Part shown: positions 1 through 64,000 of the stretch, piece after piece
Numbering within the stretch: the first letter of the stretch is position 1
Layout of the letters: each line of letters starts with the position of its first letter
IMG/VR virus record: IMGVR_UViG_3300028559_000005
From: a virus
Lineage: Duplodnaviria; Heunggongvirae; Uroviricota; Caudoviricetes
Strand: one strand, 5' to 3'
Length of the DNA: 64,000 bases
Made by a program: the position numbers and the translations under genes
The notes under the pieces: model-generated
The model's database searches: none
Told to the model about the DNA's origin: nothing
The model's input: only the letters and a program-made list of their open reading frames with translations

Positions 1-7217: not shown

Positions 7218-8977
7218 GCTAACTCAACGTCCGTGTTGTAAGAAGTAAAGCCGTTCTCTTTGACAACCTTGAGAATGTTCTCCACTCTACTGGTTAGTTC
7301 ATCCCTGTGGCTCACAAGCCAAATACTCTTGTGACGTTCGCGACTCATCTTCTTGAGCAATGCCAATGCATTCTCTACGCCTTGTGTGTCTAATCCGGAA
7401 TCAATCATCTCATCAATGAACAAGATGTTGATGGGCTGGTATAGACTTTCCCATACATCTCGGAATGCCCAACTCATACTCAAGATCAATCGATTGCGTT
7501 CACCACGAGATAAGTTGTCAAAGTCTAGTTCACGACCTAGTTCTTCAATACTCACGGTCAAGTCATTCTGAAACTTCACAGTATGTGGCAATCCAATACG
7601 ATCAAGATAGTGTGTGAGTCGACTGTTGAGATAACTCAAATTTTGATCAATGATCTTCTTACGCACAAACGAGTCTTTGCTAGTTAGCAGTTTTAGTAAG
7701 AATTCTTGATGTTCTTGAATTCGAGTAAATTCATTCAACGTATCGTAACTGACCACTTGCAATGCTTGATGTTGCATGTCTACAATTTGTTCAGCATATG
7801 GATCGGTGTCTGCTGATCTTGCAGCAAGATCTTTACGCAAAGTATCCACAGTGTTCTTGTGATTTAATGCTTGTTCTAAATTATCATAAAATACCGTAGG
7901 AGCAGATCCAATGGTACCGAGACCTGTTAGAGTATCCTGATGTTCTAATCTTTGTGTATCATTGGTCAGCAATTGCAACGCCAATTCTTGAAGATTTTTT
8001 TCACGCTGTGTTTTCACCGTGTCAAGACTGTTATCGTGTATTTCTGTTCCACAGGCAAAACATTTGTGCGATGCAATTTGCCCAAGATCTTTTTGAATTT
8101 GATCCCGTTGCTTTTGTAATTTTGCATCGTCAACATTGATTTGCTTGATCCATCGATTTGCATCATCTGCAGATTTCTTGCGAATATAGTATGCTTCTAG
8201 ATCTCTATGTGATTGCACTTCATTGTTGATATCAATGTGTTCAAGATCATTGATACCTTGAGTTAATGCAGCTACATCTTCTGCTTGTTTACGAATCCAA
8301 AGTGTACGACGTTTTTCTAAACTTTGTATTTGTTCTTCAATGCGCTTGTTAGCTTCTTGAACAGCACGAATGCGCAATTCTTCAGACTGAATAGAATCTT
8401 TGGTTGCTTTGTTTAGTTGTTTGATACGATCAGCACGTTCACTTAACAATGTGATACCTAGCAATTGTTCAATGATGGTACGTTGTTCGTTAGCCTTGAG
8501 ACTTAAAAACGGTGGAGTATATGTGTTTAACGCAACAATGTGCTGGAACATGTCATGACTCATGCCCAACACACGTTCTATAGCTTCTTGTGTTTCTCTT
8601 GAATCACCTTGTGCTTCGTCCTGTGCTACTTGATGTTCGTTGTTAACATAAAACTTGAGCACGTTGGGTTTCCGACCGCGTTCAATTTTGTAGTTTTGTC
8701 CACCCACACCAAAGTCCAAACTCACCAGCATGTGTTTGGCATTAGTTTTGTTGACAAGATTGTCTTTGCGGATGTTTGATAATGCTTGGCCATACAAAGC
8801 ATAGCTGAGAGCATTGATGATTGTGGTCTTGCCTGTTCCGTTTCGAGAACCGTCTCCGCCCATGTCTAAATTTTCTCCCAGCACCAAGGTAAGGTCTGAT
8901 CGATCAAAGTCAATACCTTGTGTTACCGCGCCAACCGACATAAAATTACGAACTGATAAATTGTTTATTTTAATCAT
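7214..8977 (-). CDS. gp46: Recombination endonuclease ATPase subunit (gp46/SbcC/Rad50)
   Basis: Walker A NGTGKTT, coiled coil with a CFAC zinc hook, signature LSRGE, Walker B ILFIDE, and SH motif. Confidence 0.92.
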   Translation of the reverse strand: MIKINNLSVRNFMSVGAVTQGIDFDRSDLTLVLGENLDMGGDGSRNGTGKTTIINALSYALYGQALSNIRKDNLVNKTNAKHMLVSLDFGVGGQNYKIERGRKPNVLKFYVNNEHQVAQDEAQGDSRETQEAIERVLGMSHDMFQHIVALNTYTPPFLSLKANEQRTIIEQLLGITLLSERADRIKQLNKATKDSIQSEELRIRAVQEANKRIEEQIQSLEKRRTLWIRKQAEDVAALTQGINDLEHIDINNEVQSHRDLEAYYIRKKSADDANRWIKQINVDDAKLQKQRDQIQKDLGQIASHKCFACGTEIHDNSLDTVKTQREKNLQELALQLLTNDTQRLEHQDTLTGLGTIGSAPTVFYDNLEQALNHKNTVDTLRKDLAARSADTDPYAEQIVDMQHQALQVVSYDTLNEFTRIQEHQEFLLKLLTSKDSFVRKKIIDQNLSYLNSRLTHYLDRIGLPHTVKFQNDLTVSIEELGRELDFDNLSRGERNRLILSMSWAFRDVWESLYQPINILFIDEMIDSGLDTQGVENALALLKKMSRERHKSIWLVSHRDELTSRVENILKVVKENGFTSYNTDVELA

Positions 8978-9806
8978 ATTGCCTCATTAAATTTTCCTTC
9001 CACGGCAACATCCTTAAATTCTCTACCCTTGATGCCTCTTCTACAGGAATATTCTGTTCAAAACATTCTCGGACACTTATAATATGATCTAGTTGATATC
9101 CGCCCTCAACACCACATAGCGTTCGTTTAAATCTATTAGGATTAATAATATCAATATTTTCTTCATAAGTTTTTTGACTAAGTCCGTGAACTTTCCTGGC
9201 ATAACCAGGGAATTTTTCTCTTTCCTTAAGCAGCTTATTATATTTTTCGTTCCCTAAAGATTCTCCATATTTCTCCACAAGGCCTTCTAACGTCCATTTT
9301 TTATAGATGCGTTTGTAAACAACTTCCTGCCATTTTTTATACCCAGCCTCTTCACCGTAACGATCAATATACCATTCCTTTGAGTTAGTATAAGATGATT
9401 TTTTAGATTTTTTGTCGCTAAAAACAGCCCACAATTTTTTTCCGTTGATTTCACCGTGTCGTTCAACAAAATTTTTTTCTGTCTGCCGAGACTTCCTGGT
9501 TCTCTCAGCGTAAAGATCGTTTGCGTGACTACCGTAAAACAGTTGCCAATGCTCGAGTGAATTTCTGCGAACATCTTTTACTTTTTCTAAATTTTCAACA
9601 ATAGTTAACACATTATGCTTTATCATTGTTGGGATTCGATCAGTAATGACTCTATCGTCAAGGATACTTTTATTTCGAATAAACGCAGTCTCTCCGTATT
9701 TTTTGATAACTTTTTCTAACGCTTGTATTTCATCTGGTGTTAAACTGCGATTTACTTTGTCAGTAAAACGTTTAGTTTTTATATATTTTTCAATAAACTT
9801 ATTCAT
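8970..9806 (-). CDS. Free-standing HNH homing endonuclease
   Basis: C-terminal YQLDHIISV...ENLRMLPWKEN; N-terminal repeated (K/R)YGE..G motifs; Lys-rich; inserted between gp47 and gp46. Confidence 0.75.
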   Translation of the reverse strand: MNKFIEKYIKTKRFTDKVNRSLTPDEIQALEKVIKKYGETAFIRNKSILDDRVITDRIPTMIKHNVLTIVENLEKVKDVRRNSLEHWQLFYGSHANDLYAERTRKSRQTEKNFVERHGEINGKKLWAVFSDKKSKKSSYTNSKEWYIDRYGEEAGYKKWQEVVYKRIYKKWTLEGLVEKYGESLGNEKYNKLLKEREKFPGYARKVHGLSQKTYEENIDIINPNRFKRTLCGVEGGYQLDHIISVRECFEQNIPVEEASRVENLRMLPWKENLMRQYD

Positions 9807-9850
9807 TGATATGTAGGCTCCGTTGCTAATGCTACTTTATTTAGCACCGT

Positions 9851-10867
9851 TTACAGATTCTGGTAAATTTTCAGCAGCAATTTGTTATCGTAAAACTCTG
9901 ATTCAATGTTGGTAAGTTGATCTGTAACAATCTGATCTACTGATTCAAATTTAATTTCGCCAGGTGCCATATCAGTGTCAACTGATGAATTCTTGTTTGG
10001 GATTAGAGCCATCTCTCTTAATGCATAATCTCGGATATATGTTTCTTTGATAAAGTTAGCTTCTTCGTATGAAATCTCAATGTCTAAGTTTACACGAACA
10101 TGCATCCTGGGTGCAAGCAAAGTGGCAGCATTGTCAATGATGTTAGCAAGTCCTAGTACTCGGTACCTGGGTTGATCTGGCCAAGCATGATACACAGGAT
10201 CTTTACCCCACTCTATAATGGTCAACCCACGATCATCATCACCAGCATCGGCATAGTTGTGCGGAAATGCATTGCCAATATATGTAATATTTTTCTTGGT
10301 TTGGCGTTTATGAAAATGTCCAGTAAAAACATGTTCAAAGTTTGTGAAGTCTTCTCTACGTACTTCTCCATGATCTGGCATCTCTACCATGGCGTTCATC
10401 AAGTAGCCAGGCAGTTCAAAGTGCCCAAACATATATTTGCCTTTTAGCTTAGGGATACGTTTAAAATCATCACCCACAAGCCAAGGAGCAATCACAACAT
10501 CTCCGCTACTGAACCAATCATTGCATATCTCAACGTTAGGAAGATGCCTGGCCCACTCAACACTTTGTATGTCTCTCTTATCTCGATAGTAGAGGTCATG
10601 GTTACCAGGAATAAAATACACACGTTCAAAATTAGCATTTAGGTGCTCTAGACATTTTAGAGAATAATTTAACGTAAGGATACTGATTGATGCTCGATTA
10701 TTATGGTAATCGCCAAGAAACAAGCAAGTTTCGCATCCTTCTTCTTTTGCTTTTTGGACCACCCATTGAACAAATTTCCAACAGTCTTCGTTGTGCAATG
10801 TGCTATTAGATTTAAGACCTAGATGCAGATCAGTAAAAATTGCAGCCTTTTTAAATAGATTACTCAT
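9851..10867 (-). CDS. gp47: Recombination endonuclease nuclease subunit (gp47/SbcD/Mre11)
   Basis: Metallophosphoesterase motifs DLHLG, GDYHN, GNHD, GHF and GHFH; adjacent to gp46. Confidence 0.92.
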   Translation of the reverse strand: MSNLFKKAAIFTDLHLGLKSNSTLHNEDCWKFVQWVVQKAKEEGCETCLFLGDYHNNRASISILTLNYSLKCLEHLNANFERVYFIPGNHDLYYRDKRDIQSVEWARHLPNVEICNDWFSSGDVVIAPWLVGDDFKRIPKLKGKYMFGHFELPGYLMNAMVEMPDHGEVRREDFTNFEHVFTGHFHKRQTKKNITYIGNAFPHNYADAGDDDRGLTIIEWGKDPVYHAWPDQPRYRVLGLANIIDNAATLLAPRMHVRVNLDIEISYEEANFIKETYIRDYALREMALIPNKNSSVDTDMAPGEIKFESVDQIVTDQLTNIESEFYDNKLLLKIYQNL

Positions 10868-10874
10868 AGTTCCT

Positions 10875-11531
10875 TTATCGACAATCCACTATAGGATCAC
10901 GCAATTTTACAATTTTATGTCCCTTAAAGTCAACTTTTTTGGCACACACGCTAAGACCGTACTGTATATCAATACCTAACTCTTTACTAGCCTGCCCACA
11001 CGAACTATATTCTTTAACTTCTCCAGATGGCAAGGTGACTTGAACCTTATAACCATATTTAGAGTGTTGTTCTTTTTCTTTGTCAGAAAACCCTGTAATA
11101 GCAATTCGATCTAGACGAGTTTGAATTTTTTTCTGGTAAGATCTTAGTTCGGCCTCGCTAAGTCCGTAAGCCGCATGTTTTTCTTTAAGGGTGTTTGCTC
11201 GTTTAACAATATGTTCCTCAGTAATATATCCAAATCCTCCAACCGCATCGTTGTTAAGGTTATAGTATAAAGGGTTATTCTTGATATTTGGGACAGTGTC
11301 AAGCCACTTCTTCTCTGTTAACAACACTAACTCTTTGTCGTCTTTGCTTATGTATTCCAAGACCGCCATAGCAAAGTCGTTAGGAGCATGCTTGTATGCT
11401 ATTATAAAATCTCTACCAGAGCCGGTGTAGTAATCTTCAACAGCACCGTAGTGGGATCCTATATATTTCATACCGTTTTTAGTGTTGGTCCATTCGTAGA
11501 CATATCCATGATAATCTTGTTTGTATTTCAT
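10875..11531 (-). CDS. Seg-like GIY-YIG homing endonuclease with a NUMOD1-like C-terminus
   Basis: GYVYEWTN...KYIGSH, YTGSG, YYNL; C-terminal YSSCGQASKELGI helix-turn-helix. ATG at 11531 follows an AGGAG-like RBS. Confidence 0.8.
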   Translation of the reverse strand: MKYKQDYHGYVYEWTNTKNGMKYIGSHYGAVEDYYTGSGRDFIIAYKHAPNDFAMAVLEYISKDDKELVLLTEKKWLDTVPNIKNNPLYYNLNNDAVGGFGYITEEHIVKRANTLKEKHAAYGLSEAELRSYQKKIQTRLDRIAITGFSDKEKEQHSKYGYKVQVTLPSGEVKEYSSCGQASKELGIDIQYGLSVCAKKVDFKGHKIVKLRDPIVDCR

Positions 11532-11587
11532 TCCTGCCAATCTCCTGCAATTATTTATTCCTCGGGGACTGGCAGAAATTTTATAAG

Positions 11588-12487
11588 TTACTCATCCAAG
11601 CTGGATACAACCGGTCCACTCATAGCTGCCATGCTGTGTTTGCCTGAGTTCTGACGGGTCCATGATGGGTTGAGCCCGTTCATTTCCAAAATGTCATCAC
11701 GTATGTTTTGATTTTTCTTTTCAATGTTTAGGATACGAGTAAAGCTATTAGTAATAGCGGCAGTATAATACGCAAAAGGGTTCTGCGATTTTGATTCGTC
11801 AAATTGCAGTCCAATTTGGCTGAGTTGCAACAGGGCTTGTCCGCGCATTTCTTCATTGTAGGTGTATCCTCTCCAGTTTGATCTTGTGGCATAACGTTCG
11901 CACAGTTTCATAAACATTTTTGCCAAGGTGCGAGTCATCTCACCGTGATCTTTTGAAAACTCTCCTGTTTCTAAATCTCCACGCCAATGACTTTTGCCTA
12001 CCAAGAACGGAACTTTGTTCTCATCCACACGATAGTGAAAAAATGGAGGAAAGTTCACCCGCATGTGTGTGGGATCTAGTATGGGTTCATCGATCAATCC
12101 TGCCAGCGGATCGTCCTCCGAAGGCTCATCTAATTCCAATAGCTCTTCTAATTTGCGTTTTTTAGCTGCTGCTTTGGTGATCTTTTTGGGTGCCATGGGA
12201 ATGTGTTCCCACGTCATAACTCGAAAAACAATGTCTGTGTTGGGGATTTTTTTAGGATCAACAATCTCGCCAGTTTCACGTTTGATACGATCTGCACGAT
12301 TTCTACGTGCTTCGGCTGTGCTCTTTTGATTAATCTTGCTTACACTTGGCAGGATAATGTCGTATTGATGATCCAGATTTGGATCTCTAAACGCACAATA
12401 ATTCTTTTTGCTAAGGTGAATTTCTTTGAGAATATCGCGATTATTTAAATAGTTGGTTTTTGGTGTTGCTCTTGTAATGGTTGCCAT
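11588..12487 (-). CDS. gp55: Late-transcription sigma factor, T4 gp55-like
   Basis: NYLNNRDILKEI N-terminus; NWRGYTYNEEM...QFDESKSQNPFAYYTAAITNSFTRILNIEKK; sits upstream of gp47-gp46 as in T4-like phages. Confidence 0.82.
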   Translation of the reverse strand: MATITRATPKTNYLNNRDILKEIHLSKKNYCAFRDPNLDHQYDIILPSVSKINQKSTAEARRNRADRIKRETGEIVDPKKIPNTDIVFRVMTWEHIPMAPKKITKAAAKKRKLEELLELDEPSEDDPLAGLIDEPILDPTHMRVNFPPFFHYRVDENKVPFLVGKSHWRGDLETGEFSKDHGEMTRTLAKMFMKLCERYATRSNWRGYTYNEEMRGQALLQLSQIGLQFDESKSQNPFAYYTAAITNSFTRILNIEKKNQNIRDDILEMNGLNPSWTRQNSGKHSMAAMSGPVVSSLDE

Positions 12488-12515
12488 TAGGGAGAGATCC
12501 TTTAAAGTAGTATTT

Positions 12516-12543
12516 ATTATAGCAGATTTTTACAATTTGTCAA
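12516..12543 (-). promoter_or_regulatory. Sigma70-type promoter for gp55
   Basis: TTGACA-16 nt-TATAAT on the minus strand, followed by AAAGGA upstream of the ATG. Confidence 0.75.
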
Positions 12544-12548
12544 TGATT

Positions 12549-12580
12549 ATAAACTGGGCAGTTTATTTTTTGGGTAAATA
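12549..12580 (+). promoter_or_regulatory. ATAAAC-N6-GTTTAT inverted repeat plus TAAATA late-promoter-like motif
   Basis: The same architecture and spacing recur at 20885-20916. Confidence 0.55.
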
Positions 12581-12597
12581 AAGAATAGGAAACTATC

Positions 12598-14115
12598 ATG
12601 GCATATAACAAAAGTAACGCAACAACATTCAATCAATTGATACAACTGGGCCTATCAGTGAATGAAGCCAGTGTGGAGTCTGGTGTCAGTGCCGATGCTG
12701 CCTCGTACGGAGCAGGAACAAATGACAATGCAAGTGCGATAATTCCCGGTGCTGGTGGAATCCTTGCTGAATCGGGTCTAACGCAAGTGTCCTATACACA
12801 ACCAGGTATAGCCGTGGATGCACAGTCTTCTTTGAAGAATGTATCAGTACCAGTTATTGATCCACGTATAATTGTGAGTGCAACACCACGTCCTACAGTA
12901 ACAACTGTTACACAAGCATTTCCTTTTGTTAACAATATTACTAATATAGACCCAGAGCTTGCGGCCATTGCAGCCGCAGCCGCACAACCATCTCCGTTTA
13001 GTGATGACAACACTGGCATAGATCCAGAGCTTGCGGCCATTGCAGCCGCAGAAGCACAAGTCATTGCAGCCGCAGCCGCACAACCATCTCCTTACGGAGA
13101 TAATGCCACTGGTATAAGTCCTGAACCTGCAGCCGCAGAAGCACAAGCCATTGCAGCCGCAGCCGCACAACCATCTCCTTACGGAGATAATGCCACTGGT
13201 ATAAGTCCTGAACCTGCAGCCGCAGAAGCACAAGCACAAGCCATTAGAGATGCAGAGTTGAACAATGCCACTGCTTCAAACTCACAGGCCGTGGTTGGTA
13301 CACAATTGGCACAGAGACAAGCAGTATTAGAAGCCCAAAGAAAATTGGTCAACAACGGTGATTGGCGTGTGCGACTCAGTCTTGCTGCTGGTGCTGACTA
13401 TTTGTACAATGAATCACCAAACGGAATACTTTGGCCTTTAAAACAAACCAACGGTGTTATCTTTCCATACATGCCCAAGATTGATGTAGCATACAAAGCC
13501 GACTACGATCCGTACTCACTTACACATTCAAATTACAAAGGTTATTTTTACAAAAGCAGTTATACTGACGCTGTGACTCTCACTGCAACATTCACAGCAC
13601 AAGACACATCCGAAGCTAATTATTTGTTAGCGGTGATACATTTTTTCAGATCAGTAACAAAAATGTTTTATGGTCAAGATGCACAACGCGGTGCACCACC
13701 ACCACTGGTATACTTGACCGGACTTGGCGAATATCAGTTTGCAGCACATCCTTGTGTGGTCAGCAGTTTTCAATATAATTTGCCCAATGATGTAGATTAT
13801 ATTCGTGCAGGCAGTCCCAACACCAATGGTACCAATTTGCTTACTCGCCGATCCAGACAAGACTTGCCTACCAATCCTATAACTGGTGCTGTCAAGCGAT
13901 TGGAAAACTTGTTCTCTAGTCAAGGTATCAACAAAGGTGCTATTTCAAGTCCGCCGGCGCCGCCAACATTGGGTAAAAATTCACCAACTTATGTGCCTAC
14001 CAAGATTGATTGTACAATAAGTTTATTGCCTATGCAAACTCGGGCACAGGTCAGTCAAGTGTTCAGTCTCAAGAGCTTTGCCAACGGTGACTTGATCAAA
14101 GGAGGATTCTGGTAA
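12598..14115 (+). CDS. Baseplate/tail-tube initiator-like protein with a repetitive N-terminus
   Basis: C-terminal domain DWRVRL...GVIFPY.P...GAPPPLVYLTGLG..F resembles tube-initiator (gp48/gp54 or P2 gpU-like) proteins. It is the first gene of the baseplate block. Confidence 0.55.
   Translation: MAYNKSNATTFNQLIQLGLSVNEASVESGVSADAASYGAGTNDNASAIIPGAGGILAESGLTQVSYTQPGIAVDAQSSLKNVSVPVIDPRIIVSATPRPTVTTVTQAFPFVNNITNIDPELAAIAAAAAQPSPFSDDNTGIDPELAAIAAAEAQVIAAAAAQPSPYGDNATGISPEPAAAEAQAIAAAAAQPSPYGDNATGISPEPAAAEAQAQAIRDAELNNATASNSQAVVGTQLAQRQAVLEAQRKLVNNGDWRVRLSLAAGADYLYNESPNGILWPLKQTNGVIFPYMPKIDVAYKADYDPYSLTHSNYKGYFYKSSYTDAVTLTATFTAQDTSEANYLLAVIHFFRSVTKMFYGQDAQRGAPPPLVYLTGLGEYQFAAHPCVVSSFQYNLPNDVDYIRAGSPNTNGTNLLTRRSRQDLPTNPITGAVKRLENLFSSQGINKGAISSPPAPPTLGKNSPTYVPTKIDCTISLLPMQTRAQVSQVFSLKSFANGDLIKGGFW
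12946..13235 (+). repeat. Intragenic tandem repeats, including an exact 87-nt duplication (13062-13148 / 13149-13235)
   Basis: Read directly; encodes IDPELAAIAAA...QPSPYGDNATGISPEPAAAEAQ units. Confidence 0.9.
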
Positions 14116-14414
14116 TGGCCACGTACGACTCGACTAGTGCATACTATACCACAGGGTACAGTCAATTTTTCTTGGATGTAATGGCCAATCGTGCTATACC
14201 CAAAGAAAGTGATGATCGCCTCATGCAGATCAATCAAACATATCAGTACAGACCTGATCTGTTGGCCTTGGACTTGTATGACAATCCCAGCCTTTGGTGG
14301 GTTTTTTATCAACGCAATCCCAACACACTTGCTGCACCACCACTGGATTTCAAAGCAGGGGTACAGATTTATCTACCCAAAATAACTACATTACGTGGTG
14401 TATTAGGATTCTAA
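14115..14414 (+). CDS. gp53: Baseplate wedge protein, gp53/LysM-like
   Basis: 99 aa; YQYRPDLLALDLYDNPSLWWVF...G..IYLP is a LysM-type signature. Confidence 0.7.
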   Translation: MATYDSTSAYYTTGYSQFFLDVMANRAIPKESDDRLMQINQTYQYRPDLLALDLYDNPSLWWVFYQRNPNTLAAPPLDFKAGVQIYLPKITTLRGVLGF

Positions 14415-14416
14415 AT

Positions 14417-15991
14417 ATGGCCACTCAGAATCAGATTTCGCAGTTTCAGGCAGCGTTTTATCAATCTTGGAATTCTTCTTTAAAAGATCGGCGAGCATAT
14501 CGCAATGCAATTGATGTAGCTGAAATTAAAACAGGATTGATTGTTGGCAGAGTCGTCAATGCTCCGGCTGGTATCAATCTCAATCTTATTTCACCTAACG
14601 ATATACCTTCATTTGAATCTCTTACCGCTGGAATAAATCCACCCAGTAGCTCAGGCGATATCACTGCACAAGCACAAGTGGCCAGAGATGATCAGGCCAA
14701 TACCACTGCAACAACACCGCAGCAGCTGGTTGAAACTCCAGATGGACGCATTACTAACAAACTGTCTGACGCACCCACTAATGCTAACGTTCCTGCAACA
14801 ACGGAAAATGGCAACGCAGACTCTGGTACCAATGACGAAACAAGAACACTAACCAATACTCAAGCTATACCATCACCGGTGCCATCAGGAGCATTACCAG
14901 AACCTCTGAGATTCTCAGATCCTCGGGCACCGGAAGAATTTAACAACTTACAAACTCAAGAAGCATTACCTAGCTATGCTCCGGTTAACAATGCCACACA
15001 AGGTGGAGTAGGAGCTCGCGGCGATGATGCTGCACAACCTACTACTAATGCTGTGCGAAATAGACTGGATGAACTGTATGGCGGTGTAAACAACGCTATT
15101 GTATCACAAGATAATATATTGGATTTTTATGCCAGCTATACCTATAGTCTCAGCTGGTATCTAATAGATCCTGCCACTTATAACCAGTTGGTCAAATCAC
15201 CAAAAAGAAATCTTGAAGGCTATTATCTCCTGGTACAAAGTGGCGGAGCTCCGGTAAACAATCAAGTGCCCACAAACAACGGCACTAACCCCACTGTGCA
15301 AACATCTAGTACTGTAGGATATGGACGTAGTCCGTTTTTTCCATTGGACTATTACATTGACAATCTTGAATTTAACGTTGCTTATGCAGGCACAGCAACT
15401 AATGGTGCAGCTACATTTAGCGATTTAACTTTTACCATATCTGAACCCAACGGAATTACGTTGTTGGATAATTTATACAGTGCTGTGGCAGATTTGTACA
15501 GCAAAAAAAATATTACCAAACCAGGAACTCCTCCAAGCTATTCTTCTGCAATGTATGTGATAGTAATAAGATTTTATGGTTATGATGTAGATGGAAATCT
15601 TGTACAACCCATTGGGCGACGTACCGGAGTCACTGATAATCAAGCAGCAGTGGAAAAATTTATTCCTTTTATTATTAGCAACATTGATTTCAAAGTGGCC
15701 AACAAGCTAGTTGAATATCAAGTTTCAGGAGTAGTACCGGGCACAGCAACAGGCTTCAGTACCAATCGTGGTAGTATTCCGCAAAACTTTCAATTTCAAG
15801 GATCCACGGTCAAGGACATATTGGTAGGAACTGTGGTACAACAAACAGCCAGTCAAGCAGCAGGGGATCAGGTGAGAAATGGCATCCCTATACAAACATC
15901 TCCTCCAGGTAACATATATGCCGAAGATGGGACATTATCTAATCTAAGAAGAAATACCGAAACTGGTGAGTTGTATGATCCTGGGCGGTAG
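14417..15991 (+). CDS. Baseplate hub protein, N-terminal part (gp27-like position)
   Basis: Low-complexity N-terminus, then DNILDFYASYTYSLSWY...YYIDNL...FTISEPNGITLLDNL. Lies between gp53-like and gp5-like genes. ATG at 14417 follows the gp53 stop. Confidence 0.5.
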   Translation: MATQNQISQFQAAFYQSWNSSLKDRRAYRNAIDVAEIKTGLIVGRVVNAPAGINLNLISPNDIPSFESLTAGINPPSSSGDITAQAQVARDDQANTTATTPQQLVETPDGRITNKLSDAPTNANVPATTENGNADSGTNDETRTLTNTQAIPSPVPSGALPEPLRFSDPRAPEEFNNLQTQEALPSYAPVNNATQGGVGARGDDAAQPTTNAVRNRLDELYGGVNNAIVSQDNILDFYASYTYSLSWYLIDPATYNQLVKSPKRNLEGYYLLVQSGGAPVNNQVPTNNGTNPTVQTSSTVGYGRSPFFPLDYYIDNLEFNVAYAGTATNGAATFSDLTFTISEPNGITLLDNLYSAVADLYSKKNITKPGTPPSYSSAMYVIVIRFYGYDVDGNLVQPIGRRTGVTDNQAAVEKFIPFIISNIDFKVANKLVEYQVSGVVPGTATGFSTNRGSIPQNFQFQGSTVKDILVGTVVQQTASQAAGDQVRNGIPIQTSPPGNIYAEDGTLSNLRRNTETGELYDPGR

Positions 15992-16011
15992 TATATGAGA
16001 GAAAACATAGC

Positions 16012-17679
16012 ATGGCTGAAAATTTAACCCCAACTCCGAGAGCTGCTGGCAAACCAGGTGAAAATCTGTCAGCCAATGCTGCGTCAGGATCTGCACCTGC
16101 CAAGGCAGATGCTGCACCTAAACCTGGTGCTACTCAAGTGGCCACTGGCTTGATAGCAGCACTCAATTCCTATTGGGGCAAAATAGCCAAATCTAAAGGT
16201 ATAATTCCTGACATATACGAAATTAAATTTGCTGATCCATTGTTGAGCAATGCCAGCGTGATTCCTCCAGGGCCGTTGGATAAAAGTTTTGCTGGCGGAT
16301 CTTTACAGGCCACTGCTGCCGATGAGCTCCTGAGCGAAAAACAAAATATGAGTCCGGCTGTGAGACAACGATCAGCCACAGCCGGACAGCAAATCATACA
16401 GTTTATTGATACAGTATTGCGTAACAGTAACTATATCACGGATCAGCAAAAAGTGATATGGAATGGAAAAACCAACACATGGGAATACAACGGAAAACCT
16501 GCACAAAACTTTGCGTGGTTCAATATTTCTTGTCAAGCTGAACAATTGCAGTATGATCCCAAACAGAATGATTTTGCATATAGAATAACTTATATCATTG
16601 CACCGTATCAAATTCCTGTTCAAAGTGAATACTTTGACAACAATTCTTTTAGAGGTGTACATAAAGTTTACAACTACTGGTTCACTGGTCAAAATACTCA
16701 AATTACAAGTTTTGAACAAAATTACAACAATGCTTGGACACAGGCGTTGACCAGCGATGTTTCTGTTAGAGCAGGCAATGAATCTCTTGCCAGTCGAGTC
16801 AACAGCAGAGAACAATGGAAAAAAAGATATATGCCTGCTAGCAATCAAGCTAGACAAGGTGGTGATGGTAATACCTTTGAGCCAGGCGCTAATGCTGCTG
16901 ATTATCTGTACACTGTTGATACTGCTCAAATTGTATTGAACATACTAGGGGATCCTGCTTGGATTCCACCACCAACTAATATACAACCAGGGCAATTTAG
17001 TACATCACCTTTTTTTGCCGACGGCAGTATTAATACAACTGCTAGTGCAGCATATTTTGAATTTGCCTGGAACAAGCCAACTGATTATAATCTTACAACT
17101 GGTCTAATGGACCCTGGACAAAATAACTTTGGATCTAATCGAACCGCTGGTATAGCCGGCATTGCTCAACAAGCAATTTCTTATCAAGCTACTAGTATAA
17201 AAAGCAAATTCCGCGGCGGAAGGTTCAGTCAAGAGCTAAGTGGAACATGGTTACAAACACCTGCCAAGAATGCTGTAGCTGCTGCTGACAAAGGTAGAAA
17301 AACTGATCCTGTAACTGGAAAAAAATCAGTAGGCAGTATTAACAATATTCAGAATACCGCAGCAACCCCCACAGTTGATTCTTTAAAATTGTCAGCTGGG
17401 GCATCTGTATATAACATTAACAATGTTCCAGATAGTGCTGCGTCAGCAGTAGATATTGAATCGTCACCAACAGCCAATTCAATTGCAGCAATCAACAATG
17501 CAGAACTCAGACCAGCTACACCGCCCGCTGTGGATGCGGAAGTACAAGTGTTGGAACCATTTGTACCGCCGCCAGTATTGGGCGCTGGTTATGTGAACGG
17601 CAACGACGTTGAAACTGCGATTGTTTCTCCAAACCCACCACAGGGTATTGTAAATGATGATCAAGGCCAACCACAATAA
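16012..17679 (+). CDS. Baseplate hub protein, C-terminal part (gp27/late-control-D-like)
   Basis: AGQQIIQFID..., VHKVYNYWFTGQNT, IVLNILGDPAWI and Y....IKSKFRGGRFSQEL are typical hub beta-barrel segments. Confidence 0.5.
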   Translation: MAENLTPTPRAAGKPGENLSANAASGSAPAKADAAPKPGATQVATGLIAALNSYWGKIAKSKGIIPDIYEIKFADPLLSNASVIPPGPLDKSFAGGSLQATAADELLSEKQNMSPAVRQRSATAGQQIIQFIDTVLRNSNYITDQQKVIWNGKTNTWEYNGKPAQNFAWFNISCQAEQLQYDPKQNDFAYRITYIIAPYQIPVQSEYFDNNSFRGVHKVYNYWFTGQNTQITSFEQNYNNAWTQALTSDVSVRAGNESLASRVNSREQWKKRYMPASNQARQGGDGNTFEPGANAADYLYTVDTAQIVLNILGDPAWIPPPTNIQPGQFSTSPFFADGSINTTASAAYFEFAWNKPTDYNLTTGLMDPGQNNFGSNRTAGIAGIAQQAISYQATSIKSKFRGGRFSQELSGTWLQTPAKNAVAAADKGRKTDPVTGKKSVGSINNIQNTAATPTVDSLKLSAGASVYNINNVPDSAASAVDIESSPTANSIAAINNAELRPATPPAVDAEVQVLEPFVPPPVLGAGYVNGNDVETAIVSPNPPQGIVNDDQGQPQ

Positions 17680-17694
17680 AGGAAATATGTTGTA

Positions 17695-19212
17695 ATGACA
17701 ACTAATACAAATCAAGCATCGGGAAGAACAAAAAATTTCAAGTTTGATCGCGGCGGTACACCTGCCGAAATGGGGCCATTCATTGGCCGAATTGTCAACA
17801 ACATTGATGCCACTCGCAGTGGTCGTGTACAAGTATTCATTGAACAATTCGCCACAGGACAACCCAGCACCAATTCTGAGACCTGGAGATGGGTACGCTA
17901 TCTGTCACCGTTCTATGGTGCCACAGAAAAAAATAGTACCAGTGCAGGTGCAGGCTCGTATCCGGGTAATCAACAAAGCTATGGCATGTGGTTTACTCCT
18001 CCGGATATTGGAACATCGGTCATGTGTTTTTTTGTTGAAGGCGACCCTGATCAAGGTTATTATGTTGGTAGTGTAATTGACAACAGTTTAAATCACATGT
18101 TACCTGCCATTGGAGCAGCCAAGCAAGCTCAGTATGTCACACAAAATAAAACTCAAGCAGCATATTTTGCAAATGCTCCACAACTGCCAGTTACTGAAAT
18201 CAACACTGGCAACAAAGAAGTAGATCAGAATCCGCGATTCTTTGATCAACCTAAACCAGTACACAGTTATCAAGCAGCTATATTTTTCCAGCAAGGACTA
18301 GACAGAGATCCCGAGCGTGGACCTATTATATCCAATGCACAGCGAGAAAGTCCAAGTACAGTGTATGGAATATCTACACCTGGGCAACCCATTTATCAAG
18401 GTGGACTAGATCCTGCTACCATACGTAAACAACTCAGCACCGGCGCAGTTAATCCGCAAGATGTCACAGTGATTGGACGCAAAGGTGGTCATACATTGGT
18501 AATGGACGACGGCGACTTAGAAAACAAGAACGCTTTGTTTAGATTGCGAACATCCAAAGGTCATCAGATCATGATGAATGATTCTGAAAACTTCTTTCAG
18601 ATCATTCATGCCAATGGACAGTCCTGGATAGAGTTTGGCGAAGAAGGCACAGTGGATGTTTACTCTACTAACTCGGTAAATGTTCGTACTCAAGGTACTA
18701 TAAATTTGCATGCTGACAAAGACATCAACATGTATGCTGGTGGCAATCTCAACATGAAATCAAATGTGGCTACCAACATAGGCGCTGTGGGCGCCATGAA
18801 CATAGCCAGTCAAGGTGAAATGGTATTGTATGGTCAATCAACTGTGGGCATAAAGGCTGACGGATCACTAGCATTGCAAAGCAAAACAACAGGATCATTT
18901 GATGGTGGTGCTTCGCTACGACTCAAAGCACTCAGAATAGACCTCAATGGATTAGCGACAACTCCGGTCAAAACTCCTAAACTATATCCCAAAACTACAT
19001 TGGATGATACTGAATTTGATAATTCAACTGGATGGAAAGTAAAACCTAAATCTTTGGAAAGTATTGTTACTCGTGCTCCTACTCATGAGCCATATCCATA
19101 TCATAACAAAGGTGTAGCGGTTAGTGTAAATCTTGGAGGCACCGGAGCTCCTACTCCACCTCCGGCAGCAGAACCAGTGCCTACAAACTGGAGTATCATA
19201 AGAAAATCATGA
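17695..19212 (+). CDS. gp5: Baseplate central spike, gp5/VgrG-like (OB-fold plus beta-helix)
   Basis: GPFIGRIVNNID..RSGRVQV, GMWFTPPDIG..V.C.F..GD, GHTLVMDD and GHQIMMND repeats, then a beta-helical region. No T4-type lysozyme domain is evident. Confidence 0.8.
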   Translation: MTTNTNQASGRTKNFKFDRGGTPAEMGPFIGRIVNNIDATRSGRVQVFIEQFATGQPSTNSETWRWVRYLSPFYGATEKNSTSAGAGSYPGNQQSYGMWFTPPDIGTSVMCFFVEGDPDQGYYVGSVIDNSLNHMLPAIGAAKQAQYVTQNKTQAAYFANAPQLPVTEINTGNKEVDQNPRFFDQPKPVHSYQAAIFFQQGLDRDPERGPIISNAQRESPSTVYGISTPGQPIYQGGLDPATIRKQLSTGAVNPQDVTVIGRKGGHTLVMDDGDLENKNALFRLRTSKGHQIMMNDSENFFQIIHANGQSWIEFGEEGTVDVYSTNSVNVRTQGTINLHADKDINMYAGGNLNMKSNVATNIGAVGAMNIASQGEMVLYGQSTVGIKADGSLALQSKTTGSFDGGASLRLKALRIDLNGLATTPVKTPKLYPKTTLDDTEFDNSTGWKVKPKSLESIVTRAPTHEPYPYHNKGVAVSVNLGGTGAPTPPPAAEPVPTNWSIIRKS

Positions 19213-20480
19213 GCAACTTTACATTTACAGGCCCAGATGGCGCAACCTACGAAGTACAAGGCCCATCCACTGCTACGTTTGAGCAAGCCCGGGCAGTGTT
19301 TACTCAACAAACATCCACAGGTGGATTAACTGGATTGCCAGTTGGCGGGCTAGTCAATGCAGTTACTCAGTCAGCCGGCGGGTTAAGTTCGGCATTGGCA
19401 CAGTTGGGTCCACAGGCCATAAGTTTGACAAAACAAATAGGCAATTATATTAATCTTCCAAACCTAACGGGCTTACCGGTACCAAACGCTATCACAGTTA
19501 GCGACTTTGTCAATACTAAAACATTAGCACAAACAATTGGGTCTGTTGGGTCTACACAGATACAAGGGTTAGTAGCTCAAACTGCCGCGTCAGTAAACCA
19601 GGCCACTGATGCAATTACCAATATCAAAGGGCTAGGACAATTTGGACTCAATGCTGATCAATTACAACTGTCAGGATTGATCAAACCAGGTCTTGCTGAT
19701 CAGATAAATTTAGATCCATCAAAATTTACCAGCATTTTGTCAAGTCCCACAAGCTGGACAGGCAAGCTAGGCGCAACAGATATCACTTCTGTACTCAGTA
19801 GTGGTAGTTTGCAAACAGCAGTGCAACAGGGGTTGATGAGTACAAATTTTGATCAGCTTAAACAACTGGGCGCAATTACAGGATTAGAATCGGCAACACA
19901 ATTAGGTCCATTGATAAATGTAGCTACAAAATTTGGTGCAGGTACTGCTACTGAATGGTTATCAAGTGCAACCGGAGCGTCGGGTATTGCAAGTGCAATA
20001 ACCAGTGGGTTAGGCGGCAACATAAGTGGGTTAATTTCAGGCAGTGGCATTGGTGGTGCGCTATCAGGCGGAGTAGGCAGTTTGTTATCTGGTGGCGCAG
20101 GTAGTTTGTTGTCGGGCAGTGTAGGCAGTTTGTTATCTGGTGGCGCAGGTACTTTGTTGTCTGGCAGCGTGGGCGGGTTGTTGTCAGGTGGAGTGGGCGG
20201 GTTGTTGTCAGGTGGAGTGGGCAGTTTGGTGTCAGGTGGATTAGCATCGGTGCCAGGATTATCGTCGGTACTAAATGGATTTGCACAATCTGCACAATTT
20301 GCACAAGTATTTTCTTTTGCTAGCTCGTTTTTAGGTGGCGGTGGCAACCCATTGGAAGCAGGCACTGTAACACCCACTGCTGCTGCAAACACAGTGAATA
20401 GACAAACTGTGAATCAGGCAGTATTGGCAATCATTGGAAATAGCAAAATATCTATACCAGACTTTTCGCCATCAGTGTAA
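19209..20480 (+). CDS. Virion-associated Gly/Ser/Leu-rich protein of unknown function
   Basis: Lies between gp5 and gp25; contains seven 8-aa GxxGxLLS repeats. Confidence 0.6.
   Translation: MSNFTFTGPDGATYEVQGPSTATFEQARAVFTQQTSTGGLTGLPVGGLVNAVTQSAGGLSSALAQLGPQAISLTKQIGNYINLPNLTGLPVPNAITVSDFVNTKTLAQTIGSVGSTQIQGLVAQTAASVNQATDAITNIKGLGQFGLNADQLQLSGLIKPGLADQINLDPSKFTSILSSPTSWTGKLGATDITSVLSSGSLQTAVQQGLMSTNFDQLKQLGAITGLESATQLGPLINVATKFGAGTATEWLSSATGASGIASAITSGLGGNISGLISGSGIGGALSGGVGSLLSGGAGSLLSGSVGSLLSGGAGTLLSGSVGGLLSGGVGGLLSGGVGSLVSGGLASVPGLSSVLNGFAQSAQFAQVFSFASSFLGGGGNPLEAGTVTPTAAANTVNRQTVNQAVLAIIGNSKISIPDFSPSV
20067..20234 (+). repeat. Seven tandem 24-nt repeats (GGVGSLLS-type)
   Basis: Read directly from the sequence. 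Confidence 0.9.
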
Positions 20481-20513
20481 ATCTGAACTGGAATCCAATG
20501 GATAAATATCAAC

Positions 20514-20888
20514 ATGCCTACCTTCATTGGATTCAACACACAAAATCAATATAAAAAGTTTACTCTAGTAGACCAAGAGTTAATCAAACGTGACCTCTTG
20601 AACGCTTTTAACATCTTGCAAGGACAACTGCCCGGCCGTCCTGCATACGGTACCATACTTTGGGATTTTTTGTTTGAAAGTCAGGACCAAACTACTATGG
20701 CTGCTATTTTGCGAGAAGTGCAGCGTGTGGCCGGCGGCGACCCTAGAGTGGCAATTACAGATGTAAATTTATTCCCTCAGGAAAATGGTGTGTTGATTGA
20801 ACTTGAAGTACAGTTTGTTCCTAATACTGATTCTCAGCTGTTGAGTGTGTTCTTTGATCAACAACAACGTAGAGCTTCGTTTGTATAA
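20514..20888 (+). CDS. gp25: Baseplate wedge subunit, gp25-like
   Basis: LIKRDLLNAF...G..PGRPAYGT.LWDFLFE...DPRV; 124 aa; directly upstream of gp6. Confidence 0.85.
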   Translation: MPTFIGFNTQNQYKKFTLVDQELIKRDLLNAFNILQGQLPGRPAYGTILWDFLFESQDQTTMAAILREVQRVAGGDPRVAITDVNLFPQENGVLIELEVQFVPNTDSQLLSVFFDQQQRRASFV

Positions 20889-20916
20889 ACGCAGCCGTTT
20901 ATATGTTTGGTAAATA
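20885..20916 (+). promoter_or_regulatory. Second ATAAAC-N6-GTTTAT-N8-TAAATA element, upstream of gp6
   Basis: Identical arms and spacing to 12549-12580. Confidence 0.55.
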
Positions 20917-20936
20917 ACAAATAACAACGGACGATC

Positions 20937-23900
20937 ATGGCAACCACTACTAGACAAACAGTTATATTCGGAGTAGAAGATTGGAAACGCATCTACGAAA
21001 CCTACAGAGAAGCGGATTTCCAAAGTTACGACTTTGAAACCTTACGCAAAAGTTTTGTAGACTATCTGCGCCAGTATTATCCCGAGACTTTTAATGATTA
21101 CATTGAAAGTTCAGAATTTATTGCATTGCTGGATGTAATAGCGTTCATGGGTCAAGCCATGAGTTTTCGTAATGATCTCAACACTAGAGAAAACTACATA
21201 GACACCGCTGAACGTAGAGATAGTGTGGTTCGACTGGCAAATCTAGTAAGCTATACACCCAAACGAAACACTGCTGCCAGTGGGTATCTCAAAGTATTTT
21301 CTGTTCAAACCACAGAAAATATCACAGATTTCAATGGTATAAATTTAGCCAACGTCACAATCAATTGGAACGATCCTACTAACTTCAACTGGTTAGAGCA
21401 GTTCACCGCAATTGTCAATTCGGCATTGGTAGACACACAACGAGTTGGCCGCCCTGGAAATCGCGAAACTATTGTGGGTGTGGACACATCTGAATATTCA
21501 ATCAATCTGGTTCCTGGATTTCTGCCAGTATTACCATACACTGCTACTGTGGATGGTGTTAACATGCCATTTGAAGCAGTGAATGCTACTTCGGTAGGAA
21601 CACCAACAACGTCACCGTTTATTTTTGAGCCAGCACCACAACCCAACGGAATTTTTAATATATTGTTCCGTAATGATTCACTGGGTTATGCAGCAGCAAA
21701 CACAGGATATTTTTTCTACTTCAAGCAAGGTGTGTTGCAGAATCAAGATTTTAACTTGGCTGAACGTATTCCTAATCGCACAGTTAATATCAATATTGAT
21801 GGTGTAAACAACGAAGATCGTTGGTTGTTCCAATTGGACAACACTGGAACAGTCACTAGAGAATGGCAGTATGTACAGTCTGTATACGCTGCGGCAGCAG
21901 AACAACTGGCTCCTGACCAACGTAGTTTATATTCAGTCACATCCAGAGCCAATGATCAAATCACATTGACATTTGGTGACGGCATATTTTCAGCTATACC
22001 TACTGGATTGTTCCGTGCTTATGTTCGTGCATCAAACGGATTGCAGTACATTATCAATCCAGAAGAAATGCAAAGTGTGGTATTGCCCATCAGCTATATC
22101 AGTAGATCAGGACAGTTGGAAACTATCACATTCACATGTGGTATTACAACTCCAGTGAGTAATGCTCAGGCCAGAGAAACACTAGATGAAATCAAACAAC
22201 GTGCGCCTGCTAGATATTACACACAGAATCGCATGGTCAACGGTGAAGATTACACCAACTTTCCGTTTACTGAATACAATTCTATCATCAAAAGTTATGC
22301 ATTGAATCGTGCTAGTATTGGCACCAGTCGATATCTTGATCTAGTGGATAACACAGGCAAGTACAGTTCTACAAATATTTTTTCGTCTGACGGTGCCATA
22401 TGGGAAGACAATCTACTGCCTACATTTTTGTTTACCTGGCTCACTAACAATGACATTGCTGATGTGGTTGGTAACCAATTGCAACCACTTATATCAACAG
22501 ATGCATTTGTGCAGTTTTATTATGCCAACTTCCTTAGACCAAATTTATCAGTATTGAATTTAACCTGGAATCAGAGCACAACTCTGGCCAATGAAACTAC
22601 AGGATATTTTAAAAATGCTGCTGGTAATCCTGCACCTATTAGTACATACAGCAGTTCCAATTCAAAGTTTATCACAGTGGGCAGTTTGATTAAATTTACA
22701 GCGCCACCTGGCTATTTCTTTGATGCCACCAATCGTCTTAAATTAGGAATACCCACACTAGCAGATGAACGCTTGTATTTCTGGGCCAGCCCTTTGAGTA
22801 TCTATTTAGATGGCACAAATCAAGGGCAAGGAAACTTTACGGATGGAACTGGCCCTGTGGCATTGAATGTGTTTGTACCTACTGGTGCAATTCCAACAGA
22901 AGTAATTCCATTGCTTATTACTACTTTGCCCAGCAGTTTGATCACAGAAATCACACAGCAAATATTGCTGTATAGAAATTTTGGTCTAGGGTATGATAAC
23001 ACAGGTGCAATCACTGGTACTCCTTACACTTGGTATCTAATCAATTCCAACAACATAGATATCGATGCTACATTTAGTTTGGCAAATGCAGGCAGCACAT
23101 CTGGTACAAATCAAGATGCCAGCTGGATGATTCAGGCAGTGACCAATGGAACAAAATACACAGTGACCAATCGTGCATTGGTGTACAATTGGGGGTCAGT
23201 GTTACAGACTAGATTCTTCTTTGAAACTGGCAATCGAATTTATGATCCTCGACTGGGTAACGTGGTTAGTGACTTTATCAATGTACTCAAAGTCAACAGT
23301 TTGCCTGACTCAAATAGTCCTCAACCAGGGGATATCTATCTCAAGATCACTGGACAGCCTGTGCAGTCTGACGGTCTAGTCGACGATTTCCAAGTCACGG
23401 TCAGCTACCAAGATCGTAACAATGATGGTGTTACAGATGATCCTGATTTTTTCAATGATATTGTTGCACCCAATGTGAATTCAAATACAAAATACGTATT
23501 CTTCCAAAAGACAGTGGACTTTGATAATCTGCAACGCTATTTGTTAATTGCCCCAGGCATTGTCAACAGTGATTATGCCACCATGGATGACATTGAAGTT
23601 GTGAAATCTCAATATGTTGTTGGACAGATGTTTTATGCATATTCTCAAACAATAACAGTGGGTCCATTGACTGGTCAAGTGGGTGCGTTTTATCAATTGG
23701 TAATCAGCACCAATGGGACAAAAATTCTATTAGATGTAACATCAGAGTGGTTGGCCAAAGTAGGCCGATCAGGCATGTATTTCCAATACAGACATAATGC
23801 TCCGCTGACAGATCGTATTGATCCAGGCACCACTAACATTATTGATTTGTATGTGGTCACACAAGCCTACTATACAGCTTATCAGAATTGGATCAGAGAT

Positions 23901-24407
23901 TCAACAAACACAGTACCTAAACCTGATGTTCCTACAATCAATGAACTTGATACCGCATATCAAGGACTTGAATCTTACAAAATGATATCTGACAATATAG
24001 TATTAAATTCAGTATCATTCAAACCATTGTTTGGACCCAAGGCAGCTGAAAATCTACGTGCAACTATCAAAGTAATACGTACTGCCAATTCCACTGCTAG
24101 CGAAAGTGAAATTAAAACTCTGGTAGTGGCCAATTTGAATGAATATTTCAGTATTGACAAATGGAATTTTGGCGATACGTTTTATTTCTCAGAACTGGCT
24201 GCTTACATACACAGAAACATGGGCGGCATTGTAAGTTCAGTGGTCTTGGTGCCATTAGATCCATTGAAATATTTTGGTGACTTGTATGAAATAAATTCAG
24301 CACCAAATGAAATATTTGTCAATGGTGCTGGCGTAAGCTCAGTAGAAGTTATTACTTCCTTGACTTCAACTAATATTAGAACTGCACCTGGCAGCGGAGT
24401 AATTTAA
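20937..24407 (+). CDS. gp6: Baseplate wedge subunit, gp6-like (baseplate J family)
   Basis: [13 protein letters not shown]...[64 protein letters not shown]. Confidence 0.85.
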
Positions 24408-27400
24408 TGGCCACAACAAAGTCGGTAGATTTTCTACCACCAATATTCCAAACCAGCACTAACAAGCAATTTTTATCAGCTACATTAGATCAACTGGTTC
24501 AGGAACCTGAGTTCAAAAAAACACAAGGGTTTGTTGGACGTCATTTAGGTCCAGGTGTAAATCCCAATGACTATTATGTGATTGAACCCACGGCGGATCG
24601 ATCAAACTATCAACTGGAACCTGGTGTGATAAGTTTGGTACCAGACACCAATACCATTGCAGATGCTGTGACTTACCCAGGTATAACTGATGCAATAGGT
24701 CGTCAAGGTGGATTCACCAACAACGCATCAAGACTGTATACCAGCGATTATTATACCTGGGATCCTTTTATAAACTTTGATAAGTTTACAAATTACAGTC
24801 AGTATTACTGGTTGCCCGGCGGCCCTATATCTGTGGGTGTGAGCGGATCTACAATTCCAGTCACGGCCACATACAACGTGACCAGAACAGATACATCGTA
24901 CGAATTTTCAAGCATTCAAGGTCAGAATCCTGTAATCACTTTGGTGCGTGGCGGAACTTATGAGTTTGTAGTTAATCAAGTGCCCAACTCTTTTTGGATA
25001 CAGTCAGATCCAGGAGTAAATGGTCGGTTGCCTTATGCTCCTAACATTAGTTCTAGAGATGTGTTGGGTGTCACTAATAATGGTGAAAATTCAGGAACTG
25101 TTACTTTTAGTGTGCCTTTTAAAACTGCTCAACAGTTTTATTACGATCTAGCTCTGGCTCCTACTGTGCCCACAGCTGGGCAAGTTGATTTGTTGACTGA
25201 CATTGATTATAATCAAATCAATGGAGTGCTGGTATCTACATTTTTTGCCAACTATCCTTCAGGTATAGATGGTATAACTAATCTTCAAAATCGCAGTGTG
25301 GTATTCAACAATACCACAGCACCTACTAATGTATACCAAATACAATACATAGGCACTGGCCCAGGGCAGACTATACAACTGTTGCCAGTGTTAGCAGTTC
25401 CTAGCCTGAACAAATTTACCATTATATTTGGTGCTGAATGGAGCACTACAGAGTGGTATCTTAACGCATCAGGTTACTTTGAACAAATACCGTTGTTGAC
25501 TGCTGTACAAGATACACTGTGGTATCAAGATGGCACCAATCCAGAAATTTTTGGACAAATTAGACTGGTAGATCAGACTCAAGCTGCAACTATCAATGTG
25601 GTCACTGACATCCTTGGCAAGCAAAACTATACTTCTCCTAATGGAGTGGTGTTTACTAATAATTTAAAAATCACTTTTCAAGGCAGTGTAGTTCCTGCTA
25701 GTTATCAAGCTCAAACTTATTATGTGGCCGGAGTAGGCACGGCTATCCAATTGTTGTTGGAAACTGATTATATTACTCCAGAGATTGTACGCACTGCTAG
25801 CACTCCTTGGGATTTTGTTCCATGGGATTCTGCCAACTGGGACGGAACATTAAATCAACCATTGGATCCAGACTATATCACAATAGCATTAGACAGTCCT
25901 GATCTCAATGCATGGACAAGATCAAACCGTTGGTTCCATATTGATGTAATCAACGCAGCGGCTGCCTACAATAACACAAATGCAGTGTTGGATAACAGAT
26001 TCCGGGCCAAACGTCCAATCGTTGAATTCCGTGGCGGTACACATTTGTACAACATGGGCACCGAGGCCAAACAGCCAGTGAACATAATTGATCTAAATCA
26101 AACAGATGCTCTAACAAACGTCAATGGAACAACCCAATACACTGTTGTGGGCCAGGCGTATAATCTACAACAAGGTAATAGAGTAATCTTTGCCAAAGAC
26201 ACCGACCCACAAGTGCGTAACAAAGTATATGTGGTCAACTTTATAAGCCCAGCTTCTGTGCCATTGCCCGATAGTTCACTAGTAGACCAGCCTGTTATTG
26301 ATCTAGTACCTGCAGATGATGCATTAGCATTGACTGATCAGTGTGTGGTTTGTTTGAGCGGTACTACACTGACCGGAACAACCTTTTATTATGATGGTAT
26401 ACAATGGATTCAAGCACAACAAAAAACTGCTGTGAATCAAAATCCCATGTTTGATGTGTATGATCAAGCAGGATATAGCTTGGGCAATCGTGCGGTATAT
26501 CCAAGTTCAACTTTTTCAACTGCCAAAAACAATCTTGGTACTACAACTGGCGGTAGCCCATTGTTCAGCTATGCTGTTGGTCCAGGGACTGTGGCAGATA
26601 CTGTGTTGGGATTCCCCTTAAGATATCTCAGCTTGAATAACATCGGCGATATTGTGTTTGATAACAATCTCTATGCAGACACCTTTATCTACGTCAAAGA
26701 CAATGTACAACAAACTGAAAATATCAGTATAGGGCATGTTCGCCAATATGAAGATCGAACTGTGTATGCTAAAGAACTTGGTTGGCAGAAAGCTGCTGTC
26801 AAGAGTCAAATTTATCAACAATTTAACTTCACCTACAGTACCACACCCATAACAGCATCTATTTCAGGTACAACACTGACCGTGACACAAGGTCCAGCCA
26901 ATGGCTCATTATTGATTGGACAAAGTCTTAGTGGCAAAGGAGTCACTCCGGGTACACAAATTACAGGATTAATCACTGGCACTGGCGGAGTGGGAACTTA
27001 TACCATCACCCCATCACAAACTGTGCTATCAGAAATTATCACAGCAACTACCCCATTGATTCTAGACGTGGCTGCACTGCCAACTGGAGCGATACCCAGC
27101 ATTAAAGTCTATGCCACTAGTGTGAGTCAAAACTACAGTAGTTTGTTTCAAGACCCAGGCAATTACACATTTACTACCACAGATGACACTACAACTATTA
27201 GATTCAACCCTACAACAAAAATAGTGTTGGGAGATATCATTGAAGTATTGGTATTAAGCGATCAGGTAAGTGCTGTTGGATTCTATCAAGTTCCTATCAA
27301 CTTAGAAAACAATCCGTTAAACGGCAACAGCCCATACTTTACATTGGGCACCATAAGAACACATTATGACAGCATTGCAGAAAATTTAGTCAATCTCACT

Positions 27401-30400
27401 GGTGATGTAAATGGTGCTAACAACACCAGAGATCTGGGCAATATTGTTCCTTACGGTTTGAGCATTTTACAACAAAGCTCACCTATGACACTGGCTGGGT
27501 ACTTTTTGCGCAAGCCTGATTACGATATTTTTGCGTCATTGGCATTTAATTCTAGAGAATACGAAAAATTCAAAGCACAGTTCTTGAACACAGCGGCTCA
27601 AGGTGACTACACAAATATGTCAGTGGCAGAAATATTAAATGCAGTATTTTCTGAAATCAACACAGGCCGTACCAGTTCAAATCCATTCTATTGGTCAGAC
27701 ATGTTGCCTACTGGCACAGTATACACACAGCTTCAGACCACTGTGACACCAATCACCACACAGATATTTGATCTCACACAAGTGTACAATTACACTTCTG
27801 CTAATTATCAAGCATTGCTGGTATACATCAATGATCGACTGCTGACCAGAAATGTAGAATACACAGTCAGTGTTGATGCACCAATCATTACAATCTTGAT
27901 ACCACTAGCAGTAGGTGAAGTTGTGACCATTCAGGAGTACGAAGCTACTTTTGGTAGTTATGTTCCTAACACTCCTACCAAACTGGGATTGTATCCAGCG
28001 TATGTGCCTGAACTATTCTTAGATGAAACTTATGTAACACCTACATTTGTTATTCGCGGTCATGATGGATCTATCACTAGAGCATTCGGTGACTTTCGTG
28101 ATCAGGTATTGTTGGAATTTGAAACTAGAGTTTATAACAACTTGAAACTAGATGGCAATCCTGTACCATTAACTGCGGCAGACGTGATTCCAGGCCAGTT
28201 CCGTACTACCGATTACAGTCTAGTAGAAATACAAAATATTCTAAATCAAGACTTTTTGACTTGGGTAGGATGGAACAAACTTGATTACAAAACACAAGAC
28301 TATGTTGCAAACAACGAGTTTACTTGGAATTACAGTACAGCATCAAACAAACTCAACAATGACCCATTGTTGATTGGAGCCTGGCGCGGTATCTACAATT
28401 ACTTCTACGATACTATCTATCCAGCCACAAGACCTTGGGAGTTGCTGGGGTTCAGCGAACGCCCAATTTGGTGGGAAAATCAATATGGGTCAGCACCTTA
28501 CACTTCGGGTAACCTGGTGTTATGGGGCGACTTAGCTGCGGGTCTGGTAAGAGATCCGGTGGCTCCTTATGTTCTTCCTGAATATATTCGCCCCGAATTA
28601 TTACAAGTAATTCCAGTTGACAGCGAAGGAGCATTATTAAGCCCACAGCAAGTGGTAGTAGGCAACTTCAACTCAGCCGACTTCCGTAAGAGCTGGGTGG
28701 CAGGAGACGACGGCCCTGTAGAAAATGCCTGGCGCACCTCAAGTGCATATCCATTTGCTATCATGCGATTGTTGGCATTGACTCGTCCTGCTGAATTCTT
28801 CTCATTATTTGTTGACAGAGACTTGTACAAGTTTGACACTGATTACGATCAGTATCTGTACAACAATCGTTACAGACTAGATGCCAATGGTGTTGAGGTG
28901 TATGGTAACGGTGTCAGCAAGGCCAGCTACATTGATTGGATAGTGGACTTTAACCGAGTCAGTGGTATCAACTCAACTGACGCACTCACAGCTGATCTTA
29001 AAAATCTTGACGTGAGATTATGCTATAGGATGGCATCATTCTCTGGTAAAAATCTACTGGAACTGTATACTGAAAAATCTAGTCCTAACAGTTTAAACTC
29101 TAACTTGTTGTTGCCCGACGAAAGTTATAATTTGTTGTTTTACAAAAACGTACCATTTGCACAACTCACGTACTCTAGTGTGATTGTGCAAAGCACTGCC
29201 ACAGGCTGGGCAGTGTATGGTTACAATATGAGTCAACCATATTTTAACATTTTGCAAAGCAAGATCAATGGTAATTTGGGAGTTATATCAGCTGGCAATA
29301 GTACAGTTCGTGTTCCAGTGACATATACTGATAATGTGGTACAGATACCATATGGTTATGTGTTTACCAATCAAACATTAGTAGCTGACTTCTTGTTGAG
29401 TTACGGCGCATTGCTACAACGCCAAGGGCTTGTGTTTGACACATTGGAAAATGGATATGTGTTGGACTGGAATCAAATGGTCAGTGAATTCTTGTACTGG
29501 AGCAATCAAGGATGGAATACTGGTAGTATCATCAATTTGAATCCTGGTGCAAACAAATTGATTGTGGAGCGTGCTGGCGCAATTGTTGACAGCATTGCAG
29601 TACAAACCACTGAAAACATGGTGTTAAACGCTGACCGTGTGCCATTCAACGCTAGAGATTTAGTAATTGAACGTCTGAATAATACTTTTACTATTACCAG
29701 CTTGACCAGTGAAACCATCAACTTCCTGAACATCAAGTTCACCAGTTATGAGAACATGATTGTGTTGGACAATACCAGTATCTTTGCTGACTTGATTTAC
29801 GATCCTATAACTGCTGCAAGACAAAGTCGTATTAGACTTGTAGGATGGACCACCACAGAATGGAACGGGCAATTAAATGCTCAAGGATTCATATTAAATC
29901 AAGACAATGTAAATCAATGGAATCCATTGAAGAAATATGCTCGTGGTGAAATTGTAAAATGGAAAAATACTTATTATAGTGCCATTGACATAGTGCAGCC
30001 ATCTGCAGAGTTTGATATCAACAACTGGAGAGTGTCTAACTATACATTAATCCAACAAGGATTACTACCTAACTTGGCCAACAAGAGCAATCAACTGGCC
30101 AACAGTTACAATATCTACACTGCCAATCTTGAACTCAATCAAGATCTATTCTCATATGCACTGATTGGATGGAAACCTCGACAGTACATGGTAAATCTAG
30201 AATTAGATAGTACCAGCCAAGTGAGTTTATATCAACAATTTTTAGGTACCAAGGGCACGTTACGTGCTGCTGACATATTCTCTTTTGCTGACATAAGGAA
30301 TGGTCCTGCACAGTATCAGATCTATGAAAACTGGGCCATACTTCGCGGAGTATACGGCGCCAATGCCAATCGCAGTTTCTATGAACTGCAACTCAACGAA

Positions 30401-33400
30401 GCATTGCTTACTTCTAACCCTAGCACTATTCAAGTTATTCTGCCCAACGAATCTAGTTTGGCTGAACAAACAGTTCTGTTGAGCAACTTGTGGAAAACAA
30501 GTTACAAGATAACCAGTCCAGACATATTAACCACAGTGACTTTGCCTATAGAAGATTCGGCATTGCCCAGTGCTGGTTATGTGAATTTTGATGACGTTGA
30601 TATCACCGTGTTTGATATTGCAAACACTTCAGAAATAAATGCCAACATTGACAGTATCAATGTAGGAACTGACATATGGATAGCACGAGTTAATAGTTAC
30701 GACTGGGGGATTTTTAGAACTGGCCAACTTCCAGGATATCTAAGCACAGTTACTACAAATCTTGATGGCACTAGTGTGTTTACATTTACTCAACCTCATG
30801 GTATTACCACTGTTGGGCGTTTGTTTATAATTCGATTCTTTTCAGACGAAGTCGACGGAGTATATGAAGTAGTACGTATACCAAGTATTAACCAGCTGGT
30901 TGCTGTGTTTAGTTTTGTTAACACCAGCCAAATCACTGCTGTCGGTAACGGTATTGGTTTTGTATTGCAAACTCAGCGGGTGAAACAGGCCAGTGATGTG
31001 ATCACACTGCCATATGCCAATAGTTTGATTCCAGGCAATAAGGTATGGGTAGATAATAATGGTTTAGGGTTGTGGCAAGTGTTGGAAAAACAATTGGTTT
31101 TCACATCCACAGCCGAAATAAAAGCTGCTGTTCCTCAAACCAATAGTCAATTTGGTCAAAGTGTAGCACAGAACAAAGACAATGTCTATGCAATTGTTGG
31201 TAGCCCAAGTTATAATGCGGCCGCTGATAGCACATTAGGTACTGGTGCGGCATACACTTATATAAGAACAGTGATTAACCCATTTGCAGAAAATTCTGTT
31301 CTTGAGCTCAATGCAGTGGATACCATTGGATACGGGCATGCTGTGAGCATTGGTAATCAAACTTGGCAAGTGATAGGAGCTCCGGCCAGTGATAATAATC
31401 TAGGATATGCAGCCACGGTTTATAGAATTCCTGGCACCGGCACTTTCACAACTTCAAGTGTGCTTACAGTTCCTATTGTCACTGATCTAGTGTATCCAGC
31501 CGAGTTTGGATACAGTGTGGCAATCAGTCAAGATGAGCATTGGATGTATATTGGTGCACCGGGCATTAACAAAGTATTTGCATATGGCTTGGTAGAAGTT
31601 CAAACGCAAACTAAAAACTATGTGACCGACGGCACTACAGGTAGTTTCAATTACAGCGATTACATTGTGATTGATTCACAATATCCCAATCAGCTTACTG
31701 TGGTATTGAATAACACTCAACTAACAGAAGGACTTGATTATAATTTAACAGCTACTAGTGTGGTATTTGTATCAACTCCACCGAGTGATTTGATTCTACA
31801 AATTGGTCGTAGAACTTCTGTAAATTATACTGGTGATGGTTCAACTTGGTTGTTCTCACTAAATGAATATTTGTATACCGCAGTCGACATTTACAGTTTT
31901 ATTGTTTCTGTTAACGGAATACTGCAACGCCCAAATATTGATTACGAATTTAATGCAGACTACAGTACCGCTGGCAGAGATTTAATATTCTTTGTAGCAC
32001 CCGCTGACGACTCAACCATCACAGTAACCACCAACAGTTACTACACATTTGTTGATACTTTAGAGTTTACCATTGAATTCACAGCATCAATTGCTGGAAA
32101 TATACTCACAGTTACTAGTATACCTGATGGCTCTCCGTCTCTTTCTGTTGGGATGCTGCTCAGTGGCGCAGGTGTTACACAAGGTACCAGTATCACAGCA
32201 CTGGTCAGCGGCACAGGTGGAACAGGCACATATCTTGTGTCACTGGAACAAACCACAGCATCTACTACTATCACAGCTAGATTGCCCAATGACAGTAGAT
32301 TTGGTCAAAGTGTTGCATGTACTGTTGATGGTACACAGGTTCTAATTGGTGCACCAAATACTGATGCTGATAATAAGGTAGATGCTGGTACAGTTTATGC
32401 ATACGATCGTTCAGTGCAGAACTTTGTTATAACTGATTCCACACAAACATCTTACACTGTGGATGGTGGTGTACTAGTTGCACCCACTTTTGTAAATTTA
32501 AACAATAACTTCTTGCTCAACACTGAGGACAACATAGGTGGAACATTCTCTGTAAACGGAGCCACAGTCACAGTATCAGTTCCACTGGCAGTAGGAGATG
32601 TATTACAAATACAACCCAACACATTTAGTCTATTACAAATTGTAAACGCTAATGCGCCAAGTGTGGCTGCTAACTTTGGTGCTAGTGTGGATGTTTGCCA
32701 ATACAGTTGCAGTGTGTACACCGGTGCACCACAAGATAGTTCTGTGTTAGCAAATGCTGGATCAGTACAACGCAATGTAAATCAAAGTCGCTCGTACGGT
32801 ACTACCACTAGCCAAACCGTCAATCCTGTATTAACACCAGGACAAAGTATCAGAATCAACAATCAAGAAGTGGTCTTGAGCAATCCTGATCAATGGATCA
32901 GCACAGTAATTTGGCCTGCCAATAGCCTAGTGCAAGATAGTCAAAAAATATATCAAGCCATACGTACGGTACCTGCTGGAATTGCAATTACTGACGTTTC
33001 TTATTGGAACCCAAGCAGCTGGGTAACAATATTGGCCAACGACATCAACACATCAGGCATTGCCAATGTGATAGCCAGTACTGGTACTAGTGGAACAGCA
33101 GCATTTGGATTGTTGACCGTGAGTGTGAAGAATGTATTGGCTGCGGATCCTACCAATCGTCTTAGTGTATTGCCTGGTTTGATTGGAACTATATTCCAAT
33201 CACTGGGATTCAATACCTATGCATATACACAAACCATCACCAGTCCAGCACCGTCAATTAATGCCAATTTTGGTGCAGCATTAAACATTGATACATCTGC
33301 TAATACATTAACTGTGGGAGCGCCAGGCGGAAACCTGTATCGTCCAAACACATTTGATCAAGGCACCACTTACTTTGATGGTCGTACTACTACATTTAAT

Positions 33401-36400
33401 GGACCGTTGTATCAAAGTGGTGTGGTGTACACATATGATTATCTACCTAGTGCAGCTGACTCTGTTAGAGATCCAGGCAAGTTTGCATTTGGACAACAAA
33501 TTTATGATCAACGTGTACGTGAACTAGATCAGTTTGGTACTGCAATAGATTACACCAATGGTGTATTGATGATAGGTAGTCCGGGCAGTGATGTTGATGA
33601 CAGCACTTTAAGTGAACTCAATTATGGTCGTGTGGCAGTATTTAGAAATGACACGCTTACACCAGCCTGGGCAGTAATACATGAACAACTACCTGTGGTT
33701 GATATTAAATTGATTAATTCTGTGTACAGTTACAGTGCTAACACAGGTGCCAAGACCACATTCTTTGATTTCATTGATCCATTGCAAGGAAAAATACTGG
33801 GTGCTGCTGCTGAGAATATTAACTATACTAGTGTAGTAGACCCTGCTGCATACAATGTTGGTCCAGTAAACAACTATGGTAGAATTTGGGCTGAATCACA
33901 TGTGGGAGAAATTTGGTGGGATACCAACAGTGTGAGATTCATTGACCCCAATCAAGACAACATCACTTACGCGGCTCGACGTTGGGCACAGATATTCCCA
34001 GGATCATCTATTGATGTATATCAATGGGTCAGTAGCACAGTACCACCAGCTGAATACACTGGTCCAGGTACACCAAGAGATATTATCAGTTACAATGCAA
34101 CCAATGGAATAAACTCCAATGGAATTTTGGCCATCACTTATTATTTCTGGGTAAAAGGTATTACCACAATCAATACCACAGCTGGAAAAACACTCAGTAC
34201 CACTGGTATTTCTACGTACATTGCAGATCCACGCAGTTCAGGTATTCCTTATGTGGCATTCCTAAGCGCCAGTGCAACTGGTATCTACAATGCAATAAAT
34301 GATATTTCTGCACAAGATACCATACTCAGCATTGAGTTTGATCAAGAATTAACCAGTGACAATGTTCACACACAATACAGTTTAATTCCTCAAGATCGTG
34401 CTGATGGTTTCCTTCCTGACAATTTGTATCTTAAATTTATAGATAGTCTTTGCGGAGTTAATTCCACTGGCGCAGCAGTACCTGATATTAATCTAAGCCC
34501 AGCCAACCGTTACGGCGTACAATTCCGTCCGCGACAAAGTATGTTTGCTGATAGATTCTTGGCACTGAAAAACTATTTTGGTCGAGTAAACTCAGTGCTG
34601 GCACAGTATCCTATCACTGAAATTCGCAGTTTTGCATTGCTGAACAGCAGGGAACCCGAGCCAACAGCAGGTACAGGCGCTTGGGATAAAAGAGTAGCTG
34701 ACCTTGAAGAGTTGAGTTATCAGAATCTTGCATCAGTTCCAGTTGGATATCTATATCTTGTGGTGAGTGATTCTACTCAGAATGGCCTATGGACCATTTA
34801 CCAAGTCACTGCAACAAAAACATTTGCCACATTGGATCTAGTACGAGTACAAAACTACGATACTCGCAGGTACTGGAGCTATATCAACTGGTATCTACCA
34901 GGTTACAATCCTAGCAAATTGGTTGTTGCCACAGTGGGCGTATACAGTGACCTCAGCAAGCTGAGTTTGTATCAAGCACCAGTGGGATCCAGTGTACGAG
35001 TCACTGCTAACTCGCAGGGCAAATGGGAAATATATCTGCGGGTAGCCACCGACACATGGGATCGTGTGGCCCTGCAAGATGGTACTATAGAAATCTCTGC
35101 TGAATTATGGGATTATCAATTGGGCCGCTTTGGATTTGATGTAGACGTATTTGATGCACAATATTTTGACCAGGAGCCTGTAATTGAAACACGCCGAGTT
35201 ATTCAAGCTATCAATCAAGAACTGTTGATTGATGAGCTGTTGATTGATCGCAATCGCGCATTGATCTTGATGTTTAATTTTGCACTTAGCGAGTTTGAAG
35301 CTCCTGACTGGTTGTCAAAGACTTCGTTGATCGACGTGGATCATACTATTCGTGAATTGGTTGCATTCCAAACATATCGACGAGACAATCAAGATTTTGT
35401 GTTAGAATACATCAACGAAGTCAAACCATATCATGTGCAAATACGTGAATTTAATTTGATCTACAATGGGTTAGATGATTATCAAGGAACTATGACTGAC
35501 TTTGATGTTCCGGCCTTTTATGATACTAATGTAATTCCTAATCAGTTTGTGAGTCCAATACTGACTCCGTACACTGTGAGTACCGCCGTAGGCACAGGTA
35601 CTCCAGACGATGTTAGTGATACTGCATCAGACAGTTTGATATGGCAAACACAGCCTTGGAGTTTCTGGTATCAAAATTACACTCTGGCAGTGGTAGGTGC
35701 TTCAGTTGCAGCAGCTGGGTCAGGATATACTGTTCCTCCTGTGGCCATAGTCACAGGTGATTGTATTACCCCTGCTGAATTAACAGTGACTATCAACGGT
35801 TTTGGCAATTTAACTGGTGTGATAGTAACCAATCCAGGAGTAGGGTACACCACTACTGCATTGATCACTCTCAGCGGTGGCAACGGCACCGGTGGGCAGT
35901 TGGTAGCTGTAATGGCTGGGCCAGGCATTGGCGAAGATCAAGATCCAACTGCATCAGACTACGGTGATACACAGTATTACAACCTAGTGCGCAGTTTCAA
36001 CATCACAATGAAATATGATAGATATCAATATGTATCAACCATTGTGGATTGGGAACCCAATGTAAACTATGACAACGGTACTCAGGTACGTTATGATAAT
36101 CGTGTGTGGATGGCGGATAGTTCTGACTCCACCGGAGTTGAATCAGATACATTTGATCCACAACAATGGATACTAGTGAACGCTGCTACACTGAGCGGTG
36201 TAGACCGTACAATGGGTCTATATGTTCCTACTGTGAACGAGCCGGGGTTGGATCTGGGATTGTTGATTGATGGTATAAATTACCCTGGTGTTCAAGTCAG
36301 TGCGCCAACATTTGGTCAAAACACTGGTTTTGATGTGGGTAATTTTGACATAAATCCATTTGATAACATTGCTTATGGTCCTGAAGGCTTGCCAACATAT

Positions 36401-38599
36401 GATCCAGGAATTTTAGATGCCATCTACGAAAGTAGATTCCTTGATATCTACTTGGGACTGCGTCCTACTGATATCAATGTTGTGGGTGGCGAGTTTGTGG
36501 GCCCTTACGAAAGTCACGCACCTGAAGAACTAATACCTGGATCTGAATTTGATACTCTTGACTTCCGTGTTTATACTCGTCCAGGGTCAGACTGGGATAA
36601 CAACGGCCATGGTTTTGCTTGGAAAATTACAAAATGGGTCTATAACAATACCACAGCATACACACAGAGTTTTGATAACATTGTAACGTCTCCAGTACAA
36701 GTGCGGGTGACCAATCAAACACAAGGTCGTGAACTTGCTCAAAACGTGGCATATACCATTGATTGGGTCAACAATGTTGTGACTATTGTGCCCAGCGTCA
36801 GCGCACCTCCAGCAGCCAATGGTGACACATTGGTTATTTCGGTGTTTGGCATTGGCGGCGGCAATCAATTGTACAAGAATGTATTCAATGGAGCCGATGT
36901 TGGTAACTTCTTGAATATTCCAGTTGCTGATGCTGAAATATTTGATATGGCAATCTTTGTGAATGGCACATTGATAACTGATTATACATACGGTGCAGGC
37001 ATCAATCGCAGTACAAATATTGTGTTTGCAAACACATATACATCAACGGATGAAATCAATGTAACAGCCATTGGGGAAACTGACGGATCATTGCCTTACA
37101 CTTGGTCCACCCCACAGACACAATACTTTACCAGTTATGGACAGTTAGATTACATGCTTGACAATTCTATGTCAGGTACTAACATTCCTAATTTGATAGT
37201 AGAAGTCAACGGCATTCGCGCAAGACCACCCGAAGGTGCATTCTATATTGCAGATGGCAGCTCTGGATATGCATTACCCAACCGTGGTGGATACAGTTTG
37301 GCATTAGTAAGTGACAACGATGTGCTGGTGTATGTAGACAATCAAAAGCTAGCCCTGGGTATTGACTACATTGTAGAACCCGACACAGGCAATGACACTC
37401 GATATGTAGATTTTACCATTGCTCCGCCAGTTGGATCACAAGTGTTGATCAGTGTCATTACCAAAGCTGACTATGTGATATACGATGATGGCAGCAGTTT
37501 AGACAATTATCAATTGGTATTCCGCACCACTGGTGGATTCTATCCGCTATACGGCGATGTGGTTTCAGTTACCAGCTGGAACAATACTGTGCAGCAAAAC
37601 ATAGTCACTCTACTATGGGAAGGTCCTGTAGTTGAAGGTGCAGTGGTTAACGAGCCATTTGACAGCACAGATTTTGATACAGGAACCGTATCCAACGATC
37701 CAGGTAGTTTTGATTATACTGAAGGAATTCAAGTTATTGTTAACAATTTCCAACTGGGTAGAATTGTCACAGATCCAACTAGAATGTGGGTTACCAAGAA
37801 CGGCAACCGTATTTTCTACGGTGATGATTATTTGATCTCAGGAGAAGAACTAATAGTGCATGGTGGACCAATTGGAACAACCACAGTTATTGTGGCCCAG
37901 TTGTTTACTGATTCAGTAGTACCCGATGCAATGGAATTTAGAATTTTCCAAGACATGCGAGGCGTACAAGCCACTTACAGAATGACACCAGATACCACAA
38001 CCACACTGGTACAGAAGTTGTTTAAAGATCAGGATATTATCTATGTTGCTGATGCTGATGCGTTGACACAACCTGATTTGGAAGCAAACATCTGGGGCGT
38101 TATCACTATAAACGGTGAACGTATTATGTATCGTGAGCGTGATACCAATAACAATACTGTCAGCAGTTTGTTGCGTGGCACAGCAGGTACCGCAGTAGCT
38201 GAACATGACGCAGATTCTATAGTATACAACATAGGTAGAGGTAACTTGGCACCAGCTGAATATCAAGATCGTGTGGTGTATACCAATACACTGGGAGATA
38301 GTACCACCACAACATTCTCTGCACCAAATATTGATTTAAGTTCATTGCCTTTGAGTTTTGCTGAACAAGCTATACTGGTGTATGTGGCCGGAATACGAGT
38401 GTATACAGGATACACTGTGGATTCTGTGGCACCTGCCACGGTGACATTTGATACAGCACCCATCGATGGATATGAAGTTTCTATCTTGGTACGTCAAGGG
38501 TTTGGGTGGTATCAACCAGCAAACGGGCAGCCGTCAAACGGTCAAGCATTGCAAATTACCCAAACTGATGCCGCAAGGTTCTTCCGCGAACAAAATTAA
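24407..38599 (+). CDS. Giant (4730 aa) baseplate/virion structural protein, gp7-like position, with FG-GAP-like propeller repeats
   Basis: Uninterrupted ORF overlapping the gp6 stop. Repeated FGQSVA/FGYSVA/FGASV/FGAAL/FGTAI blades, WD/FD aromatic-acidic repeats and YTGDGST-type modules. Confidence 0.7.
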
Positions 38600-38611
38600 G
38601 GTAAATAAAAC

Positions 38612-38758
38612 ATGCAGCAAAATCAGCAGATTAAACCACAGACACCCCAACCTGCACCTATCACTCGCCCAGACGAGCGTGGTGCCATTGCAGTTTCGGG
38701 ATTTTTAAAGATCTCTGATCCTGTGACCAAACAAGTATTTGTGGAGAAACAAGCATGA
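38612..38758 (+). CDS. Small 48-aa protein (below the ORF-track cutoff)
   Basis: MQQNQQIKPQTPQPAPITRPDERGAIAVSGFLKISDPVTKQVFVEKQA. TAAATA lies 4 nt upstream and the stop overlaps the next ATG. Confidence 0.65.
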   Translation: MQQNQQIKPQTPQPAPITRPDERGAIAVSGFLKISDPVTKQVFVEKQA

Positions 38759-39366
38759 TGATACCAGTTCAGATACAAGGCTTTGTAAAGATTTTTGATC
38801 CAAAATCTGGTGAAGTTTTTGTAGACAAAAGAAATGCAATACATTTTGAAAACATGAGTATTTCTCTAGCCCAGACACTAAGCCATAGAACTCTAGCACA
38901 AGGTGGCGGCTGGATTTATGCCATGGCTTTTGGCAACGGAGGAAGTTCAGTTGATCCCACTGGTGTGATTACATATTTGCCGCCTAATACCACTGGCATC
39001 AACGCAGATTTATACAATGAAACCTTTGTCAAAGTAGTAGATGACAATTCTGCTGCTGACACTGACGTAACTAACAATTTCTTGCAAGTATTGCACACGT
39101 CAGGGCAGGTGTATACTGATATTCTTGTGAGTTGTTTGTTGGACTACGGCGAACCGCCAGGACAACAACCTTTTGATAATTCAACCAATTTCAATGGTGA
39201 ATACGTGTTTGATGAGCTAGGACTCAAAGCTGTAAACGGAGACACAACAAATCTTCGTTTGCTCACACATGTGATTTTTCACCCAGTACAAAAAAGTCTA
39301 AACCGTCAGATACAGATTGATTATACTGTACGAATTCAGACTTTGACTAACCTAAGCACAGCATAA
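38755..39366 (+). CDS. Virion structural protein (tail fibre/baseplate attachment-like)
   Basis: AFGNGG..., LLDYGEP, FDELGL, LLTHVIFHPVQKSLNR.IQIDYTVRI; resembles tail-fibre N-terminal anchor folds. Confidence 0.55.
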   Translation: MMIPVQIQGFVKIFDPKSGEVFVDKRNAIHFENMSISLAQTLSHRTLAQGGGWIYAMAFGNGGSSVDPTGVITYLPPNTTGINADLYNETFVKVVDDNSAADTDVTNNFLQVLHTSGQVYTDILVSCLLDYGEPPGQQPFDNSTNFNGEYVFDELGLKAVNGDTTNLRLLTHVIFHPVQKSLNRQIQIDYTVRIQTLTNLSTA

Positions 39367-39418
39367 ATATGTGTAGATTAACAGGTAATAAATACCTATA
39401 AGATTCGGAGCAAACAAT

Positions 39419-40831
39419 ATGTCATATACAATCACTCTTACCAATGGGTCAACGTTCGCAACAATACCCGACGGTACCATCAACACCAGCTCAAGCATGA
39501 CCCTAGTGGGTAAAAACTATGCTGGGTATGGACAGTTTATCAATGATAATATTATCCGTTTATTACAAAACGGAGCCAATACCACAGCACCTGGAGCACC
39601 GTTGCAAGGACAATTATGGTACGACCAAACTACTGGTACTATGAAAGTATACACTGGATCAACATTCAAAGTTATATCAGGCGCCACTGCTAGCTCAACT
39701 GCTCCTTCAGTGTCAAATGTAGCTGGTGATTTATGGTACGACAGTGTTAATGCTCAACTTAATGTATACAGTGGTGCTGCCTGGATCTTGGTAGGCCCAG
39801 CTTATACTGGTAACACAGGAGTAAGTGGTGCTATCGTTACCACAATTACTGACACCAATGCTGTAAGTCATGTGGCTGTGGAAATGTATGTTGCTGATGC
39901 AGTTGTGGGTATTTTTAGCAAGGATGCTGCATATACTCCTGCTGTACCCCCAGCAGGTGGCGGCTGGACTGGCGCCAAGACTGTACAACCAGGTTTGACA
40001 ATGTCTGGACCAATTTCAGGTGTAACACCTTTGTTCCAGGGCACAGCTAACAACGCCAATTTCCTAGGCGGAATAGCATCTTCGGGATTCGTGGCCACTT
40101 CTAATAACCAAAGCATGTCGGGCACATTGACTATTGCAAATGATACTGGACTTTCAGTTGGTGTAGATTCTGATTTTAGAGCGTCAGTGACTGGAGCTGA
40201 TGTGTTTTTGCGTAATCAAACACAAGATGGTAATTTGGTAATTCAAATCAACGATGGTGGAGTAACTACCACCATGGTAACCATGTACGGTGCTAATAAC
40301 ATGACCACGATCCGTGGATCAACTACTGTGAACACAGCAGCAGGTGCTGATGCAATTATAAATGGTGCAGGCAATGGTGTGGGTAATATTGGATCTAGTA
40401 GCAGTTACTTTAATAAAGTATTTGCACAAGCTACTACAGCATTGTATGCTGACGTTGCTGAACGTTTTGCTGCTGATGAAATTTATCAACCAGGTACTGT
40501 GGTTGAACTGGGCGGATCTGCAGAAATCACACGAGTACTAATGGATGCTAGCGACAAAGTGTTTGGCGTTATTTCTACTCGTCCTGCATTTACCATGAAC
40601 GGTGGTGCAGGTGATGACGATACACATCCTCCAGTGGCCATGACAGGTCGTGTGCCAGTAATGGTAACAGGTGTAGTAAACAGAGGTGATCGATTGATCT
40701 CTGCAGGTGACGGTATGGCCCGTGCTGCATTTGCTGGTGAAGCAACAGCATTCAATGTAATTGGGCGTGCGCTATCTGAAAAAACTACCACTGGTATGGG
40801 CACTGTAGAAGCCATTGTGACAATAAAATAA
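39419..40831 (+). CDS. Tail fibre-like protein with a C-terminal peptidase G2-type autoproteolytic chaperone domain
   Basis: N-terminal LVGKNYAGYG...ENI/DNI..LL.N...P..PL.GQLWYD repeats; C-terminal YADVAERF...GTVV...GVIST.P...PVAMTGRVPV.V.G.V.RGD.L. Confidence 0.7.
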   Translation: MSYTITLTNGSTFATIPDGTINTSSSMTLVGKNYAGYGQFINDNIIRLLQNGANTTAPGAPLQGQLWYDQTTGTMKVYTGSTFKVISGATASSTAPSVSNVAGDLWYDSVNAQLNVYSGAAWILVGPAYTGNTGVSGAIVTTITDTNAVSHVAVEMYVADAVVGIFSKDAAYTPAVPPAGGGWTGAKTVQPGLTMSGPISGVTPLFQGTANNANFLGGIASSGFVATSNNQSMSGTLTIANDTGLSVGVDSDFRASVTGADVFLRNQTQDGNLVIQINDGGVTTTMVTMYGANNMTTIRGSTTVNTAAGADAIINGAGNGVGNIGSSSSYFNKVFAQATTALYADVAERFAADEIYQPGTVVELGGSAEITRVLMDASDKVFGVISTRPAFTMNGGAGDDDTHPPVAMTGRVPVMVTGVVNRGDRLISAGDGMARAAFAGEATAFNVIGRALSEKTTTGMGTVEAIVTIK

Positions 40832-40843
40832 TAGGATATCAAT

Positions 40844-41824
40844 ATGACATACTCAGTAGGCGGATTAGTCCAGGCAGCAGACTATAATACGTTTCAGACC
40901 AATCTCAACGCTATCTGGAGTACTGGCTCAACTGACAGCGGGTGGGGGCAAACTGCATTGAGTGGTGTAACTGCTAATACAGTAGTAACTGCTACCAATT
41001 GGTCCAGCTTAGTCAACACTCTGACCACAGCAGGCAGCCAAACCACCACCACATTGACTTCGCGAACAGCACCGGTCACCGGTGATATTGTTGCGGTGTT
41101 GACCAATGTGGCCACAGATATTACCAGTGTCACGACCAGACGCGGATATGCAACCAGTTCAGGAACTACTAGTTCAACCTGGACTGGTTCTACTTCCAAA
41201 ACTACCGATACTGGTGTTCCGGGTACCAGCGGCTGGACAATTACCTGGACACATGATGTAACATTCCCTAGTGCTGCTCAAGCTAGATATTTCTGGAATG
41301 CCGGAGGCCTGGTACGTTTGGATATGAGCAAATCCTCAAACAGCACTGACATAGATCCTGATTGGAATACATTTGTATCCACTGTGGGTGCTTTGTATGT
41401 AAGTGGTAGAGTCAACAATGCAAGCCAAGTCATTGCAGGTGTTACTTACACAGGATTCACAAGAATAGGTGGATCAGGCACACCAAGTCCAAATTTGACC
41501 ACAACCGGATGGTATTCACTTACTAGTGGTGCAGGTGCAACCACATTGTTTCAATTAAATAATTCGGTATACCCTTATAGCTCTAGTTTTATCAGGGTAA
41601 CTGCACAAGTCTTGTCAAGCTCAACAGTATTGCGGCTAACGACCACCTGGTTTCAATCCACACAATTTCAGCAAACTGGAATCAGTGGCGGTACTGATAC
41701 CACAAGCCCATTTACTGCGTTTGGAACAGCACCTGCTGTGTTGTGTCGTTTTGTTCCACCGTCAACTGCACAGGGATTGGCCAATACTTGGGGAACTCCA
41801 ACAGTCGCGGCCAGCGTAGTTTAA
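40844..41824 (+). CDS. Thr/Ser/Gly-rich virion protein, copy 1
   Basis: 326 aa; MTYSVGGLVQAADYN; TFPSAAQARYFWNAGG. Confidence 0.7.
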   Translation: MTYSVGGLVQAADYNTFQTNLNAIWSTGSTDSGWGQTALSGVTANTVVTATNWSSLVNTLTTAGSQTTTTLTSRTAPVTGDIVAVLTNVATDITSVTTRRGYATSSGTTSSTWTGSTSKTTDTGVPGTSGWTITWTHDVTFPSAAQARYFWNAGGLVRLDMSKSSNSTDIDPDWNTFVSTVGALYVSGRVNNASQVIAGVTYTGFTRIGGSGTPSPNLTTTGWYSLTSGAGATTLFQLNNSVYPYSSSFIRVTAQVLSSSTVLRLTTTWFQSTQFQQTGISGGTDTTSPFTAFGTAPAVLCRFVPPSTAQGLANTWGTPTVAASVV

Positions 41825-41890
41825 ATATAACTTAATATTCACTAGGGCACTGTAGAAGTCATTGTGACAATAAAATAATAAGATATCAAT

Positions 41891-42886
41891 ATGACATACT
41901 CAGTAGGCGGATTAATTCAGGCAGCAGACTATAATACGTTTCGGAACAATCTGAATGCGATCTGGAGTACTGGGTCGGGTGACAGTGGCTGGGGACAAAC
42001 TGCATTGAGCGCCGTAAGCAGCCAGTCCGGAGAGGTAGCTGCTGTTAATTGGTCCGCTTTGGTCAACACGCTGGCCACAGCAGGCAGCCAAACCAACACC
42101 ACATTGACTGCAAGAACATCACCAGTTAGTGGTAATGTAATTGCTATCTTGGCCAATGTAGCCACAGATATTACCAGTGTCACAACCAGACGGGGATTTG
42201 CAACTGGGATTCAATCAAGTACACCAACCTGGACTGGTAGTATTTCCAAAACTACCGATACTGGTGTTCCGGGTACCAGCGGCTGGACAATTACCTGGAC
42301 ACAGAATGTAATATTTCCTAGTGCTGCTCAAACTAGATATTTTTGGAATGCCGGCGGTCTCATAAGGTTAAGAATGAGCAAATCCTCAAACAGCACTGAC
42401 ATAGATCCTGATTGGAATACATTTGTATCCACTGTGGGAGACTTGTATATTAGTGGTAGAGTCAACAATGCAAATCAAGTCATTGCAGGTGTTACTTACA
42501 CAGGATTCACAAGAATAGGTGGATCAGGCACACCAAGTCCAAATCTAACCACAACCGGATGGTATCAAATCCCAGGCCCAATAGGCACAAGCACCACATT
42601 GTTTCAATTAAATAATTCGGTATATCCTTATAGCTCTAGTTTTATTCGGGTACAAGCAGCAGAGGTTTTTACCACCTTCCCTACAACTGGATTGCGGCTA
42701 ACGACCACCTGGTTTCAATCCACACAATTTCAGCAAACTGGAATCAGTGGCGGTACTGATACCACAAGCCCATTTACTGCGTTTGGAACAGCACCTGCTG
42801 TGTTATGTAGTGTTTTCACGCCATCAACCGCACAGGGATTAGCTAATACCTGGGGAACTCCAACGGTGACCAGTTCGGTTGTTTAA
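41891..42886 (+). CDS. Thr/Ser/Gly-rich virion protein, copy 2 (paralogue of 40844-41824)
   Basis: 331 aa; long stretches are identical to copy 1. Confidence 0.7.
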   Translation: MTYSVGGLIQAADYNTFRNNLNAIWSTGSGDSGWGQTALSAVSSQSGEVAAVNWSALVNTLATAGSQTNTTLTARTSPVSGNVIAILANVATDITSVTTRRGFATGIQSSTPTWTGSISKTTDTGVPGTSGWTITWTQNVIFPSAAQTRYFWNAGGLIRLRMSKSSNSTDIDPDWNTFVSTVGDLYISGRVNNANQVIAGVTYTGFTRIGGSGTPSPNLTTTGWYQIPGPIGTSTTLFQLNNSVYPYSSSFIRVQAAEVFTTFPTTGLRLTTTWFQSTQFQQTGISGGTDTTSPFTAFGTAPAVLCSVFTPSTAQGLANTWGTPTVTSSVV

Positions 42887-42905
42887 TATTCACCAGGACA
42901 GAAGG

Positions 42906-42934
42906 TAGACTTTTTCTTTTTATTCGTTTATAAT
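42906..42934 (+). promoter_or_regulatory. Sigma70-type promoter at the start of the modification island
   Basis: TAGACT-17 nt-TATAAT, 6 nt upstream of the ATG at 42941. Confidence 0.55.
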
Positions 42935-42940
42935 ATTTGA

Positions 42941-43246
42941 ATGAATACAGACAATTTAATTTCTCATGCAAAAGCACGATTTGATCATGTGGCTGCACGC
43001 CGTGTGTTGAAAGAAAAATACGAAGCTCGAATGCTGTTTGCATATGGAGGAGGGATGTGGCGTGCTGGTCCTGAACTGATCACACTACTACATGCTTGTC
43101 TACAAGAACAAGCAGTATTGCTGGATCTTTATGAAACCCCAGTCAAGATAACTATTGCAGATCTACAGTTGTTAGCTCAGCGTCATTGGCAAGAACAAAT
43201 GAACGCTTGGTTGGTAGAGAATGAACAATTGAATAAAAAACGATGA
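42941..43246 (+). CDS. Hypothetical protein
   Basis: 101 aa; its stop overlaps the next start (ATGA). Confidence 0.7.
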   Translation: MNTDNLISHAKARFDHVAARRVLKEKYEARMLFAYGGGMWRAGPELITLLHACLQEQAVLLDLYETPVKITIADLQLLAQRHWQEQMNAWLVENEQLNKKR

Positions 43247-44046
43247 CCACAGGTGCATTGATATTTGCATTTGACAATGAGCAAACCGACTATATTAGTA
43301 TGGCTGCTTGGAGTGCAGAGCGTATACGTCGACATTTAAAAATACCCACAGCCGTAATAACAGACTGCACAGATCCGTCACGATTGACCAAATTTGATTG
43401 TGTGATATCAGCAGATCCGGTCAGCGGCGGAACAAGATTTTTTGAAGATTATCAAAACACATTAACATGGTACAATGCCGGCAGGGTGGACGCATACACG
43501 TTAACTCCTTGGGAGCAGACCCTGGTATTAGACGCCGACTATGTTGTTTGCAGTGATCAGTTGACTGCGGTGATTGATAGTAAAAAAGATTTTTTATCTC
43601 ATCGGTTGTCCTGGGATATCACAGGGGTCAATGACTTCAAAGGGTTAAACTGGTTTGGTGATAATCACATGCCCATGTGGTGGGCCACTGTTATGATGTT
43701 TCGTAAAAGTCCCACAGCTGAACATATTTTTGATTGCATGAAAATGGTCAAAGATAATTGGGTACATTACAAAGACTTATATCATAGTCATGGGGGTAAT
43801 TTTCGCAATGACTATGCATTGAGCATTGCATTGGGTATAGAGAGTGGTCATACATTAAATGTAGACAATATACCGTGGAACTTGGCAGCTATTATTTCTA
43901 GCTATAACTTAAAGCAACTCGGCCCAGATCATTTTCAAATTGAATATTTTAACCAAGACAAGTTAAAAACAATTGATTGGCAGAACATGGATTTTCATGC
44001 CATGTGCAAACAACAGTTAGGAGACATCGTTGCCAATACAGTGTGA
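43243..44046 (+). CDS. GT-A fold glycosyltransferase-like protein (GT8-like)
   Basis: TPWEQTLVLDADY DxD motif; WATVMMF. Confidence 0.6.
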   Translation: MTTGALIFAFDNEQTDYISMAAWSAERIRRHLKIPTAVITDCTDPSRLTKFDCVISADPVSGGTRFFEDYQNTLTWYNAGRVDAYTLTPWEQTLVLDADYVVCSDQLTAVIDSKKDFLSHRLSWDITGVNDFKGLNWFGDNHMPMWWATVMMFRKSPTAEHIFDCMKMVKDNWVHYKDLYHSHGGNFRNDYALSIALGIESGHTLNVDNIPWNLAAIISSYNLKQLGPDHFQIEYFNQDKLKTIDWQNMDFHAMCKQQLGDIVANTV

Positions 44047-44803
44047 ACGCGGCTATTTAATAATGGCACAAAATTCTGAATCAGTTGATTATGTTGACTG
44101 TGCAAATCAACTGGCTCGATCTATTCGACATTTTCATCCTGATGCTAAAATTTGTTTGTTATCCAACACAGATTTGCCCAATTCCAATTTGTTTGATTAT
44201 CATCAGACTTTTCCATATCCGCTGAGTGATAACCCGTATGCTAATGACTGGCAGGTATTTGGAGCCAGTCCTTTCAGACAAACTATCAAACTTGAAGCAG
44301 ATATGATTATTGCCAGTGCGATAGATCATTGGTGGACTATGTTAGAGCATAGAGATGTGGTGATATCCACTGGTGCAAGAGATTTTTATGATCAAAAAAC
44401 TACCAACAGATTCTATAGAAAAGTTTTTGATTCTAACAATTTGCCGGATGTATACAATGCTATAACATACTGGAGACTAAGTCAAACTGCACAAGAATTT
44501 TTTCAATTAGTAAGGATAATTTTTGAAAACTGGGCACAATACAAGACTTTAATAAAATTTCCTGATGAAATTCCATCAACGGATTTAGTTTATGCCATGG
44601 CAGCACAGATCATGGGCCCCGAACGTGTGACCATGCCGTTTGTGAGTTATCCTCGTATTGTACATATGAAACGTGGTATAATTCCAACACGTTTAGAAAA
44701 TTGGACACAAGAATTAATTTGGGAATCCAATCCATTAAGGATTCAGACTGTGGCACAATGGGGCGCAGTGCATTATCATCAAAAGGACTGGCGCAATGAC
44801 TGA
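44030..44803 (+). CDS. GT-A fold glycosyltransferase-like protein (paralogue of 43243-44046)
   Basis: GYLIMAQN...DYV, SPFRQTIKLEADM (ExD variant). Confidence 0.55.
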   Translation: MPIQCERGYLIMAQNSESVDYVDCANQLARSIRHFHPDAKICLLSNTDLPNSNLFDYHQTFPYPLSDNPYANDWQVFGASPFRQTIKLEADMIIASAIDHWWTMLEHRDVVISTGARDFYDQKTTNRFYRKVFDSNNLPDVYNAITYWRLSQTAQEFFQLVRIIFENWAQYKTLIKFPDEIPSTDLVYAMAAQIMGPERVTMPFVSYPRIVHMKRGIIPTRLENWTQELIWESNPLRIQTVAQWGAVHYHQKDWRND

Positions 44804-45140
44804 ACAAGAATTTTTAGATTTTTGGGAAACAATCAAGTGGCCTGAAATCAACCCAGTTTTTTATAGATTATATCATGACGATACTGGGTTGCCGTTGTTT
44901 TACAGTCAAGAAGATTTGCCTGGTAAGTACATTGATATCACACCCGCACAGTTTGCATTGCAAAATATGGCAGTACGAGTAGTTGATAAAAAACTCATCC
45001 AATACAAAACTATTTGGGTTAACAAACTTGTAACTGCTGACTCAGGAACACTTTGTCACAGTCAAGATGTAACTATTGTAGTTGCCGATCAATCAGGAAA
45101 ATACTGGAAGAAACAAGAAAATGTCATTGAAACAAATTGA
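44796..45140 (+). CDS. Hypothetical protein
   Basis: 114 aa; overlaps both neighbours in operon fashion. Confidence 0.65.
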   Translation: MTEQEFLDFWETIKWPEINPVFYRLYHDDTGLPLFYSQEDLPGKYIDITPAQFALQNMAVRVVDKKLIQYKTIWVNKLVTADSGTLCHSQDVTIVVADQSGKYWKKQENVIETN

Positions 45141-46035
45141 TGTAGCTGATCTAGATTGCATCTATCTAAGTTACGACGAGCCACAAAAGGAAGAACACTG
45201 GGTCAAGATACGTAATCTAGTGCCCTGGGCCACACGAGTAGACGGAGTCAAAGGATCAGATGCAGCACACAAAGCAGCAGCAACAGCCAGTACCACGGAA
45301 CGTTTTATCTTGATCGATGGTGATAATCTTCCAGATCCAGAGTTTTTTAATCAAACATTGACATTTCCTACAGATGATTACGAACATGCTGTGTTTAGAT
45401 GGAAGGCTCGTAACCATGTGAATGGACTCATGTACGGCAACGGTGGTCTAAGTTCTTGGACCCGGCAGTATGTGCAAAATATGCACACACACGAAAACAC
45501 AGACGGCCGTACCGAAACCCAAGTGGAGTTTTGTTTTGACCCACTATATTGGGCCATGCATGATAGTTATTCAACCACTTATCCTAATGGATCTGCATTT
45601 CACGCCTGGCGTGCTGGATTCCGTGAAGGAGTAAAAATGTGTTTGGATCGAGGGCGTAGACCCACCGTGACTGAATTTCAATCTCGTGTGCATCGACGCA
45701 ATCTTGACCATCTCACCATCTGGCATAATGTGGGTGCAGATGCAGATTACGGATATTGGGCTATAGCAGGCGCACGCCAGGGCACATACATGACCATGCT
45801 CACAAACTGGGATTACTTACAAGTGCAAAATTTTGATACACTGAGTGAATTGTGGCTCACAGTAAAAGATGAACAGCCAGAACATGTGAGTAACAACATT
45901 GCCAACGAATTACATACACAATTGGATCTTCCCATGCACATGCTTACCGTAGAGGCCAGTGCATTTTTTAAACATCATTATTGTAGCAACTGGCAAAACC
46001 GTGGTGTCATGGTGAGAGAGATAGATGCAAGATAA
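45121..46035 (+). CDS. Glycosyltransferase-like protein (GT-A-like)
   Basis: LDCIYLSYDEP, RVDGVKGSDAAHKAAA, RFILIDGDN (DxD). ATG at 45121 is preferred as the start. Confidence 0.55.
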   Translation: MSLKQIDVADLDCIYLSYDEPQKEEHWVKIRNLVPWATRVDGVKGSDAAHKAAATASTTERFILIDGDNLPDPEFFNQTLTFPTDDYEHAVFRWKARNHVNGLMYGNGGLSSWTRQYVQNMHTHENTDGRTETQVEFCFDPLYWAMHDSYSTTYPNGSAFHAWRAGFREGVKMCLDRGRRPTVTEFQSRVHRRNLDHLTIWHNVGADADYGYWAIAGARQGTYMTMLTNWDYLQVQNFDTLSELWLTVKDEQPEHVSNNIANELHTQLDLPMHMLTVEASAFFKHHYCSNWQNRGVMVREIDAR

Positions 46036-47405
46036 TGTCAGAAAACAAAAGTAAATTCTTATCTTCGGCTGAGAAGATGCAAGCTGATCTAGGGCCAGCA
46101 CTATGCCTGGCCAAATGGAAACAGGTCAGCTTGCATCTGACCACCGGGTTAAATAACAGTTGCTATCATCCACCGTTGCATACGATAGATCCTGAAGAGA
46201 TAGCGACCAATCCGGCTGCTTTGCATAACACACGGCATAAAAAAGCACAACGAAAAATAATGCTACAGCAGCAACGTCCTACTGAATGTTCTTACTGTTG
46301 GAACATGGAGGATCTTGGCAAACTAAGTGATCGACATTACAGATCAGGTGAACCCTGGGCTGCGGTGGATTTTGAAAAGATAAAAAACTCAACTGGTGAT
46401 GAAGATGTTATACCGTCGTATGTGGAAGTTAACTTTAACAATGCTTGCAATCTTAAATGCAGTTATTGTAGCCCGCAGTTTAGCTCTAGCTGGCAGCAAG
46501 AAGTTGAACGACATGGCGCATTTCCTACTCTGGTCCCTCATAACGCTCCTGAGCATTTTAGCGGCCATCGGAAGCCTATTCCTGCCCGTGATCACAACCC
46601 TTATGTAGAAGCATTTTGGTCATGGTGGCCTAGTCTATACTCTGAGCTTAAACACTTTCGCATGACTGGTGGAGAACCTCTAATGGATCGGAACACCTAT
46701 CGAGTGTTTGACTATGTATTAGAACATCCAAAAAACGATCTACATCTAGCAGTCACATCGAACTTCAGTGTAGAGCCTGAACTATCCAGCAAATACTTTG
46801 GATATGTGAAACGCTTATGCGATACTGATATCGAACATTTCATGCAATATGTAAGTCTCGATTCGGGCATAGGGCCGCAAGCTGAATACATCCGTCATGG
46901 ATTGGACTTTGCCCGATTGCAGAACAATGTGGAAACATATCTCACAGATATTCCATATCGTAACAGTCTTACATTTATTGTGACCATGAACAATTTGTCA
47001 GTGACTGGCTTCTTACCATTGATAAAATGGATACTAGATCTACGCCGCCGTCATAGTAAAACATATCAACGTGTGTGGTTTGATACACCTGTGCTACGAC
47101 AACCTGCATGGCAGAGCCTTCAGACTTTGCCCGAGAGCTATGCTACAAAACTAGAACAAGCACGAGACTTTATGTTAGAAAACTTAGAGACTGGATCCAA
47201 CCCGTTCCATGGATTCAAGGACTATGAAGTGCAACGTCTTGAGCGTGATATAGATTGGATGCGATCATCTGCACCTCAACCTACTGCGCTGGCAGACTTT
47301 TATAGATTTTTTAACGAACACGATCGACGTAGAGGTACAGACTTTGAGAAGACATTTCCTGAAATGTTGACCTGGTGGAAACAGTGTGGTTTACATGCTC
47401 GATAA
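46035..47405 (+). CDS. Radical SAM protein 1 with an N-terminal twitch-like domain
   Basis: CLAKW...SCYHPP...CSYCW; CNLKCSYC; GGEP. Confidence 0.88.
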   Translation: MSENKSKFLSSAEKMQADLGPALCLAKWKQVSLHLTTGLNNSCYHPPLHTIDPEEIATNPAALHNTRHKKAQRKIMLQQQRPTECSYCWNMEDLGKLSDRHYRSGEPWAAVDFEKIKNSTGDEDVIPSYVEVNFNNACNLKCSYCSPQFSSSWQQEVERHGAFPTLVPHNAPEHFSGHRKPIPARDHNPYVEAFWSWWPSLYSELKHFRMTGGEPLMDRNTYRVFDYVLEHPKNDLHLAVTSNFSVEPELSSKYFGYVKRLCDTDIEHFMQYVSLDSGIGPQAEYIRHGLDFARLQNNVETYLTDIPYRNSLTFIVTMNNLSVTGFLPLIKWILDLRRRHSKTYQRVWFDTPVLRQPAWQSLQTLPESYATKLEQARDFMLENLETGSNPFHGFKDYEVQRLERDIDWMRSSAPQPTALADFYRFFNEHDRRRGTDFEKTFPEMLTWWKQCGLHAR

Positions 47406-47558
47406 TCTACAATTTGTGTCAATAGAATCTTGCAAGTTTCCTTGATTGGTGCTGTAATATATTGTAAATACAACCAACAACATTTAATAGAACTTTACGC
47501 TCTAATTCAAAGTGAGTTTCTTGGCCGTTTTTGGCAATTCCTACATACAACAATATAA

Positions 47559-48896
47559 ATGACTGATCTAGAATTCAAGCAACAGGTGCTAGACACCAAG
47601 AGTGCAAGTTTTTGTGCAGCCAAATGGTACAATGCTACCATTTGGCTTGGCAGCGGTATGACTACCAGCTGCCATCACCCGCCAGCTCATTTGGTAGACC
47701 GAGATAAAGTCACCACCAACCCCAAGCTGCTGCACAATACTGATCAAAAGAAAGAAGACCGTCGTAAAATGCAAGCAGGCGAACGTCCTGCAGGTTGTGA
47801 ATACTGTTGGAAAATTGAAGACATGGGCAGCGATGCTATCAGCGACCGTGTGTACAAAAGTAAAATTTATCCTATTGAGGCGTTAAGTGAAGCATATGAC
47901 ACTTTGCCCAATCAGGACGTTAATCTTCGTACCTTAGAAATTGCTTTTGATCGCACCTGTCAGTTTGCTTGTAGCTATTGTAATCCTGCTTTCAGCAGTA
48001 CATGGGTCCGAGACATACATCAAAATGGACCTTATCAAGGGCTTGTGTCTGATGGTCGCAATCATTTCACTCACAAACATACAAGCAGTCAATTGTATCG
48101 TGTTGGTGAAACAAATCCTTACGTGGAGGCGTTCTTTGCCTGGTGGGAAAGTGATCTTCATAAAACACTTGAAGAACTGAGAATCACTGGTGGCGAACCA
48201 TTGATGTCTGTTGAGACTTGGAAACTGATTGACTGGTTTCGAAACAATCCTGGCCGTAGCCAAACACGACTGGCCATCAATTCAAATCTAGGCACAGCAG
48301 TGGATCTAGATCGATTGCTAGGCAGCATTGAAGGATTAGAAGTTGACCTTTACACATCCAACGAAAGCACAGGACTACAGGCTGAATACATTAGAGATGG
48401 ACTGATTTGGGATGATTGGACAAACAATGTAGAACGATTATTAGACAGTGGCCAATTCCGTGTAATACATGTGATGAACACCATTAATGCATTATGTCTA
48501 GACAGTTTGGATCAATTCTTAGAACGTATGCTACAATGGAAAACCGAATATGGGCGTGATGCTCTGAGCTTTACACTGAATATACTTCGATTTCCTAGTT
48601 TTCAATCACCATTGGTATTGCCTGATAATTTACGTATGCTATATGCACACAAGTTAGAGTCCTGGCTAATTGCCAATCAACACAATGAATTCTTACACGA
48701 GCATGAAGTCAATCATCTTCAACGGCTAATAGATTATCTGGATATAGTAAAAACTCCACATTCGGGATCATTTGAAATGCCCAAGTTGTTAAACGATTTC
48801 AAAAAATTCTATACACAGTATGACCAACGACGCAATAAAGATTTTGGCCATGCATTTCCTGCATTAAAACCATGGTATGACTCAATACAAATATAA
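47559..48896 (+). CDS. Radical SAM protein 2 with an N-terminal twitch-like domain
   Basis: FCAAKW...SCHHPP...CEYCW; CQFACSYC; GGEP. Confidence 0.88.
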   Translation: MTDLEFKQQVLDTKSASFCAAKWYNATIWLGSGMTTSCHHPPAHLVDRDKVTTNPKLLHNTDQKKEDRRKMQAGERPAGCEYCWKIEDMGSDAISDRVYKSKIYPIEALSEAYDTLPNQDVNLRTLEIAFDRTCQFACSYCNPAFSSTWVRDIHQNGPYQGLVSDGRNHFTHKHTSSQLYRVGETNPYVEAFFAWWESDLHKTLEELRITGGEPLMSVETWKLIDWFRNNPGRSQTRLAINSNLGTAVDLDRLLGSIEGLEVDLYTSNESTGLQAEYIRDGLIWDDWTNNVERLLDSGQFRVIHVMNTINALCLDSLDQFLERMLQWKTEYGRDALSFTLNILRFPSFQSPLVLPDNLRMLYAHKLESWLIANQHNEFLHEHEVNHLQRLIDYLDIVKTPHSGSFEMPKLLNDFKKFYTQYDQRRNKDFGHAFPALKPWYDSIQI

Positions 48897-50136
48897 CAGC
48901 AGTGATCTAGTTCGATCCACTAATCTCACAGACCGTGAGAAATTTTTACTAACTGATTCAAAGACTTTTTGCATATATCCTTGGATCCACTTACATGCTT
49001 ATCCAACTGGCGAAGCATATCCCTGTTGTCATTCAGAGATGAAGTATCCTGTAGGTAATTGCAGAACCAATACTTTAGAAGAGATCTGGAAAGATCTTCC
49101 CATGCAGCAATTAAGAGCTGACATGCTGAGCGAAACTCCTAACCCAGCATGCGAGCGCTGCTACGAACAAGAGCAATCAGGATTTTTCTCTGGCAGAAAA
49201 AGTGCAAACAAGCATCACGGGCATCAAATCAAGAAACTTGAAGATAATCCATTTGAAATGACCTATTGGGATATACGGTTCTCAAATCTTTGCAATTTAA
49301 AATGCCGTAGCTGTGGGCATATTTTTTCAAGCCAATGGTATCAGGATCAAGCCGAGTTGGCTGGCAAAGGGTGGAAAGATCAAAATCAAGTATTGAACTA
49401 TGCTGGTCGAACAGAAACTGACATGTGGGAACAGTTGTTACCTCATCTGGATTATGTTGAGCAAATATACTTTGCCGGCGGCGAGCCTTTGTTGATGGAA
49501 GAACACTATAACATATTAGACGAACTGGTACGCAGAGAAAGATTTGATGTCAGACTGATCTATAACACTAACTTTACACATACCAATCTTAAAGGAAAAA
49601 GCGTTTTTGAATACTGGAAACTGTTTAATAGTGTATCAGTAGGTGCCAGTTTAGATGGGTCAGGTCAATATGCCGAGTACATAAGAAAAGGTACTCGATG
49701 GGAACAAATTGAAAAAAATCGAGTTGAGATGATGAAGATATGTCCTAACGTGGATTTTTACATCAGTCCCACCTTGAGCATTCTGAATGCTTGGCATTTA
49801 CCTGACTTTCATAAAGATTGGGTTGAACGTGGGTTTATTAAACCACAAGACCTCAATGTAAATATTCTTCAAGATCCGCTATTTTACAGAATTGATATTG
49901 CACCAATGAAGTACAAACAACGTTTGCGCATCAAGTATCAAGAACATATTGAATGGTTACGTGCGCAAGATCCGTTGCAACGTGCCACAGTGGGATTTGA
50001 ATCAGCTATCAAGTTTTTAATGGCTACTGACAACACTCAGCTCATTGATACTTTTTGGAGGAAAACGCACGAGCTCGACAGCATCAGATCAGAGCAACTG
50101 CTAAATATCATACCAGAGTTAAAAGCGTTACTGTGA
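48877..50136 (+). CDS. Radical SAM protein 3 with an N-terminal twitch-like domain
   Basis: FCIYPW...PCC...CERCY; CNLKCRSC; GGEP. Confidence 0.88.
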   Translation: MTQYKYNSSDLVRSTNLTDREKFLLTDSKTFCIYPWIHLHAYPTGEAYPCCHSEMKYPVGNCRTNTLEEIWKDLPMQQLRADMLSETPNPACERCYEQEQSGFFSGRKSANKHHGHQIKKLEDNPFEMTYWDIRFSNLCNLKCRSCGHIFSSQWYQDQAELAGKGWKDQNQVLNYAGRTETDMWEQLLPHLDYVEQIYFAGGEPLLMEEHYNILDELVRRERFDVRLIYNTNFTHTNLKGKSVFEYWKLFNSVSVGASLDGSGQYAEYIRKGTRWEQIEKNRVEMMKICPNVDFYISPTLSILNAWHLPDFHKDWVERGFIKPQDLNVNILQDPLFYRIDIAPMKYKQRLRIKYQEHIEWLRAQDPLQRATVGFESAIKFLMATDNTQLIDTFWRKTHELDSIRSEQLLNIIPELKALL

Positions 50137-51344
50137 AAATTCCCCACAATCAATTCTGTGTGTTGCCTTGGATTAGCTTAGAAGCCAGTCCTATTGGCAC
50201 AGTAAGACCTTGCTGCCTAGCCGATGACGAGATAGTAGACAATGATGGAAATAAATTTACTCTAACCACAGCTGAGTTTTCAGATATTCAGCGCAGTAAT
50301 CACATGCAAAAATTGCGGTTAGACTTTCTCGATGGCAAGAAATCTGCTACTTGTCGTAAATGCTGGAATGAAGAAGAATCAGGACGCACATCAAAACGTA
50401 TGCACACGTTAGATCGTCTCAAACATACATTAACTGATGAACATTGGACTATAGATCCAAAACCTTTGCAGTCATTGGATCTAAAATTAGGCAACATCTG
50501 CAACCTAAAGTGCCGTATATGCGGGTCTTGGTCAAGTTCACAATTTGCTGGTGAAGAAATTTCATTCTTACCACGAACAGAACAAAAATCTAGTTATGCG
50601 TATAAAATGCTACGTGCTGGTGCATGGCCTAAAGAGAACAATCATTTCTGGCAGCAAATTGATTCAGTGTTGAATGATATACGTTATATTGAATTCACTG
50701 GCGGCGAACCATTCATGATTGATCAACACTTTGATATGCTGCAAGGCATAGTAGATCGCGGCATCGCTAGCCAAGTGGAGATACATTATAATACCAATGG
50801 TACATTGTTTCCTGATCGTGGCGTGGACATATGGAAACATTTTAAAACAGTAGAGATAGCATTTTCAATAGATGACATCAGCGCACGGTTTGAATATCAA
50901 CGCTCAAACGCCGCCTGGGATACCGTAAAAGAAAACATCAATCGTTTCAGAATCATGCGTGAAGGTATGTCTAACTTACAGTTACAATGCTGCACCACTG
51001 TGAATGTTTTTAATGTGAGATACCTCGACGAAGTAGCATCATGGATAGCATTACAAGATTTTGATTTTGTTTATTGGAACATGATGCACGATGCTTGGTA
51101 TTTTTCAATATCAAGACTGCCCGCAGATGCCAAGCAAGAAATTGCAAGCCATCTCAGCATGTGTGATGCTTCAGAAATATATAGATCTGATTTTGAAAGA
51201 ATTATCAATTTTATGAACAACGGTGAATCCATGGATGGTGAAGAAACACGATCTCAGATTCGACTATTGGATCATCGTAGGAATCAGGATTTAAATTGCA
51301 ATCATCCTGAATTGGCACTTTTACTGAATTATGCAAAAACCTGA
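50133..51344 (+). CDS. Radical SAM protein 4 with an N-terminal twitch-like domain
   Basis: FCVLPW...PCC...CRKCW; CNLKCRIC; GGEP. GTG at 50133, overlapping the previous stop, is preferred as the start. Confidence 0.88.
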   Translation: MKIPHNQFCVLPWISLEASPIGTVRPCCLADDEIVDNDGNKFTLTTAEFSDIQRSNHMQKLRLDFLDGKKSATCRKCWNEEESGRTSKRMHTLDRLKHTLTDEHWTIDPKPLQSLDLKLGNICNLKCRICGSWSSSQFAGEEISFLPRTEQKSSYAYKMLRAGAWPKENNHFWQQIDSVLNDIRYIEFTGGEPFMIDQHFDMLQGIVDRGIASQVEIHYNTNGTLFPDRGVDIWKHFKTVEIAFSIDDISARFEYQRSNAAWDTVKENINRFRIMREGMSNLQLQCCTTVNVFNVRYLDEVASWIALQDFDFVYWNMMHDAWYFSISRLPADAKQEIASHLSMCDASEIYRSDFERIINFMNNGESMDGEETRSQIRLLDHRRNQDLNCNHPELALLLNYAKT

Positions 51345-52620
51345 TACCTTATGTCTAGCACCATGGACACATACATATCTTTCTCCACAAACTGAAAGAC
51401 GTATGTGTTGTGCATCAAGAGAACCAGCACAAAATTTCACACAATACATAGATACTCAAGCAGGCACAGGTACTTACATACCCATTACATTAGAAGAACA
51501 TTGGAACAGTGAACACATGAAGTCAGTACGCCGACGTATGATGGCCGGCGAACGCTTGCCTGAATGCGAAGTATGTAATGATCAATTGTTAAACACAGAT
51601 GTTTATCGCACATATTTTTGGCACTTGTTTCGACACAAATATCATGACGTAATGGCAGCTACGCACGATGATGGCACCTGTGATGTCTTGCCTGTTAGTT
51701 GGGATTATAGATTTAGTAACTTATGCAATTTCAAATGTAGAACTTGCGGAGATATGTTGAGCAGTGCCTGGGAAACAGAACAAAAAACCCATGACATGGT
51801 CAACTGGACTGATCCTAAAAATAATTGGATGCGGCCAGTTGTACGTGAACAAATTTCAAAGTTTCAAGACAACCAAATTGAACTGGAGTTTAGTAATGCA
51901 GTTGAGCAACACCGAGTAGAAGAAATTTACTGGGTAGGTGGCGAGCCTTTGATGTACGAGCAACATTGGCGATACATGAAACGAATAATAGAATTAGGGG
52001 ATGGCCCACAAGTATATGCTAGATATAATACCAACTTGTCTAGGGTGGAATACCGTGGCATTAATCTCTATCGCGACATTCTTCCTGAGATCAGAGACTG
52101 GCAGATATGCGCAAGCCTTGACGGCACAGGCGCAATTGGTGAATACATTAGAACAGGTCTTGATTATGATCAATGGCTTGAAAACTTCCGAGGCGCAGTT
52201 GCAATCCAACGCCACTCACGTCAAGTCAGAATTGACTTTACACTCACTTTACCTGGAATGTTCGAAGTTAAAAAAATTACAAAACTTGCCCAGCAATTCA
52301 ATGTAGGCGTATTGGCTAAAGTTATTTTTTCATTCTCACCAGACATTGTGATGAGCCCATTAGCATTGCCTAGGCATATATTACATCCGTGGCTGGATGA
52401 ATTAATCCAAGAAACATCAGGGGCCATGCAAGATGTATTGATACAACTAAAAACTCGTCCTACATTTGAAGAGCAGTGGCCTGATGAATATCAACAAGGA
52501 TTTTCTAAAGGGCGAGCCCGTATTCTACAACTAGAACAAATACGGAGTCACTCATTGACAATGACTGACATCTTGGCAGCAAGACCAGCAGTGCTAGAAT
52601 GGTGGTTGAACCATGCTTGA
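51331..52620 (+). CDS. Radical SAM protein 5 with an N-terminal twitch-like domain
   Basis: LCLAPW...MCC...CEVC; CNFKCRTC; GGEP. Confidence 0.88.
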   Translation: MQKPDTLCLAPWTHTYLSPQTERRMCCASREPAQNFTQYIDTQAGTGTYIPITLEEHWNSEHMKSVRRRMMAGERLPECEVCNDQLLNTDVYRTYFWHLFRHKYHDVMAATHDDGTCDVLPVSWDYRFSNLCNFKCRTCGDMLSSAWETEQKTHDMVNWTDPKNNWMRPVVREQISKFQDNQIELEFSNAVEQHRVEEIYWVGGEPLMYEQHWRYMKRIIELGDGPQVYARYNTNLSRVEYRGINLYRDILPEIRDWQICASLDGTGAIGEYIRTGLDYDQWLENFRGAVAIQRHSRQVRIDFTLTLPGMFEVKKITKLAQQFNVGVLAKVIFSFSPDIVMSPLALPRHILHPWLDELIQETSGAMQDVLIQLKTRPTFEEQWPDEYQQGFSKGRARILQLEQIRSHSLTMTDILAARPAVLEWWLNHA

Positions 52621-53653
52621 TAACTCAATTGAAATAGATTTGCGTGACAACAATAATCAATTGCTAACAGTTTATATTGACGTGTACAATAACAGTCTTG
52701 CACGTAAATGGATCACAGCATTAAACCACTTGATTGAATTTGACTATCATTTGGAAAAAAATTACTGTTGGCTAGGCTGGACTGAGAATCAACGAAATCT
52801 AGATTATATCTGTACACAAATTAATAACAGCATTCATGCAATCAATCAGGCTCAGTTAGGATACGTAATACAAGATTTTTTTAGCCCGGCTAATACTGTA
52901 ACAGAAAACGGCGGCATTAATCAAGATCATATGAACCAATTGCACAGATATTTTGAAGATCTCCAAGGGGTATCAGGATCAATGAGCCCTTACTATACCG
53001 CAGCCGACGATTTTACAAGATGGCACATTAGACAATTAAATCTATTATGTCATGAACTTGAAAGTTTGGTATTAAGCATACGAAAATTACTCACAGCACC
53101 AGAATGGCGTAGACCATCACAATTGATGTGTTGGCTACGGGCTCCTAGATTCACACTAGACCCTGCCGATTACGAATTGTTTGGAGTTGACACAATCAAT
53201 CGACAGCTTGGTGGAGTATATGTGGGTGTTAATAAAGCAGTAGGCAAACACCATTGGGAAGTATTCAATGATGAAGGAAGAGACAGCCGTGTTGGTGAAT
53301 TAGTCACAAGCACACTTAGATCACAAACTGAAGCTGCCGGAGACTTTGATATTGAATGGGCCAATGATCCAGGATCATTTCCGTGGCAGATCAAAATGCT
53401 CAAAGAATTTCGTGAATGGCTTAGAGCCAATGGATTCGATCCTGATGATAAATCATTAACCATTGGGCATCCAAAAGTAGCACAAGTAGATTTGATACGT
53501 AGTTTTGGGACTACAGACTATCAAGTGATATGGAAAAAACTAGCTGAACATTTGAATGTATATAAAATACGCACTTCAAAATTTCAAGCTACATATGAAT
53601 ATAATTGGAGTGATCCTGATTATGATCAACAACAAATAAGGAAATTAAAATGA
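52613..53653 (+). CDS. Hypothetical protein
   Basis: 346 aa; overlaps both neighbours; no motif recognised. Confidence 0.7.
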   Translation: MLDNSIEIDLRDNNNQLLTVYIDVYNNSLARKWITALNHLIEFDYHLEKNYCWLGWTENQRNLDYICTQINNSIHAINQAQLGYVIQDFFSPANTVTENGGINQDHMNQLHRYFEDLQGVSGSMSPYYTAADDFTRWHIRQLNLLCHELESLVLSIRKLLTAPEWRRPSQLMCWLRAPRFTLDPADYELFGVDTINRQLGGVYVGVNKAVGKHHWEVFNDEGRDSRVGELVTSTLRSQTEAAGDFDIEWANDPGSFPWQIKMLKEFREWLRANGFDPDDKSLTIGHPKVAQVDLIRSFGTTDYQVIWKKLAEHLNVYKIRTSKFQATYEYNWSDPDYDQQQIRKLK

Positions 53654-53751
53654 ACTGGATTCGACACATTTGGGCAAAGATTACTCTAGAGATTCGTTAC
53701 CGTAAAAAATTAAAAGAACTACGCAAGCGCGATCCTTTTATCTACAAATGA
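53650..53751 (+). CDS. Small basic 33-aa peptide (below the ORF-track cutoff)
   Basis: MNWIRHIWAKITLEIRYRKKLKELRKRDPFIYK; ATGA overlaps at both ends fill the gap exactly. Confidence 0.65.
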   Translation: MNWIRHIWAKITLEIRYRKKLKELRKRDPFIYK

Positions 53752-55226
53752 ATTACATAGGAATATCTGCTGGGTTCCATGATGCTGCTATCAGTGTAAT
53801 CAATGACGCTGGAGATATTTTGTTTGCAGCACACAGCGAACGTTATAGTAAGAAAAAACATGACAAAGATGTATGTGCAGAGTTATTAGTTGATGCATTG
53901 GCGCATGTAGATTCAGACAGCATTGAATATCATTATTATGAACGTCCTTGGGTTAAAGCTCTAAGACAATTGCGCAGTGGCGAAGGGTTTCAATGGCCCA
54001 CCTGGGATAAATTATTAGGTAACACTTACAATCACATGGGTCGGCCGCGTGTGCATACACATGCACATCATTTGTGTCACGCAGCAGCAGGATTCCAAAC
54101 TAGTCCTTATGCAGATGCCACAGTGGTAGTTATTGATGCCATTGGTGAGTTTGATACAGTGACCATATGGGATGCCACATACAATGCCAATGGTCGTGCT
54201 GAATACAAAAAGTTATGGAGTCAGCAGTATCCACACAGCATTGGGTTGTTTTATTCCGCAATGACTCAACGTGTAGGACTACACCCATTGGATGAAGAAT
54301 ACATACTCATGGGCATGGCTGCATACGGGATGCCACAGTATCTTAGAGAGATGCAACAGCAATTTTTGAATTCAAAAGATAATTCACAGTTTGTGCAAAA
54401 TTTGCACATTGGAGTTGATCAAGAATTTTTACCCAATGCCGACCCAATGGATATTGCATGTAGCGCACAGATTTTAACAGAGCAATTGATACGCAATGTT
54501 ATCAGTCGTGCCAGGCAATTGGGAACAAGTAAAAATTTAGTGTACGGTGGCGGTGTGGCATTAAACTGTGTGGCCAATCGTTTACTGGGAGATTTTTATG
54601 AAAACATTTGGATTGTACCCAATCCTGGTGACGCAGGAAATAGCCTTGGCGCGGCGGCGTTGGGATTAGGCAGTCAAGTCAAGTGGGATACTGCTTTTCT
54701 TGGCCACAACATTGCTGGCGAGTACCCTGTTAACGACATACTTGATGTGTTACTTACTGATTGTATTGTTGGTGTTGCATCCGGTCGTGCAGAATTTGGT
54801 CCTCGAGCGCTGGGCAATAGAAGCTTACTTGCAGATCCCCGAGGACATTTGATCAAGAACAAAGTAAACGAAATCAAACAACGACAGAAATTTAGACCAT
54901 TTGCGCCAGTTATTCTTGAAGAATATGTACATGACTATTTTGAAATGCCCAGACACTGGAATAACAGTAGATACATGCAAGTGGTTGCTACTTGCAAGAA
55001 TCCTGAGTTGTTTCCTGCTATTGTTCATCATGATGGTACCAGTCGTGTACAAACTGTTCCAGCTGATGGGTCAGGCATCCGAGCTTTATTGGAAAAATGG
55101 AATTTTATGACTGGATGCCCTATGCTATTAAACACCAGCCTTAACATACGTGGCAAGCCAATGGTCAATGATCGTTGGGATGCTGATCGATTCCAGCAGT
55201 GCTATCAAGTCAAAGTTTGCAGTTAA
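53748..55226 (+). CDS. Carbamoyltransferase (NodU/CmcH/TobZ family)
   Basis: GISAGFHDAA, HHLCHAA, DAIGE, GGVALNCVAN, PGDAG, EFGPRALGNRS, FRPFAP, DGTSRVQTV, LLNTSLN. Confidence 0.92.
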   Translation: MNYIGISAGFHDAAISVINDAGDILFAAHSERYSKKKHDKDVCAELLVDALAHVDSDSIEYHYYERPWVKALRQLRSGEGFQWPTWDKLLGNTYNHMGRPRVHTHAHHLCHAAAGFQTSPYADATVVVIDAIGEFDTVTIWDATYNANGRAEYKKLWSQQYPHSIGLFYSAMTQRVGLHPLDEEYILMGMAAYGMPQYLREMQQQFLNSKDNSQFVQNLHIGVDQEFLPNADPMDIACSAQILTEQLIRNVISRARQLGTSKNLVYGGGVALNCVANRLLGDFYENIWIVPNPGDAGNSLGAAALGLGSQVKWDTAFLGHNIAGEYPVNDILDVLLTDCIVGVASGRAEFGPRALGNRSLLADPRGHLIKNKVNEIKQRQKFRPFAPVILEEYVHDYFEMPRHWNNSRYMQVVATCKNPELFPAIVHHDGTSRVQTVPADGSGIRALLEKWNFMTGCPMLLNTSLNIRGKPMVNDRWDADRFQQCYQVKVCS

Positions 55227-56397
55227 TACAATCTACAACAGTTTGTAATCTATGAGCCATACCAGCCTGGAACACATTAGAATTGTGTTGTATCTCAGGT
55301 GCCAGATCAATATACAATTGATGTAAATTTTTAAGACCAGAACGTATCAATGATTTTGTAATATCCAACACAGCTTCAAATCGTTGTTGATTGTCGGCAA
55401 TTGAATCATAATTTTCATCTATACATCGACCAAAAGTTTGATATCCTAAGTCACGCAAATGACGTTGATGATCAACTGAACTCACAGCTACAAAAAATTG
55501 ATTGTTGAATATGGGTTTAAATGTTTTTTCTGTGATAAATTGGCCATTAGATGAATCCACATCAATCATGGTTTCTAACACAATGTTAAAATAGCTTTCT
55601 GCGTAGAGCGCAGTCATGTTTTCATGATAGTTATTATGGGCTGCTGTATCAAGATCATCCACACGAAATGGTCCTGATGCAACAAACTCATTGACTCTTG
55701 ATTGGCATTCAGCAAGATAATTATTATTTAATGCACACCCATGATAGTCGTCTTCGGATCCTAGCAAATGTTGATTATAACTGAAATAACCACGCTGGTG
55801 TAATCCATGACTCCATAAATCGCTCATGAATACTTTGCGCCATAGTTTGTCAACTCTGCACAAGGATATGTAGGCTCGTGATCTTGGCTGCAAATGATAA
55901 ATTGCACCGTACTTACGATTTACAGTACGCCAATACATAAATTCTAATTCGGGCCAGTACACAGTATTGTGATATTGGTCAGCCGACGAATTACCAGAAA
56001 TTAACCATACTAGTTCTGAGTCTATATTATGCTGATAGCACAGGTCATCTAATCGTTGTCGTATAGGACCCGGATGATCTCCTTCATGGTACGTAAACAC
56101 CAGTTTTATTTCTTTTTTCTTCAAACGTGCCAATGCCTGCCCACTGATTAAACTTAGATAATCTTGAGAAAAATCAAACCATCCTATCACTACTGGATAC
56201 CACGCACCTACTGGAGCGTTAGACGTCAGTACCGTTGCAGATGGAATATTGCAATCTCGAAGATAATGTATAATACGAGGAAAATCTAATCTTTGTCCGT
56301 CCTGGTAATCCAATTGATCATGTAAATGAATAGGGATACCATTAGGCATGGGCTTGCATGTGCCTGGATGTATGTGATCCACTGCTATATAAATCAT
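55210..56397 (-). CDS. Hypothetical protein, possibly glycosyltransferase-related
   Basis: C-terminal SYFNIVLET...FITEKTFKPI motif is reminiscent of the C-terminal lobe of exostosin/GT-B-like proteins. Confidence 0.45.
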   Translation of the reverse strand: MIYIAVDHIHPGTCKPMPNGIPIHLHDQLDYQDGQRLDFPRIIHYLRDCNIPSATVLTSNAPVGAWYPVVIGWFDFSQDYLSLISGQALARLKKKEIKLVFTYHEGDHPGPIRQRLDDLCYQHNIDSELVWLISGNSSADQYHNTVYWPELEFMYWRTVNRKYGAIYHLQPRSRAYISLCRVDKLWRKVFMSDLWSHGLHQRGYFSYNQHLLGSEDDYHGCALNNNYLAECQSRVNEFVASGPFRVDDLDTAAHNNYHENMTALYAESYFNIVLETMIDVDSSNGQFITEKTFKPIFNNQFFVAVSSVDHQRHLRDLGYQTFGRCIDENYDSIADNQQRFEAVLDITKSLIRSGLKNLHQLYIDLAPEIQHNSNVFQAGMAHRLQTVVDCINCKL

Positions 56398-56432
56398 TTG
56401 TTTAGTGACAGAAATTATGTTATAATTACTTT

Positions 56433-57749
56433 ATGTTTGATATTGTAATTATGAATATGGGAGGGCATTCGTCGAATGTGGAGTATTTACGTGATCGATT
56501 GCCGCATGCCAAAATAGTTAATTGGACTGATCACCTGTCTACTATTCGTCGAGGATCTCAAAATATACGAACTAGATATTTTTGGGTGTTGAGCAGTTGT
56601 TGTGATTACAGTGACTTTGATTTTTTATGGGAGCCTACTCCGTGGCAAAGTCACCAAATACATTGTTGGCCCAGCGGCGACCAACAATTTGGTGATACAT
56701 TTTTAATACCAACAGCTCAGTGGAATCAACAAAAAGATTCATTGGCAAGATTGGAACAATATAAAGATGTAAATTTCGAACATGAATCTGTTGCTAGATT
56801 ACCTTGGCAAAAAATACAATACAATCAAGACAGTGTGGTTGCTGCTATTGCTAGTTCACAATGTCATACTCCGTATGTGTTGTTTGAACATGAAAATAAC
56901 CCAGTGACTGTGCAACCTGACCCGTGGCTATGGAGAGAACAGCCAGTGGTTGGACTTACTAGCAATCAAGCATCCTGTTTGGTACCAAGAAATGCACATG
57001 GGAGTATCCGCAAGCAAGTGTATGACTATCAATATTTACAAAAGAAAAATTTAAATCCCAGTCAACAGTTAGACATAGTATTCATTTCAAATGGAGAACT
57101 CAATGCTGAACAAAATCTCAAACGTTTAATTCTATTGCCCAAGACAAATCGCACAGTGCGAGTAGACAGCATCAACGGACGAGCAGCAGCATATCACGCA
57201 GCAGCAAGACTCAGCACCACACCGTGGTTCTTTGCTGTGTTTGCCAAGCTAGAAGTGGATATTGATTTTGATTGGTCATGGCAACCAGACTATATGCAGC
57301 AGGCCAAGCATTATATCTTTCATGCCAAAAATCCGTGCAATGGCTTGGAGTACGGGCATCAGGCCATGATTGCATACAACAAACAACTGGTGTTAAACAA
57401 CCCAGGTGTGGGATTAGATTTCACACTAGATTCACCGCACGAAGTGGTGCCAATTGTGAGTGGCATAGCTGCTTACAACACCTCGGACTGGAGCACCTGG
57501 CGCACAGCCTTTAGAGAAGTGCTAAAGTTGCGAGCCAGCTTGCCCGATATAGAAAATGAATATCGTATACAGCAATGGCTAACACAAAATCAAAGTGTTC
57601 GCAGTGCATTGAGTGCAGCAGGCGCACAAGATGCTCTAGACTACTATAATGAAGTAGCCGGAGACTTTGATCAACTAAAGAAAAGCTATGAATGGGAATG
57701 GTTAGCTAGCTATGCTTTTTTCAAACGGCAGCTAACACCGAATCAATAA
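56433..57749 (+). CDS. Multi-domain glycosyltransferase-like protein (C-terminal domain paralogous to 45121-46035)
   Basis: LDIVFISNGE...RVDSINGRAAAYHAAA...NGLEYG...WRTAFREVLKL. Confidence 0.55.
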   Translation: MFDIVIMNMGGHSSNVEYLRDRLPHAKIVNWTDHLSTIRRGSQNIRTRYFWVLSSCCDYSDFDFLWEPTPWQSHQIHCWPSGDQQFGDTFLIPTAQWNQQKDSLARLEQYKDVNFEHESVARLPWQKIQYNQDSVVAAIASSQCHTPYVLFEHENNPVTVQPDPWLWREQPVVGLTSNQASCLVPRNAHGSIRKQVYDYQYLQKKNLNPSQQLDIVFISNGELNAEQNLKRLILLPKTNRTVRVDSINGRAAAYHAAARLSTTPWFFAVFAKLEVDIDFDWSWQPDYMQQAKHYIFHAKNPCNGLEYGHQAMIAYNKQLVLNNPGVGLDFTLDSPHEVVPIVSGIAAYNTSDWSTWRTAFREVLKLRASLPDIENEYRIQQWLTQNQSVRSALSAAGAQDALDYYNEVAGDFDQLKKSYEWEWLASYAFFKRQLTPNQ

Positions 57750-58794
57750 TATGATCAATTTCTAGATCAGTAAGTTCTGGATAAAATGGCAATGAGATAC
57801 ATCGTCGTGACAGACTTGATGCCACACTCAACAAACTGGGTCCTTTGAGGTTTTGATATGCATCAAGTTCGTGCAAGGGACTACGATAATGAATCTTGGT
57901 ATCAATTTGGCAAGCAGAAAGATGTTGTTGCAATTGACTTTGATTATCTACTTCAATCACAAACTTTTGTAATGCATGGCTTCTAAAGTTAGTATCATCA
58001 ATCAAACACCTAACGGAACGGTCTTCTAGCCTGGTCATCCAGTATCTTGCTATCTTGCTTCTGCGTAGTTGCCAGTCGTCTAGGTATTGAGTTTTGACCA
58101 TCATCTGAGCACAATCAATTTCACTCATGCGACTGTTTGTGCCAATTACACTGTGCCCGCTGGCCTTGCCATTATTGATCCAGTTACGGGCATAGTCGGC
58201 TAGATACAAATCAGAGGTTACCACTGCACCACCATTGCCGTAGTTGGGAAGATTCTTTGTAGGATCAAAACTGATAGCAGTGGAGTTAGATTGTCGTTCA
58301 CAGTTGTTTGAAAGCCAGTGTTGAGCACCATCTTCAATTAAACAATCAGTCATAGTATTCCATCTGTGTTGTAATGCAGAACCATATAACCCCACAACAC
58401 AAATAGCATCATACTCATTTTTAATCTGAAAAGGATCCATACATCCATATGAATCAGTATCAACAATTTCTACTTGCCAACCTGTTTTCATAAATGCATT
58501 GACCGTAGCAGGATATGTCATGGCTGGAACTAGCACTGTGGGAGTTTTATCGTGATCACGAATGTGACTAAAACAGTAACCAGCAATGATTTCCAACGCC
58601 TGTGTTCCAGAGTGACAGGTTACTGCATATGAATTATGATTCTTTTTGGCCAACCATGATTCAAACTCAGCAGTATAGTTGCCATCCATAAGATTTCCAG
58701 AACGCAACACTATATCGGTTGCATCCAGGATCTCTTCACGTAGATTATTATACTGTTGGCGGAGACCAGTGAAGGGAATGGTAAGATTAGACAT
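57721..58794 (-). CDS. DegT/DnrJ/EryC1/StrS PLP-dependent sugar aminotransferase
   Basis: SGTQALE, TYPATVNA, IEDGAQH, SFDPTKNLPNYGNGGAV (PLP lysine), NSRMSE, SLPFYPEL. Confidence 0.9.
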   Translation of the reverse strand: MSNLTIPFTGLRQQYNNLREEILDATDIVLRSGNLMDGNYTAEFESWLAKKNHNSYAVTCHSGTQALEIIAGYCFSHIRDHDKTPTVLVPAMTYPATVNAFMKTGWQVEIVDTDSYGCMDPFQIKNEYDAICVVGLYGSALQHRWNTMTDCLIEDGAQHWLSNNCERQSNSTAISFDPTKNLPNYGNGGAVVTSDLYLADYARNWINNGKASGHSVIGTNSRMSEIDCAQMMVKTQYLDDWQLRRSKIARYWMTRLEDRSVRCLIDDTNFRSHALQKFVIEVDNQSQLQQHLSACQIDTKIHYRSPLHELDAYQNLKGPSLLSVASSLSRRCISLPFYPELTDLEIDHIIDSVLAAV

Positions 58795-58922
58795 TTAATA
58801 ACCAATAAACGGAATGATTGATTAATAACATTATGTATTTACAGAACAAATATACTCAATGCTATTGAGCAACAGCAAGGTCAATGACTGATTATTTTGA
58901 AAGACATCATATTATTCCTAAA

Positions 58923-59894
58923 TCACTTTGATAATTGTGCAGCCCAGTAGGATGACTGGCTAAGCCACTCATAATAATTTTCAAAACCTTCTTCAACATC
59001 AATTTTGGGATTGTAACCTAACATTGCTCTAGCACGGTCAATATTCAATGCACCACGTGATGGAAAATCTGCATCTTTGTCTTTGCATTCAATAGAGCCT
59101 TTGCCAACAATTTTAACAATCATTTTTGCGGCTTCCAACAGGCTCACACTGTGTGATTTAGTAATGTTGTAAGTGCTGTCGCGGGCCATGATTCGAGTTG
59201 CAGCCGCCACAATACCATCCGCAGCGTCATCCACATATGTAAAGTCTAAGGTTTCTCCGGCTCCGTTGACTCGGAGGGTACCACCACGCATTGCGGTAAG
59301 CATAAATTTCGCAACAACCCGATCTTCCACGTCTAACGGTCCATACACTGCCGACGGACGGATGATAACATATTCCATGCCTGTTTTTCTTGCATAGTCT
59401 TTAACAAGCCATTCTCCTGCTAGTTTCATGATACCGTATTGTCCTTGAGGCCTGCATTCATCATCTTCCAACGCTTGATCTTCAAAGTCTCCGTAGACCA
59501 TTGAGCTAGAGATGTAAACAAAACGGCGAACATTGTGTTTTTTGGCACTCTCAAGCAGGTTGATCAAGCCCTTCATCATAACATCTGCACCCCAGCTAGG
59601 GTTGGCATTGACCACTTTCTGTCTAGGAAAGCTGGCACAATGCACAATGACTTCTGGTTGTTCTTTCTCTATAATCCAATCAATTTCATAACTGTTTGTG
59701 ATGCACTGATTATGGTATGTGTGAGGATCTAATTTTTTAAGACGTTCCCCTATCAAATAATCAATCTCTGCTGATGGAATAATACCATAGGTGGTATGTG
59801 TGTCTACTACAGCAACGTCTTCATCTTGTGCTTGCAACCGTTGAACCACATTATGTCCAATAAGTCCGTGCCCACCTGTTACTAATATTTTCAT
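58923..59894 (-). CDS. NAD-dependent nucleotide-sugar epimerase/dehydratase
   Basis: ILVTGGHGLIG, YISSSMVYG, YGIMK (YxxxK), RPSAVYGP, DFTYVDD. Confidence 0.9.
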   Translation of the reverse strand: MKILVTGGHGLIGHNVVQRLQAQDEDVAVVDTHTTYGIIPSAEIDYLIGERLKKLDPHTYHNQCITNSYEIDWIIEKEQPEVIVHCASFPRQKVVNANPSWGADVMMKGLINLLESAKKHNVRRFVYISSSMVYGDFEDQALEDDECRPQGQYGIMKLAGEWLVKDYARKTGMEYVIIRPSAVYGPLDVEDRVVAKFMLTAMRGGTLRVNGAGETLDFTYVDDAADGIVAAATRIMARDSTYNITKSHSVSLLEAAKMIVKIVGKGSIECKDKDADFPSRGALNIDRARAMLGYNPKIDVEEGFENYYEWLSQSSYWAAQLSK

Positions 59895-60166
59895 TTATTG
59901 CCCCATTTCATTCGATACCATACGTATACTTTCTCATCCATCACAGTAAAGTTACCGGCTCTGCTATACTCCCAGTATCTTCCGTTTTTGTATGTTCCTG
60001 CATGTCCAAAACTGTTGAGCAACCAGTTTTCTGCTTCCATGCCTGGCCAGCCTTTGATCTTGTACAAGTTCATAGCCACAAACTTTTCGCCATCCCACAT
60101 TTGTTTACTAACAGGAGACAGTAGTGTGACTTCGGCGTCTATGTATTCAATATTCGGTGCCAACAT
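59891..60166 (-). CDS. Hypothetical protein
   Basis: 91 aa; overlapping start/stop with neighbours. Confidence 0.6.
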   Translation of the reverse strand: MLAPNIEYIDAEVTLLSPVSKQMWDGEKFVAMNLYKIKGWPGMEAENWLLNSFGHAGTYKNGRYWEYSRAGNFTVMDEKVYVWYRMKWGNK

Positions 60167-60485
60167 ACTTCAATGTATAAAAAGTTTGATCTGATTCTTT
60201 CATACGAGCCACAATTACAAACTCAAATCCATGACATGAGTGATCCGCATGCCGTACCCACCAAGGCAGTTCCACCGAGTGTTCCATCACAAACTTGCCA
60301 GCTTCGGTTTGTTGCCATTGCCATATAGGATCGGCTGCATACAGTACAGGATCTTCAACATCGCTCATGCGAAATCTATGAACCACCATGTCTGAAAATT
60401 TAACAATGTTGCCGTCGATAATTTTACATTCAGATGGTTTACTGTGTATGCTGTATGTTTGATTCAATTCACGCAAAATAGCCAT
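60147..60485 (-). CDS. Hypothetical protein
   Basis: 112 aa; preceded by a TTGCAA-17-TACACT promoter-like sequence. Confidence 0.65.
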   Translation of the reverse strand: MAILRELNQTYSIHSKPSECKIIDGNIVKFSDMVVHRFRMSDVEDPVLYAADPIWQWQQTEAGKFVMEHSVELPWWVRHADHSCHGFEFVIVARMKESDQTFYTLKYVGTEY

Positions 60486-60490
60486 ATGCT

Positions 60491-60519
60491 AGTGTAGCAC
60501 AGAGACTGTTACTTTGCAA
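60491..60519 (-). promoter_or_regulatory. Possible sigma70-type promoter
   Basis: TTGCAA-17 nt-TACACT, 5 nt upstream of the ATG at 60485. Confidence 0.4.
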
Positions 60520-61198
60520 CTAGATTAGCGGCCATTGGGAAGATTGCAGCAATGGCTCGAGCGCATGCTAGTGCAATATCCTGGTGCTCTTTTTGTGTGC
60601 CGTTCTCTTTGCGCAACATGATGTAGTGGATCCATGAACGAATAGTGCCATTCATGTACATCCGACTCACGGTATTACCTTCGGGCAGCATGCAACGAGC
60701 TTGCTCTTTGGCAATGCCTGCACCAATTGCCCAGGTGTAGTTTTGTTTGACCAAGTCAATAACTTCTTGCTGGCGTCGGTTCCATTCTGCTGCAAGGAAT
60801 CGATCATCCTCAGATTCCATGTCAAGCTCTACACTGTTTTGTCTATTCTTTGTGTCCTGGAGTCTTGCCTCACGTAACACAAACGCTTGGCCAAGTTCAG
60901 CTGTAGGATCAGCATATCGCTGGGAGAACTCTTGGAAGCTGAAACTTCTGTGACGTAGAATCTGTCGGGCAATGTCGCGTGTGGTTTCAATTTCAATACA
61001 GGCTGATACCATTTCCAACGGTGACCAGTGTTGATGCTTGACCAAGTATCGGATAAGTCGCTCGCTTGTTTCAGTAGTGAACTGGTTGGCAGGGTTGGAC
61101 ACACGGGCGCAATATGCAATAAGCTCTTGTGCATCTGTAATGCCTTGTGTAGCAAATTCTTCTGTTGGACTGCTGTGACTGAGTAATCGAACGTTCAT
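60509..61198 (-). CDS. thyX: Flavin-dependent thymidylate synthase
   Basis: HWSPLE and the ThyX signature RHRSFSFQEFSQRY; AKEQAR..LP, NGTIRSWIHY..LR, TQKEH. Confidence 0.95.
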   Translation of the reverse strand: MNVRLLSHSSPTEEFATQGITDAQELIAYCARVSNPANQFTTETSERLIRYLVKHQHWSPLEMVSACIEIETTRDIARQILRHRSFSFQEFSQRYADPTAELGQAFVLREARLQDTKNRQNSVELDMESEDDRFLAAEWNRRQQEVIDLVKQNYTWAIGAGIAKEQARCMLPEGNTVSRMYMNGTIRSWIHYIMLRKENGTQKEHQDIALACARAIAAIFPMAANLVAK

Positions 61199-61497
61199 AA
61201 TTTTTTTAGTAATTTATCTGTAGCTGGTTGTACAATGCTGGCCACAGTATTAACATCCACCACAAAGTCGATGGTACGTACGGTATCTCCCAACATTGAA
61301 AGATTTCTATTTAGGATTTCTTCAACTTCGTCATCGTCAAGGCCGTCGCGCCGTAATCTAGCAAGATTGATGGTCTTTTGTTTACCACCATCCATCTTGA
61401 TAATCATTTTGTTAATGCATTTTAACGGAACTTGGGTCTTGTCGACTTCTGAAATTATATAATCCCATTTGGCTAAGAATTCGTCACTCAGTGGCAT
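61195..61497 (-). CDS. Hypothetical protein
   Basis: 100 aa; overlaps the thyX start. Confidence 0.7.
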   Translation of the reverse strand: MPLSDEFLAKWDYIISEVDKTQVPLKCINKMIIKMDGGKQKTINLARLRRDGLDDDEVEEILNRNLSMLGDTVRTIDFVVDVNTVASIVQPATDKLLKKL

Positions 61498-62242
61498 GAG
61501 CAGCAGCCTTGGCCTTTGCTGGTCGGCCTTTTTTCACTGCGGCAACTTTTGGTGCTTCAACTTCGACTTGTGGAATTGGCACCATCCTGGGCAAGTCCAT
61601 CATCTTCACACCAGGAAACATTCTTTCAGCTTCTTTCTTCATTCTGGCTGCTTCGTTAATCATACCAGTTGCTTCGTTGTGCATGCGTACCGCTTGAGTG
61701 AGCATGTTGGCAGCAATGGTCTTGTCATCCAACGCACCGTCTGAAGGTGCAGCAGTATAACCTGCTTCTACTGGCGTAGAGCGAGATTGTTGTCCAGCTT
61801 TGTAAGCAGCTTCGGCAGCACGTTTGACTTTGGGATCAACAATACCACGGCTGCTATCAATCTCTGCCATCTTGCGCACAGCATCTTCGCCCTTTTTCAT
61901 CTCATTGAGAATCTTGTTAAGCTCACTTAGACGTACATTAGAATTCATGTTGGGAGTCATCAACACTTGTTCAGTTTGCACACGTTTCATTAATCTTTCA
62001 GCATGCAAAGTTTGCAGCATATTGCGACCATCAGGAAGGATGTTTCGATTCAATGCATCTGCAAATTCTTCAGCAGATTGCCCAACTGGACTCTCCAACA
62101 CCTTCATCAACGGGTCGTGAATGCTGATAGGCAGCAGGTCTGGATAGATGCAAAGGCACATGTGATCGTCGCCGGGAATCTGTCTAAAGATTACTGCAAC
62201 TTTACGGTCGCCATGTTTACCAATGTGTTTCAAAAATGCCAT
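61484..62242 (-). CDS. Hypothetical protein (coiled-coil C-terminus)
   Basis: 252 aa; preceded by an AAGGAG RBS. Confidence 0.75.
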   Translation of the reverse strand: MAFLKHIGKHGDRKVAVIFRQIPGDDHMCLCIYPDLLPISIHDPLMKVLESPVGQSAEEFADALNRNILPDGRNMLQTLHAERLMKRVQTEQVLMTPNMNSNVRLSELNKILNEMKKGEDAVRKMAEIDSSRGIVDPKVKRAAEAAYKAGQQSRSTPVEAGYTAAPSDGALDDKTIAANMLTQAVRMHNEATGMINEAARMKKEAERMFPGVKMMDLPRMVPIPQVEVEAPKVAAVKKGRPAKAKAAAHATE

Positions 62243-62252
62243 AAAATTCTCC

Positions 62253-62489
62253 TTAAAGGGTTGTAGATTCTGTTGAATCTGGCACTTCAGCCTGGGGCTG
62301 AGTTTCTGCTGCTGTGGTTTCTTCTGCCTGAGCTACAGCAGTCTTGATGAATAGATCAATCTTTTCATACAAGGTTCCAACTTGTTTTGCTTCGGCAGCA
62401 CCAAATGCACCACGCTTGACAGCAGTGTCGATTACATCGCGAGCTAACGCAATGTCGTTAATTGTGAGTTGAGAGTTGATGTTTTCCAT
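62253..62489 (-). CDS. Small hypothetical protein
   Basis: Likely start MENINSQLTINDIA at 62489, with TAAATA 5 nt upstream; the ORF-track extension overlaps the next gene. Confidence 0.65.
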   Translation of the reverse strand: MENINSQLTINDIALARDVIDTAVKRGAFGAAEAKQVGTLYEKIDLFIKTAVAQAEETTAAETQPQAEVPDSTESTTL

Positions 62490-62503
62490 AAAGATATTTA
62501 CAT

Positions 62504-62539
62504 AAAAAACCCTCTGATATAAATTTTTCAGGGAGTTTT
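62504..62539 (-). terminator. Possible intrinsic terminator after the VWA gene
   Basis: AAAACUCCCUGA...UCAGAGGGUUUUUU; stem with one G.U pair and one mismatch, followed by a U-run. Confidence 0.45.
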
Positions 62540-62556
62540 GGTAAAACAAGCTAAAG

Positions 62557-63840
62557 TTATTTTGTATGTTCCTCGTAGTAGGCATGCACGCCCCAAGGAG
62601 GAATAATAGTTGTAGTTCCATGCAAAATCCAAGTGACTTCGCAATAGTTCTCATCACCCCAACTACCATAAGGATAACCATCTGTGAACACTACCAAGCG
62701 GCGCGGCACAATGTCGTTTTCTTTGAAGTATTCGTAAAAACAATCAAAGTCAGTACCGCCACCACCTGTTACTTCATAATCACAGATGCCGTCCAAGTTG
62801 TCTGAATCGTATTGTTGCGGATTGTATGCTTGAGTGTCAAAAGTTACAACGTGAATTTTGTAAGCAGGAAACGAATCCATAATGCCTTGAATCTCGCCCA
62901 GAAAGTCTCGTAGCATATCTTGATCAATACTACCTGACGCATCAATTGCAACAGCAATATCAATCATCTCGTCGGGCTTCATGCCAGGCATTACTGCATC
63001 CATGTGCCAGCCTCGACGGCTGGCTCGCATCCAAGTATAGTCGCTTTTAATGGTACTTTCCAAATTCATGCGCAATAGTTCACGCCAGTTCATCTGAGGC
63101 TCAGTCATTTCATCAATAAGACGTTTGACACCAGCAGGAATATTACCAGCACCATCAACTGTGGCAGCAGCAGCCATCATGGCTTCTTTGATCTCGTCTT
63201 TGATAGCTTGGCGATCAGATTCACTCAGCTTGGGACGTCCTTTGCCTTTTTTATTTTCATCGCCGTCACCTTCGCCATCACTATCACCTTCACCGTCCAG
63301 GTGATCATCCAGCAGCTGGTCAATGAGATCCGCCATGCTGATGCGTTTGACATTCTTCATGAGATCATCGTACACTTTCTCTGAACTCCAGCCATTGTAC
63401 TTGCGATCATACAAACAAGGCACTGACGTGATAAACTCACCGACACCATGTTCTTTCAAGTCTGCGTTGACACAGTAATCATTGGCCACGTTCCAAATCT
63501 GTGGATCACGTTCATTGCGGCGTCCAAAGTGATCATACACACAATGCAATACTTCATGTCCAAACAAGAACTCGATTTCTTTGGGACGAAGCATTTCAAT
63601 AAAGCGAGTGTTGTAATAAAAATGACGTCCGTCTGTGGCAGCAGTACCGCACCATTCATCTGCATTAACCAGCTTGAGACGAGTTGCCAAGTTACCAAAG
63701 AAGCTGGCTTTCAACAGCAAGCCCACACGGGCAGTGATCAGCTTCTCACGTACCTTGCCGTCCAGCTTCATATCTTTGGGCCCAATGAGATTTTTAAATT
63801 TGTCTTCTTTTTTGTTAGCTGTGGTGTTAGCTGTTGCCAT
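62557..63840 (-). CDS. HEXXH metallopeptidase-like plus VWA domain protein (DUF2201-like)
   Basis: TAATDG, HEVLH, WNVANDYCVN, an acidic linker, MIDAS-like DASGSI, GGGGTDF and VVFTDG. Confidence 0.85.
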   Translation of the reverse strand: MATANTTANKKEDKFKNLIGPKDMKLDGKVREKLITARVGLLLKASFFGNLATRLKLVNADEWCGTAATDGRHFYYNTRFIEMLRPKEIEFLFGHEVLHCVYDHFGRRNERDPQIWNVANDYCVNADLKEHGVGEFITSVPCLYDRKYNGWSSEKVYDDLMKNVKRISMADLIDQLLDDHLDGEGDSDGEGDGDENKKGKGRPKLSESDRQAIKDEIKEAMMAAAATVDGAGNIPAGVKRLIDEMTEPQMNWRELLRMNLESTIKSDYTWMRASRRGWHMDAVMPGMKPDEMIDIAVAIDASGSIDQDMLRDFLGEIQGIMDSFPAYKIHVVTFDTQAYNPQQYDSDNLDGICDYEVTGGGGTDFDCFYEYFKENDIVPRRLVVFTDGYPYGSWGDENYCEVTWILHGTTTIIPPWGVHAYYEEHTK

Positions 63841-63864
63841 AGATTGTTCCTTGTTAATGTGTTT

Positions 63865-63893
63865 ATTATACTGTAGATATCATTAGTGGTCAA
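63865..63893 (-). promoter_or_regulatory. Sigma70-type early promoter
   Basis: TTGACC-17 nt-TATAAT, followed by an AAGGA RBS before the ATG at 63840. Confidence 0.75.
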
Positions 63894-63921
63894 CTAAAAA
63901 AGTGTGTAGTTTTTACAACAC

Positions 63922-63999
63922 TTATAGGTATTTTAGCTGGAACCAAGTCAGTGCAGCCTCATTGAAAAAATCCAAGTGAACCTGTTTTTCAAGGCGGCC
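63922..63999 (-). CDS. C-terminal end of a hypothetical protein (runs off the right edge of the window)
   Basis: ...GRLEKQVHLDFFNEAALTWFQLKYL-stop. Confidence 0.5.
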   Translation of the reverse strand, partial: GRLEKQVHLDFFNEAALTWFQLKYL

Positions 64000-64000
64000 A

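Follow-up and report, generated by a model that had tools for sequence, protein, structure and literature searches.

A probable glycan assembly and tailoring island beside the tail-fibre genes of a giant uncultured phage

The 64,000-nucleotide stretch of DNA analysed here (the window) derives from a giant uncultured phage and carries an island of ~17 kb (positions 42941-59894) that adjoins the 3′ side of the tail-fibre genes. We consider it very probable that the phage uses this island to assemble and tailor a glycan, and we found no published description of one like it. For its function we propose, at an evenly balanced level of confidence, a self-contained pathway in the cytoplasm: an oligosaccharide would be built on virion proteins and would then be tailored by amination, by carbamoylation and by radical chemistry. 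A sequence-only reading of the same DNA had arrived at a glycan pathway; the assembly and tailoring of a glycan with amino-sugar and carbamoyl chemistry, by genes that move as a unit, stood up in our analysis, but its BtrN-like label for the radical SAM enzymes did not.

Organisation of the island and its sugar enzymes

The island encodes five glycosyltransferase-type proteins (two GT8-like paralogues, on weak evidence, two viral GT-A enzymes and one GT-B enzyme), five tandem radical SAM enzymes, a NodU/TobZ-type O-carbamoyltransferase, a DegT aminotransferase, an epimerase-type SDR and three or four unnamed proteins. The sequence-only reading had placed the ORFs correctly and had listed glycosyltransferase-like, radical SAM, carbamoyltransferase, aminotransferase and epimerase genes. 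Its mostly overlapping stop and start codons were also recovered: the genes are mostly translationally coupled, and by the ORF coordinates most plus-strand genes run into their neighbours with stop/start overlaps of 1-20 nt. None of the island proteins contains a transmembrane-like segment, and domain and family profile searches found no cyclitol synthase, exporter or self-resistance gene within the island. ThyX and replication-type genes abut it. Among the unnamed products, a conserved 101-residue protein (g42941; 42941-43246, plus strand) is the first of the invariant core and occurs in every one of the 80 related loci, while a 114-residue protein (44796-45140, plus) is found in 66 of 80; neither has a family match. 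A conserved 346-residue protein (52613-53653, plus), translationally coupled to the fifth radical SAM enzyme, has 5,145 homologues, one of them in the distant locus L021; none of these bears a name or Pfam domain, and the protein has no Atlas match.

The glycosyltransferase-like genes received no Pfam, NCBIfam or PHROG name in searches against those collections; support for them came from folding and profiles. Family C comprises two putative GT-A paralogues (43243-44046 and 44030-44803, both plus) that are 21% identical and share an LDAD motif with an invariant D and a C-terminal H..K pair; they are termed GT8-like from a weak match of the first to the glycogenin-1 profile (E 0.1), and the second weakly matches phrog_1903. 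Family A is a viral GT-A glycosyltransferase (45121-46035, plus; AF2 pLDDT 93.1) with nearly invariant D66 and D68, and its GT-A core (residues 5-156) gave VIA Z scores of 9.6 with B4GALNT1, 9.0 with STIV A197, 8.3 with SunS and 7.5 with PBCV-1 A64R. The family has 1,171 relatives at E ≤ 0.001 among 50%-identity cluster representatives. A paralogous family A domain occupies residues ~212-424 of a two-domain protein (56433-57749, plus), relatives of which include versions 733-2132 residues long. The GT-B enzyme, family B (55210-56397, minus; AF2 pLDDT 84.6), found only GT-B enzymes as top Foldseek matches, with VIA Z scores of 12.7 for T4 β-glucosyltransferase, 10.8 for T4 α-glucosyltransferase and about 11 for GT10 fucosyltransferases and EXT1. 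In one relative (L008) a family B domain is fused to a UDP-Glc/GDP-Man dehydrogenase, which ties the family to nucleotide sugars. The acceptor of these enzymes cannot be read from their folds.

The O-carbamoyltransferase (53748-55226, plus) matches PF02543 and PF16861 (E 1e-35 and 1e-46), and its closest solved relatives are NovN (E 9e-50), GdmN and TobZ, with both domains aligned. The DegT/DnrJ/EryC1 aminotransferase (57721-58794, minus; PF01041, E 7e-55), already recognised as a sugar aminotransferase, could be refined: its closest solved relative is a Gln:scyllo-inositol transaminase, followed by QdtB, DesV and WbpE, placing it nearest to 3-aminotransferases and the scyllo-inositol aminotransferase. 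What had been called an NDP-sugar epimerase is an extended SDR (58923-59894, minus; PF01370, E 1e-45) of the nucleotide-sugar 4-epimerase/decarboxylase type, closest among solved structures to the 6zl6 epimerase, GalE and UXS. A dehydratase assignment was rejected, as the active-site region reads SSS and YGIMK and the dehydratase TDE is absent.

A sigma-70-like promoter match ahead of the first island gene (TAGACT-17-TATAAT; 42906-42934, plus) agrees with the consensus at 10 of 12 positions and is a weak lead, such matches being no commoner in the window than in shuffles. Among the genes of the window is one for a gp55-type late sigma factor. The TAAATA hexamer is not over-represented (35 copies, 53 expected), yet 11 of the 35 copies are found no more than 50 nt ahead of a start in the same orientation; for A/T-only hexamers as a whole the share is 5% (P about 7e-7). 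Of the two late-like motifs pointed out earlier, that at 58836-58841 (minus), 41 nt upstream of DegT, is among these 11, whereas the one at 47465 is not, the next gene beginning 88 nt downstream. The DegT element and the sigma factor together speak for late expression.

Five N-twitch radical SAM enzymes

All five radical SAM enzymes match NF033640 (N_Twi_rSAM) over their full length at 288-390 bits, well above the curated cut-off of 170 bits. Radical SAM 1 (46035-47405, 316 bits) and 2 (47559-48896, 290 bits) are of the KW..SC subtype, and 3 (48877-50136, 390 bits), 4 (50055-51344, 323 bits) and 5 (51331-52620, 288 bits) of the PW..CC subtype, all on the plus strand. The true start of radical SAM 4 is probably near 50133, since the 403-404-residue proteins of relatives begin at the preceding stop codon. 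Each enzyme retains CX3CX2C, GGEP and four N-terminal twitch cysteines, and in each the four-cysteine twitch domain precedes the CX3CX2C core; the SPASM match of radical SAM 3 covers residues 32-96, N-terminal of the radical SAM core. Radical SAM 3 has more than 120 metagenomic clusters at ≥81% identity, orthologue sets were found for radical SAMs 2 and 5, and radical SAM 1 has orthologues in loci L003, L006, L019 and L021 and is 36% identical to a gene of Ralstonia phage RsoM2USA. As each paralogue has its own orthologue in distant loci, in the same gene order, the five appear to be non-redundant. In the island the family has expanded to five orthologue groups arranged in order within a single operon; complete relatives carry 8-16 copies of N-twitch radical SAMs per genome.

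BtrN is a twitch radical SAM dehydrogenase. The sequence-only reading had likened the island enzymes to it, but none gave a significant BtrN match and their N-terminal twitch domain is the opposite domain order; they instead belong to the uncharacterised NF033640 subfamily. We found no published paper on NF033640 and no reaction assigned to it; the family is a catalogue entry. Bacterial N-twitch radical SAM loci contain glycosyltransferases, UbiA, carbamoyltransferase, sulfotransferase and PhyH nearby, a glycoconjugate setting, and some are of surface-polysaccharide type, with an ABC exporter, GT39 and UbiA. The Firmicutes members sit in ACP/ketosynthase/acyl-AMP ligase clusters with GT2. A sugar substrate is thus not a given, and the earlier proposal that these enzymes oxidise sugars holds as an analogy only.

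Linkage to a Ser/Thr-rich fibre-associated protein

Immediately upstream of the island are two tandem Ser/Thr-rich proteins (40844-41824 and 41891-42886, both plus), noted before as duplicated Thr/Ser-rich proteins. The copies are 81% identical and contain 33% and 30% Ser+Thr, compared with 15-23% in other structural proteins; we call them fibre-associated from position and a shared motif only. Across the family, median Ser+Thr is 29.5% (89 members) versus 15.3% in other ORFs.

Linkage was assessed in 80 viral loci for which family A served as the seed. The block order fibre gene, Ser/Thr-rich protein, g42941, two family C genes and family A is kept; the Ser/Thr-rich protein, g42941 and both family C copies are present in 80 of 80 loci and the fibre gene in 79, with radical SAMs following in 77. 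As all 80 loci belong to one lineage, part of this linkage is inherited synteny. In the distant RsoM2USA, whose baseplate wedge shares only about 33% identity with that of the window, the order is giant virion protein, structural proteins, a homologue of the Ser/Thr-rich protein, two family C genes, family A, a radical SAM and a further family A gene. This homologue has the fibre-type N-terminal motif, is itself not Ser/Thr-rich and did not figure in the virion bands that MS had identified.

Beyond the core, presence is modular. Two natural variants (L147 and L148) keep the glycosyltransferase core and lack radical SAMs, carbamoyltransferase and DegT, and the latter two are missing from many other relatives that retain the core. 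All three enzyme types are accessory and stand outside the core. Copy numbers of glycosyltransferases and radical SAMs vary between close relatives, and in distant viral contigs radical SAM arrays co-occur with carbamoyltransferase and glycosyltransferase families. Island-type genes also adjoin head and packaging genes: one relative has a radical SAM immediately 3′ of its major head protein, adjoining a TPR plus GT9-like gene, and in relatives the stretch from the large terminase to a virion structural protein contains an SDR, family B and a pair of radical SAMs.

Candidate targets and a proposed pathway

That the island instead remodels surface glycans of the infected host (LPS core/O-antigen or capsule), and so might, for instance, keep other phages from superinfecting, we judge unlikely. 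Soluble glycosyltransferases would then act on lipid-linked or lipid A-core intermediates at the inner membrane face, and host machinery would export the product. Clusters in jumbo cyanophages with NAD-dependent epimerase/dehydratases and several glycosyltransferase families, and carbamoyltransferases in a second cluster, have been read as "LPS/capsular polysaccharide modification" (Iyer et al. 2021, PMC7824862) and share these three enzyme types with the island. The surface-polysaccharide-type loci of some bacterial N-twitch enzymes (ABC exporter, GT39, UbiA) and the copy-number variation among close relatives, like that of O-antigen loci, point the same way. However, radical SAM enzymes have no occurrence in that paper, which proposes a host-surface or metabolite target, and the island differs from the cyanophage clusters in being fixed beside fibre genes without export machinery. 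Moreover, it encodes no membrane-associated protein, complete relatives lack a priming transferase (PF02397, PF00953) and a Wzx flippase (PF01943), the bacterial N-twitch loci examined lack glycosyltransferase families A, B and C, and the invariant linkage is to the fibre-associated protein, not to any envelope gene, with further gene copies adjoining head and packaging genes. That the product is a small molecule, free or lipid-linked, such as an aminoglycoside-like pseudo-oligosaccharide or a glycolipid, and that no macromolecule is decorated, seems improbable, although a secondary-metabolite option has been raised for the cyanophage carbamoyltransferase clusters (Iyer et al., PMC7824862) and Firmicutes N-twitch enzymes occur in ACP/KS/acyl-AMP ligase clusters with GT2. 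Aminoglycoside and noviose tailoring (BtrN, BtrS-type DegT, TobZ/NovN) combines the same chemistry, and a twitch radical SAM, a scyllo-inositol-transaminase-like DegT and a TobZ/NovN-type carbamoyltransferase resemble an aminocyclitol pathway. Yet the radical SAM domain order is opposite, the genes stand in a viral structural context, cyclitol synthase, exporter and self-resistance gene are lacking from the island, and DegT and carbamoyltransferase are absent from many relatives that keep the core. Five glycosyltransferases, and multi-glycosyltransferase fusions of up to 2,132 residues, better fit the building of an oligosaccharide, and a small molecule leaves the structural-gene linkage without explanation.

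SPASM/twitch enzymes often modify peptides, and the glycosyltransferases might decorate virion proteins while the radical SAMs act on protein, through cross-links, epimerisation or Ser/Thr oxidation. Weak, sub-threshold similarity to peptide maturases and anSME-type enzymes, the JGI name "sulfatase maturation enzyme" of some members and the radical SAM directly 3′ of a major head protein agree with this division of labour, which we nevertheless consider improbable: profile searches detected no RRE-type peptide-recognition domain, the bacterial contexts examined hold glycan and lipid genes and no obvious precursor peptide, and the arrays co-occur with carbamoyltransferase and glycosyltransferase families in distant viral contigs. 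Hypermodification of phage DNA with a tailored sugar, comparable to T-even glucosylation of hydroxymethylcytosine, is very improbable. Phage glycosyltransferases are classically DNA-modifying, diverse DNA glycans are known (preprint 10.1101/2023.12.21.572611), ThyX and replication-type genes abut the island, and family B has T4 β-glucosyltransferase as its best structural neighbour, both T4 enzymes being compact phage GT-B proteins like it. At about 10% sequence identity, however, family B is distant from them, and its presence varies between loci (52 of 80); the genes that never vary are those in linkage with the fibre protein. Complete relatives have no hydroxymethylcytosine pathway: a ThyA-family hydroxymethylase and a C5 cytosine methylase are absent from two complete and one 92%-complete relative, and TET/JBP was unmatched in the same three, though control genomes gave no match either. 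DpdA/TGT is absent from related phage contigs, and ThyX implies an ordinary thymidylate supply. Both DNA and host surface, offered as alternatives in the sequence-only reading, are thus weakened, the latter as regards a self-sufficient synthesis, by what complete relatives lack (hydroxymethylase, TET and C5-methylase for the former, priming transferase and flippase for the latter).

We favour the phage's own virion proteins as the most likely acceptor, above all the Ser/Thr-rich fibre-associated proteins just upstream, because the Ser/Thr-rich protein is linked to the core in all 80 loci and in RsoM2USA, the enzymes are all soluble, and radical SAM and glycosyltransferase copies lie beside head and terminase genes. 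The virion target first proposed from sequence is retained on these grounds as a candidate. There is precedent for such modification. According to PMC12619734, which cites Freeman et al. 2023 (PMC10527164), mycobacteriophages carry glycans on the C-termini of capsid and tail tube subunits, and their phage-encoded glycosyltransferases adjoin structural genes as in the island. That system is experimentally shown; the putative one of the island would go beyond it with its five radical SAMs, carbamoyltransferase, aminotransferase and SDR and with unnamed viral glycosyltransferase families, and its proposed acceptor is a Ser/Thr-rich fibre-associated protein. In giant viruses (chlorovirus A64R, Mimivirus fibril glycans), soluble virus-encoded glycosyltransferases and nucleotide-sugar enzymes act in the cytoplasm on virion proteins (review PMC9614988). 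Unlike the phage studied here these viruses infect eukaryotes, and family A resembles their enzymes at the level of the GT-A fold only (PBCV-1 A64R, Foldseek E 4e-4 and VIA Z 7.5; Mimivirus R655, Z 7.3). We know of no radical SAM tailoring in giant-virus glycosylation.

The analysis establishes gene identities, folds, intact catalytic motifs, linkage and the modular presence or absence of genes; which acceptor is glycosylated, in what order the enzymes act and what the radical SAMs catalyse we infer as follows. The SDR and DegT would remodel host nucleotide sugars to give an amino sugar. The invariant core, made up of the family C pair and the GT-A enzyme of family A, would initiate and extend a glycan on the acceptor, and the GT-B enzyme and second family A domain would attach further residues. 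The carbamoyltransferase would then O-carbamoylate a sugar hydroxyl from carbamoyl phosphate and ATP. Each of the five N-twitch radical SAMs may act by hydrogen-atom abstraction at one particular C-H of the sugar, leading to alcohol-to-ketone oxidation, epimerisation or deoxygenation. As a working model it is plausible that a radical SAM dehydrogenase supplies the substrate of a DegT enzyme, and a ketone formed by radical oxidation could also supply the island DegT, as BtrN feeds BtrS.

Genomic setting and phage lineage

The window is part of the genome of a jumbo myovirus-type phage, in which a baseplate wedge gene (20937-24407; phrog_10646, E = 9e-276) is directly followed by a 4730-aa ORF on the plus strand (24407-38599), then by fibre-like genes and the island (42941-59894). 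In the distant Ralstonia phage RsoM2USA, the position of this ORF is occupied by ORF361, a 2541-aa virion protein identified by MS. The closest annotated phages, Salicola SCTP-2, Agrobacterium Atu_ph07 and Yersinia fHe-Yen9-04, share ~33% amino acid identity with the window in the wedge protein, and a nucleotide search of the window against annotated phages gave no match, the relatives among them being distant and seen at the protein level only. The lineage is very common in metagenomes: for one of the radical SAM enzymes, over 120 clusters reach an identity of at least 81%, on contigs as long as 348 kb. The pathway itself is extremely common in the same kind of data, with homologues in the thousands and phage contigs in the hundreds.

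Three contigs deposited within bacterial MAGs carry the whole viral island, two in a 'Haliscomenobacter sp.' MAG (L019 and L020, 148-183 kb; 78-80% identity) and one in a 'Legionellales' MAG (L021, 43 kb; 52% identity). These are almost certainly phage contigs that were binned with bacteria, and the MAG assignments are at best a weak hint to the host. P0237, a homologue (67% identity) of the glycosyltransferase encoded at 55210-56397, lies on a 697-kb JGI contig, roughly double the length of the complete relatives.

The right border of the island is formed by the gene for the flavin-dependent thymidylate synthase ThyX (60509-61198, minus strand; TIGR02170, 144 bits), which opens a minus-strand block of replication-type genes. 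Further along, 62557-63840 (minus strand) encodes a 427-aa protein in which we read an HExxH-like motif (HEVLH) and a MIDAS-like DxSGS motif (DASGS), while PHROGs labels it 'HNH endonuclease' (phrog_1314). Judged by these motifs, it may be a VWA partner of a MoxR/CobS-like ATPase.

Radical SAM and sugar-tailoring enzymes

The five tandem radical SAM enzymes proposed by the sequence-only reading were confirmed at 46035-52620. All match NCBIfam NF033640 (N_Twi_rSAM), with scores of 316, 290, 390, 323 and 288 bits against a curated cut-off of 170 bits, and the alignments run from model positions 1-3 to positions 388-398 of 398. When the five paralogues are aligned, the twitch cysteines C32, C51, C92 and C95 are invariant and lie N-terminal to C139/C143/C146, and in three of the proteins the Pfam SPASM match (residues 8-104) indeed precedes the Radical_SAM match. 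The CX3CX2C and GGE/GGEP motifs are invariant in all five, pairwise identity is only 20-28%, and the PF04055 matches have E values of 1e-4 to 2e-9, four of the five falling under the Pfam gathering score. Relatives were sought with an alignment of three paralogues. A tree built from 155 N-twitch proteins places every one of the window paralogues with an orthologue specific to it from the related loci L003, L006 and L019 and from the distant L021, and the gene order is identical, which argues, at the level of sequence, that the five enzymes are old and non-redundant.

No published work on the N-twitch (NF033640) subfamily was found, and its bacterial gene context gives mixed hints on the substrate. 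The N-twitch radical SAM genes of a Methylomagnum plasmid and a Crocinitomicaceae chromosome neighbour GT2, GT4, GT39, UbiA, carbamoyltransferase, sulfotransferase and PhyH genes, and these two are glycoconjugate-tailoring loci; those of Paenibacillus and Eubacterium, by contrast, lie in two clusters with ACP, ketosynthases, acyl-AMP ligase and GT2. Arrays with several N-twitch copies are found in MAGs of Bdellovibrionota and Bacteroidota as well, the viral glycosyltransferase families being absent there. BtrN, NeoN and AprD4 are precedents for hydrogen abstraction chemistry on sugars. By analogy with these enzymes, the island's radical SAM proteins would abstract hydrogen from sugar C-H bonds, leading to oxidation, epimerisation or deoxygenation, and one such step may provide the keto group for amination by the DegT aminotransferase. 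A sixth radical SAM gene of another type lies far from the island at 5614-6714 (minus strand; phrog_21308), adjoining the SbcC/SbcD genes; its product has the core first and a weak C-terminal SPASM-like match. In a relative (locus L189), the position syntenic to this gene is taken by an N-twitch radical SAM.

The carbamoyltransferase (53748-55226, plus strand), the DegT aminotransferase (57721-58794, minus strand) and the extended SDR (58923-59894, minus strand) had likewise been named correctly and are clear Pfam members. The carbamoyltransferase matches both PF02543 (the Kae1-like N domain, 122 bits) and PF16861 (the YrdC-like C domain, 159 bits), for which the cut-offs are 24 and 27; it aligns with NovN in three stretches that span residues 10-475, and GdmN and TobZ are also aligned over both domains. 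Against the NodU equivalog NF041651 it scores 120.5 bits, far below the cut-off of 1000; the protein is a member of the carbamoyltransferase family, not NodU itself. DegT gives a full-length PF01041 match (187 bits, residues 18-353) above the gathering score and reaches no NCBIfam equivalog, the best being PseC at 118 bits against 423. Its closest solved relatives are Gln:scyllo-inositol transaminase and the 3-aminotransferases QdtB, DesV and WbpE. The SDR is filed as an extended epimerase/decarboxylase type, not a dehydratase, because it scores only 132 bits against the dTDP-glucose 4,6-dehydratase model TIGR01181 (cut-off 365) and has SSS in its active-site region in place of the TDE of 4,6-dehydratases; the solved structures nearest to it are those of nucleotide-sugar 4-epimerases and UDP-glucuronate decarboxylases.

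The glycosyltransferase-like genes had no match in Pfam, NCBIfam or PHROGs. The earlier count of four to five such genes nevertheless stands, since folds and profiles support families A, B and C, of which family C is the least secure. Family A comprises 45121-46035 and a second domain, residues ~212-424 of the product of 56433-57749. A search of 50%-identity cluster representatives gave 1,171 relatives of this family at E ≤ 0.001. Its predicted structure has a GT-A core (pLDDT 93.1), with VIA Z scores of 9.6 to B4GALNT1, 9.0 to the archaeal-virus glycosyltransferase STIV A197, 8.3 to SunS and 7.5 to the chlorovirus capsid glycosyltransferase A64R; the matches with Z of 8-9.6 over ~140 residues are B4GALNT1, CHSY3-CHPF, STIV A197, SunS and SpsA. 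The DxD aspartates, D66 and D68, are nearly invariant. As modelled, family A combines a GT-A fold with a DxD motif. It has no significant match to a curated glycosyltransferase family model, and the sole name attached to it is the automatic label 'Glycosyltransferase 2-like' of a neighbouring Atlas cluster.

Family B (55210-56397, minus strand) is predicted to be a full-length GT-B protein (pLDDT 84.6). The best 50 Foldseek matches are all GT-B, and VIA Z scores range from 12.7 to 10.5 over 250-296 residues, T4 beta-glucosyltransferase (12.7) being followed by EXT1, GT10 fucosyltransferases and T4 alpha-glucosyltransferase. On this model, family B is a GT-B fold glycosyltransferase. As regards GT10, there is no Pfam match, the Atlas lead is 0.79, and the Z scores of ~11 to three GT10 enzymes are tied with those to other GT-B families. 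In one relative, a UDP-Glc/GDP-Man dehydrogenase is fused to a family B domain in a single 799-aa protein (L008:4477-6876), which ties the family to nucleotide sugars. The same locus encodes a 2132-aa protein (L008:11491-17889) with repeated N-domains of the 56433 type and a family A domain at its end. The two paralogues of family C (43243-44046 and 44030-44803) have an LDAD-type motif and a C-terminal H..K pair, motifs that are compatible with GT8, and the family C profile matches only chains of the GT8 enzyme glycogenin-1, weakly (E = 0.1). The products of 42941-43246, 44796-45140 and 52613-53653 and the N-half of 56433-57749 are without a name; 52613-53653 had no usable Atlas match, and its 5,145 homologues are all unnamed.

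Organisation, conservation and expression signals

The compact layout described from the sequence alone was borne out, in that most plus-strand genes overlap the preceding stop codon by 1-20 nt. So were the duplicated Thr/Ser-rich proteins immediately upstream (40844-41824 and 41891-42886), which contain 33% and 30% Ser+Thr. Co-occurrence across related phages had been suggested as a check, and in 14 carbamoyltransferase-seeded and 80 family A-seeded loci the genes do travel together, in a modular fashion. In the 14 viral loci found from the carbamoyltransferase, arrays of as many as seven radical SAM genes accompany family A and family B genes down to 49-58% identity; in the distant ones no Ser/Thr-rich neighbours were seen, or the loci were too short upstream. 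In the family A-seeded search, all 80 loci (58-90% identity) have the Ser/Thr-rich protein, the 42941 gene, two family C genes and family A, 79 have the fibre gene and 77 have radical SAM genes. Copy numbers vary among close relatives, from 1 to 7 for the radical SAM genes, 0 to 3 for family B and 1 to 4 for family A. The loci L147 and L148 are natural variants that keep the core, continue with a family A/56433-type gene, the SDR and ThyX, and are without radical SAM, carbamoyltransferase and DegT genes. Given a core present in all 80 loci, the variation of the other genes and these two variants, the island can be described as an invariant glycosyltransferase core beside fibre genes, with exchangeable tailoring modules. 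The order in RsoM2USA matches: wedge, giant virion protein, structural proteins, a homologue of the Ser/Thr-rich protein, two family C genes, family A, radical SAM and family A.

Counted simply as a hexamer, the late-like motif TAAATA is rarer in the window than chance predicts. Its placement is nevertheless strongly biased: a co-oriented start follows within 50 nt for 31% of the copies, compared with 5% for all A/T-only hexamers (P ~7e-7). Of the copies that the sequence-only reading had placed inside the island, the one at 58836 (minus strand), 41 nt upstream of DegT, fits this start-proximal pattern, whereas the one at 47465, 88 nt upstream of the second radical SAM gene, does not. Sigma-70-like and terminator-like sites occur in the window at or below chance, and the sigma-70-like match ahead of the island's first gene is of a kind found at chance level. 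Elsewhere in the window is the gene for a gp55-type late sigma factor (11588-12487, minus strand; phrog_12791, E = 1e-77), which has its own TAAATA element 23 nt upstream. A homing endonuclease-like gene (10875-11540, minus strand; phrog_314) is inserted between SbcD and this sigma factor gene.

Candidate acceptors and relation to known systems

The sequence-only reading took virion proteins as the likely target of the glycan, with host surface glycans or phage DNA as alternatives. The protein family that neighbours the island has a median Ser+Thr content of 29.5% (89 members) compared with 15.3% for other ORFs; it found no match in a PDB profile search, and the RsoM2USA homologue resembles the window's fibre protein in an N-terminal motif. 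With the NF033640 cut-off applied, the complete relatives G003, G004 and G005 (loci L183-L189) hold between 8 and 16 N-twitch radical SAM genes each, dispersed over several loci, and the extra copies again lie in virion modules. In G005, the major head protein gene is immediately followed by a radical SAM gene, whose neighbour encodes TPR repeats and a GT9-like motif. TPR repeats are joined to a GT-B domain in glycosyltransferases that act on proteins, such as OGT and FlmG. Another cluster in the complete relatives, made up of the SDR, family B and two radical SAM genes, separates the large terminase gene from that of a virion structural protein.

The alternatives were weighed with pathway-absence tests on five related records, two of them complete with terminal repeats (364 and 337 kb), one 92% complete and two partial. 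A lipid-carrier (Und-P) surface polysaccharide pathway was not found: none of the five records has a priming phosphoglycosyltransferase (PF02397, PF00953) or a Wzx flippase (PF01943), which argues that an exported lipid-linked glycan is beyond the phage's own means, and no island protein has a transmembrane-like segment. For phage DNA as the acceptor, none of the five records has a ThyA-type hydroxymethylase (PF00303), a TET/JBP protein (PF12851, for which the control was also silent everywhere) or a C5 cytosine methylase (PF00145), and no DpdA/TGT was present on phage-like contigs of a MAG. The known routes to a sugar-accepting DNA base are thus absent as tested on these relatives of the window's phage. 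Readings outside glycan synthesis were also set aside as the main explanation, a RiPP cluster because neither a precursor-like small ORF nor an RRE domain was found, and tRNA modification because no context supports it. Taken together, the soluble enzymes, the absence of a DNA base route, the Ser/Thr-rich neighbour and the head and terminase loci indirectly favour virion proteins as the acceptors. A more far-reaching proposal, which we consider possible but rather unlikely, is that the N-twitch radical SAM enzymes carry out an undescribed radical editing of protein-linked glycans, by which the virions of this abundant freshwater jumbo-phage lineage, whose 8-16 such enzymes per genome are encoded next to fibre, head and packaging genes, would acquire a coat of hypermodified glycans. 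Amino and carbamoyl groups would be joined there by keto, epi or deoxy groups of radical origin, and the composition would be diversified by modules, as in bacterial O-antigens.

Sugar clusters are present in jumbo cyanophages (PMC7824862). Glycosylation of virions by enzymes that the virus itself encodes is established in giant eukaryotic viruses (a review is PMC9614988), with mycobacteriophages as a more recent case (PMC10527164, as cited in PMC12619734). The kind of system is therefore known, while the variant in the window is not described in any paper found; indeed, no relevant paper was found on a phage cassette of radical SAM, glycosyltransferase and carbamoyltransferase genes. Compared with the giant-virus, mycobacteriophage and jumbo cyanophage systems, the island is set apart by an ordered five-member N-twitch radical SAM set in combination with a carbamoyltransferase and viral glycosyltransferase families, all in a fixed position beside a Ser/Thr-rich fibre protein. 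What is new is that a large, ordered radical SAM set, from a family without an assigned reaction, is built into a glycosylation-type pathway, and that this pathway has a constant place by the fibre protein and is so widespread in metagenomes. Should the target instead be the host surface or a metabolite, the cassette is still a defined and widespread pathway. If virion proteins are the acceptors, NF033640 would gain its first assigned biological function, together with a substrate amenable to study, and the island would be a pointer to new radical chemistry on carbohydrates. It would also suggest that, among environmental phages, host range, stability or escape from defences depends to a large degree on particle glycans that vary module by module.
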